A DNA stretch of 64,000 nucleotides from Candidatus Versatilivorator sp. (GCA_965207735.1 OZ242296.1:2784001-2848000); one strand, 5' to 3'. Shown: positions 1-64,000, numbered from the stretch's first letter. Translations and numbers: made by a program. Notes: generated from the sequence alone by a model not told the origin.

Positions 1-189
1 AACACCTTGATTTGCGGGTTGTGCGCTCGCATCGGGACTTGCGGCGGGATCTCGGTTCGTCTTGGTGAACGAATGGGTGAGCATCAGCGCCCCACCGAGC
101 ACGGCAATGGTGCCGACGCCGATTCGGGTCATCAGGCTGCCGGGGAGGGCTCCGGCCGGCTTAGAGTGTATTCGTTTCCACTGAATCAT
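1..189 (-). CDS. N-terminus of a membrane-anchored T4SS protein, probably VirB10/TrbI-like (runs off window edge)
   Basis: ATG at 189, 8 bp after the virB9 stop; MIQWKRIHSKPAGALPGSLMTRIGVGTIAVLGGALML has one TM segment; identity inferred only from gene order. Confidence 0.5.
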   Translation of the reverse strand, partial: MIQWKRIHSKPAGALPGSLMTRIGVGTIAVLGGALMLTHSFTKTNRDPAASPDASAQPANQGV

Positions 190-197
190 GGTTCTTG

Positions 198-1058
198 CTA
201 CGGCTGTAGTCCCGCATCCACAAACCGCCACTTGGCTCTATTCTTCCCTATGGCAAGCCAGCCATCACCCAAGACGTGCCGTACCACATAGAGTCCATCT
301 TGGCTGAGGTCGTAGGACACCAAGCTGGGCGATCCATCCTTTAACTCGTATAGCGCCGGGGCTTCCTGTGCCCGACAGCGCAGATAGGTGAATTGACCAT
401 CGTGCCAAAGGGCCTCTACCAGGAACGGCCGCTCAAATGCCCGCTTCTCGAGACGGTACGGCCACTTCAAGCGAGCCGGATAGGCAGAGCGAAATTGGTC
501 GATTGTCTTGGTTGCCTCTTGCTTTGCCTCGTTAACCCGGGCTTCCGCATGAGTCTTGGCGGCCAGCGCGGCCTCGTTTGCTTGCCGAGCCGCGTGCTGG
601 TATCCCTCTACCATGTTGCGGGAAACGAACGCCGGCTTGTGCGGCGACTCGGCAGCACGGCCGGCCCCACCTGCGATTCTTTCGATTCGAACCACGAGGT
701 GAGGAGACTCGGCGCCTTCGCTCGCCAGAAAGGCGTATATCCGACCGCTGGCGCAAACCAGCGTCACGTTGGTGCGCACACCTGTAGCGATGGGTTTGAG
801 GTAGGCCAGGTTGGCGGCCCCGCTAAGGTGCCAATAGTCGGAGTCGCCGACCACGAAGTCCAGGATGTTCTCCGTCTTCGGGAGAACCAGCACGGTCGTA
901 TGTCGAATCTTGGCCCGGATCTCGATAATCTGATCCTGCCGTTCCTTGATTCGAAGCACGCCACTTGCGGTGGCGACGCCTGACAGCAACGTCCAGCAGA
1001 CCACCACGAACGCGACGGTTGGAGCCGTGACTCTCCTGGGAAGCCTTGCATTCACCAT
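198..1058 (-). CDS. virB9: VirB9/TrbG-family type IV secretion protein
   Basis: Signal peptide; C-terminal WHDGQFTYL...EAPALYE motif typical of VirB9/CagX; overlaps the virB4 stop. Confidence 0.8.
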   Translation of the reverse strand: MVNARLPRRVTAPTVAFVVVCWTLLSGVATASGVLRIKERQDQIIEIRAKIRHTTVLVLPKTENILDFVVGDSDYWHLSGAANLAYLKPIATGVRTNVTLVCASGRIYAFLASEGAESPHLVVRIERIAGGAGRAAESPHKPAFVSRNMVEGYQHAARQANEAALAAKTHAEARVNEAKQEATKTIDQFRSAYPARLKWPYRLEKRAFERPFLVEALWHDGQFTYLRCRAQEAPALYELKDGSPSLVSYDLSQDGLYVVRHVLGDGWLAIGKNRAKWRFVDAGLQP

Positions 1059-1918
1059 GCCACCCCCTCGGACAACCGTTCAATGCCCTGTTCCAACCCG
1101 AATCGCTTGATGAATTCTCCCCGCTTTTCCGCATCCGGCGGCGAGGAGGTATAGAGCCAATAGCTCTTTGGATCCACGTTTAGCCGCAGCACTCCGGTTG
1201 ATTTGGGGCGCCTCAGGTAGAGCTCCCTCTTGGGAACCAGTTCTCTGATGAGTTCAAGCTCCCGTTCATTGAGCCGAAACACCTGGCCGGCCTGAGACGG
1301 CAAATCCGGGTTGGCCAGAAATATCTTGGTCGGCATGGACTCCAGCAGTGCTTCGGCGCCTGCCGTTCCGGTGATATCCACTGCCGACTGGGTGGCCATG
1401 ACCAGGGCCGCATTGCGCTTGCGCCAGGTTTTTGCAGATTCGGCCAAATAAGCCACAACGGCGGGGTCGCGCAGATAACGCCAGGCCTCGTCCACTACCA
1501 TGAGCTTCACCCGGGCGATGTCGGCGGGGTCTTCCAGCTCCAGGCGCAGGCGCTCCAGCAGGTAGAACAGGGCTGCTTCGCAGAGGTCTTCATGTTCCGC
1601 CGCTCCGGCCAGATCGATGACCTGCCAGTCTTTCAGATCGAGATCCGCCCCGGCGGCGGAGTGGTCGAAATAGCCCGCCCAAGCTCCATCGCCGTGCCAG
1701 CGCGACATTGCCGGCCACATCTTGCTGGGAAGGGCTCGCACCAGGGCGCCTAATGTGCGCCGTTCCGGAGAAAACAGATAGAGGTCCTGGATGCGGCTGC
1801 GAATTTCGTTGGTATCGTCACCTTCCACCGTCCACCCGCCCAGTCGCAACAGGCGAACCATCCAACCCGTGAGGAATTGATAGGTCCGCTCGGTGGGAGG
1901 CAGGGAAAACGGCCTTAG
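1052..1918 (-). pseudogene. virB4: VirB4 ATPase, C-terminal fragment (cut by IS1380)
   Basis: Walker B VVDEAW and RKRNAALVMATQS; rejoins in frame with the upstream fragment (DFQL|RPFSLPP) when the IS and one TTAG are removed. Confidence 0.9.
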
Positions 1919-3616
1919 CCCGCATTTCTCACCAGAGTTCGCACAGGAGCGGTAAAAGGGGCCATGGAGGCATTTGAGGCCGAGTTTAACAACGTTGGTG
2001 GCTGGATCGGTAGGCAAAGGCCAACAGCGGAGGCTTCTGAGGCTCTCCGAGGAACCTCAGGCGGCATTTTCCCTCGAAAACAGCGACACCTCTGCCATCG
2101 GGCCTGGTGGCCGCGTCTTCAAGGGCCAGGAGTGACGGTCGGGTCAGGGCACCTCAGGGCGGCAGGTGAGCCCAAGCGATGCGGAACTCCCTCTGGTAAG
2201 GACATCCGGAAGCCATGGCGACCTTGATGCGACGGACCGAGATGGTGACCTGAGCGCCGATCTTGAGCAGTTTGAGTCTGATGGAACCGACGGTGGCCCG
2301 GGCCAGGCAGGTGGATTGCAGCGCCCGCCGGCGCAAGCCCTCCACCAGCACATAGGCGAAAGAGGTCATCAGGAGCCGGAGCTGATTCGCCCGGAAGGAG
2401 TGGGTGGAGGTGCGATCGGCAAACAGGTCGAGTTGCTGCTCCTTGATGCGGTTTTCCATCTCACCGCGGGCACAGTAGATCTTCTCATAGAGGAACTGGG
2501 CGGGGTAGTCCTGGACCGACAGAGAGGTGACGACGAAGCGGGGGTTGGGGCCGCGGGGCAGGACCTCGGCTTTGGCGACCAGGCGGCGCTCGTGGGACCA
2601 GCTCTTGTGAGTGCGGTAGGAGAGGTCGGTGAAGATCCGGGCGGGCTGCTGTTGCTGGTCTGAGAGGGCCTGGGCCTGAGCCAACTCGGGGGCGATGGCG
2701 TCTTGGAGGCGGGAGTTGCGGGCCAGGCCGAAGAGATAGTCGACCTGATGCTGCTCACACCACCCCATCAGCTCCTCACGGGCAAAGCCGGAGTCGGCCC
2801 GCAGCAGGATCTTGACCTGAGGCCAGACACGCCGTAGGCGGGAGACGATGCGCTGGACCTGCTCCAGAGCGCCGGCGGAGGCATCGATGTTGGCGGGTCT
2901 GAGCAGGGCCGAGAGCAGATGGCGGCCCGAGAAGATGTAGAGGGGCAGGTAGCAGTAGCCTCGGTAGTAGCCGTGGAAGAAGCGGTCCTCTTGTTCCCCG
3001 TGGAGGGGATCGTCAGTGGCGTCGAGGTCGAGGATGATCTCATCGGGGGGTTGGGGATGGGCTTGCAGAAACAGTTTCACCAGGAGGGCTTGCAAGGCCT
3101 CGGGGTCGTGGTCAATCTTGTGGTAGCGGGTGGGGCCTTGGGTGGGGGCGTGTTCGAGTCGGTTGAGGGTGCTCTTGCCTGCCAGGGGAGGCGAGTCGCC
3201 ACGACGGCCTTTCTCTGAAAACAAGGCCATGAGGGGATCGTGACGGAGTTGGTCGTGGTCGATGAGATCCTCGTAGCCGAGGGCGATGCCACGGATGCGC
3301 TGAGCGATGAGGGTGCGCAGGCTGTATTGGGTCCGCTTGGGGTCGCGGTGATCGGTGAAACAGTCGGCCACCTGGTCGGAGAGAGATAAGCCCCGATCCA
3401 CCCGGCGCAACAGCAGGGAGCCGGCATCGGAAGTGATGGGACCGCCGTCGAAATCAGCCACCACGCGGCGGCGGCCGTGGGGTTCAAACTCCAGGGGTTT
3501 GGTGTTACACTGTGTCGGCATCGGTTCTCCTTTAAGAATCTGGTTAACTCCTTAGACAAGAGTATTTTACCAGATTCCGAGAACCGATGCTTCCTACCTC
3601 TGGTGAGAAATGCGGG
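1919..3616 (-). mobile_element. IS1380-family insertion sequence
   Basis: 19-bp inverted repeats CCCGCATTTCTCACCAGAG at 1919-1937 and 3598-3616; TTAG duplicated at 1915-1918 and 3617-3620. Confidence 0.95.
2154..3521 (-). CDS. IS1380-family DDE transposase
   Basis: FDGGPITSDAG, LDLDATDDPLHG, LRADSGF and RGEMENRIKE motifs. Confidence 0.95.
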   Translation of the reverse strand: MPTQCNTKPLEFEPHGRRRVVADFDGGPITSDAGSLLLRRVDRGLSLSDQVADCFTDHRDPKRTQYSLRTLIAQRIRGIALGYEDLIDHDQLRHDPLMALFSEKGRRGDSPPLAGKSTLNRLEHAPTQGPTRYHKIDHDPEALQALLVKLFLQAHPQPPDEIILDLDATDDPLHGEQEDRFFHGYYRGYCYLPLYIFSGRHLLSALLRPANIDASAGALEQVQRIVSRLRRVWPQVKILLRADSGFAREELMGWCEQHQVDYLFGLARNSRLQDAIAPELAQAQALSDQQQQPARIFTDLSYRTHKSWSHERRLVAKAEVLPRGPNPRFVVTSLSVQDYPAQFLYEKIYCARGEMENRIKEQQLDLFADRTSTHSFRANQLRLLMTSFAYVLVEGLRRRALQSTCLARATVGSIRLKLLKIGAQVTISVRRIKVAMASGCPYQREFRIAWAHLPP

Positions 3617-5183
3617 TTAGCTGAAAGTCAGGATTAAGCGCTCCGGAGGGAGCCATCTCCAGGTAGCTTCCCCCCAGGAAGGCCGTAAGCCAACGGTAGG
3701 ACCCACCCAGGTCGAGTATCAAGACCCTGGGATGGTACTGAAGCGCCGAGACCAGCAGGAAGTTCAGAAGGAACGACTTGCCGCTTCCGGTCGCCCCGAG
3801 CACCAGCGTGTGACCCACGTCACCGGCAAAGAGGTCAAAGTGATAGGGGGTATTCCAACGGGTTTCGAGAACCGCCAGCGCCGGGCGTTGCAGGTGCCTG
3901 CTGGTCGAGAGTCCGACGGGAGGGCCGAAGACGGGAGCCAGACAGGCGGCCAGACCGGCGGAGCTGAACAGGGTGCGAACCTGACGCTTCCTGGGCTGAG
4001 CCGGCCAGCGGCAGAACCAGGCGGGCAGCTGTCCGTACCCCTCCCGGATGACTTTGGCGTCGTGGGATGAGAAGATTCGCCGCACATCGCCGTCCAGGAG
4101 TTCGATTTTCTCCAGGTCTCCGTGCAGCGCAATACAGAGCGCCATTTCGCCATAGGCAATCCCGTCGGCTTCGAGCTCTACCAGCGCTTCGCCGAGCCGC
4201 TCGGATTCGACGTCGGCGGCCGAGTCGACCATGGCCGTATCCGTTCCCTCTTTCTCCTGCATGTGAGCTGCCAGGGAGTAGCGCTTGGCGAAATAGTGCC
4301 GGCGGGCCGATCGAATTCTTTTGCGAGCCTGGTCCAACTCGAGGGGCCTCCATTCCAGGGAGGCCGTCAGAGTGGCGTCCAGGCAGTAGAGATCGTTGAG
4401 CAGATTGGCCGAGGCTTCGCCGGGAGGGGACAGCAGGGAGTAGAGAATGACCGGCTCGCCATCCAGGCGCAGATGGCGGCGTTCCGCCTCCAGTTCGGAA
4501 AGGGCCAAACGCCAATTCAGCCCGCTTCCGGTTGCCCCGTCCCAGGGGATACCGGGACGGTTGATCAACTCGCTCAACAGGCGCGATCCGGCCTCGGGAG
4601 GCAGCAGCTCAATGGGAGTGAGATCGTTCACCAGCGCCCGATGGGCTTGAACGAGCTGACGAAATCGATCGGCAGCGGTTTGAATGGAGGAATAGAGGTA
4701 GGCCGATTCAGGGGTTCTCCCCCGGCGAGCCAGCCAACTGCGGGCGTAGGACATCCAGCCGAAATCCCGATTGGCGGCAGACCTCAACTGCGGGTCATGG
4801 CACCATACCAGGAAGGTCTGCATCTCCCGGACTCGACTCGCCAGGAACAGGCGTCTCTGATGCTGGGAAAGCTTGCCGATGTCGCTGCCGAGCTGCCGGG
4901 TCTCTTTCAACCGACTGGGCCGGCGAAGGAGATAGAAGTAAAGCCGGGTACGCGGACCCACGTCGGAAAGCAACCGCTGCCAGCGGTCCAGTACCCGATC
5001 CAACTGCTCGGGCCGTCGTCCGTCGATTTCCATGGGCGCCAACCGGCCAACGGTCAGAAGCTCACCGGCGCGCGTGAGGCAGGTTTGCGCGTCCGGCAGC
5101 CACCCCCAATAGGGGATCTCTTCGGCGAGCGCTCCCGATCTGTCGTAGTCCCAGGTTTCAGCACTCATGTTCATCGAGGTCAC
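3617..5183 (-). pseudogene. virB4: VirB4 ATPase, N-terminal fragment
   Basis: GHTLVLGATGSGKS Walker A and LDLGGSY; the ORF stops a few codons inside the IS end. Confidence 0.9.
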
Positions 5184-5477
5184 CTACCGGAGATCCAGAT
5201 ACCAGGGCGATTCGGTCCACTTGCCGGGGTCATACCGCACTTTGAACCGGGCTGCTTCCCGCAACAGGCTCAGCATATTGGGATCCTGCTTCCAGGCCAG
5301 CCGGCCGCTGGCAAGCAGCAATGCCAGGACGAAGACCGCCGCCAGAAGGGAGTCACTGGCATTCCAAAGCGCCACTGCCAGCGTGGCGCTCAAGAGAAAC
5401 CAGCGCCGTTCCACACCCAGAATCATCAGCGGCCGGCTCAACACCGGATAACCGTTCCATCGACGTTTTCCAGTCAT
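5184..5477 (-). CDS. virB3: VirB3/TrbD-family membrane protein
   Basis: LSRPLMILGVER motif, two hydrophobic segments, KQDP; lies between pilin and virB4. Confidence 0.8.
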   Translation of the reverse strand: MTGKRRWNGYPVLSRPLMILGVERRWFLLSATLAVALWNASDSLLAAVFVLALLLASGRLAWKQDPNMLSLLREAARFKVRYDPGKWTESPWYLDLR

Positions 5478-5484
5478 TTCGCGG

Positions 5485-5811
5485 TCACACCCCGAACAGC
5501 CATTTCATGAAGTTGGCAGCCCCCAGTGCCATGCCCAGCCCGAAAATGGTGCCGGCCATGGCTCGCTTGGATCCGCCTTCACCGTAAGCGAACATCAGGC
5601 CTCCAACCACAATGGCGATGAGTGACAACCCCTTCGCCAACGGCCCTGTAAACGTTTTTGCCAGCTCGTCGACAGCCATGACCCACGGGCTTGTTCCGGT
5701 CCCTTGAGCCAGCAGGACACTCTCTTGAAGCAGTAGCAGCAGCGTTGGGAGCCCCCGGCGAAAAGGGGCGCAATTGGACACAACACGGCACACACCGGAG
5801 ACAGTCGGCAT
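5485..5811 (-). CDS. virB2: VirB2/TrbC-family pilin
   Basis: SPW...FTGPLAKGLSLIAIVVGGLMFAYGEGG, two TM helices, leader peptide. Confidence 0.85.
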   Translation of the reverse strand: MPTVSGVCRVVSNCAPFRRGLPTLLLLLQESVLLAQGTGTSPWVMAVDELAKTFTGPLAKGLSLIAIVVGGLMFAYGEGGSKRAMAGTIFGLGMALGAANFMKWLFGV

Positions 5812-6045
5812 AACGACCTCCGCCGTTCTCTTTCGGCAAGATCTGGTTTGGAAACTGTAGATTGCTGCTCGGAGGGAGTGAGTGGAACTTACAATGACTC
5901 TCTACGGGATTGCAACCAAAATTTTCGGGCCGGCCCTTCTTTGCCTAACCCATCGTTATCAAGGCTTCCGACTTCACGTTTATCTTCAACACGTTACAAA
6001 ACAAGGAACGCGCAAGTGGCACTACAAGCGCGCTGAAGCCCGGGC

Positions 6046-7395
6046 TTACCCGGTCCCCAGGCCGGTTCCGGTCAGGCTGCCTGTGCCCAAACGACCATCG
6101 GTGATCCGGAACAGGTCCGGGAACCTGGATTTCCAGGGCCGGTTGGCGGTGGGAATGTACTGGCGGCTGTTGGCCTCGATGGCATGGACCCCGGGCAGGT
6201 GGGCGGCCAGGCCGGCGGAGTGGACCAGGGACAGTCCCGGGCAGGTGAGGTCCTGAACGCAGAGGTAGGCGCCATACTTCTGGGCGGCCGCGGCCAGCAG
6301 CAGGGACTGGGACTGTCCCTTGCAGGTCTTCAGAGCCACGCCGCTGTAGCCGACCTGGCGGGCAAGCCGCAGGGATTCCAGATCCACCAGGGCCTCGTCG
6401 GCCACCAGTGGAACCCGCCGAGCTGCCCGGTGGAGAAGGATCCTGGGAGGTCCGGCCAGATTGCGGGAGGTCGGCTGTTCGACGTACTGCAGCCGGGAGC
6501 GCACCGACGGCGCCCGCCGCTGGATCTCTCCCAGAAAGTCCATCAGGTAGTCCACGTCCTTGCAACCCTCATTGAAGTCCAGGGAATACTTCCATTCCCG
6601 GACGCCCCGCTTTTTCTGGCCGGCGCTCACCACGCGCTCGATATCCACCATCCGCTCCACGTCCAGGCGGAGGTCGGCCCCGTTCAACTTCACCTTGAAG
6701 TGGGTCAGGCCCTCGGCCGCAATCCATTCCGCCAGGGTTTGCGGCAGGCCGTCTTCCAGGGCCGGGGCGCCCTCCAGGGCATCCAGGGGGTCGGAGGCAC
6801 CCACCGAGTGGTAGAGGTGCAGGTAGGGGGCCGGGCCTCTCCGCAGGTAGCGGTCCAGCCATTCGCCCTTGAAGTCTTCTCCCAGGTAGTGGCTGAGGTC
6901 CCGTTTCATGAACTCGGGGCCGTAGGCGTGGTATGTGTTCACCCCGTTGACTTTCCCGAAGGCGTCGTGGACGGCCAGGTCGAAGGCGCTCGCCACCACC
7001 AGGGCGCAGAGCTTGGGAATGGGTTCGGCCAACCCATTCTCGGCGCTGACCCGGACGGCTGCCTCCAGGTAGAGCGGCTCCAGGCCGCGGTAAAGGTCGA
7101 TGGGATGGGCCCGTTGGGGATGCCGGCCGGTGATGGAGGCGATCCGTTCCGCCAGCACTCGCATCGCCCGTAGAGACTGATCGTGGGTGACCCGGGAGGA
7201 GGGAAAGGCCCAGGCGTTGCCCAACGGCATCGAGCCCGTCCCCCGGGCCTGCCGGCCGCTCCCGTTCCCGACCAGGACGGAGACATTCAAGAGGGTCAGA
7301 TGGGTGATGGTTCGGCCGCCGAACTGGTAAGGCATGCGCAGTCTGAAGTCCTCGAAGTCGTGACCGACCTCCAGGATGCGAATGAGGTGGTTCAT
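6046..7395 (-). CDS. Mandelate racemase/muconate lactonizing enzyme (enolase superfamily) protein
   Basis: FKVKL, LDFNE, YVEQP and VADE metal-ligand spacing; ALKTCKG. Confidence 0.8.
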   Translation of the reverse strand: MNHLIRILEVGHDFEDFRLRMPYQFGGRTITHLTLLNVSVLVGNGSGRQARGTGSMPLGNAWAFPSSRVTHDQSLRAMRVLAERIASITGRHPQRAHPIDLYRGLEPLYLEAAVRVSAENGLAEPIPKLCALVVASAFDLAVHDAFGKVNGVNTYHAYGPEFMKRDLSHYLGEDFKGEWLDRYLRRGPAPYLHLYHSVGASDPLDALEGAPALEDGLPQTLAEWIAAEGLTHFKVKLNGADLRLDVERMVDIERVVSAGQKKRGVREWKYSLDFNEGCKDVDYLMDFLGEIQRRAPSVRSRLQYVEQPTSRNLAGPPRILLHRAARRVPLVADEALVDLESLRLARQVGYSGVALKTCKGQSQSLLLAAAAQKYGAYLCVQDLTCPGLSLVHSAGLAAHLPGVHAIEANSRQYIPTANRPWKSRFPDLFRITDGRLGTGSLTGTGLGTG

Positions 7396-7481
7396 GCCAA
7401 ATCTCCGTGTGGCCTGGGCCGTGTACCGCCAAATCGTTGGGATTTGAAGGCCACTGTTCCCGCTGTCGGACGCATGGGGCC

Positions 7482-8348
7482 TCAGGAGAGAGCCAGGTCG
7501 CGATGCAGCACCTTGGCGGCGTAGCCCTTCAGGTTCAGCATCCCGCCAATCTGGTTGGCGATGGCCACCGAACGGTGCCGGCCGCCGGTGCAGCCGAATG
7601 CGATCGTCAGGTAGCTCTTGCCCTCTATGGCGTAGTTGGGAATCAGAAACAGGAACAGATCCTCCAGGCGGCGGAGAAACTGCCGGGTCTGATCGAACGA
7701 TTGAACGTAGGCGGCCACGGCAGGATCGTTGCCGTTCTTGGACTTGAGATGGGGCACGAAGTTGGGATTGGGCAGGAAACGGACGTCGAAGACCAGGTCG
7801 GCCTCGGCGGGCAGGCCGTGCTTGAATCCGAAGCTGACCAGTGAAATGAGGAGAGCCGTGGAATCCCGCTCCTGGAATTTGTCGACGATGAATCGTCTCA
7901 GTTCGTGAACGTTGAAGGGGCTGGTGTCAATGACCTGGTCGGCCAGCTTCCTGAGGGGGGCCAGGCGGCGTCTCTCCTCGGCCAGGGCGGTGGCAATGGG
8001 CTCGTCGCCCTTGAGCGGATGCGGCCGGCGGGTCTCGCTGTAACGACGGATCAGGGAGCCGGAGGTGGCCTCCAGATAGACCAGGGTGATGGCCAGGGGC
8101 GTCTTCTTCAGGGCTTGGAAGAGATCGGGGAACCTGGCCAACTCGGCGCCCTCGCGCACGTCGATGACGATGGCGGCGCGTTTGATCTGAGCCCGGGCCT
8201 GGTTGCAGAGCTCCGCGAATTTTGGAATCAGTTCCAGGGGGAGATTGTCGACGCAGAAATACCCCATGTCCTCAAAGGCTTTCAGGACCGTGTCTTTGCC
8301 GGACCCGCTCAGACCCGTGATGATGACAAAGGGATTTCCGGGTTCCAT
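7482..8348 (-). CDS. rapZ: RNase adapter RapZ (YvcJ family)
   Basis: ITGLSGSGK, CVDNLP, SFGFKHG, DVRFLPNP, GCTGGRHRSV. Confidence 0.95.
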   Translation of the reverse strand: MEPGNPFVIITGLSGSGKDTVLKAFEDMGYFCVDNLPLELIPKFAELCNQARAQIKRAAIVIDVREGAELARFPDLFQALKKTPLAITLVYLEATSGSLIRRYSETRRPHPLKGDEPIATALAEERRRLAPLRKLADQVIDTSPFNVHELRRFIVDKFQERDSTALLISLVSFGFKHGLPAEADLVFDVRFLPNPNFVPHLKSKNGNDPAVAAYVQSFDQTRQFLRRLEDLFLFLIPNYAIEGKSYLTIAFGCTGGRHRSVAIANQIGGMLNLKGYAAKVLHRDLALS

Positions 8349-8373
8349 TTAGCAACCTGGTGCGATATGCGGG

Positions 8374-8910
8374 CTAGGGTTCGATCAGCCCGAAGTTGCC
8401 GTCCTTGCGTTTGTAGACGACACTGACTTTCTCGGACTCGGCGTTTCGGAAAACCAGAAAATTGCCGTCGGCGCCATTGACTTCCTGGACGGCCTCCTCG
8501 ACGGTCATGGGCTTGGCGGCGAAGGATGTCGACTTGATGACACGCGGGGCTCCCGACGGGGACCGTTTCGTAGAACTGGGGGAATTGGAGGGCAGACGGG
8601 AGGCGGGGTGGCCGGGGTGGCGCTTTCTTGTAATTTTCTTTCCCTTGTGCTTCAAGGCTTGGCGCTCGGCCTTTTCCAGAACGGCGTTGATGGAGGCGTA
8701 CATGTCGTTGGTCTCTTCAAGTCCGTTGATATCCAGGGACCTGGTGTGCAAATGGATCTCGGCGATCTGCCGGTGCTTTTGAACCGTCAGCGTCATGTGA
8801 ACGTGGATGGCTTCACCCAGAATCTTGCGGATCTTCTTGAGGTGCCCCTCGGTGAAATCCCGAAGGGCCGACGTGACTTCGATGTTTCGCCCAGTGTATG
8901 CCACCCGCAT
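8374..8910 (-). CDS. hpf: Ribosome hibernation promoting factor (long HPF)
   Basis: GRNIEVTSALR, DMYASI, KPMTVEEAV, YKRKDGNFGLIEP; downstream of rpoN. Confidence 0.95.
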   Translation of the reverse strand: MRVAYTGRNIEVTSALRDFTEGHLKKIRKILGEAIHVHMTLTVQKHRQIAEIHLHTRSLDINGLEETNDMYASINAVLEKAERQALKHKGKKITRKRHPGHPASRLPSNSPSSTKRSPSGAPRVIKSTSFAAKPMTVEEAVQEVNGADGNFLVFRNAESEKVSVVYKRKDGNFGLIEP

Positions 8911-8931
8911 CGGGTCCTCCCTGGTAACCAG

Positions 8932-10440
8932 TCACTTATTTGCCTGTGCCGACTTGGGACTGGAGAGCAATTTCGTTCTGACGCGGCGCTGATGAGTGCT
9001 CAGGATCTTGAGGTCTTCGCGGTACTTGGCCACGGTTCGCCGAGTGACCATGATGCCTTCAGCGTTCAGCCTTCGCGTGATCCGCTCATCGGTCAAGGGC
9101 CTGGTCGGATCTTCTTCCTGAATGAGCCGCTTGACTCTGCGCCTGGCGGTGGTCAGCGGAATGAGGGTCCCGGCAGGTCCCTGGACTCCTTCGGAAAAGA
9201 AAAAACGCAGCTCGTAGACCCCCTGAGGAGTTTGGGCGTACTTGTCGGCCACCGCCCGGCTGACCGTCGACGGATGAACCCCCACCTCCTCGGCGACTTC
9301 CTTGATCATCATGGGCCTCAAGTGGTCGAGGCCGCGGTCCAGAAAATCGGTTTGCCGGAGCACGATGGACTCGCAGACACGAATGATGGTCCGCTTGCGC
9401 TGTTTGACGTTCCTGATGAAGCGAAGGGCCGAGGAATAGCGCTCTCTTACATATTCCAGACCTTCCTTGGAAACGCCGCCCCGGCTAATCAGTCTCCGGT
9501 AGCGTCCAGACACCCGCAACCGAGGCAGGTCGTCCTCGTTGACGGTCACCGAATAGCCGCTCTCACCCTTGACGATGAACACGTCCGGCTCGACGACTCG
9601 GGTTTCCGGCTTGTTGTAGCGCTGGCCCGGCCGTGGGTCCAGATCCTTGATGATCCCGATCTGGGACAGAACCAGCTCAAGCGGCTTGTCCAAGGCACGG
9701 GCGATTTCCGCGTAGTGCTTGTTTTGCAGCTGCTTCAAGTGATTCCTGACGATCCGAATGGCGGTGGACTGATCCCCGGGCAGGTGTTTCAACTGAATCA
9801 GCAGGCATTCCTGCACGTCTCGCGCGCCAACCCCTGCCGGATCGAAGGTATGGACCAGTTTCAGGGCTTCGCACACCTCCTCGGCGGCATGGTTGCCGGT
9901 AGCGGCAATTTCATCGAGGTCCGCCGTCAGAAACCCGTCCTGGTTGAGGTTGCCGACAATGGAAGCGGCCGCGTCGCGGACGGGCTCCGGGGCCACCGAC
10001 AAGCTCAGTTGCCACTGCAGGTGGTCGTAGAGGTCGGTCGGTGCCGCCAGAAAGTTCTCGAAGGCGGGACGCTCGGTGACCTCGCCCGACACCTGGGTAC
10101 GATAGCCGGGATCCAGGTAGTCGTCGAAAAAGCTTCCAAAATCGATCTGTTCAAAGGGATCGGCGGCATCGCCGTTCTGAGAATCGGTGATCTCGATAAT
10201 TTCCTTGTCGGCAGGGTCGGCCGCCCGCTCCTCCGCGGCCGCGCCGTCGTCGTTCGATTCCGTGATCTCGGTGACTTCCTCCAATACGGGGTTTTCCATC
10301 AACTCCTGGGAGATCATTTCGGCAAGTTCGAGCTTGTTGAGCGCCAGAACGCTGACCATCTGAACCAGGCTGGGGGTCAGCACCTGCTTCTGGGTGGGTT
10401 TGAGATTGAGCCGCTGCTCCAGGAAAGCCATGGCTGTCAT
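8932..10440 (-). CDS. rpoN: RNA polymerase sigma-54 factor
   Basis: [22 protein letters not shown] and RpoN box RRTVAKYRE. Confidence 0.97.
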
Positions 10441-11162
10441 TCCAAGCGAAAGTTTTCTCCGAGGTACAATCGCTTCACCTCTTGATTCCGGGCCAGCTCT
10501 CGGGGAGTCCCTGCCTGCAGGATCTTTCCGTCATTGATGATGTAGGCGCGATCCGTCACCTTGAGGATTTCCCGGACGTTGTGGTCGGTTATCAGGACGC
10601 CGATGCCTTTGGCGCGGAGCCGGTTGACGATGCGCTGAATGTCCAGCACCGCAATGGGATCGATTCCGGCAAAGGGCTCGTCCAACAGAATGAACGAGGG
10701 AGAGATGACCAGCGAACGCGCGATCTCGACTCTCCTTCTCTCGCCACCCGAAAGCGCATCCCCGAGGTTCTTGCGCACATGGCTCAATCCCAGCTCTTCA
10801 ATCAGCTCATCCAGCCGTTTCCGCCTTTGAGTCCTGGTGTAGGGAAGCGTTTCCAGGATGGCCAGGATGTTGTCGTCGACCGACAACCTGCGGAAGACGG
10901 AGGGTTCCTGCGGTAGATAGCTGATGCCGTTTCGGGCCCTGAGGTACATGGGCAGATCGGTGATCTCTCTGCCATCCAGGAATACCTGTCCCCGGTCGGC
11001 AGAAGTCAGTCCCACCAGGATATAGAAGGTGGTTGTCTTTCCGGCTCCATTGGGTCCCAGGAGCCCGACAACCTCTCCCTGACCAATCCTGAGCGTGACG
11101 TCGTTCACAACCCGTCTGCCCTTGTAGGACTTGACCAGGTTGGCCGCTTTCAAGACTTGCAT
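10437..11162 (-). CDS. lptB: LPS export ABC transporter ATPase LptB
   Basis: [44 protein letters not shown]. Confidence 0.96.
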
Positions 11163-11168
11163 CCTGGT

Positions 11169-13400
11169 CTATCTGGACAGACGTTGCGTCGTGACGGCCC
11201 GATTCTGAGAATTGCCCTCGACGGCAACGCTACCACCCCCAATATCGATTGTCAATCGAGCCCCGGTGGTGAAACCCCGCTGGTCGTCCACCACTTGAGG
11301 CGGCCCTCCCCACAGGACAACCTTTCCCTCTCGGCCCCGATATTCCGCCCATTCCGAGAACGTTGTGCGGTTCGGCTGAGCCATTCTGACGTTTCCCTCG
11401 GCCAGGGCCCTGTCCACCGATGTCTGCCCCTGTTCCTGGCGGAGAAAGACCTGAAGCCGGTCCGACTGTAGCCTGCCCTGGGGCGTGGTGGTTGCGACCC
11501 CCTCTTCGTACACGATTCTGCGGGCCTGTTCCTCGTAGGTCATCCTTTCGGACCGGACCATTGTCCCCAGGGAGGACTCTTCCTCGCCCGGGCGGTGGAA
11601 CAGGCTGGTCACCCGACCGGTGGCGGTCAGCTTTCCCTCGGGGCGATTCAACCGGATGTCGTGAGCGTAAAGGATCCGGTCCTGCTGCCAGAGCCTGGCG
11701 TTCTTCCAGAAGCGACCGATGCCTTCCCGGGTCTGAAACTCCATGAACTGGGACGAGGCAAAGACGTCGGGCGAGCCGCCGTGGCTGTCCCCCGGAGCGA
11801 AATAGGCGGATCGCACCTCGCCCTCAGCCTTGAGCAGATCCCGGTCCCGATAAAATTCAATCACATCGGCCTCGGTCTCACCCTGGATATCGGTGACCTT
11901 GGGGCGCCCTTCCAGCCTGATGAGAGAGGAGGCGACCCGATGCACCGCCGATTCTGACCAGGCTTGCCTTCCCGGCTCCCGGTAGCGGAAGTCTCCGGTC
12001 TGCCGGATCTCCGATAACCGGTCGTTCTTTTTATCGAAGAGAGCTGTCAGATGATGACTCCTGGTTTCCCGGACGGTTCCCGCGGCCGAAGAGAGTTCCA
12101 GCTTTACCTCCCGGTCGGCGGTGAAGCGCTCCAGACGGTCCGAATCCTTCCCGTAGAACAGGCGCAAGGCGCGGGCCGACAGCTTCCGTTTTTCCTCCCC
12201 GGGTCCGGCGGGGATCTCTTCCAGGGTGCTTGGCCCCACGGCCTCCACCCGGGAGAGGCGGCCGCTTTCCGGGCGGAAGTGAGCGCTTACCCGGGGAGAA
12301 GTGAGAATGCGCCGGGTGATTCCATCGGCAGGTTGGGAGGACTTCCGGGTTCCAGTCCGGGAGGGACTCGGTGTCTGGAATCGGACCCGCGCCTCTCCGA
12401 CGGCCGTAAGCCGCCTCAGGGACTGGGACCGGGGCGGCAGGTCCAGGGTGATTTCCCGGGCAGACAGTTCGCGGAGGGGCCGGGGGGTCAACGGACGAGC
12501 CACGGCCTTTCCCCGGGCGACGACTCGGTCGAGGCCGTCCGGTCCTGACCCGAAGAGGTAGCTTAGGCGGTCGGCCTGGACCTCGATCATCGCATTGGGA
12601 TCCAGCGACCTGGATCGAACCCGGCCCCGGGCTTGAATTTGGCTTAGAGTCCAGGCCGGTGTGGCAAAGACCGCGCGCATTTGAGCCGCTGTCAATTCAG
12701 TGGGCCCCTTTTCCACCCGCACGTTGGAGTGCAACTCCATCTCGGCGCGCTGTTTGTGAAACTTCAGGCTCCCGGCCCGGATCCGCAGGAGATGATCCTC
12801 CTCTTGAACGGGCAGCACCCTCAGGTCTACCTCGGAGGGCAGGGTGATCAGGCCGCTGCGCGGGTCGTAGACCAGCCCCCGGCTGCTCCCGCTGACCCGA
12901 CCCCGTTCGAAGCTCACCGCGGCCTCGCTGACCACCCGATCCAGGCTCCGGGAGTAGGTCATGCGTTCCCCCCTCACGATGGCGGGTATCGATTCGGCGC
13001 CGCCGTCGGGAGTATCCAAGGTGACGACGACGTTCTCGAGAAAGACCACGTCCTGGCTGGCATTGTCCACTTCGCAGCGCAAGCTGGTAATGGTGTCGAA
13101 CCGCCCTTCCCGCTTGCGAAAGACCGTGGCCTTCACCTGCTCGAAACGACTCTTCCCGTCCTTGAGTCCAAGCCGGACATTGGCGTTGACTTCAATGGTG
13201 GTCTTTCCCTGTTCCGAATGGGACACGCTGAACCCTTCGATCAGGTCGGTGGCTCCTTCCGGAAGCGACTCCACTTGCTGAAGAGCCTGGGTTCCGGGGG
13301 TACGGGTGCTCCGATAGTAGCTGACGCAGACAGCCGCGACCACGCTCACCACCACCAACAGCGGAATGATGCGGCCCAGCTTGAGCAGATTTCGTTGCAT
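11169..13400 (-). CDS. Long LptC/LptA (OstA-like) beta-jellyroll LPS transport protein
   Basis: N-terminal TM, repeated beta-rich A.G.V segments, immediately upstream of lptB. Confidence 0.75.
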   Translation of the reverse strand: MQRNLLKLGRIIPLLVVVSVVAAVCVSYYRSTRTPGTQALQQVESLPEGATDLIEGFSVSHSEQGKTTIEVNANVRLGLKDGKSRFEQVKATVFRKREGRFDTITSLRCEVDNASQDVVFLENVVVTLDTPDGGAESIPAIVRGERMTYSRSLDRVVSEAAVSFERGRVSGSSRGLVYDPRSGLITLPSEVDLRVLPVQEEDHLLRIRAGSLKFHKQRAEMELHSNVRVEKGPTELTAAQMRAVFATPAWTLSQIQARGRVRSRSLDPNAMIEVQADRLSYLFGSGPDGLDRVVARGKAVARPLTPRPLRELSAREITLDLPPRSQSLRRLTAVGEARVRFQTPSPSRTGTRKSSQPADGITRRILTSPRVSAHFRPESGRLSRVEAVGPSTLEEIPAGPGEEKRKLSARALRLFYGKDSDRLERFTADREVKLELSSAAGTVRETRSHHLTALFDKKNDRLSEIRQTGDFRYREPGRQAWSESAVHRVASSLIRLEGRPKVTDIQGETEADVIEFYRDRDLLKAEGEVRSAYFAPGDSHGGSPDVFASSQFMEFQTREGIGRFWKNARLWQQDRILYAHDIRLNRPEGKLTATGRVTSLFHRPGEEESSLGTMVRSERMTYEEQARRIVYEEGVATTTPQGRLQSDRLQVFLRQEQGQTSVDRALAEGNVRMAQPNRTTFSEWAEYRGREGKVVLWGGPPQVVDDQRGFTTGARLTIDIGGGSVAVEGNSQNRAVTTQRLSR

Positions 13401-13415
13401 CGAACGGTTTGTGTC

Positions 13416-15107
13416 CTATTCGTTCCGAACGTCTCGAACCACCAGTTGCAAGGCCCTGAAGCCCGGGTGAAGGTTCTCCGACAGCTCGAAGGCCAGCGAA
13501 ACAGTGCCCCTGGATTCCCTTATGGAAGCCAACCGGTCGGCCATGTTCCATGCCAGGGCATCCATGGCCCTCCCATCCTGCTCTACCCGAAACTTGAGAT
13601 GCCTGCCCTTGAGGATTCGCGGTTCGGCGATGAGTGTCAGTTGACGTGCCACGAACAGCGGAGCGGGATTGTCCTTGCCGAAGGGGGAAAGGCGTTGAAT
13701 CTGACGATAGACCCTGTCACCCAGGTCGGACAAACGAACTTCAGCGTCCACGTTGAGTTGGCGTTCGCCGGGCTTGAAATCGCTGGCCGAGGCGGCGTAT
13801 CGGATGATGCGCCGCCGCAGCTCGGATACATTGGACGCCTGCAACTGGAATCCGGCTGCCTGAGCGTGCCCACCGAACCGGTTCAGCAAGTCGCGGCAGC
13901 TCTCCAGGGCCTGGAGCAAATGGAATCCCGCGGGGGACCGACCCGAGCCCGAGCCAACCCCGTCGATCTTGGAAATGATCAGTGTTGGGCTCTGGAAGCG
14001 CTCGGTAATCTTGCTGGCTACGATTCCCAGCACCCCGATGTGCCAGTTGTCGCCATCGATCACCTTGATCGGGGAGGCTGCCAGATCCGGATCGGAATCG
14101 ATTCGTCGCTCGATTGCCTTCAGGATCTGCTCTTCGGTGACCTGGCGTTCCCGATTCAGGCGATTCATCTCGCCGGCAAGACGCCGGGCTTCTCCCACGT
14201 CCCTGGCCGCAAACAACTCCACGGCCTCCCTGCTGCCTCCCATGCGCCCCACCGCGTTGATCCTGGGAGCCAGGCGGAAGCCCACGTCGGTGCCGGAAAT
14301 CGACCGTCCTTCCAGTCCGGCGGTTTCAATCAACGACCTCAAGCCGGGATTGGCGGGAGACTGGAGACCTTCCAGTCCGAGCTTGGCGAAGACCCGATTT
14401 TCGCCAATGAGCGGAACCACGTCGGCGATGGTGCCGATGGCCACCACCTTGAGGAAAGCGGGGAGGTGCTTTTCGTTGCCGGTCTTCGTGAACAGAGCCT
14501 GAACCAGCTTGAAGGCGATCCCCACCCCGCAAAGGTGCTTGTCCGGATAGGGACAGTCGGAGCGCTTGGGATTGACCACCGCCAAGGCTTTGGGCAGACC
14601 GTTTTCCGGCAGGTGGTGATCGGTGATGACGCAGTCGAGATTGAGAGCACGGGCGCGCTCGACGGCCTCGTAGGCCTTGATGCCGGTGTCTACGGTGACC
14701 ACCAGTTGGACCCCCTCGCGGGCGGCCTTTTCCAGCACCGGAATCTTCATTCCGTAGCCCTCCACCAACCGCTGCGGGATGTGGTAGGAGCACTCCGCGC
14801 CCAACATCTCCAGAGCCTTTCTCAATATGACTACGGCGGTGTTGCCGTCAACGTCGTAGTCGCCGTAAATCAGGATCTTCTGGCGCCGGTCGATGGCCTC
14901 ACGGATGCGGTTGACGGCCAACTCCAGGTCGCACATGAGGAAGGGATCGTGGAGATGGCTGAACTGTGGGTCCAGAAATTTTCTGGCGGGCTCGGTGGTG
15001 AGGAGGCCGCGGTTCAGCAGGAGAGATGCCAGAATGCCCGGGATGTTCAAAGTCCGTGCCAACTCCCTGGCCTGGGTGAGGTCCGGTTGGGCGATCTTCC
15101 ATATCAT
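13416..15107 (-). CDS. recJ: ssDNA exonuclease RecJ
   Basis: YGDYDVDG, TVDTG, TDHH, GTIADVVPL, GSGRS, FGGHAQAAG; start placed at MIWKI. Confidence 0.96.
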   Translation of the reverse strand: MIWKIAQPDLTQARELARTLNIPGILASLLLNRGLLTTEPARKFLDPQFSHLHDPFLMCDLELAVNRIREAIDRRQKILIYGDYDVDGNTAVVILRKALEMLGAECSYHIPQRLVEGYGMKIPVLEKAAREGVQLVVTVDTGIKAYEAVERARALNLDCVITDHHLPENGLPKALAVVNPKRSDCPYPDKHLCGVGIAFKLVQALFTKTGNEKHLPAFLKVVAIGTIADVVPLIGENRVFAKLGLEGLQSPANPGLRSLIETAGLEGRSISGTDVGFRLAPRINAVGRMGGSREAVELFAARDVGEARRLAGEMNRLNRERQVTEEQILKAIERRIDSDPDLAASPIKVIDGDNWHIGVLGIVASKITERFQSPTLIISKIDGVGSGSGRSPAGFHLLQALESCRDLLNRFGGHAQAAGFQLQASNVSELRRRIIRYAASASDFKPGERQLNVDAEVRLSDLGDRVYRQIQRLSPFGKDNPAPLFVARQLTLIAEPRILKGRHLKFRVEQDGRAMDALAWNMADRLASIRESRGTVSLAFELSENLHPGFRALQLVVRDVRNE

Positions 15108-15235
15108 GTTGTTTTCAAAGCCCTCCGCTTGCCCGCATATCTCACCATTTTGATCCACCCGGGGCATTTATTCAACCAGGACGCAACTGATCCTCTGCTA
15201 GGAGTCTGCTGATTTTCACTTACGGGACGCCGCGT

Positions 15236-15352
15236 TGGCCCCCATCCGGCTCGACTACGGGCGGAGCACTCTCGCGACGCCGCGTCTGCCCCCCTCCGGA
15301 TCGACTGCGGGCGGAGCCCTTGTCTCTCCGACTCCCCCTCAAGGGGGGAGTG
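15236..15352. repeat. REP-like palindromic element
   Basis: Hairpin ACTCCCCCTCAAGGGGGGAGT at 15331-15351 and direct repeat TCGACT(A/G)CGGGCGGAGC at 15251 and 15301. Confidence 0.55.
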
Positions 15353-15612
15353 ATACAGGCCTGCACAAGGCGTCTTGCCCGATTCCCGGGCAGGATGTAA
15401 ACCATGTTTGCGGTTTAAGGAACGCCTGTGCGCCGCTTCGGCAAGAACCACCAATGGACACGAACGAACACAGCATTTGGCCGTGGGAGGCAGCCATTGG
15501 GCAGGCGCTGGCGCTATAATGGCGTTGTCGTGGGGATAGGCCGCAAACGCAGCCCGGTTGACGCAATCGAAAAGACCGGATGATCCGTGTGGCGGCTAAC
15601 GTGAGATGAGTC

Positions 15613-16542
15613 ATGGGCCATCATCATCCACACCGTCCAGGTGAAGTGCGAGCCGGCCGGGGGCCAGCGGCTCTCAGGGCGCTGCGCATCGCCTTTTCGC
15701 TCACCACCGTTTTTCTGGTCATCGAGTTTCTGGGTGGACTCTATACCGGAAGTCTGGCGCTCATCGCCGATTCGGGGCATATGCTGGTGGATTCCGCGGC
15801 CCTGGGCCTGAGCCTGTTTGCAATCTGGTGCGCCGGCCGGCCGGCCACGGCCTCCAAGACCTACGGGTATCACCGGGCAGAGATTCTGGCGGCCCTGCTG
15901 AACGGAATGACCCTGGTGGTGATTTCCCTGGGGATCCTCTACGAGGCCTACCACCGGCTCTTGAATCCCCAGGAGGTCAAGAGCGGATGGATGCTGCTGA
16001 TTGCCTCAGTGGGGTTGGCCGTCAACCTGGCAAGCGCCTATTTCCTGCATGGCTCTCAATCCGCCAGCCTGAACGTTCGCGGCGCCTTCCTGCATGTGGT
16101 CGGAGATGCCTTGAGCTCGATCGGCGCCATCGTGGCAGGCATCCTGATGGCCTACAAACAATGGTACCTCGCCGATCCCCTGGCCAGCATCGTGGTGGCC
16201 GTTTTGATCCTCTACAACGCCTGGCGACTGGTCAGGGACTCTGTCAACATCCTGCTGGAGGCGACTCCCGTACATATCGACCTGGCTGCCGTACAGGAGG
16301 AATTGTGCCGGGTCGAAGGCGTCGAATCGATCCACGATCTCCATGTCTGGACCCTGACGTCGGGGTTCTACGCCATGAGCTGCCATGCAGTGCTGTCCGG
16401 CGGTCAGGGAGGTCACCGGATCCTGGAGAAGCTCAGCGCCATTGTGCGGGATCGGTTTCAGATCGAACACTCCACCATCCAGCTTGAGGAGCGGAGCCTG
16501 GAGCATGAGGAGATGGGATCCTGTCATTCCGTGTTCTACTGA
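15613..16542 (+). CDS. Cation diffusion facilitator (CzcD/ZitB-like Zn/Co/Cd exporter)
   Basis: SLALIADSGHMLVD, TYGYHRAE, NVRGAFLHVVGD, HDLHVW; His-rich N-terminus. Confidence 0.93.
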   Translation: MGHHHPHRPGEVRAGRGPAALRALRIAFSLTTVFLVIEFLGGLYTGSLALIADSGHMLVDSAALGLSLFAIWCAGRPATASKTYGYHRAEILAALLNGMTLVVISLGILYEAYHRLLNPQEVKSGWMLLIASVGLAVNLASAYFLHGSQSASLNVRGAFLHVVGDALSSIGAIVAGILMAYKQWYLADPLASIVVAVLILYNAWRLVRDSVNILLEATPVHIDLAAVQEELCRVEGVESIHDLHVWTLTSGFYAMSCHAVLSGGQGGHRILEKLSAIVRDRFQIEHSTIQLEERSLEHEEMGSCHSVFY

Positions 16543-16628
16543 GGAGGCCCCAAAAATTCCAGCCTACTTTGTTGACAGACGGCTTCGGCAGACGGACAAT
16601 CAAGGGTTTTGAATTTTCTTTGACTTAA

Positions 16629-19019
16629 ATGACCGTTTCCGACCTGGATGTCCTGGATTTTCAAGACCTGAAGCGGGTCATCGCCGGGTTTGCCGATTGC
16701 CCACTGGGATCCCAACGGTTTGACAGGCTGACCCCCGCCGGGGATTTGGGAGAGGTTCGCAAGCAACTCCGGATGGTGCGCGAGTGTCTGGAGCTGCTTG
16801 AATCGGGTCAACCCTTGAGGTTCGGCGGTGTGGCGGACGTGGGTCCGATTTTCCAAAGGGTCGGTGTGCAAGGCGCCGTCCTGGATCCCGCCGAAATCGG
16901 TCAGGTTCTCGATCTGGCCCAGGTGGCCGGGGCCAGCCGCAAGGCTCTGGAAGCCACCGGCCGCCGAAATCCGGCTCTCTCCGACCTGGCTCGCGCTCAG
17001 GTCGCCGACCTGAGCGGCCTGGTTTCCCAGTTGGCCGGTAAGATCGGTCCCACCGGGGAGGTTGAAGATGGTGCCAGCCCGCGGTTGCGAACCCTGCGAC
17101 GGCAGGTCGCCATCCTGAGAGCCAGGATCTGCCGCTCCCTGGCGGACCTCGTGCGGGGAGGAGAGAAGACCGGCGCCTTGCAGGACGAGGTAGTGACAGT
17201 CCGGAACCAGCGGTTCGTCATCCCGGTGCGCACCGATCGCAAGAGGGTTTTTCCCGGCGTGGTCCACGGCAGCAGTTCCAGCGGCTCGACCCTCTTCATT
17301 GAACCCCTGCAGAGTGTCGAGCTCAACAACCGGTTAATCCGGCTCAAGGAACAGGTCGCCGAAGAGGTGCTTCGGGTCCTTCGGTTGCTGACGGACGCCA
17401 TCCGGCAGCATCTGCCGGAGGTGCAGGCGGCGGCCGGGTTTGTGGGCGTCCTCGATTTCAGCTTTGCCAAGGCTCGCTTCTGCCGGAAGTTCCATTGCGT
17501 CTTTCCCGAGGTCAACACGGACCCTGTTCTTGAGATCGAAAAGGGACGCCACCCGCTGCTGGAGATTCACCTGAAGGAGCAGGGACGGGAGATCGTTCCC
17601 GTTTCCGTGGACCTGGGAGAGAGCAGCCGGGTTTTGGTGATCAGCGGTCCCAATGCCGGCGGGAAGACGGTCGCCCTGAAGACCGTCGGCATGTTGACCC
17701 TGATGGCGCTTTCGGGAATCCCCGTGCCGGCCGCCTCGGCCAGGATTGGCCTGTTCCGGCGGATTTTCGCCGATATCGGCGACCGACAGTCCATGACCGA
17801 CGACCTGAGCACGTTTTCCGCCCATCTCGGAAAGATTCGCAGCATCCTGGAGGAAGCCAGGTCTCCGGCGCTGGTGCTGCTCGACGAGTTGGGCACGGGC
17901 ACCGATCCGGCCGAGGGGGCCGCCCTGGGAACCGCCATCCTGGAAGAACTTCGCTCCCGAGGCGTTGTGACGGTGGTCACCACCCACCTCAACGGGCTCA
18001 AGAGATATGCTCTTCAGACCGAGCGGGTGGTCAATGCCAGTGTTGAGTTCGAGCAAGCCGACCTTCGTCCCACTTACCGGCTGATCCAGGGAATTCCGGG
18101 CAACAGCAGCGGAATCGACATGGCCCGGCAGCTCGGACTTCCGGATGCGGTGGTGGCCCGTGCCCGCGGTCTGGTTTCCGAACCGGAGCGAGAGATCGCC
18201 GGATACGCCCGGGCGCTCGGTCAACAGCTCTCGGCAGCCACCCGGCTTCGAGATCAACTGGAAACGGAACGGGTAGGGTTGAGGGATCGGCGGGCGGAGC
18301 TTGAAAAAAAACAGCGGGACCTGGAAGAATCCAAGAAGGGGGAGATCGCCCGCTGCCGCAAGCAGGCGCGACGGCTCTTCGATCAAGAGGCGTCGAGGCT
18401 ACTGTCGGGGATCCGGGACCGGTTTGAAGAAGCGAGGCTGAGAAGTGAAGTAAGAAGGCATTCCAGGAAGCTGGAAGAGGTCCCGGCCAATGGTTCCGGG
18501 CCGGTTGAAGGAGCCGGGGTGGGGCTTCCGGAGAAAGAGAAGGCTTCCCGGGAGGGGATTCGAGCCGGAGTCCGGGTCAGGGTGGCGCGGCTGGGTTCGA
18601 TCGGAACCATTACGGGATCTCGAGCGGAAGGCTGTTGGGAGGTGGAGGTAGGCGCCTTGAAATGTGTGTTGAAAGGCGAGGAGTTGGAGCCCCTGGAACC
18701 GGACCGGGCCTCGCCCCCGCCTACCGAGGGAGGCTCCCGCGGGGTCTCGGTGCATTTTCATTCCGGAGAATTGCCGTCCAATGAGATCAATCTGGTGGGG
18801 TGCAGGGCGGACGAGGCCATCCGCAAGGCCGACAAGTTTCTGGACAGCGCGCTGCTGGCCTCCCTTTCACCGGTCCGCCTCATTCACGGGAGCGGAATGG
18901 GTGTGTTGCGCCGAGCCATTTCCGAGTGGCTTTCCGACCAATCCCATGTTTCCGAATTTCATCCGGCCGCATCCGATGAAGGAGGAAACGGCGTTACGGT
19001 GGTATCTCTCCATGTGTGA
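16629..19019 (+). CDS. mutS2: Endonuclease MutS2
   Basis: SSSGSTLFIEP, GPNAGGKT, LSTFSAH, DELGTGTDP and C-terminal Smr IHGSGMG. Confidence 0.95.
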   Translation: MTVSDLDVLDFQDLKRVIAGFADCPLGSQRFDRLTPAGDLGEVRKQLRMVRECLELLESGQPLRFGGVADVGPIFQRVGVQGAVLDPAEIGQVLDLAQVAGASRKALEATGRRNPALSDLARAQVADLSGLVSQLAGKIGPTGEVEDGASPRLRTLRRQVAILRARICRSLADLVRGGEKTGALQDEVVTVRNQRFVIPVRTDRKRVFPGVVHGSSSSGSTLFIEPLQSVELNNRLIRLKEQVAEEVLRVLRLLTDAIRQHLPEVQAAAGFVGVLDFSFAKARFCRKFHCVFPEVNTDPVLEIEKGRHPLLEIHLKEQGREIVPVSVDLGESSRVLVISGPNAGGKTVALKTVGMLTLMALSGIPVPAASARIGLFRRIFADIGDRQSMTDDLSTFSAHLGKIRSILEEARSPALVLLDELGTGTDPAEGAALGTAILEELRSRGVVTVVTTHLNGLKRYALQTERVVNASVEFEQADLRPTYRLIQGIPGNSSGIDMARQLGLPDAVVARARGLVSEPEREIAGYARALGQQLSAATRLRDQLETERVGLRDRRAELEKKQRDLEESKKGEIARCRKQARRLFDQEASRLLSGIRDRFEEARLRSEVRRHSRKLEEVPANGSGPVEGAGVGLPEKEKASREGIRAGVRVRVARLGSIGTITGSRAEGCWEVEVGALKCVLKGEELEPLEPDRASPPPTEGGSRGVSVHFHSGELPSNEINLVGCRADEAIRKADKFLDSALLASLSPVRLIHGSGMGVLRRAISEWLSDQSHVSEFHPAASDEGGNGVTVVSLHV

Positions 19020-19043
19020 GCTGAACACCAGGGTTCCGGTGAG

Positions 19044-20792
19044 GTGAGCATGAGCCCTTCTGGCGATGGGATCGACAGAGTGAAGAGCGCGGCCGACCTG
19101 GTCCAGATTGTTGGAGAACATGTCAAGCTCCGCAAGTCGGGGAGCAATTTCATCGGCCTCTGCCCCTTTCACTCCGAGAAGACGCCATCCTTTCACGTCC
19201 ATGCGGAACGGCAATTCTTTTACTGTTTTGGCTGCCACGCCAAGGGAGACGTGATCCATTTCGTGGAAAGGATGGAGGGGTTGAGTTTCGCGGATGCCCT
19301 TCGATGGTTGGGAGAGAGATACGGCATCCCGCTCGACAACCGGACCCGCTCAACCGACCACAAGGCCGGGGAGCGCCGAATTCTGCTCGAAATTCAGGCC
19401 AAGGCCGGACGCTACTTCCACCGGGGGCTAGCCGCCGGCACCGCCCGGCAGGCTCAACGCTATCTGGAAACTCGGGGTCTGACCTCCGAGAGCCGGGAGC
19501 GCTTTGGCATCGGCTTTGCCCCCAGGCGGTCCGATGGGCTGCTTCAGGAACTGCGGGCCGCGTATTCCCTGGATCAGTTGCGCCTCAGCGGCTTGATTCA
19601 GCGAAGCGAGCGGGATTCCAGCCATTTTGACCGTTTCCGGGGCCGGGTGATGTTTCCCATCTGGAACGAGGCGGGTAAAATCGTGGGTTTTGGGGGCCGG
19701 GCTCTGGGAGAGGAGCAGCCCAAGTACCTGAACTCGCCCGAGACGCCCCTGTACAGCAAGAGCGGGACGCTCTACGCCCTGAACCTGGCTCGGGAATCCA
19801 TCCGAAGGCAGGGCCGAGCCGTTCTGGTCGAGGGATACATGGACTGTATCGCATTGCATCAGGCCGGAATCGGCAATGCAGTCGCCGTCTGCGGCACCAG
19901 TCTGACCGAGGCACAGGTTCGTTTGCTGGGTCGCTTCACCAAGAAAGTGGTGGTGAATTTCGATCCCGACGAAGCCGGCGATTCAGCCACCCTTCGGTCG
20001 CTCGGTCTTCTGCTGGAAGGTGGTTTCGGCGTGCGTGTCCTGGCCCTGCCCGATCGGCTCGATCCCGATGCCTATATTCGCAAGCATGGGGTCGCCGCCT
20101 ACAGGGAATTGCTGGAGCGGGCGCCCACCGACTTCGAGTATCTGCTGGCGCGCGCTCAAGCAAAACATGCGGTGGAAACCATCGAGGGAAAGGTCGGCGC
20201 CATCGAAGAGTTGCTGCCTCATCTGGCCCGTGTCTCCAACCGTATCGAGCGGGAGGAAAAAACTCGGCGGGTGGCAGAGTTTTTCCAGGTGGAGGAAGCC
20301 GACCTCCGGGTGGAATTGCACAAGGCGGCCGGTGGCAACCGCCGGAGGCCGGAGTTGGTTCGCTCTCGACACAAGCCTGCCCTGAGCCCGGCAGAACGGC
20401 AACTGATCAAGGTCATTCTGGACCTCGATCGCGAGGCCGGGGACATCGTGGATCAACTGGACCGGACCCAGGTTCACGTGGGAATGGATTCGGAAGTCGT
20501 CTTTAGCGCCATCGTCGCTCTCTACAGGAAGGATGGGCGAGTCGAGGCGGAGCGGCTGCGGGAGTCGCTGCCCGGGGACCGTGAGCAAAATTGGATCAGC
20601 GAAGCCGTTTTTGAGCAGGGAGATCAGCAACAGGTCGCCGGTTGTCTGGAGTGGCTGGGACGCAGAAAGGTGGAAAGAGAGGTTGCCCGGCTGCAACGGC
20701 AGATCGAACAGGCTGAACGCTCCCGGGACTTTCAACTTGTAGCCAGCCTTCATTCCAAAAAAGCCAGACTCACCTTGTCCGTCGCCGGCTGA
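19044..20792 (+). CDS. dnaG: DNA primase
   Basis: CPFHSEKTPSF Zn finger, KYLNSPET, VEGYMD, DPD. Confidence 0.97.
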   Translation: MSMSPSGDGIDRVKSAADLVQIVGEHVKLRKSGSNFIGLCPFHSEKTPSFHVHAERQFFYCFGCHAKGDVIHFVERMEGLSFADALRWLGERYGIPLDNRTRSTDHKAGERRILLEIQAKAGRYFHRGLAAGTARQAQRYLETRGLTSESRERFGIGFAPRRSDGLLQELRAAYSLDQLRLSGLIQRSERDSSHFDRFRGRVMFPIWNEAGKIVGFGGRALGEEQPKYLNSPETPLYSKSGTLYALNLARESIRRQGRAVLVEGYMDCIALHQAGIGNAVAVCGTSLTEAQVRLLGRFTKKVVVNFDPDEAGDSATLRSLGLLLEGGFGVRVLALPDRLDPDAYIRKHGVAAYRELLERAPTDFEYLLARAQAKHAVETIEGKVGAIEELLPHLARVSNRIEREEKTRRVAEFFQVEEADLRVELHKAAGGNRRRPELVRSRHKPALSPAERQLIKVILDLDREAGDIVDQLDRTQVHVGMDSEVVFSAIVALYRKDGRVEAERLRESLPGDREQNWISEAVFEQGDQQQVAGCLEWLGRRKVEREVARLQRQIEQAERSRDFQLVASLHSKKARLTLSVAG

Positions 20793-20828
20793 GGGCGCTC
20801 ACGGTTGCCGAGGGCCGCGGGGAGAAGG

Positions 20829-22589
<1,761 letters not shown>

Positions 22590-22631
22590 ACCGCCGCATT
22601 TCGCCGGTCAACCATCCCTGTGCTCCAGTTT

Positions 22632-22708
22632 GGGCCCATAGCTCAGTTGGTTAGAGCCGCCGGCTCATAACCGGTCGGTCGTAGGTTCGAGTCCTACTGG
22701 GCCCACCA
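22632..22708 (+). tRNA. tRNA with CAT anticodon, probably tRNA-Ile2 (lysidine); elongator Met possible
   Basis: Acceptor stem GGGCCCA/TGGGCCC, D arm AGCTCAGTTGGTTAGAGC, loop CTCATAA, GGTTCGAGTCC, encoded CCA; paired 1:72 argues against initiator. Confidence 0.92.
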
Positions 22709-22730
22709 TTCCTTCCTGACAGAATCGTCC

Positions 22731-23444
22731 ATGAATCCAGATATTGAAAAACTTATCGAGCTTCAAGAGCTCGAGATTCGAATCAGGCGTGCCGCCGCCA
22801 GGATCGAGCAGCTTCCACGGGAGATGGCCGCCATGGAGGAACAACTGGAGGCGACCAGGAGCCTGCTGGACCGTCAGGAGGCGACTCTGGGTCGGATTGC
22901 CGTCGAGCGGCGTCAGCTCGAAGGTGAAATACAGATCGTCGAGGAAAAAATTTCCAAGTACCGCTCCCAGCTTTCCGAGGTAAAGACCAACGAGCAATAC
23001 AAGGCGCTGCTGCACGAAATCGACTTTCACGGCGAGCGAATCGGCAAGATGGAGGACGAAATCCTGGTCAATATGGAAAAGGAGGAAGGCCTGCGGGAGG
23101 AACGCCTGCTGTTGGAGCAGCAGCTTCAGAAGGAGAGCGCTCGGGTCGATCGGGAAAAGCAGGTGGTGCAAAATGAGATCGAGGAAACCAGGATGGAGCT
23201 GGACCGCCGGCAAAGGGAGGCCGACGCCTTGATTGCCCTGGTTACACCGGAGGTCTATGAAACCTATCGCAAGATCGCCGCGGTGCGTAAGGGTGTGGCT
23301 CTGGCTGGAGCCGGGGAAAACTGCCGGGGCTGTCACGTGCGGATCCGCCCCAGTGTGCTCGGTCAGGTCATGGGTGGGAAGCAGATCGTTCACTGCGACA
23401 GCTGCGACCGCTTCCTGTACTGGGAACCGGACGCAGCCACTTGA
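22731..23444 (+). CDS. Coiled-coil protein with C-terminal C4 zinc ribbon (CT398/DUF164-like)
   Basis: Long heptad region then CRGCH...CDSCDRFLY. Confidence 0.88.
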   Translation: MNPDIEKLIELQELEIRIRRAAARIEQLPREMAAMEEQLEATRSLLDRQEATLGRIAVERRQLEGEIQIVEEKISKYRSQLSEVKTNEQYKALLHEIDFHGERIGKMEDEILVNMEKEEGLREERLLLEQQLQKESARVDREKQVVQNEIEETRMELDRRQREADALIALVTPEVYETYRKIAAVRKGVALAGAGENCRGCHVRIRPSVLGQVMGGKQIVHCDSCDRFLYWEPDAAT

Positions 23445-23466
23445 TTTGGATAGAGGAGGAGAGCGG

Positions 23467-23934
23467 TTGAAAAGCCTGATGGCCTACGTCGATGGTGGAT
23501 CGCGTGGGAATCCCGGGAACGCGGGCTACGGGGTTCACATCCTGGATGGAGAGGGCAAGGTTCTGGCGAACCTTTCGGGATGCCTTGGAGTCCGCAGCAA
23601 CAACTACGCCGAGTATGCGGGTCTGATTGCGGCGCTCGACTACGCCCTCGCCAACCGGTTTGAGAAAGTGACCGTTTTTGCAGATTCGGAGCTCATGGTT
23701 CGGCAGATCGGTGGAGTCTACAAGGTCAGGAGTCCCAACCTCATTGGCTCCTTCCGGCAGGCTCGCGCCCTGATCGGCCGCCTCAAGGCATTCTCCATCC
23801 GTCACATCCCTCGCTCCCGGAACCGGGTGGCCGACCGCCTGGCCAACCGGGCCATGGACAGGCAAGCCGGCAGGACGGGCGAGTCGTCGCAGAAGCCGAG
23901 CCGGAAGGCGAAGGCCGATGCGGTGGGGGGGTGA
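23467..23934 (+). CDS. rnhA: Ribonuclease HI family protein
   Basis: DGGSRGNPG, NNYAEY, DSELMVRQ, NRVADRLAN; TTG start after GGAGG. Confidence 0.9.
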   Translation: MKSLMAYVDGGSRGNPGNAGYGVHILDGEGKVLANLSGCLGVRSNNYAEYAGLIAALDYALANRFEKVTVFADSELMVRQIGGVYKVRSPNLIGSFRQARALIGRLKAFSIRHIPRSRNRVADRLANRAMDRQAGRTGESSQKPSRKAKADAVGG

Positions 23935-24182
23935 GTCGGTACCGGGGAATCCATGTTGATGGTCGCTGCAAATCACGAAGGCGCGGGGGCGGGGGCCCGG
24001 CTTGTCTGAAACAAACGAAAAAAGACTAGAGAAAAAGAGGAATCCACGAAGACACACGAAGGACGACGAAGGGCCACTAAGGCGCTGAGGTTAACCGCGA
24101 CGGGGTACCAAGATCGCGAAGGGATGGTCGATTTCTGATTGTTTCACTCTCGGATGATCCGCCCGGCAGGGCGGGGGCCTCG

Positions 24183-25856
24183 CTTGCCTGAAACAACCCC
24201 GCAGTTCAAGCGGCTGCGATTTGTGGAACTAGGTTGAAACCAAGAGACTTAGCAGCATCTTTGAGGCCCGCGAGGCGGCGTCTCCGGAACCGGTCTTCGT
24301 AGCACGCTTCCCCGATGTCGATGTAGTCCTGGCCGTAGCGCAGCATGCGGTAGACGAGAACGGCCAGCCGGCGGGCCATGGAGAAGACGGCGACGGTCCA
24401 TCCCTTGTGGCGGGCCTTGCGACGGAAGGCGGCCCCCAGAGCGGTCTTGGAGTGCTTCAGAGAGACGGCTGCCATGCGCAGGACGGCGGCGGCGCGAGTA
24501 GACCCGGTGCTGTTGGCCTTCTTGTAGTGGAGCGGCTTGCCTGCGGAGACGGCCGTTTTTGGAGCCAGGCGCAGCCAGGATACAAAGTGCTTCTCCGAGG
24601 GGAAGGCCGTCAGGTCGAGGCCGGCCTCAGTCAGCAGGGTCAGGGCCGCTTCGGTGCCGATGCCGTCGATGCGCGTCAGATCGACCCCGGCAAAGCGCCA
24701 CAGTTCGGTGCGCAGGTGGTGCCCGCCTCGGCGGCTAATCGCCTTTTCCTTGATCGCATTGGGATGCTTCGGCACGGGCTGGTCGCGGCGCTCCACCGGT
24801 TGCAGCGCTTGGATTTCCTCCAGAATGCGGGCCTCATAGGCCGCAATCTCGCGTTGAGTCATGTCGTAGAGCTTCAGCGCCGACTTGAGGTTGAACAGAT
24901 GCTCGTCGCGCCAGTTGCCCGTGAGGTGCTCGGCAAACTCCCGGCTGGACTTCTTGCACCGTCGGTCCCGCAGACCCGCCAGACGGACCGGGTCCCGTTC
25001 GCCGTCGACAATCGCCCGCACGATCGCCATCCCCGTCTGACCGGTCAGATCGGTGACCGCACGATGGATCTGGACGTTCATCTGATCCAGCGCCTTCTGC
25101 ATCCACTGCACAAAGCGGGTACTCTCGGCCCCCAGAGTGCTCAGTTGCCGGTGCAGGGTCCGAACCCGGACGATCGCCTCGTGCGGACGGAAGGATCCCC
25201 GCAGCAAGCCGCAGCTGTGCAGCAACTGGATCCACTGGCAGTCCTGCATGTCGGTCTTGCGGCCCGGAACGTAGCGCAACTGCCGGGCGTTGACCAGCAG
25301 CACCTCGATGCCGCAGGACTCCAGCAGTTCGTAGAGGGGAATCCAATACACGTTGGTGCTCTCCATCGCCACCGACTCCACCCCTTGCTCCAGCAACCAG
25401 TCGGCCAGATGCTGCAACTGCGGCATGGTGGTGCCGAAGGTGCGCACGTTCGGCTTCCCTGGGGTTACCTCCGGAGCGCACACCCAGTGCTCCCGACTCC
25501 CCAGGTCGATCCCTGCCACCTCGGGGTGGATCCGCGACAAGGCCGTCGAACGGCTGCGCTTCTTCTTCGCCTTCGTGTTGACTTTCCTGCTCTTTTGCAT
25601 GAGATTGGCCTCCTCGAGAGCGAGGGCTCCGGCCCGAGTTGGCGTGGTCGTTCGGATTCTTGCCTTGAGGAGAACTTCCCGGGAAGCCTCACTAATGAAT
25701 GATGACCTGCTCGGACCCAGACTTGCCTTGGGGCACGGGGCACCAATGCTGAAACGGGGCGTAGCTGCCGGAGTCTCGCCAGGTGCTTATTCTTTCACAA
25801 TGAGCCGTTGTTTCACCCTCGAATGATCCGCCCCGTCGTGGGGGGCGGGGGCGGGA
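24183..25856 (-). mobile_element. IS110-family element, copy 1 (1674 bp)
   Basis: Near-identical to 34837-36510; boundaries set where the two copies diverge and at the duplicated TTGTTTCA.GCAAG junction. Confidence 0.88.
24206..25600 (-). CDS. IS110-family DEDD recombinase/transposase
   Basis: GIDLG, VAMEST, GRKTD..D, IDGIG, FPSEKHFVSWLRLAP, SAGK. Confidence 0.95.
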   Translation of the reverse strand: MQKSRKVNTKAKKKRSRSTALSRIHPEVAGIDLGSREHWVCAPEVTPGKPNVRTFGTTMPQLQHLADWLLEQGVESVAMESTNVYWIPLYELLESCGIEVLLVNARQLRYVPGRKTDMQDCQWIQLLHSCGLLRGSFRPHEAIVRVRTLHRQLSTLGAESTRFVQWMQKALDQMNVQIHRAVTDLTGQTGMAIVRAIVDGERDPVRLAGLRDRRCKKSSREFAEHLTGNWRDEHLFNLKSALKLYDMTQREIAAYEARILEEIQALQPVERRDQPVPKHPNAIKEKAISRRGGHHLRTELWRFAGVDLTRIDGIGTEAALTLLTEAGLDLTAFPSEKHFVSWLRLAPKTAVSAGKPLHYKKANSTGSTRAAAVLRMAAVSLKHSKTALGAAFRRKARHKGWTVAVFSMARRLAVLVYRMLRYGQDYIDIGEACYEDRFRRRRLAGLKDAAKSLGFNLVPQIAAA

Positions 25857-26202
25857 CTTGCTTGAAACAACCGAAAAATGACAAGAGACAAAAGAAAAAG
25901 ACTTATCCACGAAGGGGCACGAAGAACGACGAAGGGGCACTAAGGCGCTGAGGTTAACCGCGACGGGGTACCAAGTTCGCGAAGGGTTGGTCGATTTCTG
26001 ATTGTTTCACTCTATGTATGATCCGCACGGCAGGGCGGGGGCTCGGCTTGCCTGAAACAAACGACAGACAAAACGACAAAAGAAAAAGACTTATCCACGA
26101 AGGGGCACGAAGAACGACGAAGGGACACTAAGGCGCTGAGGTTAACCGCGACGGGATGCCAAGGTCGCGACGGGATAGTCGATTTCCGATTGTTTCACTC
26201 TC

Positions 26203-26540
26203 CAGCCTTTTGCAATATTCAGCAGCGGGACCTTTGCCGGGAATGGCCACAAAAGGCACAAAAAACACAAAAAAGAGCAGAACACTGAAAGGCTGCAAGG
26301 CGTTGACTCCCGAACATGTCGCACAAGTTCCGCGCTATCTGCCTACATCCGGTCAACGCGACGCCATGGGGATCAACCTCGGATCGTCAAGACTCGAAAT
26401 CAAGAAATTCGTTTTGTGACTTTTGTGCTTTTTGTGGTGAACTCTCATTTTTCACCAGGTCGCACCCGATATTGGAAAAGGCAGAAGATCACGTTTACCG
26501 GCAAAATGACCTGCCCCACTGCCAATATTGCAAAACGCTC
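26203..26540. mobile_element. MITE with TIRs related to the DDE element at 36668-38154
   Basis: CAGCCTTTTGCAATATT ... AATATTGCAAAACGCTC; interrupts a cassette end motif. Confidence 0.7.
26285..26419 (+). pseudogene. C-terminal relic of a GxxExxY-family gene
   Basis: LKGCKALTPEHVAQVPRYLPTSGQRDAMGINLGSSRLEIKKFVL fits the ELKA...H.AQ...YL...G...LINFG...LE.KR pattern; flanked by inverted CACAAAA repeats. Confidence 0.7.
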
Positions 26541-26869
26541 TTTCGTATGATGCGCCCGGCAGGGCAGGGTCTGGGCTCGCGGGCAAACGGGAGTTTCCCA
26601 AAGGGCGCCGGTCAGCGTTCAGAGAAGCCGCCCCCCGGATACGCTCCGGCGCACCATCGGGACCCCCCCGGAGCGCATTCTCCCCTAACGGCGTGACACC
26701 AACGTCACAATATTGCAGAAGCATTCGGGCGCCGCTCGTCATTGAAGGAGCTCCATCCGTATTCGTGTGTATTCGTGTTCATTCGTGGTTCGTCTTTAGT
26801 TCCAAAACGAAAACGGCTGGCTGTTTCTCCTCTGAATGATCCGCCCCGTCGCGGGGGGCGGGGGCGGGG

Positions 26870-27709
26870 CTAGCCTGGAGATGATCGAGGTTGCTTTGAG
26901 GGCGCATCGGTCCCGCTCGGCTGGAGGAATTGCAGCGGTTTGGTTTCCAAGATCAGTTTCATTTCCCGAGCCAACCGGTAGAAGTGGCGCAACCCGTCCA
27001 GGTTTTCCTCGTCCAGCGAGTAATCGATGCACCGGGTAAGGTAGGAGTGAATCTGCTCATCGGGCAGCCCGAGTTGGAGAGACTGCTGTTGGACGATGTC
27101 GTCCAGGTGGGCTTGCCCGTAGCGGTAGGATGCCTCGAAGGGGGAACTGTCCTCCATCCCGGTTTCCGCGCGGCAGGCCCAGAAGGCAAACACAAAGGGC
27201 TTACCGGTCTCCTCGCTCCATGCTTCCGACAGATCGCAGCGGTAGAGGCCGCCGGTATCGACGGTCAGGGCGGCGTCGCCTATCAGAAGCGCTGCGTCGC
27301 GGTGGCGCAACATGGAAGCCAGTTCCGGCTCATGGGAGTAAAGGGACGGATTGAGCTGAAACTTCATCCTGAGCAATATGCGGAGGAGGACCACCGAGGT
27401 CCTTGAGGATCGATCCAGGGCGACGCTCCTGATTTGGGGCAGCGGCACTTTGCTGACTAGCAGGACGCTTCGGACCGTTCCCTTGGCTGCCACTGAAAGG
27501 TTGGGGACGATTCTGAGTTCGGGGATGCGTTGGTATTCGATGGCCGGGATCAGGCCGATGTCCACCAATCCGGCTGCTATTTTGTCGGCGCACAGCGCAG
27601 GGGGAGAGAAGTCCAGATCAAAGCGGTCTTTCGGCCGGTTGTGGATAAAGCCCCAGGACAGCGGCAGCGCATTGAGGTAGCCGACGATTGAGAGCTTGAG
27701 TTTCCTCAC
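26870..27709 (-). CDS. mqnA: Chorismate dehydratase MqnA (futalosine menaquinone pathway)
   Basis: YLNALPL, VRSVLLVS, SSRTSV, LLIGDAAL, PFVFAFW. Confidence 0.9.
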   Translation of the reverse strand: MRKLKLSIVGYLNALPLSWGFIHNRPKDRFDLDFSPPALCADKIAAGLVDIGLIPAIEYQRIPELRIVPNLSVAAKGTVRSVLLVSKVPLPQIRSVALDRSSRTSVVLLRILLRMKFQLNPSLYSHEPELASMLRHRDAALLIGDAALTVDTGGLYRCDLSEAWSEETGKPFVFAFWACRAETGMEDSSPFEASYRYGQAHLDDIVQQQSLQLGLPDEQIHSYLTRCIDYSLDEENLDGLRHFYRLAREMKLILETKPLQFLQPSGTDAPSKQPRSSPG

Positions 27710-27769
27710 CCGCGCATTCTAGCTGCTTTCAGGAACCAGGGGAAGCAGCGTTCTTGAATGGGAAACGCG

Positions 27770-27883
27770 ATGAAAATCGTTGCCGCGGGGGACCCTGCAC
27801 CGAGGGGAGGTGGGAAGCAATCGGGCCGTCGGCACGGTTCCCATGGTGGCGGGACTCAAGGACGGAAGGATCCTGGCCATCTA
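27770..27883 (+). pseudogene. Frameshifted duplicate of the 5' end of the sialidase-like gene at 29812
   Basis: Aligns by eye with 29812-29924 (GTLH.GEVGSNRAVGT.PMV.GLKDGR.LA.Y) with a 1-bp insertion. Confidence 0.85.
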
Positions 27884-28225
27884 TAGCGTGGGTCCGAATG
27901 TTCACCTTCACGCCTGTGGTTTTTCGGTCACAATCGACTCAAGGAATCGCGTACTTCGTTAAGAGCAGGGCGATCCAAGTCCCGCCAATCAGCTTTCGTT
28001 GCTACTCCAAGCGAGTGCCCGGTTGGCAATTGTTGTCAATATCAGCTAAACTGTTGGTCCCTTGATCGGGCTCAGCCCGAAAGCGGCGATCAACAGGACC
28101 TCTGTTAGTAATCCTTCCAAGGTCTCGCCTCAACCTATCCCTCTTACCCTTCACTGTTGTCTGGGTCGGAAACTACGGCCCTGCCGTACAGGGTCTGCCT
28201 GTGCGCGTACGGCGGAGAAAAAATA

Positions 28226-29566
28226 TTGCTATCTAGTTCCGTATCTACTGCTTCGAACGGTTTCGACCGGTTCGAACTCCATGAATCCCTGGTTCGCGGC
28301 ATTCGCGGAATCGGCTTCGAGAATCCCTGGCCGATCCAACAGGAGACTATTCCCGCGGGTCGCGCCGGTCGCGACGTGCTGGGCCTGGCTCAGACCGGCA
28401 CCGGCAAGACGGCGGCCTTTGCGCTGCCGCTGCTCGACCGGCTTCTCGAGGCGCGCCATCCGGACCCTCGAGCTCTGGTGCTCGCTCCCACACGGGAGCT
28501 GGCCACTCAGATCGCGGCTGAGATCCGCGCCCTGTCCAAGTTCACGCGCCTGAAGACCATTACGGTCTATGGCGGCGTTTCGACGCGCAGCCAGATCAAC
28601 TCGCTGCGCCGGCGCCCGGAAATCATAGTGGGCTGTCCGGGACGCGTGCTCGACCTGCTCGGGCAGCGAGTGCTCCGCCTCGGCCAGGTGGAAACGCTGG
28701 TCCTCGACGAGGCCGACCACATGTTCGACATGGGTTTCTTGCCCGACATTCGCAAGATTCTGGCTGCGATGCCCGAGCGGCGCCAGAACCTGCTGTTTTC
28801 GGCCACCATGCCGCGAGAGATTCGTCGACTGGCGGACGATTTGTTGACGAATCCCCACGTGGTCGAGCTGGCCGGTACAGCCCCGGTCGCCACCGTCGAT
28901 CACGGACTGTACATGGTCGGGGAGGGGCGCAAGAGAGGCCTGCTTGAGCACCTGCTCACCGGAGACGATTGCGACTCGGCCATTGTCTTCACTCGAACCA
29001 AGCACCGGGCCCGGCGATTGGCCGATCAGTTGAGCCGGGACGGACACCGGGCCGTAGGTCTTCAGGGATCCATGTCCCAGTCCCAGCGCGATCACGCCAT
29101 GTGGGGGTTCCGCACCCGTCGCTTCAATATCCTCGTGGCCACGGACATCGTGGCTCGAGGCATAGACGTGAGCGGTGTTTCCCATGTGATCAACTTCGAT
29201 GTGCCGAACACTCCGGAAGCCTACACCCACCGCCTCGGACGTACGGGCCGTGCGGAATGCGAGGGAATCGCCTGCACCTTCGTCACCGGTATCGATCACG
29301 GCTGGGTTCAGGCCACCGAACGCATGATCGGCGCACCGATCCCGCGTCGGAAGGTCGTCGGCTTTGAGCCCGACGCCGCCGAGCAGTCCCCACGCCCTCC
29401 CCGGCCCTATGGCCATAACGCGCGTGGCAGGCAGCCCGGCGGAGAGTCGCCCAATCGTGGACGTCGTTCCAATTCCTCTAGCCGCAGGCGCAGCAGCAAC
29501 CGGAAGCACGTCCCTTGGAGTGACCGCTTGACGAGTTTGATGGCCCAGGGTACCGAGTATCGCTGA
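28226..29566 (+). CDS. DEAD-box RNA helicase (RhlE-like)
   Basis: AQTGTGKT, PTRELA, LDEAD, SAT, ARGID, HRLGRTGRA; TTG start after GGAG. Confidence 0.93.
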   Translation: MLSSSVSTASNGFDRFELHESLVRGIRGIGFENPWPIQQETIPAGRAGRDVLGLAQTGTGKTAAFALPLLDRLLEARHPDPRALVLAPTRELATQIAAEIRALSKFTRLKTITVYGGVSTRSQINSLRRRPEIIVGCPGRVLDLLGQRVLRLGQVETLVLDEADHMFDMGFLPDIRKILAAMPERRQNLLFSATMPREIRRLADDLLTNPHVVELAGTAPVATVDHGLYMVGEGRKRGLLEHLLTGDDCDSAIVFTRTKHRARRLADQLSRDGHRAVGLQGSMSQSQRDHAMWGFRTRRFNILVATDIVARGIDVSGVSHVINFDVPNTPEAYTHRLGRTGRAECEGIACTFVTGIDHGWVQATERMIGAPIPRRKVVGFEPDAAEQSPRPPRPYGHNARGRQPGGESPNRGRRSNSSSRRRSSNRKHVPWSDRLTSLMAQGTEYR

Positions 29567-29811
29567 CGATTCATCCGGCTCCCTCTTTCTCCTCCAAGCG
29601 TTTGCGAGCAATCGCTTCCTGCGTGGACCGGTTCTTGGGGAGACCCTCATTAACTGAGAATGCACTCTCGAAGTGGACGGTCCTTGGGGAAATTGGTCAC
29701 CTCCGCACCACGTTTTTGTGCCGCTCGGGATTGCTATTGCGTCTTCAGGGTGTTGCTGAGACACTAGCCCTGTGATGGACTATGAATGTTGGAAACCGCC
29801 GGAGGAACGCC

Positions 29812-30936
29812 ATGAAGATCGTTGCCAGAGGGACCCTGCACCAGGGGGAGGTAGGGAGCAACCGGGCCGTCGGCACCTTTCCCATGGTTTTGGGACTGAA
29901 GGACGGAAGGGTGCTGGCCACCTACAAGGCGGGCCCCAACAAGGACTCGGACCGGGCCACCGTCGAACTCTGCTGGTCGGAAGACCTGGGGCAGAGCTGG
30001 ACGGAACCGACGACCCTGGAGTCTCCCAGAATCGGGGGGAAGAAGGGCGCGCTGTGGGCGGCCTATCCCACCCAGCTCTCGTCCGGGCGCCTGGTGCTGG
30101 TCTCCATGTGGGTGGACCGGGAGACCTTCCCCGACTCCAAGCTGTTTCATCCCGAAACCGAGGGCTGCCTGCCCATGACGGTGCTGTGGTCGGAGTCGGA
30201 CGACGGCGGCCGCAGCTGGAGCCCCTGGCGGGTCATCCCCACCCCGGACGAGCTGGGGCCGCCCAGCGTGACCAGTCCCCTGATGGAGCTGGCCGGCGGC
30301 AGGCTGGCATTGAGCGTGGAGACCAACAAGCCCTACCTGGACGCCTCCAAGTGGTATCAGCGGGTGGTCTATCTCTATTCAGAGGATGAGGGGCGGTCCT
30401 GGAGCGCCCCCCACACGGTGAGCCAGGACCCGACCGGCAGGATGTTCAATTGGGACCAGCGGGCGGGAGTGGCCCCCGACGGCCGCATCGTCACCTTCAC
30501 CTGGTATTTCGACAGCCAGGAGGGAACCTACCTCAACATCCGGCGCCGCATCAGCCGGGACGAAGGACGGAGCTGGACCGAACCCAAGGACCTGGGCTTC
30601 ACCGACCAGGCGGCTACGCCCGCCATCCTGCCCGACGGCAGAACGGTGCTGGCCTGGGTGGACCGGTTCGGCACCCAATCCATCCGGGCACGGCTGGCGC
30701 CCGCCATTGACGCCGCTCTCCCAGCCGAGACCGAGATCGTCATCTACGACCACGCCGCCGTCCTCAGAAGCCGCCCCTCCGCCGGGGTGAACATGGCCGA
30801 CACCCTGGAAGTCATGAGCGACTGGAGCTACGGCCTGCCTTACGCCACCGTCTTGTCCAACGGGGAGGTGCTGCTGGTCTACTATGCGGGGCTCACGGAA
30901 CAGATGGACGTGAAGTGGGTCCGCTTGTCCTGTTGA
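29812..30936 (+). CDS. Sialidase/BNR-repeat (Asp-box) family protein
   Basis: Four Asp boxes: SEDLGQSW, SDDGGRSW, SEDEGRSW, SRDEGRSW; GGAGG RBS. Confidence 0.85.
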   Translation: MKIVARGTLHQGEVGSNRAVGTFPMVLGLKDGRVLATYKAGPNKDSDRATVELCWSEDLGQSWTEPTTLESPRIGGKKGALWAAYPTQLSSGRLVLVSMWVDRETFPDSKLFHPETEGCLPMTVLWSESDDGGRSWSPWRVIPTPDELGPPSVTSPLMELAGGRLALSVETNKPYLDASKWYQRVVYLYSEDEGRSWSAPHTVSQDPTGRMFNWDQRAGVAPDGRIVTFTWYFDSQEGTYLNIRRRISRDEGRSWTEPKDLGFTDQAATPAILPDGRTVLAWVDRFGTQSIRARLAPAIDAALPAETEIVIYDHAAVLRSRPSAGVNMADTLEVMSDWSYGLPYATVLSNGEVLLVYYAGLTEQMDVKWVRLSC

Positions 30937-31066
30937 GAATCGTCACCAGCGCCGGCGGGCGGAAGTGGCTCCAAGTAGGATGAAGGAATCATCTTGTCCA
31001 CAGTGGCACAGGGTAGACGAGTTGTCGACAAGGAGCTTATTGTAGAAAATAGCTATTGTAGCTATA

Positions 31067-31327
31067 ATGGCCCTAATGAGAGAAATTACTGCCAGAGACG
31101 CCAAGAATCGCTTCGGCCTTCTGCTCGACACCGCCCAGGGCGGGCCCGTGCGTGTGACCAAGAAAGGTAGAGCGGTTGGCGTGATGATGTCGATGCAGCA
31201 CTATGAACGGCTTCGTGGAGCTGCTTGGGAGCGTCTGACGGCAACGATGGACGCCTTGGGCCAACAAGCGTCCGCCAATGGCTTGACGGAATCCGGCCTC
31301 GAAACATTGCTGGCCGATGAAAGCTAA
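31067..31327 (+). CDS. Phd/YefM-family antitoxin
   Basis: ITARDAKNRFGLLLD...PVRVTKKGRAVGVMMS. Confidence 0.88.
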   Translation: MALMREITARDAKNRFGLLLDTAQGGPVRVTKKGRAVGVMMSMQHYERLRGAAWERLTATMDALGQQASANGLTESGLETLLADES

Positions 31328-31739
31328 GCGTGTCGTTCTAGACACGAACGTTCTGATCAGCGCCGCACTTCGACAGAAAGGCACTCCGCGTGCTGTTGTT
31401 AATGCGGTGCGGGCGGAGAATGGAGTACTGTTGTTCTCCGACGAGACGTTCGAGGAGCTTCGCAGCCGTCTCCATCGCCCGAAGTTCGACGGCTACGTCG
31501 ACCGGGAAGGCCGAGCCGTTTACCTCGCCCTACTTGAGCCCGTCTCGGAATGGGTATCGATATCAGGTGTCAAGCTGGGGTGTCGCGATCCGGATGATGA
31601 CAAGCTTCTTGAGACGGCGCTGATGGGAGAAGCAGATTGTCTGGTTACGGGAGACCAGGATCTTCTGGAGATGTCCTTGTTCCACAACATTCCGATTCTG
31701 ACACCGGAGGCCTTCTTGGATCTCTGGAGGCTCCGGTAA
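31317..31739 (+). CDS. PIN-domain toxin
   Basis: VVLDTNVLISA, CRDPDDDKLL, LVTGDQDLL; overlaps the antitoxin stop. Confidence 0.9.
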   Translation: MKAKRVVLDTNVLISAALRQKGTPRAVVNAVRAENGVLLFSDETFEELRSRLHRPKFDGYVDREGRAVYLALLEPVSEWVSISGVKLGCRDPDDDKLLETALMGEADCLVTGDQDLLEMSLFHNIPILTPEAFLDLWRLR

Positions 31740-31826
31740 CGGCTCTTGGGCACAACAGAGAACATGGGGGCGAGAGATATCGGCCATCGGACTTGCTTGT
31801 GGGCCCGCTTGTCCTGTTGAGAATCG

Positions 31827-32351
31827 TCACCAGCGTTTGCGGCGGGCCGGGTCCGACTTGGGCGGTCCCCAGCGGGTCAAAAAGCGCTTGAACCTGCGGG
31901 CGTGGTAGGACTTGCCCTTTTCCAGCTTGGCGGTGTCCTGCGAGTGCAGAATCTTCCCCTGGCCGTCCAGCACGAAGAAGTGGGGGTAGCCGGCCACCTC
32001 GGGGTAGCCTGAGAGCACCTCTTCGTTCTCGTTCTCCGGGCTGTAGTTCACCTTGACCACCACGAAGTTTCGCTCCAGCAGGGCGTTCAGCTTCCTGTTC
32101 GCCTTCAGGTAATCTTCCAGCCGGTGGCACCAGATACACCACTCGCCCCCGACCTCGATCAACACGTGCCGTTTCGAGCGCCTGGCCTCGGCCACGGCGG
32201 CATCGATGTCGGCGGCGGCATCGCGTTCGGGGTCGTATTGCTGGACCGGATGGAATGCGGGTGCAGCCTGCTCGGCGGCGAACGCAGGCAGTAGAAGTGC
32301 GAGCATCGCCGGAAGCGCGAATAGTGCGGACCGGATCGGTCTTGTAATCAC
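31827..32351 (-). CDS. Exported thioredoxin-family protein
   Basis: VGGEWCIWC motif, signal peptide, GTG start after GGAGG. Confidence 0.85.
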   Translation of the reverse strand: MITRPIRSALFALPAMLALLLPAFAAEQAAPAFHPVQQYDPERDAAADIDAAVAEARRSKRHVLIEVGGEWCIWCHRLEDYLKANRKLNALLERNFVVVKVNYSPENENEEVLSGYPEVAGYPHFFVLDGQGKILHSQDTAKLEKGKSYHARRFKRFLTRWGPPKSDPARRKRW

Positions 32352-32801
32352 GAAAATCCTCCTGGACGTCCCCCACACCCTGGCGGGCGGATCGTTCGAG
32401 GAAAAACACCCAATCGTCATTAAAGACGAACCACGAATGAACACGAATTCACTCGAATGCAGGTGGACTCACTCGAACGAGAAGCGGCTCCAAGATGCTT
32501 CTGCAACGCTGTTACCCTGATACCTATTGAACATGGATGCACAGGATGCACAGGATTTACAGGACGAGAGCTTCCTGCACCGGAAGCCAACTCGGGCGAT
32601 GATCCGGTGCGGATTTGCGGATTCCCGGCATTAGAAGCCAGCCGTTTCCTGAAGAATCCTGTGAATCCTGTGCATCGATGTTAATGATCTCCTTAAATCA
32701 CGATGGGGTCGGAAGCGCCCCCCACTGGCTCCGCCACAGTCCCTGTTGCTCCTTCGCGGACAAATCCTCTTTGTCCCTTGTGTCCTTCGTTGTCCTTCGT
32801 G

Positions 32802-34796
32802 GTAGAGTCGAGGGGAGGCGCGCCGGCCTTAGATCGAGGGAGTCGCTGTTGCCGGCGGCTTTCGCCACTCGCCGGTGCCTCAATCTCGTTCCTCGCTGCG
32901 TTTCCTCGCCCCCGCTCGTCAAACCGGACGTGCGGTTTTCCCGCATCCGGCTTTCAGTCAAGATCATGCCTTCGCCCTCGGAAGGCTCTGTGGCTTCGAC
33001 CCCAGGCAAGTGAGTCCATAGGTTTTCCATAGTCTCTCGTCCGAGAAGCGCACACTCCCCCCGGTCCTCACCTTGTGCTTCCGACAGAGCCACTGACGCA
33101 GCCGCCCGCCCGCGTGGCGGTCGATCGCTCGGTAGGCCGGGCTCACCTGCCCCAGAACGAAGTAGTTCGCCCACCCGGTCATCGCCCGGTTCAGGTGTTC
33201 TACCATCTGTCCTCGAAGCAGCGTCCCGTTCCTCGGCGCCGTCCACTCGCTGATCTTGCGGCAGATGCTCTGGACGCTCGCCTGGCTGGGTCGTGTGCCG
33301 ATGTAGGCTCCTTTCCCTTTGGGGCGATAGTTGCGTCCGATGCGATATCCCAGAAACCCCATCGGTTCCTCCGGACACCGCAAGCATCGGGTCTTCCGCT
33401 CGTTGACCGGTAGCTTCAGCTCCTCCATGATCCGCTTGACCGCCGTCAGCATCTCTGCCGCCGGTGCCCTGCCGAGTACACGGAAGTCATCCGCATAGTT
33501 GACGATCTCCGCACAGAAGCGCCGGGCATATCCCAGCACCTTCCAGCCCAAAACGAAGCGCCGCATGTAGAGATTGCTGAGCAACGGTGAGATCGGGGCT
33601 CCTTGCGGTGTCCCCTTCCGCTCCCGGCGCCCTCGGTTCCGGCGGCGTCTGCCACCCTTCCCGTCGTCCTCCTCCACCGGCATCTCCAGCCATGCCTTGA
33701 TGAGCTTGAGCATCCTCCCGTCACTCACGCGCCGGGCAATGCTTCGAATCAGCTCCGCATGCGGAATCTCGCCGAAGTAGTTGGACAGGTCGCCGTCAAC
33801 CACCTCCTGGTAACCCCTTTGCAGGAGTTCATGCACGCGTTTGACCGCGTCGTTGGCACTCCGCCCCCGCCGATAGCCATATTGCTCCGGTTGCAGGTCC
33901 GCTTCGAAGATCGGCTCCAACACCAGCAAAGCCGCCGTCTGCGCTACCCGGTCCCGTATGCAGGGTATGCCCAAAGGCCGGAACTTGCCGGGCTGTTTCT
34001 TCGGGATCAGCACCTGCCGCACCGGCTTCGGTACGTAGGTTCCTTCCCTCAGGTCCCGCGCCAGTTCCCCCAGCCAGCCCTCCACCCCATACGCCTCGAT
34101 GTCCTTGAAGCCCTCCCCGTCCACCCCGGCCGACCCGCCGTTTCGGCGTACCTGTGCCCAGGCTTCCTTCAGAAAGTCCTCTCGCCACACCTTGTCCGAC
34201 AGCGCATGAAACCGCCGCTTGGGGTCCTCCTTCGCTTTCGCATGTAGCATGGTCTGGAATTTCCGAACCCCCTCTGACCCTGTTAGACTCTTGTCAGTGG
34301 CCACGCCTTGCCTCCTTTCCATGCTGCTCTCAACTCAGGGTCCCTTCCCTCCACCGGCGTTACCCGGCTTCTCCGGTACTACCGACCCATCCGCCACCCT
34401 GACGGCCCGGCCTGCCCCTCGCGGGGTCCCGGTTGATGTGTGCCGCATCTCCCCCAGGGCTTCCCGTGTTGCTGCCTTCTTCCCCTTCCATGCGTGCCAG
34501 CGTCACTACCCCGACGGAAGCGGATCGGTGCCCGCGTCGCTCTCTTCCCCATCCGCCAACGGCCTTCCCCTAAAGACAGGAGGGTCGGCTTCCGTATTGT
34601 CCGTTTCGAGGCCTGCTCGACGTTCACTCGCGTTCCGGCCCGCATGCTCGCTGAGCCGCCCTTGGCGGCCCTTGACCCCAGAGTGCTTCAGACCATTTCG
34701 TTACCTCCATGATCCGCCCTGGCTGCTACCAACCGGAGCGACAGTTGTTGGGCGGGGTTCGCACCCGCCAGAAGAAGGCGCCTTTCCACGGCGCAC
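32802..34796 (-). mobile_element. Group II intron (~2.0 kb)
   Basis: 5' GTGCG at 34796; domain V GAAAGCCGGATGCGGGAAAACCGCACGTCCGGTTT; 3' end ...CTCTAC at 32802; removal restores CCACGAAGACA|CACGAAGGA. Confidence 0.92.
32964..34322 (-). CDS. ltrA: Group II intron reverse transcriptase/maturase, no endonuclease domain
   Basis: RPLGIP..RDRVAQ, GTPQGAPISPLLSNLY, YADD, domain X GWANYF. Confidence 0.95.
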   Translation of the reverse strand: MERRQGVATDKSLTGSEGVRKFQTMLHAKAKEDPKRRFHALSDKVWREDFLKEAWAQVRRNGGSAGVDGEGFKDIEAYGVEGWLGELARDLREGTYVPKPVRQVLIPKKQPGKFRPLGIPCIRDRVAQTAALLVLEPIFEADLQPEQYGYRRGRSANDAVKRVHELLQRGYQEVVDGDLSNYFGEIPHAELIRSIARRVSDGRMLKLIKAWLEMPVEEDDGKGGRRRRNRGRRERKGTPQGAPISPLLSNLYMRRFVLGWKVLGYARRFCAEIVNYADDFRVLGRAPAAEMLTAVKRIMEELKLPVNERKTRCLRCPEEPMGFLGYRIGRNYRPKGKGAYIGTRPSQASVQSICRKISEWTAPRNGTLLRGQMVEHLNRAMTGWANYFVLGQVSPAYRAIDRHAGGRLRQWLCRKHKVRTGGSVRFSDERLWKTYGLTCLGSKPQSLPRAKA

Positions 34797-34885
34797 TGTC
34801 TTCGTGGATCACTCTTTTTCGGTTGTTTCAGGCAAGTCCCGCCCCCGCCCCCCACGACGGGGCGGATCATTCGAGGGTGAAACAA

Positions 34886-35085
34886 CGGATCATTGTGAAA
34901 GAATAAGCACCTGGCGAGACTCCGGCAGCTACGCCCCGTTTCAGCATTGGTGCCCCGTGCCCCAAGGCAAGTCTGGGTCCGAGCAGGTCATCATTCATTA
35001 GTGAGGCTTCCCGGGAAGTTCTCCTCAAGGCAAGAATCCGAACGACCACGCCAACTCGGGCCGGAGCCCTCGCTCTCGAGGAGGC
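34886..35085 (+). ncRNA. Candidate IS110 bridge RNA region (5' non-coding end; second copy at about 25608-25807 on the minus strand)
   Basis: ~200-nt non-coding segment upstream of the recombinase with hairpins and short matches to the junction; IS110 elements are known to encode bridge RNAs in a non-coding end; boundaries inferred. Confidence 0.5.
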
Positions 35086-35092
35086 CAATCTC

Positions 35093-36487
35093 ATGCAAAA
35101 GAGCAGGAAAGTCAACACGAAGGCGAAGAAGAAGCGCAGCCGTTCGACGGCCTTGTCGCGGATCCACCCCGAGGTGGCAGGGATCGACCTGGGGAGTCGG
35201 GAGCACTGGGTGTGCGCTCCGGAGGTAACCCCAGGGAAGCCGAACGTGCGCACCTTCGGCACCACCATGCCGCAGTTGCAGCATCTGGCCGACTGGTTGC
35301 TGGAACAAGGGGTGGAGTCGGTGGCGATGGAGAGCACCAACGTGTATTGGATTCCCCTCTACGAACTGCTGGAGTCCTGCGGCATCGAGGTGCTGCTGGT
35401 CAACGCCCGGCAGTTGCGCTACGTTCCGGGCCGCAAGACCGACATGCGGGACTGCCAGTGGATCCAGTTGCTGCACAGCTGCGGCTTGCTGCGGGGATCC
35501 TTCCGTCCGCACGAGGCGATCGTCCGGGTTCGGACCCTGCACCGGCAACTGAGCACTCTGGGGGCCGAGAGTACCCGCTTTGTGCAGTGGATGCAGAAGG
35601 CGCTGGATCAGATGAACGTCCAGATCCATCGTGCGGTCACCGATCTGACCGGTCAGACGGGGATGGCGATCGTGCGGGCGATTGTCGACGGCGAACGGGA
35701 CCCGGTCCGTCTGGCGGGTCTGCGGGACCGACGGTGCAAGAAGTCCAGCCGGGAGTTTGCCGAGCACCTCACGGGCAACTGGCGCGACGAGCATCTGTTC
35801 AACCTCAAGTCGGCGCTGAAGCTCTACGACATGACTCAACGCGAGATTGCGGCCTATGAGGCCCGCATTCTGGAGGAAATCCAAGCGCTGCAACCGGTGG
35901 AGCGCCGCGACCAGCCCGTGCCGAAGCATCCCAATGCGATCAAGGAAAAGGCGATTAGCCGCCGAGGCGGGCACCACCTGCGCACCGAACTGTGGCGCTT
36001 TGCCGGGGTCGATCTGACGCGCATCGACGGCATCGGCACCGAAGCGGCCCTGACCCTGCTGACTGAGGCCGGCCTCGACCTGACGGCCTTCCCCTCGGAG
36101 AAGCACTTTGTATCCTGGCTGCGCCTGGCTCCAAAAACGGCCGTCTCCGCAGGCAAGCCGCTCCACTACAAGAAGGCCAACAGCACCGGGTCTACTCGCG
36201 CCGCCGCCGTCCTGCGCATGGCAGCCGTCTCTCTGAAGCACTCCAAGACCGCTCTGGGGGCCGCCTTCCGTCGCAAGGCCCGCCACAAGGGATGGACCGT
36301 CGCCGTCTTCTCCATGGCCCGCCGGCTGGCCGTTCTCGTCTACCGCATGCTGCGCTACGGCCAGGACTACATCGACATCGGGGAAGCGTGCTACGAAGAC
36401 CGGTTCCGGAGACGCCGCCTCGCGGGCCTCAAAGATGCTGCTAAGTCTCTTGGTTTCAACCTAGTTCCACAAATCGCAGCCGCTTGA
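35093..36487 (+). CDS. IS110-family DEDD recombinase/transposase
   Basis: Same protein as copy 1 apart from KTDMR vs KTDMQ. Confidence 0.95.
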   Translation: MQKSRKVNTKAKKKRSRSTALSRIHPEVAGIDLGSREHWVCAPEVTPGKPNVRTFGTTMPQLQHLADWLLEQGVESVAMESTNVYWIPLYELLESCGIEVLLVNARQLRYVPGRKTDMRDCQWIQLLHSCGLLRGSFRPHEAIVRVRTLHRQLSTLGAESTRFVQWMQKALDQMNVQIHRAVTDLTGQTGMAIVRAIVDGERDPVRLAGLRDRRCKKSSREFAEHLTGNWRDEHLFNLKSALKLYDMTQREIAAYEARILEEIQALQPVERRDQPVPKHPNAIKEKAISRRGGHHLRTELWRFAGVDLTRIDGIGTEAALTLLTEAGLDLTAFPSEKHFVSWLRLAPKTAVSAGKPLHYKKANSTGSTRAAAVLRMAAVSLKHSKTALGAAFRRKARHKGWTVAVFSMARRLAVLVYRMLRYGQDYIDIGEACYEDRFRRRRLAGLKDAAKSLGFNLVPQIAAA

Positions 36488-36667
36488 ACTGCGGGGTTGT
36501 TTCAGGCAAGCCGAGCCCCCGCCCTGGTGTGCGGATCATACATAGAGTGAAACAATCGGAAATCGATCAACCCTTCGCGAACATTGGTACCCCGTCGCGA
36601 CCAACCTCAGCGCCTTAGTGCCCCTTCGTCGTTCTTCGTGCCCCTTCGTGGATTTCTTTGTTCTTTT

Positions 36668-38154
36668 GAGCCTTTTGCAAAATTCGCAGATAGCGGGAAT
36701 TTTCACGTGGGGAAAGATCAAGGAGGGCAGGTGGAAGGAGGGGCAAGACCACTGTCTGTTGTATCATGAAGGTGTCTGAACCACATGATGAACGGAGGTG
36801 GAACTTGCCCCTTAGGGAAACCCTATCACGACACTGGTTCCGGTTTCAACGAGAGCTGTTTCCCCTGCTGGAGGAAGTTTTGGGGCCTCTGGGAGAGCGT
36901 TACCAGCGGCTGGTGCAGGTATTGGAGTTGGTGCGGGTGGAGGAGTTGCTGCCTTACAGTCGGGGCTGGCGTGGCCGGCCGCTGGAGGATCGGGCAGTGC
37001 TGGCGCGAGCCTATCTGGCGAAGTCGATGCTGGAGGTGGCGACCACGCGGGGATTGGTGGAGCGGCTGAGGAGTGAGGGGAGGCTGCGGCGGCTGTGCGG
37101 CTGGGAGAGGGCGTGGGAGGTACCGAGCGAGTCGACCTTCTCGCGGGCCTTTGCGGAATTCGCTGAGAGCGACCTGCCGGGGCGTTTGCACGAGGCATTG
37201 CTGGAGGAGACGCTGAAGGGCCACTTGGCGGGGCATGTGTCGAGGGACTCGACGGCGATTGCGGGACGGGAAAAGCCAGCGGCCAAGGCTGCGCCGGAGG
37301 CCAAGCGGAAACGCCGGCGGGGCCGGCCGCCGAAGGGCGAGCGACGGCCCAAGCGGTTGAGCCGGCTGGAGCGGCAGGGGTCGATGACGCTGGAGGAAAT
37401 GTTGAAGGAGTTGCCCAAGGCCTGCGACATCGGCGTCAAGCGCAACGCCAAGGGGCATCAGGAGAGCTGGACCGGCTACAAGCTACACCTCGACGCCATT
37501 GACGGCGGGATTCCGGTCAGTTGTCTGCTGACCTCGGCCTCGGTGCATGACTCTCAGGCAGCCATTCCGCTGGCGACGCTGACGGCAAGGCGGGTCGAGA
37601 GTCTCTACGACTTGATGGACAGCGCCTACGATGCGCCGGAGATCCGGGCCTTCAGTGAGAAGCTGGGGCATGTGCCGATTATTGACGTCAACCCCCGCCG
37701 AAGAGCTACCTTGAAAGCCGAGCGGAAGCGGGAGGCACTGGCCCGGCGCTGTATCGGCCAAGTGACTCCCGAGGCGCGGCGCTACCGGGAACGCTCGACG
37801 GTGGAGCGGGTCAACGGACGGCTCAAGGAGGAGTTTGGCGGGAGGCAGGTGAGGGTTCGCGGCCCCGACAAGGTGAGGTGCCACCTGATGTTCGGCATTC
37901 TGGCCCTGACGGTGGATCAGTTGATGCGCCTGACGCTCTGAAGACCGGGTTGCCACCCCCAACCGCACAGCAGGTTCGCCCGCCTCAAGGCCGGGAGAGG
38001 GTAAGCTGTGCCTGCGTCCGGCGACCGCTGGCCATCCGGCCATCAGATTCGGGCTTTTTCCTTCAAAAGGGTCTTTGCAGCTGGGTAGTCACCGCCGGAA
38101 CATCACTGTTGCCAGCCCAATGTCATGCCCGATTCCGAATTTTGCAAAAGGCTC
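36668..38154 (+). mobile_element. DDE insertion sequence (IS4/IS5/IS1182-like)
   Basis: 19-bp TIRs GAGCCTTTTGCAAAATTCG at 36668-36686 and 38136-38154; no target duplication visible. Confidence 0.88.
36766..37941 (+). CDS. DDE transposase
   Basis: PSESTFSR, RDSTAI, GYKLH, MDSAYD, YRERSTVERVNGRLK. Confidence 0.92.
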   Translation: MKVSEPHDERRWNLPLRETLSRHWFRFQRELFPLLEEVLGPLGERYQRLVQVLELVRVEELLPYSRGWRGRPLEDRAVLARAYLAKSMLEVATTRGLVERLRSEGRLRRLCGWERAWEVPSESTFSRAFAEFAESDLPGRLHEALLEETLKGHLAGHVSRDSTAIAGREKPAAKAAPEAKRKRRRGRPPKGERRPKRLSRLERQGSMTLEEMLKELPKACDIGVKRNAKGHQESWTGYKLHLDAIDGGIPVSCLLTSASVHDSQAAIPLATLTARRVESLYDLMDSAYDAPEIRAFSEKLGHVPIIDVNPRRRATLKAERKREALARRCIGQVTPEARRYRERSTVERVNGRLKEEFGGRQVRVRGPDKVRCHLMFGILALTVDQLMRLTL

Positions 38155-38199
38155 GTAATGAAAATGTAGGCCTCCGTTGGATAAGACGTGGCCAGTCTG

Positions 38200-39290
38200 G
38201 TCGAACAGGTCCGAGCGGGCATAGGCCGCCTCGACCCGGTTTCGGACCACATGCGCCAGGGCCGCCTCGATCACCTCCCGGGAATGATCCGTCTCTTCGG
38301 CCGCCCATTCCCGGAAGCTGGATCTAGACCCGTGCGGCACCGCTGCAATCCCCTGCTCGCGGACCAGCCACCGCAGCTCCTTGTCACTGAGCGGCTTCCC
38401 GCTCCCATGGGTGAACACCAGCGGACCGGCTCCCCCCTCCAGTGACTGCGCCGCTTCGAGAATCTCCAGGGCTCGCCCACACAGCGGCACCCGATGCTTC
38501 CGGTTCGCCTTCATCCGACTGGCCGGGACGGTCCATACACCAGCGTCCCGATCGATCTCCTCCCACTCGGCCCAGCGCACCTCACTCCACCTGGCCGCCG
38601 TCAGCACCAGAAACTCGAAGGCCAGCTTCGCGGCCGGCAGCGCCTCCGATCCCCGCACCGTCCGGATCGCCGCAGCCACCTCCCGATGGGGCAAGGCCTG
38701 CATGTGCTCGGCAACGTCATGCTGGGGACCCAGGACCGGGCCGATCCGGTCGCAGGGGTTGTCGATTCTGTACTGCATGGCTACGGCCCATTCCAGGACC
38801 GCCCGCAGGCGTTGGCGCACCCGCCGGGCGCTGGAGGCCTTCCGGTGCCAGATAGGGGTGAGGATGTCAAGCAGATCGGCGCTGGTGACCTCTGAGACCG
38901 GCATCTTGCCGATGCGGGGGAAGGCGAACCGCCTCAGGCTGGACAGCCACTCGCGGTGGTGACGCCGGCCGCGCCAGCCGTCCCGCTTCTGTTCCAGCAC
39001 ACGCAAGGCGGCTTCGGCGAAGGTGGGGATGCCCTCGGCGCGGCGTTTCTCGGCAGGGGGGTCTCCACCCTCACGAGCGAGCTTGCGGTTAGCCAGCGCT
39101 TTCTCCCGGGCCTCGGCCAGGGAGACCAGGGCGACGCTGCCGAGTCCGAGCTCCCGGCGACGGCCACGGACGACGAGGCGTTGAATCCAACTGCGGGTTC
39201 CGCCGGGCTGGACGAAGAGGTACAATCCGTTTCCATCGGCGTGTCTTCCGGGCGGAGCGGAGCGGAGGAAGGCGGCCGAGAGGGCGTTGC
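38200..39290 (-). pseudogene. P4-like tyrosine integrase with arm-binding domain, apparently truncated at both ends
   Basis: ADGNGLYL, RELGLGS, LTAARWSE, HRVPL, HGSRSSFR, LAH, AAYARSDL; no plausible start codon and sequence diverges right after SDLF. Confidence 0.75.
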
Positions 39291-39489
39291 GGCGGCGGCA
39301 GCAATCTTTCCTGGAGTTCAATCTTAGGCAGGCGCGGGTGCGCCCGGCACAGTCTGTACCGTGATGGATCGCCCAAAAAGCGTTGCAACGTACTGAAGAC
39401 AAATATTTTGCCAGCTGAGGTCCCACTCCCTGGTGAGTAATGCGGCCAACTGCAGCAGCCCAGGAAAACTGGCGGCACGCAACGGGAGA

Positions 39490-39514
39490 GGATGCGGGCG
39501 GGACGCCCGCATCC
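39490..39514. repeat. REP-like hairpin
   Basis: GGATGCGGGCGGGACGCCCGCATCC, 11-bp stem. Confidence 0.55.
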
Positions 39515-39705
39515 CGGGGGATGCCAGCCCGCCGGTTGGAGGTGTCTGGCGGGCGACTTCTCATAAACCCGGCACGCACCCTGCCGGGTCCGGAAGGCTT
39601 GACGGGTTGTCGACCGAAGCTTTAGCCTTGATTTCCCGGTTGTATGTCGCCGGAAAACGCTGATCATTCAAGTTTCCCGGACGGGTTGGCGCGACCTGGA
39701 ATGCC

Positions 39706-40386
39706 TTGACCATGAAGCCCAATCTGATCGTTGGCGTCGGCGGGGGCACGGGCTCCGGCAAGACCACGCTCTCCCTGAAACTGGCGGAGTTCCTGGGACC
39801 GGAGCGGGTGCTGATTCTCTCTCAGGACCACTACTACCGGGACGCCGGCCGTCTCCCCGCCGAGCAACGGGCCCGACAGAACTTCGATCGGCCGGAAGCG
39901 GTGGATTTCGAGTTGCTGGTCCGGCATCTGAAGCAACTGCAAGCGGGCCTGGCAATTGCCCGCCCAGTTTACGATTTCAGACAGCACCTTCGCCTGGAGG
40001 CCACGGAGCCGGCCCTTCCCCTCCCGGTCATTCTGGTGGAGGGGACGCTGGTCTTCGCGTCAGAGGAGCTGGTCGGCTGTTTCGACCTCAAGCTCTTTGT
40101 GGATGCGGATCCCGACATCCGCTTCATCCGCCGCCTGAAGCGCGACATGCGGGAACGCGGACGGAGCGTGGAATCGATCGTCCACCAGTACCTGCAGACG
40201 GTGCGGCCCATGCATCTGCGTTTTGTCGAGCCGGCGCGGCGGCATGCCGATATGGTGATCTCCGGGGTGGACGGAATCGAGCAGCAGGTTGCCGCGGTGG
40301 GAGCACAGATCAGGAAGGCAGCAATAACAAAAAGATATCCACGAAGGGGCACCAAGGACCACGAAGGGACACGAAGAAAGACTTAA
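39706..40386 (+). CDS. udk: Uridine kinase
   Basis: GGGTGSGKTT, QDHYY, NFDRP, RRLKRD..ERGR, VRPMH; the last ~16 codons derive from a CACGAAG repeat. Confidence 0.93.
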   Translation: MTMKPNLIVGVGGGTGSGKTTLSLKLAEFLGPERVLILSQDHYYRDAGRLPAEQRARQNFDRPEAVDFELLVRHLKQLQAGLAIARPVYDFRQHLRLEATEPALPLPVILVEGTLVFASEELVGCFDLKLFVDADPDIRFIRRLKRDMRERGRSVESIVHQYLQTVRPMHLRFVEPARRHADMVISGVDGIEQQVAAVGAQIRKAAITKRYPRRGTKDHEGTRRKT

Positions 40387-40501
40387 CGACAATGAGGCTC
40401 TGAGCCACCAAGCGGTGCCGCCGCGTCCCTCAAAACCCAGCGGTTTAGTGGAATGCGTTGTGCGCATCGTTGCCACTCCAAGAATCTCTATTTAACGTCT
40501 G

Positions 40502-40881
40502 GAACCTTTTGCAATATTCCGCAGGCAAAAACTTTATGGTCGGGAGAGGGGACAGGGAATTCGAGGGGGAGGTCCGCTCTGTGCCTGAATGGCCACAAGA
40601 GGCACAAAAGCTGGAATCAGCAGGTCTCAAATCTCATGGAGGAACCAGGGTTCACAGAACGCGGCTCTCCGTCGAACGGCCACAAAAGGCACAAACGCGG
40701 GATTGGGCAAGACTGGAGCCTTATTTTGTGACTTTTGTGCTTTTTGTGGTTGAGCCGTTTACCCCATTGGCTGGACAGCGGGAACTTTCCGGGGAGAAGC
40801 CAGGGGAGAGGTCACTGACGGGGCAAGTCCGCTCTCTGTTGTCTCATGGAAACGCTCGATTCCGAATTTCGCAAAAGGCTG
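40502..40881 (+). mobile_element. 380-bp MITE derived from the 36668-38154 IS family
   Basis: TIRs GAACCTTTTGCAATATTC / GAATTTCGCAAAAGGCTG; 5-bp duplication GTCTG at 40497-40501 and 40882-40886; interior resembles the IS left end. Confidence 0.85.
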
Positions 40882-40970
40882 GTCTGTTCCGGGAATATTT
40901 TAAAAATTTCGAGAACCGATTTGTCCTGCTCGTAGTGAGCAATCCAGGGTAGGGGAAGGAGGCCAGGTTC

Positions 40971-41567
40971 GTGAGAGTCGACATCATGCAAACGGGTTTG
41001 GAGTACGACGGCTTCATCCGGATTGAGAGGGCCGACCTCGCTTTCGAGAAGTTCAGTGGGGAGATGAGCGGCGCCGTCCGGCGTTACCGCTACCACCGAG
41101 GGGATGTGGCGGCGGTGATGATTTACGACGCGGGTCAAGATCGGGTGCTGTTGATCCGCCAGTTCCGTTTTGCGGTGCACGCCCGCACCGGAAATGGCTG
41201 GGTAACGGAGTGCGTGGCGGGAATCCAGGAGAAAGGGGAGTCCATCGAGGCCGTGGCTCGCCGGGAGGTCATGGAGGAGACCGGGCTCGAGCTGGCGGGG
41301 CTGGAGTTGCTGGCCGAGTATTTCTTCAGTCCCGGTGGCTGCTCCGACAAGATTCATCTGTTCCTGGGCACCCTGGAGGATCCGGAGCGGTCCCTGGGAG
41401 TTCACGGCGTCGCGCAGGAAGACGAGGACATTCAGGCCTGCTGGGTGCCCTTGAGCCAGGCTCTGGAAATGGCCCGCGCCAGGCAGATCCAGGACGCCAA
41501 GACGCTTATCGGGCTCCACATGCTGGAGAGTCGACTCCACCGCGAAACGAGGGCGGATGGACCGTGA
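40971..41567 (+). CDS. NUDIX hydrolase (ADP-ribose pyrophosphatase-like)
   Basis: Nudix box G.....E....ARREVMEETG; SPGG; IQDAKT. Confidence 0.9.
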   Translation: MRVDIMQTGLEYDGFIRIERADLAFEKFSGEMSGAVRRYRYHRGDVAAVMIYDAGQDRVLLIRQFRFAVHARTGNGWVTECVAGIQEKGESIEAVARREVMEETGLELAGLELLAEYFFSPGGCSDKIHLFLGTLEDPERSLGVHGVAQEDEDIQACWVPLSQALEMARARQIQDAKTLIGLHMLESRLHRETRADGP

Positions 41568-41630
41568 GCGCTACGGCTCAGCCGACTTCCCGCCCCACTC
41601 GACGCGAGGGCTCATTCGGGGGGGGAAGGC

Positions 41631-41820
41631 AAGTGGAGAGTGAAGAGTTGTCATTGGAGGGTTCCGGGAACACGCAAGCGCCTTGTGACGTGGTTGCACT
41701 ATTCATGCGGCTGCGCCAAGATCAACACGATGCTCAACGTGTTGATTCTCTCCACTCTCCACTCCCCACTCCCCACTCCCCACTCTCCACTCTCCACTCT
41801 TCACTCTCCACTCTTCACTT
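41631..41820. repeat. Inverted 7-mer tandem repeats (CACTC(T/C)C) bracketing ~100 bp
   Basis: About ten units at 41747-41820 and the complementary AAGTGGAGAGTGAAGAGT at 41631-41648. Confidence 0.85.
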
Positions 41821-42496
41821 GTTCGACCCCCACCTTGCGGCAATGGGGCTCCAGCGAGCACAGTTCGCACTGGGGACTGCGGGCGCTGCAGATCCGCCGG
41901 CCGTGGTGGATGAGGCGGTGAGAGAAGTTGATCCATTCCCTGGAGGGGATGAGGGCCATGAGGTCCTGCTCGACCTTCTCCGGGGTTCTCGCCAGGGTCA
42001 GGCCGAGTCGCCGGGAAATCCGAAACACGTGGGTGTCGACCACCACCCCCGAGGCCACCCCGTAGGCCGTACCGAGCACGACGTTCGCCGTTTTCCGGGC
42101 CACTCCGGGGAGTTCCAGCAGCTCCTGCATGGATCGAGGCACCTGCCCGTTGTGCTGCTTCACCAGCCGCCGGCAGGTCTCCCGGATGTTTTTGGCCTTG
42201 TTGCGGAAGAATCCGGTGGAATGAATCATCCCTTCCAGGGTCTTCAGGGAGGCGCCGGCAAAGGCTTCCGCCGTCGGGTACTTGCGAAAGAGCTCCGGCG
42301 TCACCAGGTTGACTCTCTTGTCGGTGCACTGGGCCGAAAGGATGGTCGCGATCAGCAGTTGCAGGGGCGTGGCATGCGTCAGGGCGCACTCGACCTCCGG
42401 ATAGGCCCTCTTCAAGCCCGCCAGAATGCCGTTGACTTGTCTCTTGCCGACTTGTTCGGCTGCCTCACGGAGATTGGAACGCGACATGGGTTGCAT
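41801..42496 (-). CDS. nth: Endonuclease III
   Basis: LSAQCTDKRVN, HhH LPGVARKTANV, VDTHV, C..RSPQCELC.L...C Fe-S motif. Confidence 0.96.
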   Translation of the reverse strand: MQPMSRSNLREAAEQVGKRQVNGILAGLKRAYPEVECALTHATPLQLLIATILSAQCTDKRVNLVTPELFRKYPTAEAFAGASLKTLEGMIHSTGFFRNKAKNIRETCRRLVKQHNGQVPRSMQELLELPGVARKTANVVLGTAYGVASGVVVDTHVFRISRRLGLTLARTPEKVEQDLMALIPSREWINFSHRLIHHGRRICSARSPQCELCSLEPHCRKVGVEQVKSGE

Positions 42497-42563
42497 TTTA
42501 AAAGAGTTACCCACGAAGGACCACGAAGAAAAACAAGGTGGGAATGAGGTTCTTTGCCACCAG

Positions 42564-43495
42564 GTCGGGCTTCCGCCCTACCGTGTGGATCATTCGGGAA
42601 AAAACGGTCGATCGCTAATGAAGACGAACCACGAATGAACACGAACATACACGAATACAGATGAACTTCCTTCAACGACATGCGACACCAAAATGCTTCT
42701 GCAATTTCGTTACTTTGGCATCACTTCGTGTCCTTCGTAGATTACCTCCTCGATATCGGTTATCACTCCCAGTTAACAACTCATCATTCCGTCAATTGGT
42801 GTTCATTCGCGTATATTCGTGGTTCGTTGTGCCGCTTCGTGGATAACTCTCTTTTCTGTTGTTTCAGACAAGTGGGGCCCCTGCCCTGACGGGCAGATCA
42901 TCCGAGGGTGAAACAGGGTTGTTTCAGACAAGTCCGGCCCCCGCCGTGCCGTGCGGATCATTCAGAGGAGAAACAGCCAGCTGTTTGCGTTTTGGAAAGA
43001 GACAGGATTAATAGGACCAGAGGCCGCTGCACGGGACGCTGACTGGGAATCGGGGCGTTGGGCACGGCCAAGGCCCGTCACGGGGAAGATCAATCGAGAA
43101 GGACTAAGAATTGAACATGGATGCACAGGATGCACAGGAATTACAGGACGAGAGCTTCCTGCACCAGAAGCCAACTCGGGCGAAGATCCGGTGCGGACTT
43201 GCGGATTCCCGGCATTAGAAGCCATCCGTTTCCTGAAGAATCCTGTGCATCGATGTTAATGATCTCTTTAAATCACGATGGGGTCGGAAGCCCCCCCACT
43301 GGCTCCGCCGCGGTCCATGTTGCTTCTTCGCGGACAAATCCTCTTTGTCCCTTGTGTCCTTCGTTGACCCCCTTGCCGACCTTCGCCCCATCCCTCTTGG
43401 GCCTTCTCCAGCGCCTTGGTGTCCCTTCGTCGTTCTTCGTGCCCCTTCGTGGAAATGTCTTTTTCTTTTGTCTTTTTTCGTTTGTTTCAGACAAG
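42564..43495 (+). repeat. Array C: three cassettes with IS110-like ends and no recombinase (42564-42872, 42873-42932, 42933-43495)
   Basis: TTGTTTCAGACAAG at 42859, 42919 and 43482; each cassette opens with a GC-rich tract then G(C/T)(G/A)GATCAT...GAAAC or AAAAC. Confidence 0.8.
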
Positions 43496-43595
43496 TGGAA
43501 AAAGGACCTGCAATAAACGATCTTCTATAATGTAGGGAGCGAGCCGGCGTAAGGGCGGTCAGGATCAGATGGACTCCTGAAGGAGGTCCCGAGGA

Positions 43596-44732
43596 ATGTT
43601 CGATCAGGAATGGAGACTGGTTGCCACCATTGCGATGGTCCTGGTGGCCGCGGCTGCCCAGATTCTCTTCCGCCGGGTGCGGCGCCGCCTGAAGGAGCTG
43701 ATTCGACGGGAGCATCCCGTCGGCCCCATGCTGCACAGCGGGCTGGATTGGGCATTTGTCCTGCTCAGTCTGGCCACATGGATCGCGGCGGCTTCCGGGG
43801 TGCTGGCCGCCATTCCTCAGACCCGGATTATCCCCACCCGAATGCTGGAGCTGCTTTCCCAGGCGCTTTCCCTGCTGGGAGGGTTTTTCGACAGCGAAAT
43901 TGTGCCGGGGAAGACCACATTCAAGATCAAGAACCTCTTCATGGTGGTAGCGGCCATCGCGGTGATTGCGCTGCTGGCCAGGGGAGTTCGCCGCCTGCTG
44001 CTCAACTACATCCTCAGCAAGACCCCCATGGACTTGAGCCTGCGCCACGCGGTGGCGACCTCGGCCCAGTACCTGATCGTCACCCTGGGGTTCCTGTTCC
44101 TGCTTCAGAACGCCGCCGAACTCGACCTGACCATCCTGGGAGTGGTGCTGGCCGCAGTGGGTGTGGGAGTCGGTTTCGGCCTGCAGAACATCGCCAACAA
44201 CCTCGTCAGCGGGATTTTCATCCTCTTCGAGCGGCCGATCAAGGTGGGGGACCGCATTGAGGTCGGGGACGTGCACGGGCACGTGGTGCGAATTGCCGCC
44301 CGTGCCACCACGGTGCGAACCAACGACAACATCGACTTCATAGTTCCCAATTCCAGCTTCACGTCCTTCAACGTGATCAACTGGAGCCACGGGGACCAAA
44401 AGGTGCGCTTTCGGGTCCCGGTTCCGGTAGCTTACGGCACCGACGTGCGTCTGGTGGAACGGCTCCTGTTGGAGGTTGCTCAGGAAAACGAAAATGTCCT
44501 GGATGAACCTTCACCCCGGGTGGTTTTTTGGGCCTTTGGCGATAGCGCCCTGGAGTTCCAGCTCAGGGTTTGGACGACCCGAATGCTTCATCGCCGGGGC
44601 GTCTTTGTCGGCCAGATCAACCTCTCAATCTACGAAAAGTTCAAGGAGCACGGGATCCGCATCCCCTTCCCCCAACGGGATCTGCACCTCAAAACCCCGC
44701 CTCCGGGCTGGGAGCCTCCCTCCCGGGGCTGA
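43596..44732 (+). CDS. MscS-family mechanosensitive channel
   Basis: GVGFGLQNIANNLVSG, ERPIKVGD, IVPNS, IPFPQRDLH. Confidence 0.93.
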   Translation: MFDQEWRLVATIAMVLVAAAAQILFRRVRRRLKELIRREHPVGPMLHSGLDWAFVLLSLATWIAAASGVLAAIPQTRIIPTRMLELLSQALSLLGGFFDSEIVPGKTTFKIKNLFMVVAAIAVIALLARGVRRLLLNYILSKTPMDLSLRHAVATSAQYLIVTLGFLFLLQNAAELDLTILGVVLAAVGVGVGFGLQNIANNLVSGIFILFERPIKVGDRIEVGDVHGHVVRIAARATTVRTNDNIDFIVPNSSFTSFNVINWSHGDQKVRFRVPVPVAYGTDVRLVERLLLEVAQENENVLDEPSPRVVFWAFGDSALEFQLRVWTTRMLHRRGVFVGQINLSIYEKFKEHGIRIPFPQRDLHLKTPPPGWEPPSRG

Positions 44733-44749
44733 CCTCTCTACCGCCCGGT

Positions 44750-47449
44750 CTACTGCCTCTGGCGAAGCCTCTGCAGAATGTCTCCCAGGCGGCGGGTCTC
44801 CTCGCCGTAGCGAGCCCAATCCCCCTGTTTCAAGGCTGCCTGAGCCCGGTTGTAGGTTTCGACCGCGTTCCGGATGAGAGACCCGGCCGATTCCTGCTCC
44901 TGCGGCTGGCCGTTGGCCTTAGCCATTCGAGTAGCGGAGGGGCTTGAGGAACCACCAAAGATCCTGGCCAGGGAGAGATCCAGGGTTTCTTCCATGGCGA
45001 TCTGGTTGCCGTAGGCCACGATCACCCGCTTGAGCTCCGGCAGGCTGCGGTCGGAGGCTGCCGCCAGGTAGAGGGGCTGAATATAGAGGACCGCATCCTC
45101 CACCGGGATCACCAGCAGGCTTCCTCGGATGACCGAGGAGCCGCCCTGCCCCCAAAGGGTGAGCTGTTGGGAGATCTCAGCTTCCTGGTTGATGCGGCCC
45201 ACGATCTGGGAGGGACCGTAGACCAGCCGCTGCTTGGGGAACCTGTAGACCACCAGTTGGCCGTAGTTGGGGGCGTCGCAGCGGGCGGCCATCCAGGCAA
45301 TCATGTTTTCCCGCCGTGCCGGGGTGAGGGGAATCATCAGGATAAACTCTTCCTTCGCCGCCTCGCTGTTGAGCTTCATGATGGTGTAGTACGGCTCCAG
45401 GGGGGTGGCGCCCTCCTGTTGGGACAGGGTGGGGATGCGCCACAGGTCCTCCTTGTTGTAGAAGACCTGAGGGTCGGTCATGTGGTAGGTGGCGTAGATG
45501 TTGGCCTGGATGCGGAACAGGTCCACCGGATAGCGCAGGTGCTGCCTCAGGTCCTCCGGCATGGCCTCCAGGGGCTGGAATACGCCGGGATAAATCCTGG
45601 AGTAGACCTTGATCAGAAGGTCCTCGGGGTCGTTCACATAGAGTTGGACCGTGCCGTTGTAGGCGTCGATGGTAATCTTGACCGCGTTACGGATGTAGTT
45701 TCCCAGGCCCCTCACCGGTTGGGAGTAGGGGAACAAACTGCTGACCGTATATCCGTCGACGATCCAGAAGAGCTTGCCCTCATCCGAGATCACCATGTAG
45801 GGGTCGCTGTCAAAGCGGAGGAAGGGCAGCAGATTGCGCAGGCGAGTTTCCACGGCGCGGTCGTACATCAGCCGGCTTTCGGCGTGGATGTCGCTCGAGA
45901 GGATGATCTTGGGTTCCTTGAAATAGAGGCCGAAAAGCAGCTTGCGCATGAAACCGCCCACCGGGATGCCCCCCTCTCCCTTGTAGTCGGTGAAGACGTT
46001 CTCGTCGCCCGAGGGATAGTCGAACTCCTTGGCGTGGGTCTTGACAAAGCAGTAGGAATGGGAGAGTTCCCCGTAATAGATCTCCGGCCGGGTGACCTTG
46101 ATGTCGGTGACGGAAACCGGCGGAATGTCCTTGATCATGAAGGTGGGCAGGCCCTCCTGGGTGAACTGGTTGACCGGCCCCTGGCAGATCCCGTAACCGT
46201 GGGTATAGGTGAGGTGCTCGTTGATCCAGATGCGGCTGGGCAGGCTTTCGGAGGAGAGCTCTCTGGGAGACAGGCTCACCTGACGGTACTTGCCGTCGAT
46301 CCAGTAGCGGTCGTTGTCCACGTCTACGAAATCATAGTAGGGGCGGATGATCTGGAGCTGCCCGTAGGTCTGGAGCAACGGCTGGTGGTCCCACAGCCGA
46401 ATGTTCTGCATCGTCAGTTCGTTCCGCTTCAGGGTCTCGTGGGTCAGATTTTCCAGGGCCGGGAACTCCTCCTCCTTCACCCGGTCAATCCCGTAGGCCA
46501 TGCGCGTATGCTTGACAGCATGGGCGATATAGGGGCTCTCCTTGTTGATCTCGTTGGGGGCCACCTCGAAGGTCTGAATCACATAGGGGTAGCCTTGGTT
46601 TCCCACGAATCCTACTCCCAGGAGAATCCCGATCCCGGCCAGAGGCAGGGTGAACTTGTTGCGGAAGGCGCCGGCCATCACCAGGACGGCGGCCACCAGG
46701 CTGACGATAATCATCAGGGTCAGGACCGGGAGCTGGGCTTCGATGTCGGTGAAGCTGGCTCCGTAAACCACGCCCCTGTCGGAATAGAGGAGGTTGTACT
46801 TTTCCAGGTGGTAGTGAATGGACCGCCATGCCAGAAATGCAGCCACCAGGCCGAGAAGATGGAAACGGGCCGCCGTGTTCATGCGGGGGCCGCTCCGGGT
46901 GATCTGGACTCCTCCCTGGATCAGGTAGACCGCGGCGCTGGCGATGGCCGAAAAGACCAGCAGCGCCCATCCGAACTGATAGATGAACTGGTAGAAGGGC
47001 AGGCTGAAGAAATAGAACCCGATGTCCTTGGAGAAGAGGGGATCGGCGCTGCCGTAGGCGACGGCGTTCTGATAGGCGAGATAGACCTCCCACTTGGTGC
47101 CTGCCCAACTCCCCACGATGTAGGCAATGAAAATGGTACCGCCCAGCAGGAACTTGCGGAACACCTGGTCCAGACCTTCAGGGATTTCAATCAGGTTGTC
47201 GGGTGAGAAGGAAGACTGGTCGCCCGCCAGCCGGCGCGCAACCTTGGCATTGGCGTGGACCACCATGAAGAAGAACAGTCCGAACAGCCCCGTCAGGCTC
47301 CACTGGGTGACTATCCTCGTTTCGAAGAGCACGGGATAGCCGGTCTCCTCGAACCAGAGCCAGTCCATCCACAGGCCGATGACTCCATTGAACAGCCCCA
47401 GGCCGAACAAAATCGACAAAATTACGAGCAATCCCCAATTCTTTCTCAT
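44750..47449 (-). CDS. UPF0182 family membrane protein
   Basis: DWLWF, DPLFSKDIGFY, NIRLWD, HLTYTHGYG, NYIRNAVK, HLRYPVDLF. Confidence 0.92.
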   Translation of the reverse strand: MRKNWGLLVILSILFGLGLFNGVIGLWMDWLWFEETGYPVLFETRIVTQWSLTGLFGLFFFMVVHANAKVARRLAGDQSSFSPDNLIEIPEGLDQVFRKFLLGGTIFIAYIVGSWAGTKWEVYLAYQNAVAYGSADPLFSKDIGFYFFSLPFYQFIYQFGWALLVFSAIASAAVYLIQGGVQITRSGPRMNTAARFHLLGLVAAFLAWRSIHYHLEKYNLLYSDRGVVYGASFTDIEAQLPVLTLMIIVSLVAAVLVMAGAFRNKFTLPLAGIGILLGVGFVGNQGYPYVIQTFEVAPNEINKESPYIAHAVKHTRMAYGIDRVKEEEFPALENLTHETLKRNELTMQNIRLWDHQPLLQTYGQLQIIRPYYDFVDVDNDRYWIDGKYRQVSLSPRELSSESLPSRIWINEHLTYTHGYGICQGPVNQFTQEGLPTFMIKDIPPVSVTDIKVTRPEIYYGELSHSYCFVKTHAKEFDYPSGDENVFTDYKGEGGIPVGGFMRKLLFGLYFKEPKIILSSDIHAESRLMYDRAVETRLRNLLPFLRFDSDPYMVISDEGKLFWIVDGYTVSSLFPYSQPVRGLGNYIRNAVKITIDAYNGTVQLYVNDPEDLLIKVYSRIYPGVFQPLEAMPEDLRQHLRYPVDLFRIQANIYATYHMTDPQVFYNKEDLWRIPTLSQQEGATPLEPYYTIMKLNSEAAKEEFILMIPLTPARRENMIAWMAARCDAPNYGQLVVYRFPKQRLVYGPSQIVGRINQEAEISQQLTLWGQGGSSVIRGSLLVIPVEDAVLYIQPLYLAAASDRSLPELKRVIVAYGNQIAMEETLDLSLARIFGGSSSPSATRMAKANGQPQEQESAGSLIRNAVETYNRAQAALKQGDWARYGEETRRLGDILQRLRQRQ

Positions 47450-47557
47450 CAATGATCTCCTTGAGATCCGATCGGACTTGTTTCTCGACAGCTGCATGGC
47501 TGCCGAGGTGCCGGGGCCGTCCGGTTAAACCCGCATTTCCCACCGGGTCAATGAGGG

Positions 47558-48793
47558 CTATGCCTGGTAAAACTGGACGATATCTTCATCCGGGTGGTCC
47601 AGCGACAGCATGAGGAACAGGTAGTCCTTGAGATGTCGGGTCAAGAGGAAATTCTGCTTGACGTGCAGATGCCCGTTCTCCCCCATGGTCTGGCGCAGCC
47701 CGGGGTTGGCCAGCAGTTGCATGGTTCGCCGGGCCGCCCCTTCAGGCGAGTGTACCAGGAATCCGGTCACTCCGTTCAGAATCTGCAGCTTGATTCCGCC
47801 GACTCTTCCGCCCACCACCGGCTTTTTCTTCCATAGGGCTTCGCTCACCGTCAGCCCGAAGCCTTCCTTGATCGATTTCTGCATCACCACGGTGGATCCG
47901 CGCACCAGCGCGTTGATTTCCAGGTCGCTGAACGGGGGAAGCAGGCACACGTGGATGTCCGGGTCGCTGGCTGCCGCCTCCCGCACTTCCTGCAAGACCA
48001 CTTCGCCTTCAGGGTCGTCCGGAGCGCCGCCCCCGGCCAGCAACAGTTGGCAATCATAGTTCCTCTTGACCAGCCGGTAGGCGGCAATGACCCCCAGCGG
48101 GTCCTTCAATCGGTCGAAGCGAGAGATCTGAGTCAGGATCGGACGGGTGCTGTCCAGTTCGTACTTGTCCAGCACGTCTTGAATGGTGTCCTGGCTCAGG
48201 GGCTTGTTCTTGTCGCTCAGCGGGTCGATCGAAGGCGGGACCATGTATTGCGGGATTGCGAGATCCCGGGCAAAGTCGGGCATGGAAAAGACCGAGGCGT
48301 CGTACTGATCGACCAGCGGGCGAAGGAAATTCCAGACCTCGGGATTGGGGGACGAGACGTCAATATGGCAGCGCCAGATCCACCGGCGCCCGATTTCCTT
48401 TTTTTTGAGGATCAGTCCCGCCGGCTGTGGGTCGTGGACCACGATAACGTCGCCGTTCAGGTCGAGGCTTTTGAGGTTGGCTTCGGTGTTGGCCTGGAAG
48501 TGGTCCAGCATTTCCCGGGTGATTTCTTCCGGGTGTCCGTGCAGCGCGTTGTGAAAGGCCTTGGTGATGTTGAAGAAAGCCTGGTCGCCCTTGATGACGT
48601 CCCAGGTGGCATCGATTCCCAGTTCGCCAAGCAGAGGAACCAGCCGGGTGAGGATCTCGGCGACGCCGCCGCCGACCGCGGTAGAGTTGATGTTCTGCAA
48701 CCGCTTGTTCCGGACCCGCTCGGCAAATGCGGAAAGCTCGGCGATTTCTTCCCGGCCAATGATCTGCTCGTAGTCCTGCAGCCTGATCGCCAT
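47558..48793 (-). CDS. treT: GT4 glycosyltransferase, trehalose synthase TreT-like
   Basis: NSTAVGGGVAEIL, HDPQP, WRCHID, SRFDRLKDP, EGFGLTVSEALWK. Confidence 0.85.
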   Translation of the reverse strand: MAIRLQDYEQIIGREEIAELSAFAERVRNKRLQNINSTAVGGGVAEILTRLVPLLGELGIDATWDVIKGDQAFFNITKAFHNALHGHPEEITREMLDHFQANTEANLKSLDLNGDVIVVHDPQPAGLILKKKEIGRRWIWRCHIDVSSPNPEVWNFLRPLVDQYDASVFSMPDFARDLAIPQYMVPPSIDPLSDKNKPLSQDTIQDVLDKYELDSTRPILTQISRFDRLKDPLGVIAAYRLVKRNYDCQLLLAGGGAPDDPEGEVVLQEVREAAASDPDIHVCLLPPFSDLEINALVRGSTVVMQKSIKEGFGLTVSEALWKKKPVVGGRVGGIKLQILNGVTGFLVHSPEGAARRTMQLLANPGLRQTMGENGHLHVKQNFLLTRHLKDYLFLMLSLDHPDEDIVQFYQA

Positions 48794-48794
48794 G

Positions 48795-49451
48795 TCAGTT
48801 TCCCGGGTGCCTTCTTCCCAGTTGGATGATTCGGTGGCGCAACTCTTCCAGGGTCATCGCATAGGGGTTCAGGCGGTCGATCTCGTCGGCCAGGGCCTCC
48901 TGACCGATGCCGCTCAGCCAAAAGGAGAAATCGTTGGTCATCCGCTCCAGGCGGAGCCGGGCCTCGAAGAAATGGAAATAGAGGGAGGTGTTCGAAACCG
49001 AGGGAAGCCGATTCAGGAAATCGGGCAGATCGCGAGCCACGATTCCCGTGGGCACCACAAAGCTCTTGGCCTTGCAGAAGTGAAACTCGTCGCCGGGAGG
49101 ACACTCGCGGGCCCGGCCTCCGTTGCCTTCGAGATAGGCGGCAATCTCCGCCACCATCCTTTCCCGAATCTGGCGGATGGAGGAAAAGCTGAGCAGGTCG
49201 ATGGCGGCCAGCTTTTCCGCCAGTGGCTCTTCCTGAAGGGCTTCCGAGATCCAGAGGGCGAAGTCGTTATAGAACTCGTGCCGGGCGAACTGCCGGGACA
49301 GGAAATACTCTTCATGGGTGTGGTAGAAGATGGAGGATCCCGAGATCTGCTTGAGAATGGCCAGCAGCTCCGGCAGGTTGCGAGCCGTTTGGCCGGTGAG
49401 AACCACCAACCGGCGTTCCGTGTTGAAAACGAAGGGCTCGCTGTGGGGCAT
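48795..49451 (-). CDS. DUF5752-like protein, partner of the TreT-like gene
   Basis: Internal duplication (SIFYH...NDFALW / SLYFH...NDFSFW); adjacent to treT. Confidence 0.75.
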   Translation of the reverse strand: MPHSEPFVFNTERRLVVLTGQTARNLPELLAILKQISGSSIFYHTHEEYFLSRQFARHEFYNDFALWISEALQEEPLAEKLAAIDLLSFSSIRQIRERMVAEIAAYLEGNGGRARECPPGDEFHFCKAKSFVVPTGIVARDLPDFLNRLPSVSNTSLYFHFFEARLRLERMTNDFSFWLSGIGQEALADEIDRLNPYAMTLEELRHRIIQLGRRHPGN

Positions 49452-49552
49452 GGCCGAGGCGGTGCGGGTAACCAACCGAACGTCGAAAGCAGCGGTGGAA
49501 CCCTGATCAGAACCGGAGCGGCGAGATGGAGAGGGCCGCAAAAAGCAGGCCA

Positions 49553-49581
49553 AGAATAGGTAATGGACAGGGAGATGTCAA
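49553..49581 (-). promoter_or_regulatory. Putative sigma-70 promoter for DUF5752-treT
   Basis: TTGACA-17 bp-TATTCT on the minus strand. Confidence 0.55.
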
Positions 49582-49697
49582 GGAAGCCCGACAGGCGAAG
49601 GCTGATGCGGAGAGGGGTTCGCACAAGGTGAGTTGCCAGGCGAGACGCTGTGCGCCGAGGAGGGGATCCGTGGCTCTCTTACAGCGTGCGCTAAAGC

Positions 49698-51170
49698 TCA
49701 GGCCGAGGTGGGGGAAGGAGCGCTGAAGCTTCGGATTTCGCTCGTCCTGGCGGGCCGGGTGCCCCTTCTTCGTATCTTTCGCCGATAGGCGGGAACCCGG
49801 GCCAGCCCTTCCCAATAGGGGGAGGGCTGCCAGGAGGAAGAGCCTTTGAGCCGGTGGGACTTGGGGCGTGTCTTCAGGGCTTGGGCCGAGCCGCCGTTTT
49901 CCTGGATCAGTCTCCGCAGAAACTCATCCTGCCATCTCCGGTAGGCCATGACGCCGCCGCCGTTGTTGAGAATGGCATAGAAGACGGGTCCGTGGGCTCG
50001 GGTCATGACCACGCCCGCCAGTGTGCTGACACCCCCGTCCTTGGAGGAATTGGTTCCCGTTTTCCCCAGCACTCGGCCGCGGTACCTGGCATGGCGGAAG
50101 CGCCCGCGAAGCGTCCCATTGTCCACTCCGGCCGCGGGCATGATGTCCTGCAGCTTCATGCCATGTTCCTGCAGGATGGCGCGAAGGCAGTGGAGCACTT
50201 GAATCGCGGCCCCTGCGGTCATGCGGCTGCGTCCGATTCCGGACGGTTTTTCTATGTGAAGATCCGAGGGACGAATGCCCATCTCCCGGATCAGATATTC
50301 CCGCATGGACTCGGCTCCTCCCAGAGCGCGGCCCATCCTGTCAGCGATATTGTTGACGCTGAACGCGTTCACCTTCCACAAGATGTCCCGAAGGCTCGGT
50401 GAAGAGTGGCTGAGAAACTCGATTCCCAAACGCTCGCCCACACACTCTTTCGGCACGGCGTAGACTCGGCCGTCGATCCTGATGCCTGTACGCCGGAAGT
50501 AGCGGGCCAGGTATCGGACAGGAAAGTTTGGATTGTTGCTGGAGTTCACCGTGAAGGGCCCGGCAATCACCAGGTCTCCGGTCACTCGACGCAAGCCCCT
50601 TCGTTTCAGGGAACGAACCAATCGGTAAAGTTCCGACCTGCCCAGAAGGGGATTTCCGTCGCTGACCAGGTAGAGGTTGCCGGGCAGCACCCGATCTTCC
50701 TGATCGATGGGGGAGTCGCCAAAGACTTGAGTGACGAATCGGTAATCGGGGCCCAGCTGCGCCAGAGCTACCAGAGAGGTGACCAACTTCATTACCGAGG
50801 CTGGATTGAGTGGGGTATCCGGGTTCAATTTCGCCAGAACGGCGCGGCCATCCTGCGATTCCACCAGGATTCCCTGCTTGCCCAGGTCGTAGCCATGGCG
50901 CCGGACTCGGCGAGAGAAGTGCTCGAGGGCCGTGCTTTCCAGTTGCCGAGGCGGGGCGGGCAGCGGTTGCGCCGCCGGGTGTCGAAGCTCGCTGCCCCGA
51001 TTGGCGCCCACGGGCCAGAAGGCGCTCAGCACCAGGATCGCAAGACAGCAGGGACCGAACAGGAGCGGTCGGAAGTACTTGATCGGAACAGCCCTCATGA
51101 ATGCGGGTCCCCGGGAAGAACGGATGGATCGACCCATCATAGGGAAAGACGGCTCGGCTTGCAAACTCAA
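49698..51170 (-). CDS. dacB: D-Ala-D-Ala carboxypeptidase/endopeptidase (PBP4, peptidase S13)
   Basis: PASVMK (SxxK), SVN (SxN), KTGT; start uncertain. Confidence 0.85.
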   Translation of the reverse strand: MSLQAEPSFPMMGRSIRSSRGPAFMRAVPIKYFRPLLFGPCCLAILVLSAFWPVGANRGSELRHPAAQPLPAPPRQLESTALEHFSRRVRRHGYDLGKQGILVESQDGRAVLAKLNPDTPLNPASVMKLVTSLVALAQLGPDYRFVTQVFGDSPIDQEDRVLPGNLYLVSDGNPLLGRSELYRLVRSLKRRGLRRVTGDLVIAGPFTVNSSNNPNFPVRYLARYFRRTGIRIDGRVYAVPKECVGERLGIEFLSHSSPSLRDILWKVNAFSVNNIADRMGRALGGAESMREYLIREMGIRPSDLHIEKPSGIGRSRMTAGAAIQVLHCLRAILQEHGMKLQDIMPAAGVDNGTLRGRFRHARYRGRVLGKTGTNSSKDGGVSTLAGVVMTRAHGPVFYAILNNGGGVMAYRRWQDEFLRRLIQENGGSAQALKTRPKSHRLKGSSSWQPSPYWEGLARVPAYRRKIRRRGTRPARTSEIRSFSAPSPTSA

Positions 51171-51289
51171 AAGAAGCGATTTGACCCCGCGCTGCCGTAG
51201 CCGCCAAGCGGCGAATCAGTCGCTTCCCGCCGTCTCCCAAACCCTTCCCAACCAGGCGGAACAGGTAGGGGAACCTCCTTATAATGCGC

Positions 51290-51319
51290 TTGACAGTTTT
51301 TTCGGCGCTTTCTTATACT
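51290..51319 (+). promoter_or_regulatory. Putative sigma-70 promoter for the lysW cluster
   Basis: TTGACA-18 bp-TATACT. Confidence 0.6.
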
Positions 51320-51478
51320 GCCGCTGGCTGCCGTATCCGACGCCGACTTGGTCACCTGCACCCTCTTGGTTTCCGTCCCGGTAGTGACTGGTCGGGAAGT
51401 GAGGCGCCCAATTTGCTTTAGGTTTTCCACCATCGTCACCTATTGATGCAATCCAAATCGGTGTCCAGGGAGGGTGCC

Positions 51479-51643
51479 GTGGCCGACTGTCCGGAATGTG
51501 AAGCTGCATTGGAATTGGAAGATGATGTGGAAAAGGGTGAGATCGTAACCTGTTCCGATTGCGGGGCCGACCTGGAGGTCGTGGGGATGGATCCCGTGAA
51601 GTTGGACCTGGCTCCGGAGGAAGAAGAAGACTGGGGGGAATGA
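51479..51643 (+). CDS. lysW: Amino-group carrier protein LysW
   Basis: 54 aa, CPEC...CSDC Zn ribbon, C-terminal EEDWGE. Confidence 0.95.
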
Positions 51644-51750
51644 TCCCCCGGCAAGGAGTGCTTACAACTCACCTTCCGACCCGATCGACCACAGAGGATG
51701 CGAGGATTGCCTGACCGATTCCGCTCCCTGTGGTTTTTTTGTGTGTGCCG

Positions 51751-52617
51751 ATGAACGTAGGACTGCTCTGTTCCATCCTTCGCAAGGAAGAAAAGCTGCT
51801 GCTGAGGGAGCTTCGCCGCCGTGGGGTGGCTCCGTTGATTGTCGACGACCGCGAGCTGATCTTTCGGCTGGATTCCAGGACTATGGACTTCGACGTGGTG
51901 CTGGAGAGAAGCGTCAACCACTCCCGGGCGCTCTACTCGCTGAAGGTTCTCAACGACTGGAAAATCCCGACGATCAACCGCTACCCGGTAGCCGAAACTT
52001 GCGGCAACAAGTTCCTGACCACCAGTGCGCTCACCCGGAATCGGATTCCCACCCCTCGAACCGCCATGGCCTTCACGCCCAAATCGGCTCTGCAGGCCAT
52101 CGAGGAATTGGGTTATCCGGTAGTGCTCAAGCCGGCGGTGGGGTCCTGGGGGCGGCTTCTCTCCAAGATCAACGATCGAGAGGCCGCCGAAGCCGTGCTG
52201 GAACACAAGGACGTCCTGGGTTCCTACCAACACTCCGTCTTTTACATCCAGGAGTACGTTCCCAAATCGGGCCGGGACATCCGGAGTTTCGTGGTGGGCG
52301 GCGAGACTATTTGCGCCATCTATCGCTATTCCTCCCACTGGATCACCAACACGGCCCGGGGCGGGCGAGCCGAGAATTGCCCGGTGACGCCGGAAATCGA
52401 CCGCCTGTCTCAGGCGGCCGCCCGAGCCGTTGGGGGAGGGGTCCTTGCCGTGGACCTTTTCGAGTCCGAGTCGGGGTTGCAGGTCAACGAAGTCAACTAC
52501 ACCATGGAGTTCAGGAATTCCATCCATACCACCGGCGTCGACATCCCGGCCAGAATCGTCGACTACGTTCTGAAGGTAGCTGCCGAGGGTCAGCCCGGAT
52601 CCGAGGGGAAGCCATGA
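51751..52617 (+). CDS. lysX: LysX/ArgX ATP-grasp ligase
   Basis: [44 protein letters not shown]. Confidence 0.92.
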
Positions 52618-53657
52618 TCTCGGTTTCCATCGTCGGGGGTTCCGGTTACACCGGTGGCGAGGTGTTGCGCCTTCTGCTGAGCCATCCGGAGGTGGAGCTG
52701 TGTCAGGTGACCTCGGAATCCAGGGTGGGCAAATTCGTCCATTCGGTGCACCCGAACCTTCGCAAGCGCTGCAAGCTGCAATTTGTGTCCAGCCAGGCCT
52801 TGAAGAAGGTGGACCTGCTCTTTCTCTGCCTGCCACACGGGACGGCCATGAATCGCATGGATGAGTTTCTCGATCTGGGCAGGCGGGTTGTCGATCTCTC
52901 CTCCGATTTTCGCTTGCGCTCACCGGCGGACTATGTGACTTGGTACCGGCATGAGCATTCCAGGCCGGAGCTGCTGGGCCAGGCGGTTTACGGCATCCCC
53001 GAGCTGCACCGGCAGGAGATTCGAGAGGCTGCTCTGGTGACCGGGGCGGGCTGCCTGGCGACCACCGCCATTCTGGGGCTCTTCCCCCTCTTCAAGGCGG
53101 GCCTGGTGGATTCGGAGGACATTTTCGTCGAGGCCAAGGTGGGCTCATCGGCGGCCGGCAACAAGTCCAGCCTGGCTACCCACCACCCGGAGCGCAGCGG
53201 TTCCCTCCGGTCCTTCCAGCCGACCCGCCATCGCCACACGGCCGAGGTCCAACAGGAGCTGGCTCTCGACGGGGCCGCGCCCCGGGTTCATTTGTCGGCC
53301 ACCTCCACCGATTCGGTGCGGGGAGTCCTGGCGACGTCGCAGATGCTGCTGGAGCGGTGTCCGGAGGAGAAGGTCCTCTGGAGGGCCTATCGGGAGGCCT
53401 ACCAGGCCGAGCCCTTTCTCAGAATCGTCAAGGAAAGATCCGGCATCTACCGCTACCCGGAACCCAAGATCCTGGCGGGATCCAACTACTGCGACGTCGG
53501 CTTTGAGCTGGACCCGGCGGAAGGACGCCTGGTGGTGCTTTCCGCCTTGGACAACCTGATGAAGGGGGCGGCGGGGAACGCGGTACAGGCCATGAACGCG
53601 ATGCATGGCTGGGAGGAGACCCTGGGGTTGGGCTTTCCCGGTTTGCATCCCGTATAA
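52614..53657 (+). CDS. lysY: LysW-aminoadipyl/glutamyl-phosphate reductase (LysY/ArgC)
   Basis: [38 protein letters not shown]. Confidence 0.9.
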
Positions 53658-53675
53658 TGAAGAGGGACAACCCAT

Positions 53676-54101
53676 TTGTGGAGCCCTCCGATGGCGATGG
53701 CAAAGTCCAGTTCACTCAGGTTGTTGGCGGCTACCGCCTTGGCGGCTTTGATTCTTGTTTCCCTGGCGCCGGCTCTGTCGAAGGACGAGCCCAAGGAGGC
53801 TCAGCTCTTTGCCCTGCTTAAGGGGAGCTGCTTCGATCAGAGAGGCTTCAGCCTGCCGGGAGTGGCCATCCAGGTGACCTTGCCGCCCGGCGAGAACGGC
53901 AAGAAGAAGAAGGAAAAACGCTGGCGGATGCAGTCCGACCGCCGGGGGGAATTTGCCGTGCGTCTTCCCGCCGGAGAGCAGACCGTGGTGGTGACCGCCA
54001 GCAAGACAGGTTACCTGAAGGCGGAGACGTCCGTTCAGTTCTACGCCGACGAGTTGCAGCATATCGTCATCCAGATGAAGCCGGTTGCCAAGCCGGAATA
54101 G
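53676..54101 (+). CDS. Exported carboxypeptidase-regulatory-like domain protein
   Basis: Signal peptide; LPGVAI...SDRRGEF...ASKTGY pattern. Confidence 0.7.
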   Translation: MWSPPMAMAKSSSLRLLAATALAALILVSLAPALSKDEPKEAQLFALLKGSCFDQRGFSLPGVAIQVTLPPGENGKKKKEKRWRMQSDRRGEFAVRLPAGEQTVVVTASKTGYLKAETSVQFYADELQHIVIQMKPVAKPE

Positions 54102-55272
54102 CCCGCGCCTCCGTGAAATGCGGGCAGAGGTTTCGATGCCGGCCCTTTCTGCCAAAAAAATGTTTCGCCGAATACTCCAACCGATCTCGGGCTTGTGGAC
54201 CATCCACGGGGTGGGGGCGGCGCCCGTTCTCTTGGCGCTGGCTTTGACCTGGGGAGTGTATCCGGGGGAGCCTCGGCTTCAGGCCGATGAGGAGGAGGTT
54301 CCGACCAAATCCATTCGGGGCCACGTGGCCCGGCCCGACGGAGAATCGCAGCCGGGGGCCAAGGTTTTCGTCAGAAACCCCAGGAACGAAACCACGACCA
54401 TACTGATCACGGATGAGAAGGGGCTCTTTGCCATTTACGGGTTGGACCCGTCGATGACCTACGAGGTCCATGCCGAGTACCAGCAGCTCAGCTCAAGAGT
54501 TCTGGCCATCAGCTCCATGCTCAAACGCTATGACAACGTCCTCAACTTCAAGCTGGCGGAAAGGGTGGTCGAGGACGAACCCGCGCCGGCCGCTGTGCAA
54601 AAAGAGAGCGTTGAGATCCCCGGCAAGGGAGGCTTGCGGTTTGCAGGCGATTGGTATCCGCCTCCGGACTCGGGCGAGGGGCGGTTCCCGGCGGTGGTGC
54701 TGTTGCACGGATCGGGTGAGAGCCGCGGCGTCTGGGATGCCTTCATCCGGGAGAAGTTTGCCGGAAGCAACGTCGGGGTGCTCAACCTCGATCTGACCGC
54801 CGGCGAAGAGGCTTCATCCGGGGGTGCGGGTGCTTCTCCGGAGGCCGAGCCCGATCGGATGGATGCCTTGCTGGAACTGATCGAGGCAACCTTTGCCTGG
54901 CTGGAGGCCCGGAAATCGATCGATCCCTATCTCATTGGCATGGTGGGCACCGGCCTGGGAGCCGACCTGGCCTTTCTGGCGTCCGGCAAGTACGAGAATG
55001 TGCGTGCTGCGGTGGTGGTTTCCGGCACCCTGGCCAATGTCCGCGGCGTGGCTGAGCGGGCTCCAGACTTCCAACCTCACTCCATCCTCTTCCTGGCAAC
55101 CCGGGGGGATGAGTCCTCCACCGCTTCCATTGCCGGATTGGAGCAGCAAACCGGATACCCCAGACTGACTCGCGTGTTTGAAGGCTCCAGCTCTCGGGGG
55201 TTCGAGGTGCTTGCGGAAATTCCGGAAGCCTCCGACCTGGTGATGGACTGGTTGGACAAGAGGCTGCGCTGA
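54085..55272 (+). CDS. Exported carboxypeptidase-regulatory-like domain fused to an alpha/beta-hydrolase fold
   Basis: PGAKV...TDEKGLFAIYGL; PAVVLLHG; IGMVGTGLGA; start uncertain. Confidence 0.7.
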   Translation: MPSRNSPRLREMRAEVSMPALSAKKMFRRILQPISGLWTIHGVGAAPVLLALALTWGVYPGEPRLQADEEEVPTKSIRGHVARPDGESQPGAKVFVRNPRNETTTILITDEKGLFAIYGLDPSMTYEVHAEYQQLSSRVLAISSMLKRYDNVLNFKLAERVVEDEPAPAAVQKESVEIPGKGGLRFAGDWYPPPDSGEGRFPAVVLLHGSGESRGVWDAFIREKFAGSNVGVLNLDLTAGEEASSGGAGASPEAEPDRMDALLELIEATFAWLEARKSIDPYLIGMVGTGLGADLAFLASGKYENVRAAVVVSGTLANVRGVAERAPDFQPHSILFLATRGDESSTASIAGLEQQTGYPRLTRVFEGSSSRGFEVLAEIPEASDLVMDWLDKRLR

Positions 55273-55377
55273 ACGCCGCCCGGGAATTCAGGCGGTAGCG
55301 GCCAGACTCGCCTCGCGTCCCCGATTGCGCCCAGCCGCTTCCCCACGCCAAGTCAAAATCAAGGAGATCGAGTTCTT

Positions 55378-56205
55378 ATGCTGGTGGTCAAGGTGGGAGG
55401 CAGCCTGGGCATCGACTACGACTCAGTGTGCCGCGACCTGGCTTCTCACATCCAGTCGGGTCGCCGGGCCATTCTGGTGCATGGCGGCTCGGCCGAAACC
55501 AATGCCCTTTCCGAAAAGCTGGGGAAGCCACCGCGCATGGTGACTTCGGTTTCGGGTTACGAGTCCCGCTATACCGATCGTGAGACCCTGACCATCTTCG
55601 AGATGGTCTATTGCGGCAAGATGAACAAGGGCATCGTGGAGCGGTTTCAGAAACTGGGGGTGAATGCCGTGGGGCTCTCCGGGATGGACGGCCGCATTTG
55701 GCAGGGCCGCCGCAAGTCGACTATCACCATCGTGGAGAATGGAAAGAGACGGGTGCTGCGCGACGACTACACCGGGCGCATCGAAAGGGTGAACCTGGAC
55801 CTGCTCAACCTCCTGCTGGATCACGGTTACACGCCGGTGCTGACGCCGCCGGCCGTAAGCCGCGAGGGGGAAGCCATCAACGTCGACGGCGATCGGGCCG
55901 TGGCCGTGCTTGGAGCGGCCCTGGGGGTGGACAAGCTGGTCATCCTTTCCAATATCCCGGGATTGTTGCGGGACCTGGAGGACGAGACCAGCCTGATCCG
56001 GGAGATCCCGGTGGAGGAGGCGGACGCTTTCATGGAATTCGCCCAAGGGCGCATGAAAAAGAAGTTGCTGGGAGCGGTCGAGGCAGTGCAGCAGGGAGTC
56101 CGGGAAGTCGTCTTCGGAGATGCCCGGCTGCCCGATCCCATCTCCCAGGCCCTCTCCGGAAAGGGCACCATCATTCGCCGGCGCGCTACGGATGGCGACC
56201 TATGA
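55378..56205 (+). CDS. lysZ: LysW-aminoadipate/glutamate kinase LysZ
   Basis: VVKVGGS, VHGGS, SRYTD, GLSGMDG, NVDGDR, MKKK. Confidence 0.92.
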   Translation: MLVVKVGGSLGIDYDSVCRDLASHIQSGRRAILVHGGSAETNALSEKLGKPPRMVTSVSGYESRYTDRETLTIFEMVYCGKMNKGIVERFQKLGVNAVGLSGMDGRIWQGRRKSTITIVENGKRRVLRDDYTGRIERVNLDLLNLLLDHGYTPVLTPPAVSREGEAINVDGDRAVAVLGAALGVDKLVILSNIPGLLRDLEDETSLIREIPVEEADAFMEFAQGRMKKKLLGAVEAVQQGVREVVFGDARLPDPISQALSGKGTIIRRRATDGDL

Positions 56206-56395
56206 CCTACCTCTGACGATCCTCCGCCGCATCAAGCTTGGCTGCCGAACGAGATCGAGTTGGCGGCACTGACCGCCAGCTTGGTGTTGGCCCCCCACCG
56301 CATCTGCCTTCGCCATTCGGCTCGGCAGTAACTCGGTGAGAGGTGCGGGCTGACACTCAGCGGGCATCCGAATGCTCCGCCTTGGGTCTGTTCAC

Positions 56396-56788
56396 TTATC
56401 GGGTCCTGGACCCCGAGACCGCGCGGAGAGCGTGATCGAAGGTCTTGATCCGGCTTACGCCGCGCCTGCGGCAGCTCGCAAGGTGGCAGAGGTCCCGGGG
56501 GCTCAGGCCGGAAAACTGTTCATGGAGTTGTCGGGCCAGGGTGACGTCCTCTTCTTCCAACGGCCACACTTCCATCCGAGACCCGCGGATCAGCGCCATG
56601 GCCGCGTCGAGTGTTTCGATTCTCGCAACCGGGAGATAGGCGTGCACCAACTCTTGTAAGACCTCCGCGGAGGTACACAGCGGAGTACTGTTCCGGTTGG
56701 CCTGGACGAAGAACTCCTGAGCCGGGTTTCGAAGTGGATGGGGCCGTCCGACCGCATACATGAAGAGGTTGGTGTCGACAAAGATCAT
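56396..56788 (-). CDS. VapC/PIN toxin
   Basis: IFVDTNLFMYAVGRPHP, EVLQE, RDLCHLA, TFD. Confidence 0.88.
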   Translation of the reverse strand: MIFVDTNLFMYAVGRPHPLRNPAQEFFVQANRNSTPLCTSAEVLQELVHAYLPVARIETLDAAMALIRGSRMEVWPLEEEDVTLARQLHEQFSGLSPRDLCHLASCRRRGVSRIKTFDHALRAVSGSRTR

Positions 56789-57069
56789 GTATCGGATGCA
56801 CCCCTTCTATGCGATTGATTGATCAGGTCCAGGTGCTGGTCCCAATCCGGTTCCGTCTCAGGGCCCTCCAGACTGTCGCAGGCTCGGAAAAATTCTTCCA
56901 GATCCTCCGGGGATTGGAAGGGCTTGGCGTGTTGTCGTTCCTGCAGGCGCTCGCGAGCGGCAGCCCTCAACCAGGCGCTCAACGTCATGCCTTCCCTTCG
57001 GGCCTGGTGCACAAAACGGTCGCGATCTTCATCGGGGATCACGAGTTGAACTCTGGCCATGACGATCAC
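56785..57069 (-). CDS. RHH-type antitoxin
   Basis: RVQLVIPDE...AR.EGMTLSAWLR; ATGA overlap with vapC. Confidence 0.75.
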   Translation of the reverse strand: MIVMARVQLVIPDEDRDRFVHQARREGMTLSAWLRAAARERLQERQHAKPFQSPEDLEEFFRACDSLEGPETEPDWDQHLDLINQSHRRGASDT

Positions 57070-57232
57070 CTGTATCTTCTGTAAGGGTATGTATAAATAT
57101 TACACATGATTGCTTCAGCAATCAACTTCCCCAAGTTTCTCCCGGAGCATGACTATGCCCCAGCCACATAGTGATGCTACCATGAGAGGGTAAGGTATGA
57201 TGTACATGTTTATGGACATTACAGGTGGATCG

Positions 57233-57514
57233 ATGACTGACAAGCATTCTATCGCCGAGGCCCGCCGCAATCTACCGAAACTCGTTCGCGCAGTAGAACA
57301 TGGAACGGAGGTGGAGTTGACGCGGCGCGGCAAACCCGTCGCGGTGTTAGTCGGCTGCAAGCGCTTCGAGCGACTGGTTTCGAGCCGCCGTAGTTTCGTC
57401 ACGGCGTATCAGGTCTTTAGGAATGAGAGCGACCTCACGGAGCTTGCACTTGACCCTGACAAACTGTTTGCGAGGCAACGCGAGAAAACCCCGGGACGCG
57501 ACGTCCGGTTGTGA
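57233..57514 (+). CDS. Phd/YefM-family antitoxin
   Basis: SIAEARRNLPKLVR...VELTRRGKPVAVLV. Confidence 0.88.
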   Translation: MTDKHSIAEARRNLPKLVRAVEHGTEVELTRRGKPVAVLVGCKRFERLVSSRRSFVTAYQVFRNESDLTELALDPDKLFARQREKTPGRDVRL

Positions 57515-57517
57515 ACT

Positions 57518-57928
57518 GTGAAATACCTGCTCGATACCAACATCATCTCGGAGCCTCTCAGGCCGAAGCCGTCCAACAGCGTCATGCGGCAGATACGTCG
57601 GAATGAGGACGACATTGCGATTCCGGCGCCCGTCTGGCACGAGCTTCGGTTCGGCTGCGCCCGACTGGGCCCGTCACGACAACGGGAAGCAATCGAGCGC
57701 TATATTGAGGATGTGGTGCTGGCGAGCTTTCCAGTGCTGGAGTATGACCAGCGAGCCGCTGACTGGCATGCGATCGAGCGCGCGCGACTGAGTGCAGCGG
57801 GCAAGACCCCGCCGTTTGTTGACGGGCAGATTGCCGCGGTCGCTTTCGTCCATAACTTGACGTTGGTTACGTTGAATGTAAGCGACTTCAAGCAGTTCAA
57901 GGGACTACGAATTCGAAGTTGGGCGTAA
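57518..57928 (+). CDS. VapC/PIN toxin
   Basis: YLLDTNIISE, ELRFG, DGQIAAVA, LVTLNVSDF. Confidence 0.9.
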   Translation: MKYLLDTNIISEPLRPKPSNSVMRQIRRNEDDIAIPAPVWHELRFGCARLGPSRQREAIERYIEDVVLASFPVLEYDQRAADWHAIERARLSAAGKTPPFVDGQIAAVAFVHNLTLVTLNVSDFKQFKGLRIRSWA

Positions 57929-58185
57929 GCCCAGTCCAAAACCCGTTGAATAGAGCGTCTCCCAGTTTCTCCCCGTCAGCCATCAACTTCCCGTTGCCGC
58001 CCGACCGGGCGCGGGAATAGAATGAGAGGGTCAAGCAGGGACCTCTATTCGGGTTCGTCCTGCTTGAAGCGCCGGTGTGGCCGATTGGCCGGTGGGGCCG
58101 GTGAGTTGGGCGCCTTGCCGGAACGCAGCCACCGGAGCCGGCAGCGGGTCCACTGGAACGGAATTGCAACAACGGTTTTTCTGCC

Positions 58186-61100
58186 ATGAAGTCTGAATCA
58201 CTGAAGTCAAGACTGATTGCAGGCGGGGCCCTGGTGCTCTGTTTGGCCCGGGCGGGAGTCGCCTCCGAGCAGTTCCCGGCCGAGGCCCTCGAGTTTTTCG
58301 AGAAGAGGGTGCGTCCAGTCCTGGCCTCCCATTGCTACGACTGCCACGGTCCTCAACTGCAGCAGGGAGAGCTGCGGCTGGACTCGCGGGAGGGGGTCCT
58401 CAAGGGTGGAACCCGAGGGGCCGCGGTGGTGGAGGGCGAAGCGGAGTCGAGCTGGTTGATCAAGGCGGTTCGCCACCAGGAGCTGGAGATGCCCCCGGCC
58501 GGCCGCCTCTCGCCCGAGCAGATCGGTGATCTCGAGCGCTGGGTCGCCATGGGCGCTCCCTGGCCCGAGCCTGCAGCCGAGCCGGGCGGGTCGGAGGGAG
58601 TGGATGAGTTCTATGCGGCAATGCTGCGGGAGCACTGGTCCTATCAACCCTTGACCGAACCTGGGGTGCCGGGAAACGGTGCGCGGCCATCGGGGCATCC
58701 GGTGGACCGGTTCATTCGGGAAGAATTGGAGCGCCGGGGACTGAAGCCGGCTCCACCGGGTGACCGGAGGACCATGGCCCGAAGGCTCAGCCTGGTGTTG
58801 ACCGGGCTGCCACCCCAAACCGAAGAAGTCGACCGGTTTGTGCAGGATCCTTCCCCGGACGCCTACGAAAGGCTGGTGGACCGTCTTTTCTCTTCTCCCC
58901 ACCTGGGAGAACGGTGGGCGCGGCACTGGATGGACCTGGTGAGGTTCGGGGAGACCTACGGCTACGAGTGGAACTACGAGCTGCTGGCTGCCTGGCGCTA
59001 CCGGGACTACTTGATCCGGGCCTTCAACCAGGACCTGCCCTTCGACCAGTTGGTCCGGGAACACGTGGCCGGCGATCTGTTGGAACAACCCCGGGTCGAC
59101 CACCGGTTGGGACTGAATGAGTCGCTGGCCGGGGCGGCTTTCTTCCGCCTGGGCGAGATGGGTCACGACAACTGCGTGACCTTCCGGGAAATCCGCACCG
59201 ATGTGGTCGACAACCAGATCGACACGCTCACCAAGGCTTTTCAAGGTTTGACGGTGGCCTGTGCCCGCTGCCACGACCACAAGCTGGATCCTGTTCCCAC
59301 CGAAGACTATTACGCCCTCTACGGCATCCTGAACAGCTCGCGCCAGCTTTCACGGACGCTGGACATCGGGGACTCCAAGCAGAGGATCAAGGCGGGTCTC
59401 AGCAAGCTTAAGTCTTCGATCCGCAAGGAACTGGAAGGGCTTTGGACTCGCCGGTCCGAACAGATACCCGACTACCTGCTGGCGGTCCAGGCAGCCCAGG
59501 CCGTCGGAGTCCCGGCCGCGGCCCAAGCCGCCGGTCTCGATCCCGAACGGCTGGAGCGATGGCGCCAGGTCCTGCTCAAGCAGAGCGCGGACCCCGAGGG
59601 GATTCTCTACCCCTGGGCAGCCATCGCCTGTGAGGTCGGGTTGTCTCCCGGACAGTTTTCCCGAGCCTGGTCGAAGATGGAGTCCTACTACAAGCGTGAG
59701 ATGGCGGAGCGCAAGGAATTCAACCGCACTCACTTCCTGAGCTTCGGCGATTTCCGTTCCGGTAGTCCGGACGGCTGGCGCCCCGAGGGCCTCGGCCTCA
59801 AAAGAGGGGCGGCGACCGATGGAACCTTGACCCTCGGCACCGAGGGCTCACGAGTTGTTTCGGGGGTCCTTTCCGCCGGTCTCTACAGCCACGTCCTCTC
59901 GGAACGACTCAATGGCGCCCTGCGTTCGCCCTATCTGCCCAAGGACAAGAAATTCGTGAGCCTGCGGCTCATGGGAGGCAAGCTGGCCTCCCGCCGGACC
60001 ATTGTGGATCACTGCATCCTCGGCGACGACTACAAGCCGCTGGAGAGCGATCGCCTGTCCTGGTACCGGATACCCATCAAGCACCGCGACACCACCTTCC
60101 CGGTCTATATCGAACTGGTCACCAAGGACGGGAACCCTCGCATACCCGAGCGCCCCCGACATCTGAAGGGCTACACGGAGGAAGACTTCGCGAGGCCCGG
60201 ATCCTATTTCGGTATTTCTCAGGCGGTGCTGCACGACATCGAGGAGCTGCCGCGGGAGGAACTGGATTACCTGGCTCCGCTGTTCCAGGAGTCTCCGCCG
60301 CGGAGCGCGGAGCAGTTGGCCGGTCGGTATAAGGCAGCCTTCAAACGGGCTCTGACCGCATGGGCCAAGGGCAAGGCGGGGTTGTCGGAGGTGCGCTGGA
60401 TCAATTGGCTGATCGGCAATGACCTGCTGGAAAACCGCAAGGACCTGAGCCCCCGGCTCAACCGATTGGTTTCAGCCTACCGCAACCTGGAATCCCGGCT
60501 GTCGAAACCGCGGATCATCAGCTCGATGGGCGACGTCGATCCCGGATTCGATGCCCCCCTACTGGAAAAGGGAGACGCCAAACGTCCCGGCGATCCGGTT
60601 CCCCGCGGCTATCTGACCATGTTGAAAGCCTCCGGTTCGGCCTTCAAGACCTCGGGCAGCGGACGCCGGGAACTGGCCGAGATCATCGCCTCGGCCGACA
60701 ATCCGCTGACGGCCCGAGTGATGGCGAACCGTCTCTGGCACCACGTTTTCGGCCGCGGCATCGTGACCACGGTGGATGACTTCGGCCGCTTTGGAGACAA
60801 GCCCACCCATCCCGAACTGCTCGACTACCTGGCCAGCCGATTCGTCAAGGAAGGATGGTCGGTCAAGCGAATGCTGCGCCTGCTGGTTCTCTCGGAGACC
60901 TTTCGCCAGTCCAGCCGGCCGTCGTCCCAGGCCACCAAGGTCGATCCCGATAACCGGAGCCTCCACCACTATCCGCTGCGGCGGTTGGAAGCCGAGGTCA
61001 TTCGGGACACCATTCTGACAGCCTCGGGGCGGTTGGAGCCCAGGCTTTACGGCCCCAGCGTCCAGCCCTTTCGAGACGACCCCAAGGACTATCGCAAGCT

Positions 61101-61536
61101 GCTGTCCGGGCCCCTGGACGGAAACGGCCGGCGCAGCCTCTATCTGAAGGTGACCCGCATGGAGAGTCCGCCCTTTCTGGAGCTCTTCGACTTTCCGGCG
61201 CCCTCGGCTACACGAGGCCGGAGAGACCGCACCAACGTGCCTTCCCAGGCCTTGGCGCTGCTCAATGACGCCTTTGTGGTCGAGCAAGCCGGCTATTGGG
61301 CGGAGCGGCTGCTGGCTGAAGGAGACGATACGGTGGAAGCACGCCTGGGACGAATGTTCCGCCGGGCGTTGGGCCGTTCGCCGGACTCGGCCGAGATGGG
61401 GCGATTCAGGGAGGCGGTCTCGCGCTTGTCGGTCTTGCACGGCGTCTCTCAAGAGAATATACTGACCGAAAAAAAAGTGTGGAAAGACGTGGCTCACGCC
61501 ATGTTCAATCTCAAAGAGCTCATCTATCTGTTCTGA
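58186..61536 (+). CDS. Planctomycete-type cytochrome c protein with DUF1549/DUF1553 (PSCyt/PSD1) domains
   Basis: FFEKRVRPVL..CYDCH, GERWARHWMD, CARCHDHK, NPLTARVMANRLW, PTHPELLDYLA. Confidence 0.92.
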   Translation: MKSESLKSRLIAGGALVLCLARAGVASEQFPAEALEFFEKRVRPVLASHCYDCHGPQLQQGELRLDSREGVLKGGTRGAAVVEGEAESSWLIKAVRHQELEMPPAGRLSPEQIGDLERWVAMGAPWPEPAAEPGGSEGVDEFYAAMLREHWSYQPLTEPGVPGNGARPSGHPVDRFIREELERRGLKPAPPGDRRTMARRLSLVLTGLPPQTEEVDRFVQDPSPDAYERLVDRLFSSPHLGERWARHWMDLVRFGETYGYEWNYELLAAWRYRDYLIRAFNQDLPFDQLVREHVAGDLLEQPRVDHRLGLNESLAGAAFFRLGEMGHDNCVTFREIRTDVVDNQIDTLTKAFQGLTVACARCHDHKLDPVPTEDYYALYGILNSSRQLSRTLDIGDSKQRIKAGLSKLKSSIRKELEGLWTRRSEQIPDYLLAVQAAQAVGVPAAAQAAGLDPERLERWRQVLLKQSADPEGILYPWAAIACEVGLSPGQFSRAWSKMESYYKREMAERKEFNRTHFLSFGDFRSGSPDGWRPEGLGLKRGAATDGTLTLGTEGSRVVSGVLSAGLYSHVLSERLNGALRSPYLPKDKKFVSLRLMGGKLASRRTIVDHCILGDDYKPLESDRLSWYRIPIKHRDTTFPVYIELVTKDGNPRIPERPRHLKGYTEEDFARPGSYFGISQAVLHDIEELPREELDYLAPLFQESPPRSAEQLAGRYKAAFKRALTAWAKGKAGLSEVRWINWLIGNDLLENRKDLSPRLNRLVSAYRNLESRLSKPRIISSMGDVDPGFDAPLLEKGDAKRPGDPVPRGYLTMLKASGSAFKTSGSGRRELAEIIASADNPLTARVMANRLWHHVFGRGIVTTVDDFGRFGDKPTHPELLDYLASRFVKEGWSVKRMLRLLVLSETFRQSSRPSSQATKVDPDNRSLHHYPLRRLEAEVIRDTILTASGRLEPRLYGPSVQPFRDDPKDYRKLLSGPLDGNGRRSLYLKVTRMESPPFLELFDFPAPSATRGRRDRTNVPSQALALLNDAFVVEQAGYWAERLLAEGDDTVEARLGRMFRRALGRSPDSAEMGRFREAVSRLSVLHGVSQENILTEKKVWKDVAHAMFNLKELIYLF

Positions 61537-61545
61537 GGCCCGACC

Positions 61546-62961
61546 ATGTCGATTCGAAAAGGGAACGGAGAGGGTTGTCCGGGGTATGCCGGCGCTCCGC
61601 TGACGCGGCGCGAGGTGCTCAAGCAGGCGGCCAACGGTTTCGGGATGATGGCGCTGTCTTCGCTCATGGCCGATGAGGCCTACGCCGGGCTTGTTCCCAC
61701 GGGCATGCCTCATTTCCCTTCCAAGGTGAAAAACGTCATCCTGTGCTTCATGCCGGGCGGGGTTTCGCACATGGATACTTTCGACCCCAAGCCCAAGCTG
61801 GACGAGCTGCACGGCCAGCTATCGGGAGACGGGCAGAGAACCTGGCAGGGGTGCCCCTGGAGCTTCAAACGCTACGGACAATCCGGGATGCCCGTCAGCG
61901 AGCTGCTCCCCCATGTTGCCACCTGCGTCGACGATCTGGCCGTTGTCCGCTCCATGGTCTCCGGATTCCCACTCCATCCCCGAGGCAACATCCTGTTCCA
62001 CACCGGTAGAAACGTGGGCGGCCATCCCAGCCTGGGATCCTGGATCACCTACGCCTTGGGCAGCGAGAACAGGAACCTGCCCGGATATGTGCTGCTGCAC
62101 ACCGGAGATATTCCTCCCGGCGGCCTGGAGAACTTCTCCAACGGCTTCCTGCCGGCCACCCACCAGGCCCTGCCCGTCAAGGCCGAGGGCAATGCCATCG
62201 ACAACCTGGTGGCCTCCGATAGCCCGCGGCTCCAGCAGGCCAAGCTGGACCTGCTCCTGGACCAGGACCGGGCCTTCGGCGCTTCGGCCGGCGGCGACGA
62301 CGCCGTGGAGGCGGCCATCCGCAACTACGAAATGGCCTACCGCATGCAGTCTCTGGTGCCGGACGTTCTGGATCTGGACAAGGAGACCGAGGCCACCAAG
62401 CGTCTCTACGGCCTGGACACCACCAACAAGGACAAGCGGAACTACAGCCTGCAGTGCCTGCGGGCCCGCCGGCTGGTGGAGGAAGGGGTGCGCTTCGTGG
62501 AGGTTACCTGCCCGGTTCTATTCGGGCAGAACAACGGGACCTGGGATCAGCACTCCTATCTGAAGCGGGGCCACGAAGCCAACGCCCTGGTAACCGACCA
62601 GGCGGTGGCCGCGCTGATCAAGGACCTCAAGTCCCGCGGCATGCTGGAGGAGACGCTGCTCATCTGGGGCACCGAGTTCGGGCGGACCCCCGATAGCTCC
62701 AACGGCGACGGCCGCGACCACCTGGAAACCGCCTTTACCATCTTCATGGCGGGCGGGGGGATCAAGGGTGGAACTCTCTATGGCGAGACCGACGAGATTG
62801 GCAAGAAAGCGGTGGAGAACATCACCACCGTGCATGACCTCCATGCCACCATCCTGCACCTGGTCGGCCTCGACCATGAGAAGTTGACCTACCGCTTCGG
62901 CGGCCGGGACCTCAGCCTGACCGACGTCCACGGCAGCGTGATCCGGCCCATCCTGGCATAG
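61546..62961 (+). CDS. DUF1501 family (sulfatase-like) Tat-exported protein
   Basis: TRREVL, GGVSHMDTFDPKP, ARRLVEEGVRFVE, WDQH, EFGRTP, HDLHATILH. Confidence 0.92.
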   Translation: MSIRKGNGEGCPGYAGAPLTRREVLKQAANGFGMMALSSLMADEAYAGLVPTGMPHFPSKVKNVILCFMPGGVSHMDTFDPKPKLDELHGQLSGDGQRTWQGCPWSFKRYGQSGMPVSELLPHVATCVDDLAVVRSMVSGFPLHPRGNILFHTGRNVGGHPSLGSWITYALGSENRNLPGYVLLHTGDIPPGGLENFSNGFLPATHQALPVKAEGNAIDNLVASDSPRLQQAKLDLLLDQDRAFGASAGGDDAVEAAIRNYEMAYRMQSLVPDVLDLDKETEATKRLYGLDTTNKDKRNYSLQCLRARRLVEEGVRFVEVTCPVLFGQNNGTWDQHSYLKRGHEANALVTDQAVAALIKDLKSRGMLEETLLIWGTEFGRTPDSSNGDGRDHLETAFTIFMAGGGIKGGTLYGETDEIGKKAVENITTVHDLHATILHLVGLDHEKLTYRFGGRDLSLTDVHGSVIRPILA

Positions 62962-63108
62962 GCCCGCATCCAATCGGAATCAGCCTCCCTTCAAATCCCG
63001 GCGAGAGCGCTTCGTCAGCGGACCCGTCCGGCGGCGTCCACCCCCTACGCTCCTCTATCGTGAGCTGTTTCTTGGAGAGGTATTGCGTTGCGGGAGGGTG
63101 CTTCTGAA

Positions 63109-63390
63109 TCGCCTCCTTCGCGGCTGAGGCAGTGCAGGGCTCAGACGACCCCGGGCTTCCGCCCGGGGCTACACGAGGCCGCTGCTACGCAGCTCCATAA
63201 GGATGGCTTGTAGGGGACGTTTTCTCGGTTGACCCACGCCAACCGCGGCTTCACCGCTCTCCCTGATATCACGACACTGCAAGGGGAAACGTGCTTATCT
63301 TATTGAGATAGTGCCCCGGTTGGCAGTCCGAGGATTCCCAGTCGAGCCGTGAAGCGGCGACAGCAGGTAGCCGTGGGCGTCAGCCCATGG
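63109..63390. repeat. Cluster of GTAG-type REP-like palindromes
   Basis: GTAGCCCCGGGCGGAAGCCCGGGG (minus, 63149-63172) and GTAGCCGTGGGCGTCAGCCCATGG (plus, 63367-63390), each preceded by an AGC.G.GAAGCGGCG-like hairpin. Confidence 0.65.
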
Positions 63391-63455
63391 GAAACGATCA
63401 GCGCATTGCCGTTCCCGCGTATCGCAAGTCCGGATGGGAATGTGCTCCAGCCCGG

Positions 63456-63674
63456 TCAGGAGAAGAACGTCAGCAGAACCCAGAGCACCAGGCCCGAGGA
63501 GATGATCAACAGAATGCAGACGGTGGTGATCACCAGAGAGAGGATGCGAAAGAAGGTTTCCAGGAACCGAAAGGCCGGGAAATCGAGCAGGTCGGCCTCC
63601 AATTTGGGAGGTTGCGGTGGTTCCTTTCGATCCGATTGTTCTACCAGATGAAGACGTGCCGCGGATCTATCCAT
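63456..63674 (-). CDS. Small hypothetical membrane protein
   Basis: 72 aa with a long hydrophobic C-terminal half; no family recognised. Confidence 0.45.
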   Translation of the reverse strand: MDRSAARLHLVEQSDRKEPPQPPKLEADLLDFPAFRFLETFFRILSLVITTVCILLIISSGLVLWVLLTFFS

Positions 63675-64000
63675 GACATTATCGTGGTCTGCCTGTTCCA
63701 GCCAATTCCCCTTGCCTATGGATTAGTACCGCTCAACCCCCCAAGGATCATCACCCCGAAAAAATAAATCGCAACCCGGCATCAGAGTGTCGCCCCACTT
63801 GCCGCGCGGCCCGGATGGGATCGGCCGGCGGTCTCCACTCCACAAGGCGGGACGGGTTGCGTCCGAACCCCCACCCGTATACAGTGTTTCTCGGGAACTG
63901 TCTTCCTGCCGGCCGCGAGAATCCTGGTCGGCTCGGCCAAACCTGGACTTGATGGAGGAATCCCTTGGCTGCAGGCCCCAAGAGGCCGGTCGGATGGACG

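Follow-up and report, generated by a model that had tools for sequence, protein, structure and literature searches.

IS-A and the arrays in the window

The window analyzed here, the whole stretch of 64,000 nucleotides from the acidobacterium Candidatus Versatilivorator sp. (GCA_965207735.1 OZ242296.1:2784001-2848000; positions are counted from its first nucleotide), contains two of the 10 genomic copies of a 1,674-bp IS110-family element, which we named IS-A, as well as three arrays (A, B, and C) of transposase-less units of 60, 182, 190, 294, 309, 529, and 563 bp, hereafter mini-elements. Each unit starts with the left-end hairpin of IS-A and ends with its right-end 14-mer TTGTTTCAGRCAAG, except the 294-bp unit, which lacks the 14-mer. 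The first-pass annotation had given matching sizes (with about 300 bp for the 294- and 309-bp units and 530-563 bp for the longest) and had described head-to-tail units at three intergenic loci, with full IS110 elements in some slots; indeed, IS-A copies 1 and 2 sit among the units of arrays A and B. The features are as follows.

24001..24182, minus strand: 182-bp mini-element, last slot of array A (161-200-bp class; 99.5% identical to a copy at another locus)
24183..25856, minus strand: IS-A copy 1 (transposase ORF 24206-25600; boundaries from the 10 genomic copies; 99.8% identical to copy 2)
25857..26046, minus strand: 190-bp mini-element, array A, directly upstream of IS-A copy 1
26047..26575, minus strand: 529-bp mini-element, array A, from a 6-copy family
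26576..26869, minus strand: 294-bp mini-element, first slot of array A (head variant; ends in ...GCGAG)
34823..34836, plus strand: right-end 14-mer of the element behind which IS-A copy 2 landed (element start near 32368)
34837..36510, plus strand: IS-A copy 2 (non-coding left arm 34837-35092; transposase ORF 35093-36487; right end 36488-36510)
34837..34884, plus strand: left-end head, common to the mini-elements (GC hairpin, GATCAT, then TGAAACAA)
36497..36510, plus strand: right-end 14-mer TTGTTTCAGGCAAG of IS-A copy 2
36511..36667, plus strand: 182-type mini-element behind IS-A copy 2, array B, cut in its T-rich spacer by IS-C
42564..42872, plus strand: 309-bp mini-element, first slot of array C
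42873..42932, plus strand: 60-bp minimal element, array C, a 46-base head fused to the 14-mer (45-70-bp class)
42933..43495, plus strand: 563-bp mini-element, last slot of array C, from a 15-copy family; unique DNA follows its 14-mer

Both IS-A ORFs (464 aa) matched PF01548 (E 1e-21) and PF02371 (E 2e-12) in Pfam, corresponding to an N-terminal DEDD (RuvC-like) and a C-terminal Tnp domain, and two further genomic copies are 100% identical to copy 2. The arms are asymmetric: 256 bases precede the ATG on the left, and the stop codon is followed by 23 bases up to the right end. The common start (the GC hairpin followed by GGATCATTCGAGGGTGAAACAA) and common terminus (TTGTTTCAGGCAAG) that had been noted for the two copies were confirmed, at 25856-24183 on the minus strand and 34837-36510 on the plus strand. 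Terminal inverted repeats are absent; a short subterminal one is formed by TGAAACAA in the head and TTGTTTCA in the right end, which co-vary from lineage to lineage. The dinucleotide AG terminates the left flank and the right end alike in 15/15 aligned lineages, and we infer that it is the crossover point.

At ≤2 mismatches the 14-mer occurs nine times in the window, for a chance expectation of 0.37, and 0/100 shuffles reached that number. A local alignment of IS-A with the 182-bp consensus covered 44 bases of the left end and 16 of the right end. Overall, what the elements have in common amounts to about 44-48 bases at the hairpin-bearing left end and 14-16 bases at the right end. Of the six right-end/left-end joints listed earlier, those at 26047, 42859, and 42919 are complete. 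The right end is present at 24001, where only 14 bases of hairpin start precede other DNA, and at 43482, where the array ends and unique DNA follows; the joint at 26576 is degenerate, its left element ending in ...GCGAG without the 14-mer.

None of the six array ORFs reached the Pfam cut-off, and the opposite-strand ORF of the 529-bp mini-element gave only a sub-threshold PDDEXK_3 match. In array A, the 294-bp mini-element begins directly after the TAG stop of a menaquinone-synthesis gene (26870-27709). Array B, the third locus, has two other mobile elements nested inside its units: a group II intron (32802-34798), which splits the element in front of IS-A copy 2, and IS-C (36668-38155), a DDE element unrelated to IS-A. 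The integrase at 38089-39579 is of the phage type with an arm-binding domain.

Mini-elements across the genome and the genus

Genome-wide, the 14-mer was found 201 times exactly, 268 times at ≤1 mismatch, and 359 times at ≤2 mismatches, against 14 matches for the reversed pattern used as control. We counted 318 heads and 239 complete left-end-to-right-end elements, including 153 of 161-200 bp, 19 of 45-70 bp, 32 of 301-650 bp, and the 10 IS-A copies. As the first-pass annotation had anticipated, the joints are clustered and co-oriented: 121/127 pairs of 14-mer neighbours within 700 bp share one orientation (102/102 at ≤1 mismatch). Among 222 distinct joints, one pair of the head hairpin shows C-G to T-A compensation (167 C-G, 26 T-A, and 15 T-G). 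An integron is not supported: the arrays lie at 85 multi-joint loci without an apparent platform, and their cassettes are non-coding by Pfam (0/6 ORFs). "Integron-like", as the arrays had been called, is a loose analogy only.

Neither the 14-mer nor the GC-hairpin segment is merely part of a target; both are parts of the IS itself, since unique DNA follows IS-A's own 14-mer in 7/10 copies and the left end is the same in 10/10. No copy was found with ends that exclude these segments, the observation that the first-pass annotation had set against its own proposal. Furthermore, the head is kept in relatives that are 60-98% identical and come from acidobacteria of other orders and from other phyla. 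The left flank of IS-A consists of a mini-element's T-rich spacer and 14-mer in all 10 genomic copies.

The mini-elements behave as discrete non-autonomous elements, as had been proposed. Two pairs of units are 100% identical with different flanks on both sides, several 99% pairs likewise, and the identity stops exactly at the left-end start and the right-end end. For 141 of 150 units of the 182-bp type, the closest relative lies at another locus. The 160 heads without a preceding 14-mer have G at -1 in 115 cases and A at -2 in 107, while the right flanks of 149 array ends have C at +1 in 82 and C at +2 in 95, a CC(R)(R)G preference resembling the left-end start.

Orthologous loci also differ between species. 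The site of array A is empty in relative G004, holds one unit in G002, and carries four mini-elements plus IS-A in the genome of the window (G000), and the site of array C has neither 14-mer nor head in G013 or G004. G002 carries IS-A and a 140-bp mini-element exactly at the AG of a joint left unoccupied in G000. Read by eye, this mini-element still has a stretch of about 60 bases that looks like the right end of IS-A together with the gene end, as would be expected of a deletion derivative. The short-read contigs break at the repeats.

Units are genus-wide, being present in 12/13 congeners, and were found in 0/27 genomes outside the genus. With our query, an IS-A-type transposase was detected in only five of the 12 unit-bearing relatives. 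Relative G009, complete in a single contig, gave no PF01548 match and no IS-A match. Its units nevertheless have intact ends, and in a sample of 19 the closest pairs reach 99.4% identity; G011 gave one divergent IS110 match only. The units of G009, in a genome without an IS110 transposase, count against IS-A as the mobiliser.

Predicted guides and the proposed growth of arrays

The non-coding left arm of IS-A contains three segments that co-vary with, or match, its ends or flanks.

34964..34973, plus strand: predicted left target guide, AAGGCAAG plus TC, co-varying with the hexamer left of the insertion point
34990..34997, plus strand: segment ATCATTCA, which co-varies, in the same sense, with left-end DNA 34865-34872 (33 shared 6-mers at the alignment column)
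35027..35034, plus strand: predicted left donor guide, AAGGCAAG, matching the last hexamer of IS-A's own right end

Across relatives the predicted left target guide tracks the left-flank hexamer through at least seven different hexamers; within G000 it is exact in five of the 10 copies and one base off in the other five. The predicted left donor guide equals the right-end hexamer in 10/10 G000 copies and at 29/31 loci of relatives, with five different hexamers, and in two G000 copies both the right-end hexamer and this guide read GACAAG. The two left guides of IS-A are the same or differ by one base, suggesting that the right end is itself a target and that each insertion recreates one. This likeness of donor and target, together with the CC(R)(R)G preference at array ends, agrees with the earlier proposal that insertion regenerates a site. 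Of that overall interpretation, the ends, the donor/target likeness, and the discrete units were retained, and the integron-likeness was not.

Guide identity accompanies tandem copies. G013 has a head-to-tail IS-A dimer, and a second lineage, in which both guides read GGTCAG, has tandem IS copies at 2/2 loci. A sister clade in G008 and G013 with unlike guides (GGTCAG vs GACAAG) sits in CAGTGGTCAG-type repeats instead.

Several observations count against our main reading. A k-mer scan for right-side guides detected none, lacking any clean signal in the reverse complement, and the sole strong right-donor signal was same-sense. One co-varying left-arm segment has a sense contrary to the IS621 rule. 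Predicted folding of the left arm was no better than that of shuffled sequences (z -0.11), no Rfam family matched, and no sigma-70-like promoter was seen. Moreover, a target equal to the donor next to the core would be a handicap under the IS621 handshake rule.

Taken together, we consider it likely that the arrays are head-to-tail stacks of IS-A and about 230 transposase-less mini-elements with its two ends, built by serial insertion behind an existing right end via the predicted bridge RNA, as the guide AAGRCAAG is predicted to be the same for the left side of the target and for IS-A's own right end. The recombinase and its bridge RNA would excise or copy an element as a right-end/left-end joint, which would be recombined at the AG after any ...RCAAG, preferably one with CC next. 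Mini-elements, having the same donor ends, would be served in trans, so that the IS-A recombinase may both mobilise and shuffle the units. Each insertion would leave a new right end, by which arrays could grow and take a full IS into a slot. To enter a naive site for the first time, an element would need to match only a few bases on the left (..RYAAG), in line with published "half-match" activity. The units are most simply selfish DNA, with room left for a host function.

Three other explanations were weighed. It is unlikely, although the best placed of the three, that the units are kept for a benefit to the host and that their mobility is secondary; they might encode a small RNA, act as a signal in transcription, or serve as a landing pad sparing genes. 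Across the 153 copies of the 182-bp unit, conservation is ≥90% in most alignment columns, and such conservation along the whole unit could mean selection for a host function. Units also persist in genomes without the IS, and three unrelated mobile elements land in them: IS-A, IS-C (13/43 copies), and the group II intron (about 10/15 copies). Against this, no RNA family matched, no promoter or terminator pattern was positive, and presence at the same locus varies between species, which argues against a fixed local role. A host benefit would be compatible with serial insertion rather than exclusive of it.

Somewhat less probable is that the units are host REP/BIME-like repeats, spread by a RAYT-type enzyme, gene conversion, or recombination, which IS-A only targets, its ends being captured halves of the target. 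The joint is palindromic, as in REP, IS110 elements are known to target REPs (PMC12288879; reference list of PMC11208160), and the 12 unit-bearing congeners include genomes without IS-A. However, unit ends coincide exactly with IS ends, the IS clade has the head and the GTTTC...AG right end as intrinsic features also in distant hosts, the units being found in none of 27 genomes outside the genus, and the internal guide co-varies with the right-end hexamer. A REP/REPIN-RAYT system was rejected, as the single Y1-transposase match was weak (PF01797, 29.9 bits) with no 14-mer or head within 5 kb, and neighbours are co-oriented (121/127 pairs) rather than inverted doublets. Finally, it is very improbable that arrays owe most of their growth to tandem duplication in place, through slippage or unequal crossing-over at repeated joints, although tandem duplication has been reported at IS110 loci (10.64898/2026.08.14.744561): only 9/150 units have their closest relative within 1 kb, such as the pair at 2570754/2570938 (97.2%), against 141 with it elsewhere, and unrelated families (60, 182, 294, 529, and 563 bp plus the full IS) are mixed in arrays in one orientation.

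Within serial insertion behind a right end, we tentatively propose a self-homing bridge RNA, whose target and donor loops would read the same left half-site. Each insertion would then make the next docking site, and ends-only and cargo-bearing mini-elements would grow as concatemers throughout the genome and genus, the arrays outliving the recombinase and offering at least three unrelated mobile elements a shared place to land safely. If so, the system must evade the handshake rule, under which IS621 is blocked once the guide pairs with its cognate DNA.

Comparison with known systems

In IS621, the 5' guide of the left arm matches target-left plus core and the second guide donor-left plus core (PMC11208160), and strand exchange is blocked if the handshake positions pair with the cognate DNA (PMC11208158). 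Like IS621 as described in these papers, IS-A has a DEDD and Tnp recombinase, two predicted left-arm guides, a short subterminal inverted repeat, and a core dinucleotide common to donor and target. It differs in its core (AG, not CT), in the equality of target-left and donor-left, and in the extra segment co-varying with left-end DNA that lies about 28 bases from the core, across the GC hairpin.

The enzyme integrating at dRS3, the short repeat of the Neisserial intergenic mosaic elements (NIMEs), is IS110-like. NIMEs are composed of dRS3 repeats and RS units: short non-coding units form arrays of 200-2700 bp between genes, and the 20-bp inverted repeat at their boundaries is also where a mobile element integrates (PMC3898611). 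Their sequences are unrelated to the units described here. With REP, BIME, and REPIN sequences, the units have in common that they are abundant, palindromic, intergenic, clustered, and used as IS targets; unlike those with RAYT, they have no RAYT association, are co-oriented instead of in inverted pairs, and end as an IS110 element does.

Closer parallels exist within the IS110 family. In Pseudomonas putida KT2440, MITEPpu9 (the ssr9 module) is a transposase-less module between the left- and right-end boxes of ISPpu9, recombining at an invariant AG; its eight copies carry an sRNA gene, some copies occur unlinked to the IS and some in tandem, and the ISPpu9 transposase was proposed to act in trans (PMC12288879). 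Circles were shown by PCR, the target is a host REP, and a GC palindrome is found both close to the left end of the IS and in the right half of the target (PMC12288879). The mini-elements likewise lack a transposase, match both ends of their parent IS, have the same core and a GC palindrome, and occur unlinked to the IS and in tandem. In contrast, they are known from sequence alone, fall into several families with about 230 members in total, the smallest being just the two ends in 60 bp, and would prefer as target the element's own right end instead of a host REP, which would explain why arrays form.

Hu et al. described tandem non-coding units beside IS110 transposases (n=468) and tandem whole modules (n=437), with unit boundaries that retain left-donor matches (bioRxiv 10.64898/2026.08.14.744561), and one-sided bridge RNA matches were reported to suffice for "half-match" recombination (10.64898/2026.08.31.748434). 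Unlike the loci that Hu et al. describe, most arrays here have no IS copy nearby, both donor halves are retained at unit boundaries, and the two left guides coincide, so that a usable left half-site would be regenerated each time. The units and IS-A represent, on a large scale, a variant of hitch-hiking DNA of a kind known before, from MITEPpu9 and ISPpu9 and in the 2026 preprint on tandem non-coding units beside IS110.

IS-A and its tandem arrays

Two copies of IS-A, an IS110-family element, lie in the window at 25856-24183 (minus) and 34837-36510 (plus), together with three arrays, that is, head-to-tail stacks of transposase-less units that have the two ends of IS-A.

24206-25600, minus: IS-A transposase ORF 1, 464 aa, DEDD_Tnp_IS110 and Transposase_20 domains
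35093-36487, plus: IS-A transposase ORF 2, 464 aa, DEDD_Tnp_IS110 and Transposase_20 domains
26869 down to 24001, minus: array A, in order 294-, 529- and 190-bp elements, IS-A and a 182-bp element
Array B, plus: IS-A, preceded by an element that a group II intron splits and followed by a 182-type unit that another IS interrupts
42564-43495, plus: array C, elements of 309, 60 and 563 bp

Tandem arrays of units bounded by IS110 ends, as proposed in the first-pass annotation, were confirmed in the window, and the same was true genome-wide. Of the six joints (right end abutting left end) it had listed, three are full; of the remaining three, one is an array end, one a right end that has just 14 head bases, and one a degenerate joint. 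The 14-mer right-end sequence occurs nine times in the window at ≤2 mismatches, for a chance expectation of 0.37, and none of 100 shuffles reached nine. The 60-bp form consists of the head (the left-end hairpin segment) and the 14-mer, i.e., both ends without anything else. An ORF inside the 529-bp element (26156-26419, plus), possibly a relic gene, gave a sub-threshold PD-(D/E)XK_3 match (19 bits versus a cut-off of 22).

To define the ends of IS-A, we compared its 10 genomic copies. Four copies, which carry a 12-base insert, measure 1,685 bp; the element is otherwise 1,674 bp long. Its left end comprises a GC hairpin followed by GGATCATTCGAGGGTGAAACAA, and its right end terminates in ...CTGCGGGGTTGTTTCAGRCAAG. 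A T-rich spacer and a further TTGTTTCAGRCAAG were present to the left of all 10 copies, and unique DNA followed IS-A's own 14-mer on the right in seven of them. These flanks indicate that the 14-mer is part of the right end and the hairpin segment part of the left end, as had been supposed; no copy had ends that excluded either. The left arm did not fold better than shuffled sequences (z -0.11, single-sequence fold), and no structure is proposed. Neither the arrays nor the left arm matched an Rfam family (whole window at the gathering threshold; 34700-36750 at the E-value threshold), and scanning the joint and the left arm with the sigma-70 consensus returned no sites.

Genome-wide distribution and origin of the units

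In the 5.26-Mb genome, the 14-mer was found 201 times exactly and 359 times at ≤2 mismatches, compared with 14 for a reversed control pattern. The matches form 198 loci, 85 of which hold more than one, with spacing modes of 181-184 bp, 60-68 bp, about 340 bp and 1,673-1,685 bp. A profile search identified 318 copies of the head. Pairing each head with the next right end gave 239 complete elements, including the size classes 161-200 bp (n = 153), 45-70 bp (n = 19) and 301-650 bp (n = 32) as well as 10 IS-A; this pairing also yields composite elements containing a nested IS or intron. Neighboring 14-mers at most 700 bp apart were co-oriented in 121 of 127 pairs (102/102 at ≤1 mismatch). A link to REP/RAYT systems was rejected given this co-orientation and a single weak Y1 match without repeats nearby. 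Much of what appears as mosaic intergenic repeats in this genus can probably be annotated as IS110 derivatives rather than REP-type host repeats.

Several other mobile elements were found in or beside the arrays, and a pair of RNA matches lies further along the window.

32802-34798, minus: group II intron, with a reverse-transcriptase/maturase ORF at 32964-34322
36668-38155, plus: IS-C, a 1,488-bp DDE element with terminal inverted repeats (PF01609 and PF05598)
38089-39579, minus: phage-type tyrosine integrase with an arm-binding domain, adjoining IS-C
63149-63194 (plus) and 63345-63390 (minus): a pair of oppositely oriented Acido-Lenti-1 RNA matches separated by 150 bp

The group II intron has 15 near-full genomic copies, approximately 10 of them at one fixed position in mini-element tails, just 5' of CTTCGTGGAT. 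IS-C is present in 43 copies (identity ≥99.9%, 3-bp duplications), 13 of which sit inside mini-elements, mostly within the T-rich spacer. An IS-C copy plus a unit measures about 1,673 bp and mimics the spacing of IS-A. The segment with the tyrosine integrase is multi-copy in relatives. A conserved left flank, at one stage taken for a second IS ("IS-B"), is instead where members of a non-coding element family (~320-390 bp) end.

The units could have arisen through serial insertion or local duplication. For 141 of 150 units the closest relative was at another locus, and two pairs of units were 100% identical with different flanks on both sides, their identity ending at the start of the left end and the end of the right end. 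Both observations favor insertion, and this comparison of sequences argues for serial insertion rather than local duplication as the probable origin of the units. Even the 160 heads lacking a preceding 14-mer follow an AG-like flank (G at -1 in 115/160, A at -2 in 107/160), counts in which many flanks are themselves repeats and the events are not independent. A full head is missing from the DNA behind 149 14-mers that have a unit tail in front of them. At these array ends, C is found at +1 in 82/149 and at +2 in 95/149, as at the start of the left end, suggesting that the right half of the target also tends toward donor likeness. A second RCAA[GT] pentamer stands immediately after 16 of the 149 array ends (0.44 expected), for example at G000:C1:62808, 163557 and 758907; a register slip as the cause of this doubling was not supported at the left junction of the last element.

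When the 182-bp consensus was aligned with IS-A, the alignment covered 44 left-end and 16 right-end bases. Derivation of the interior from the IS-A left arm was rejected, the local score of 19 not being significant relative to shuffles (15 ± 2.1, maximum 29). The 182-bp unit is strongly conserved over its full length, and a host role is for that reason conceivable. For covariation in the joint, an all-column scan was too permissive and only the single C-G/T-A pair was relied on.

Of 13 other genomes from the genus, 12 contain the unit, whereas all 27 genomes examined from outside the genus lack it. Relatives of IS-A came from records titled Terriglobia bacterium or Candidatus Versatilivorator sp. 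At the site of array A, which holds four mini-elements and IS-A in the genome with the window (G000), there is almost nothing between the two genes in G004, a partial, inverted unit in G013, and in G002 one 182-type unit beginning after the same ...CTAG stop codon. The array C site, with three elements in G000, is without 14-mer or head in G013 and G004. In G002, a copy of IS-A with a 140-bp mini-element behind it occupies the precise AG of a solo joint that is empty in G000. In the complete genome G009, no IS110-type transposase was found; the units there keep intact ends, with nearest-neighbor identity of up to 99.4% (19 units sampled). Either the IS was lost recently from G009, or another agent maintains or moves its units.

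Predicted bridge-RNA guides and array formation

The non-coding left arm was aligned across IS-A and 14 relatives (59-98% protein identity), and two variable segments stood out amid conserved blocks. The first corresponds to the six bases on the left side of the insertion point, with at least seven different hexamers represented; in G000, the match was exact in 5/10 copies and one base off in 5/10. The second is identical to the hexamer that closes the element's own right end in 10/10 G000 copies, including two where both read GACAAG instead of GGCAAG, and in 29/31 loci of relatives, which involve five different hexamers. Like the left target and left donor guides of IS621, defined by having the same sense as the left flank and core (PMC11208160), the two segments are same-sense with these regions, and we refer to them as the predicted first and second guides.

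In close relatives of IS-A, as in IS-A itself, the two guides agree at every position or at all but one (GGCAAG or GACAAG). With coinciding guides, a right end would be a left half-target. Each insertion would leave a fresh right end, hence the next left half-target, and arrays would form. Three observations fit this rule. G013 contains a head-to-tail dimer of IS-A. IS110 relatives in two records titled Candidatus Marinacidobacterales (L060 and L056; 59-66% identity), in which both guides read GGTCAG, have head-to-tail tandem copies at 2/2 loci. Finally, the guides differ from each other (GGTCAG versus GACAAG) in a sister clade present in G008 and G013, whose copies lie within CAGTGGTCAG-type repeats rather than behind right ends. 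One pair of the tandem copies in L060/L056 is just 76.5% alike. Short GAGTGG / CAGTGGTCAG tandem repeats, the type into which the sister clade inserts (first guide GGTCAG), also adjoin mini-element heads (G000:C1:2081600-2082120 and 1024600-1025050; L042-L050).

Right-side guides were looked for in IS-A and its relatives and not found. A segment of the bridge-RNA region (34990-34997) has the same sense as, and co-varies across relatives with, left-end DNA beyond the GC hairpin (34865-34872), a relation that does not fit the IS621 right-guide rule. One-sided "half-match" activity has been published (10.64898/2026.08.31.748434), and the otherwise unrelated right flanks of seven of the 10 IS-A copies fit such activity, for which they offer natural evidence. 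In IS621, handshake positions that pair with cognate DNA are described as blocking strand exchange (PMC11208158). Target and donor of IS-A are identical beside the core, raising the question of what lets strand exchange go ahead if the handshake positions do not distinguish the two. The IS-A recombinase would probably move the units, perhaps through circles; the units of G009, the lack of recognizable right-side guides and the handshake rule speak against it. In sequencing runs X19-X22, short-read contigs broke at repeats, and joints were confounded by other copies.

IS-A would be a natural example of a bridge recombinase with coinciding target and donor specificities, giving a simple rule for head-to-tail IS110 arrays that is testable through one guide. 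The units would also define a minimal natural donor of 46 left-end and 14 right-end bases.

Comparison with known systems

Our literature search, which covered articles without their supplements, returned neither an IS110 element with coinciding left target and donor guides nor this acidobacterial family. The nearest known case is MITEPpu9 with ISPpu9, in which a transposase-less module lies between the IS end boxes, recombines at AG and forms module-only circles; it has eight copies, some in tandem (PMC12288879). Beside IS110 transposases, a 2026 preprint recorded tandem arrangements of non-coding units (n = 468) and of whole modules (n = 437), and the unit boundaries there show left-donor matches (10.64898/2026.08.14.744561). 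The present system differs from the cases described there in the predicted coincidence of its two left guides, its scale, the number of element families and the presence of arrays far from any IS. A looser analog of the arrays is offered by neisserial NIMEs (PMC3898611). The mechanism first put forward for this region was largely right, but its description as "integron-like" was overstated and fails, since the cassettes are without genes by Pfam (none of six array ORFs at a cut-off) and no platform was seen at the arrays. The system is a large-scale case of an IS110 element with MITE-like derivatives, a kind already known, of which the guide-identity explanation and the handshake question are the most interesting aspects.
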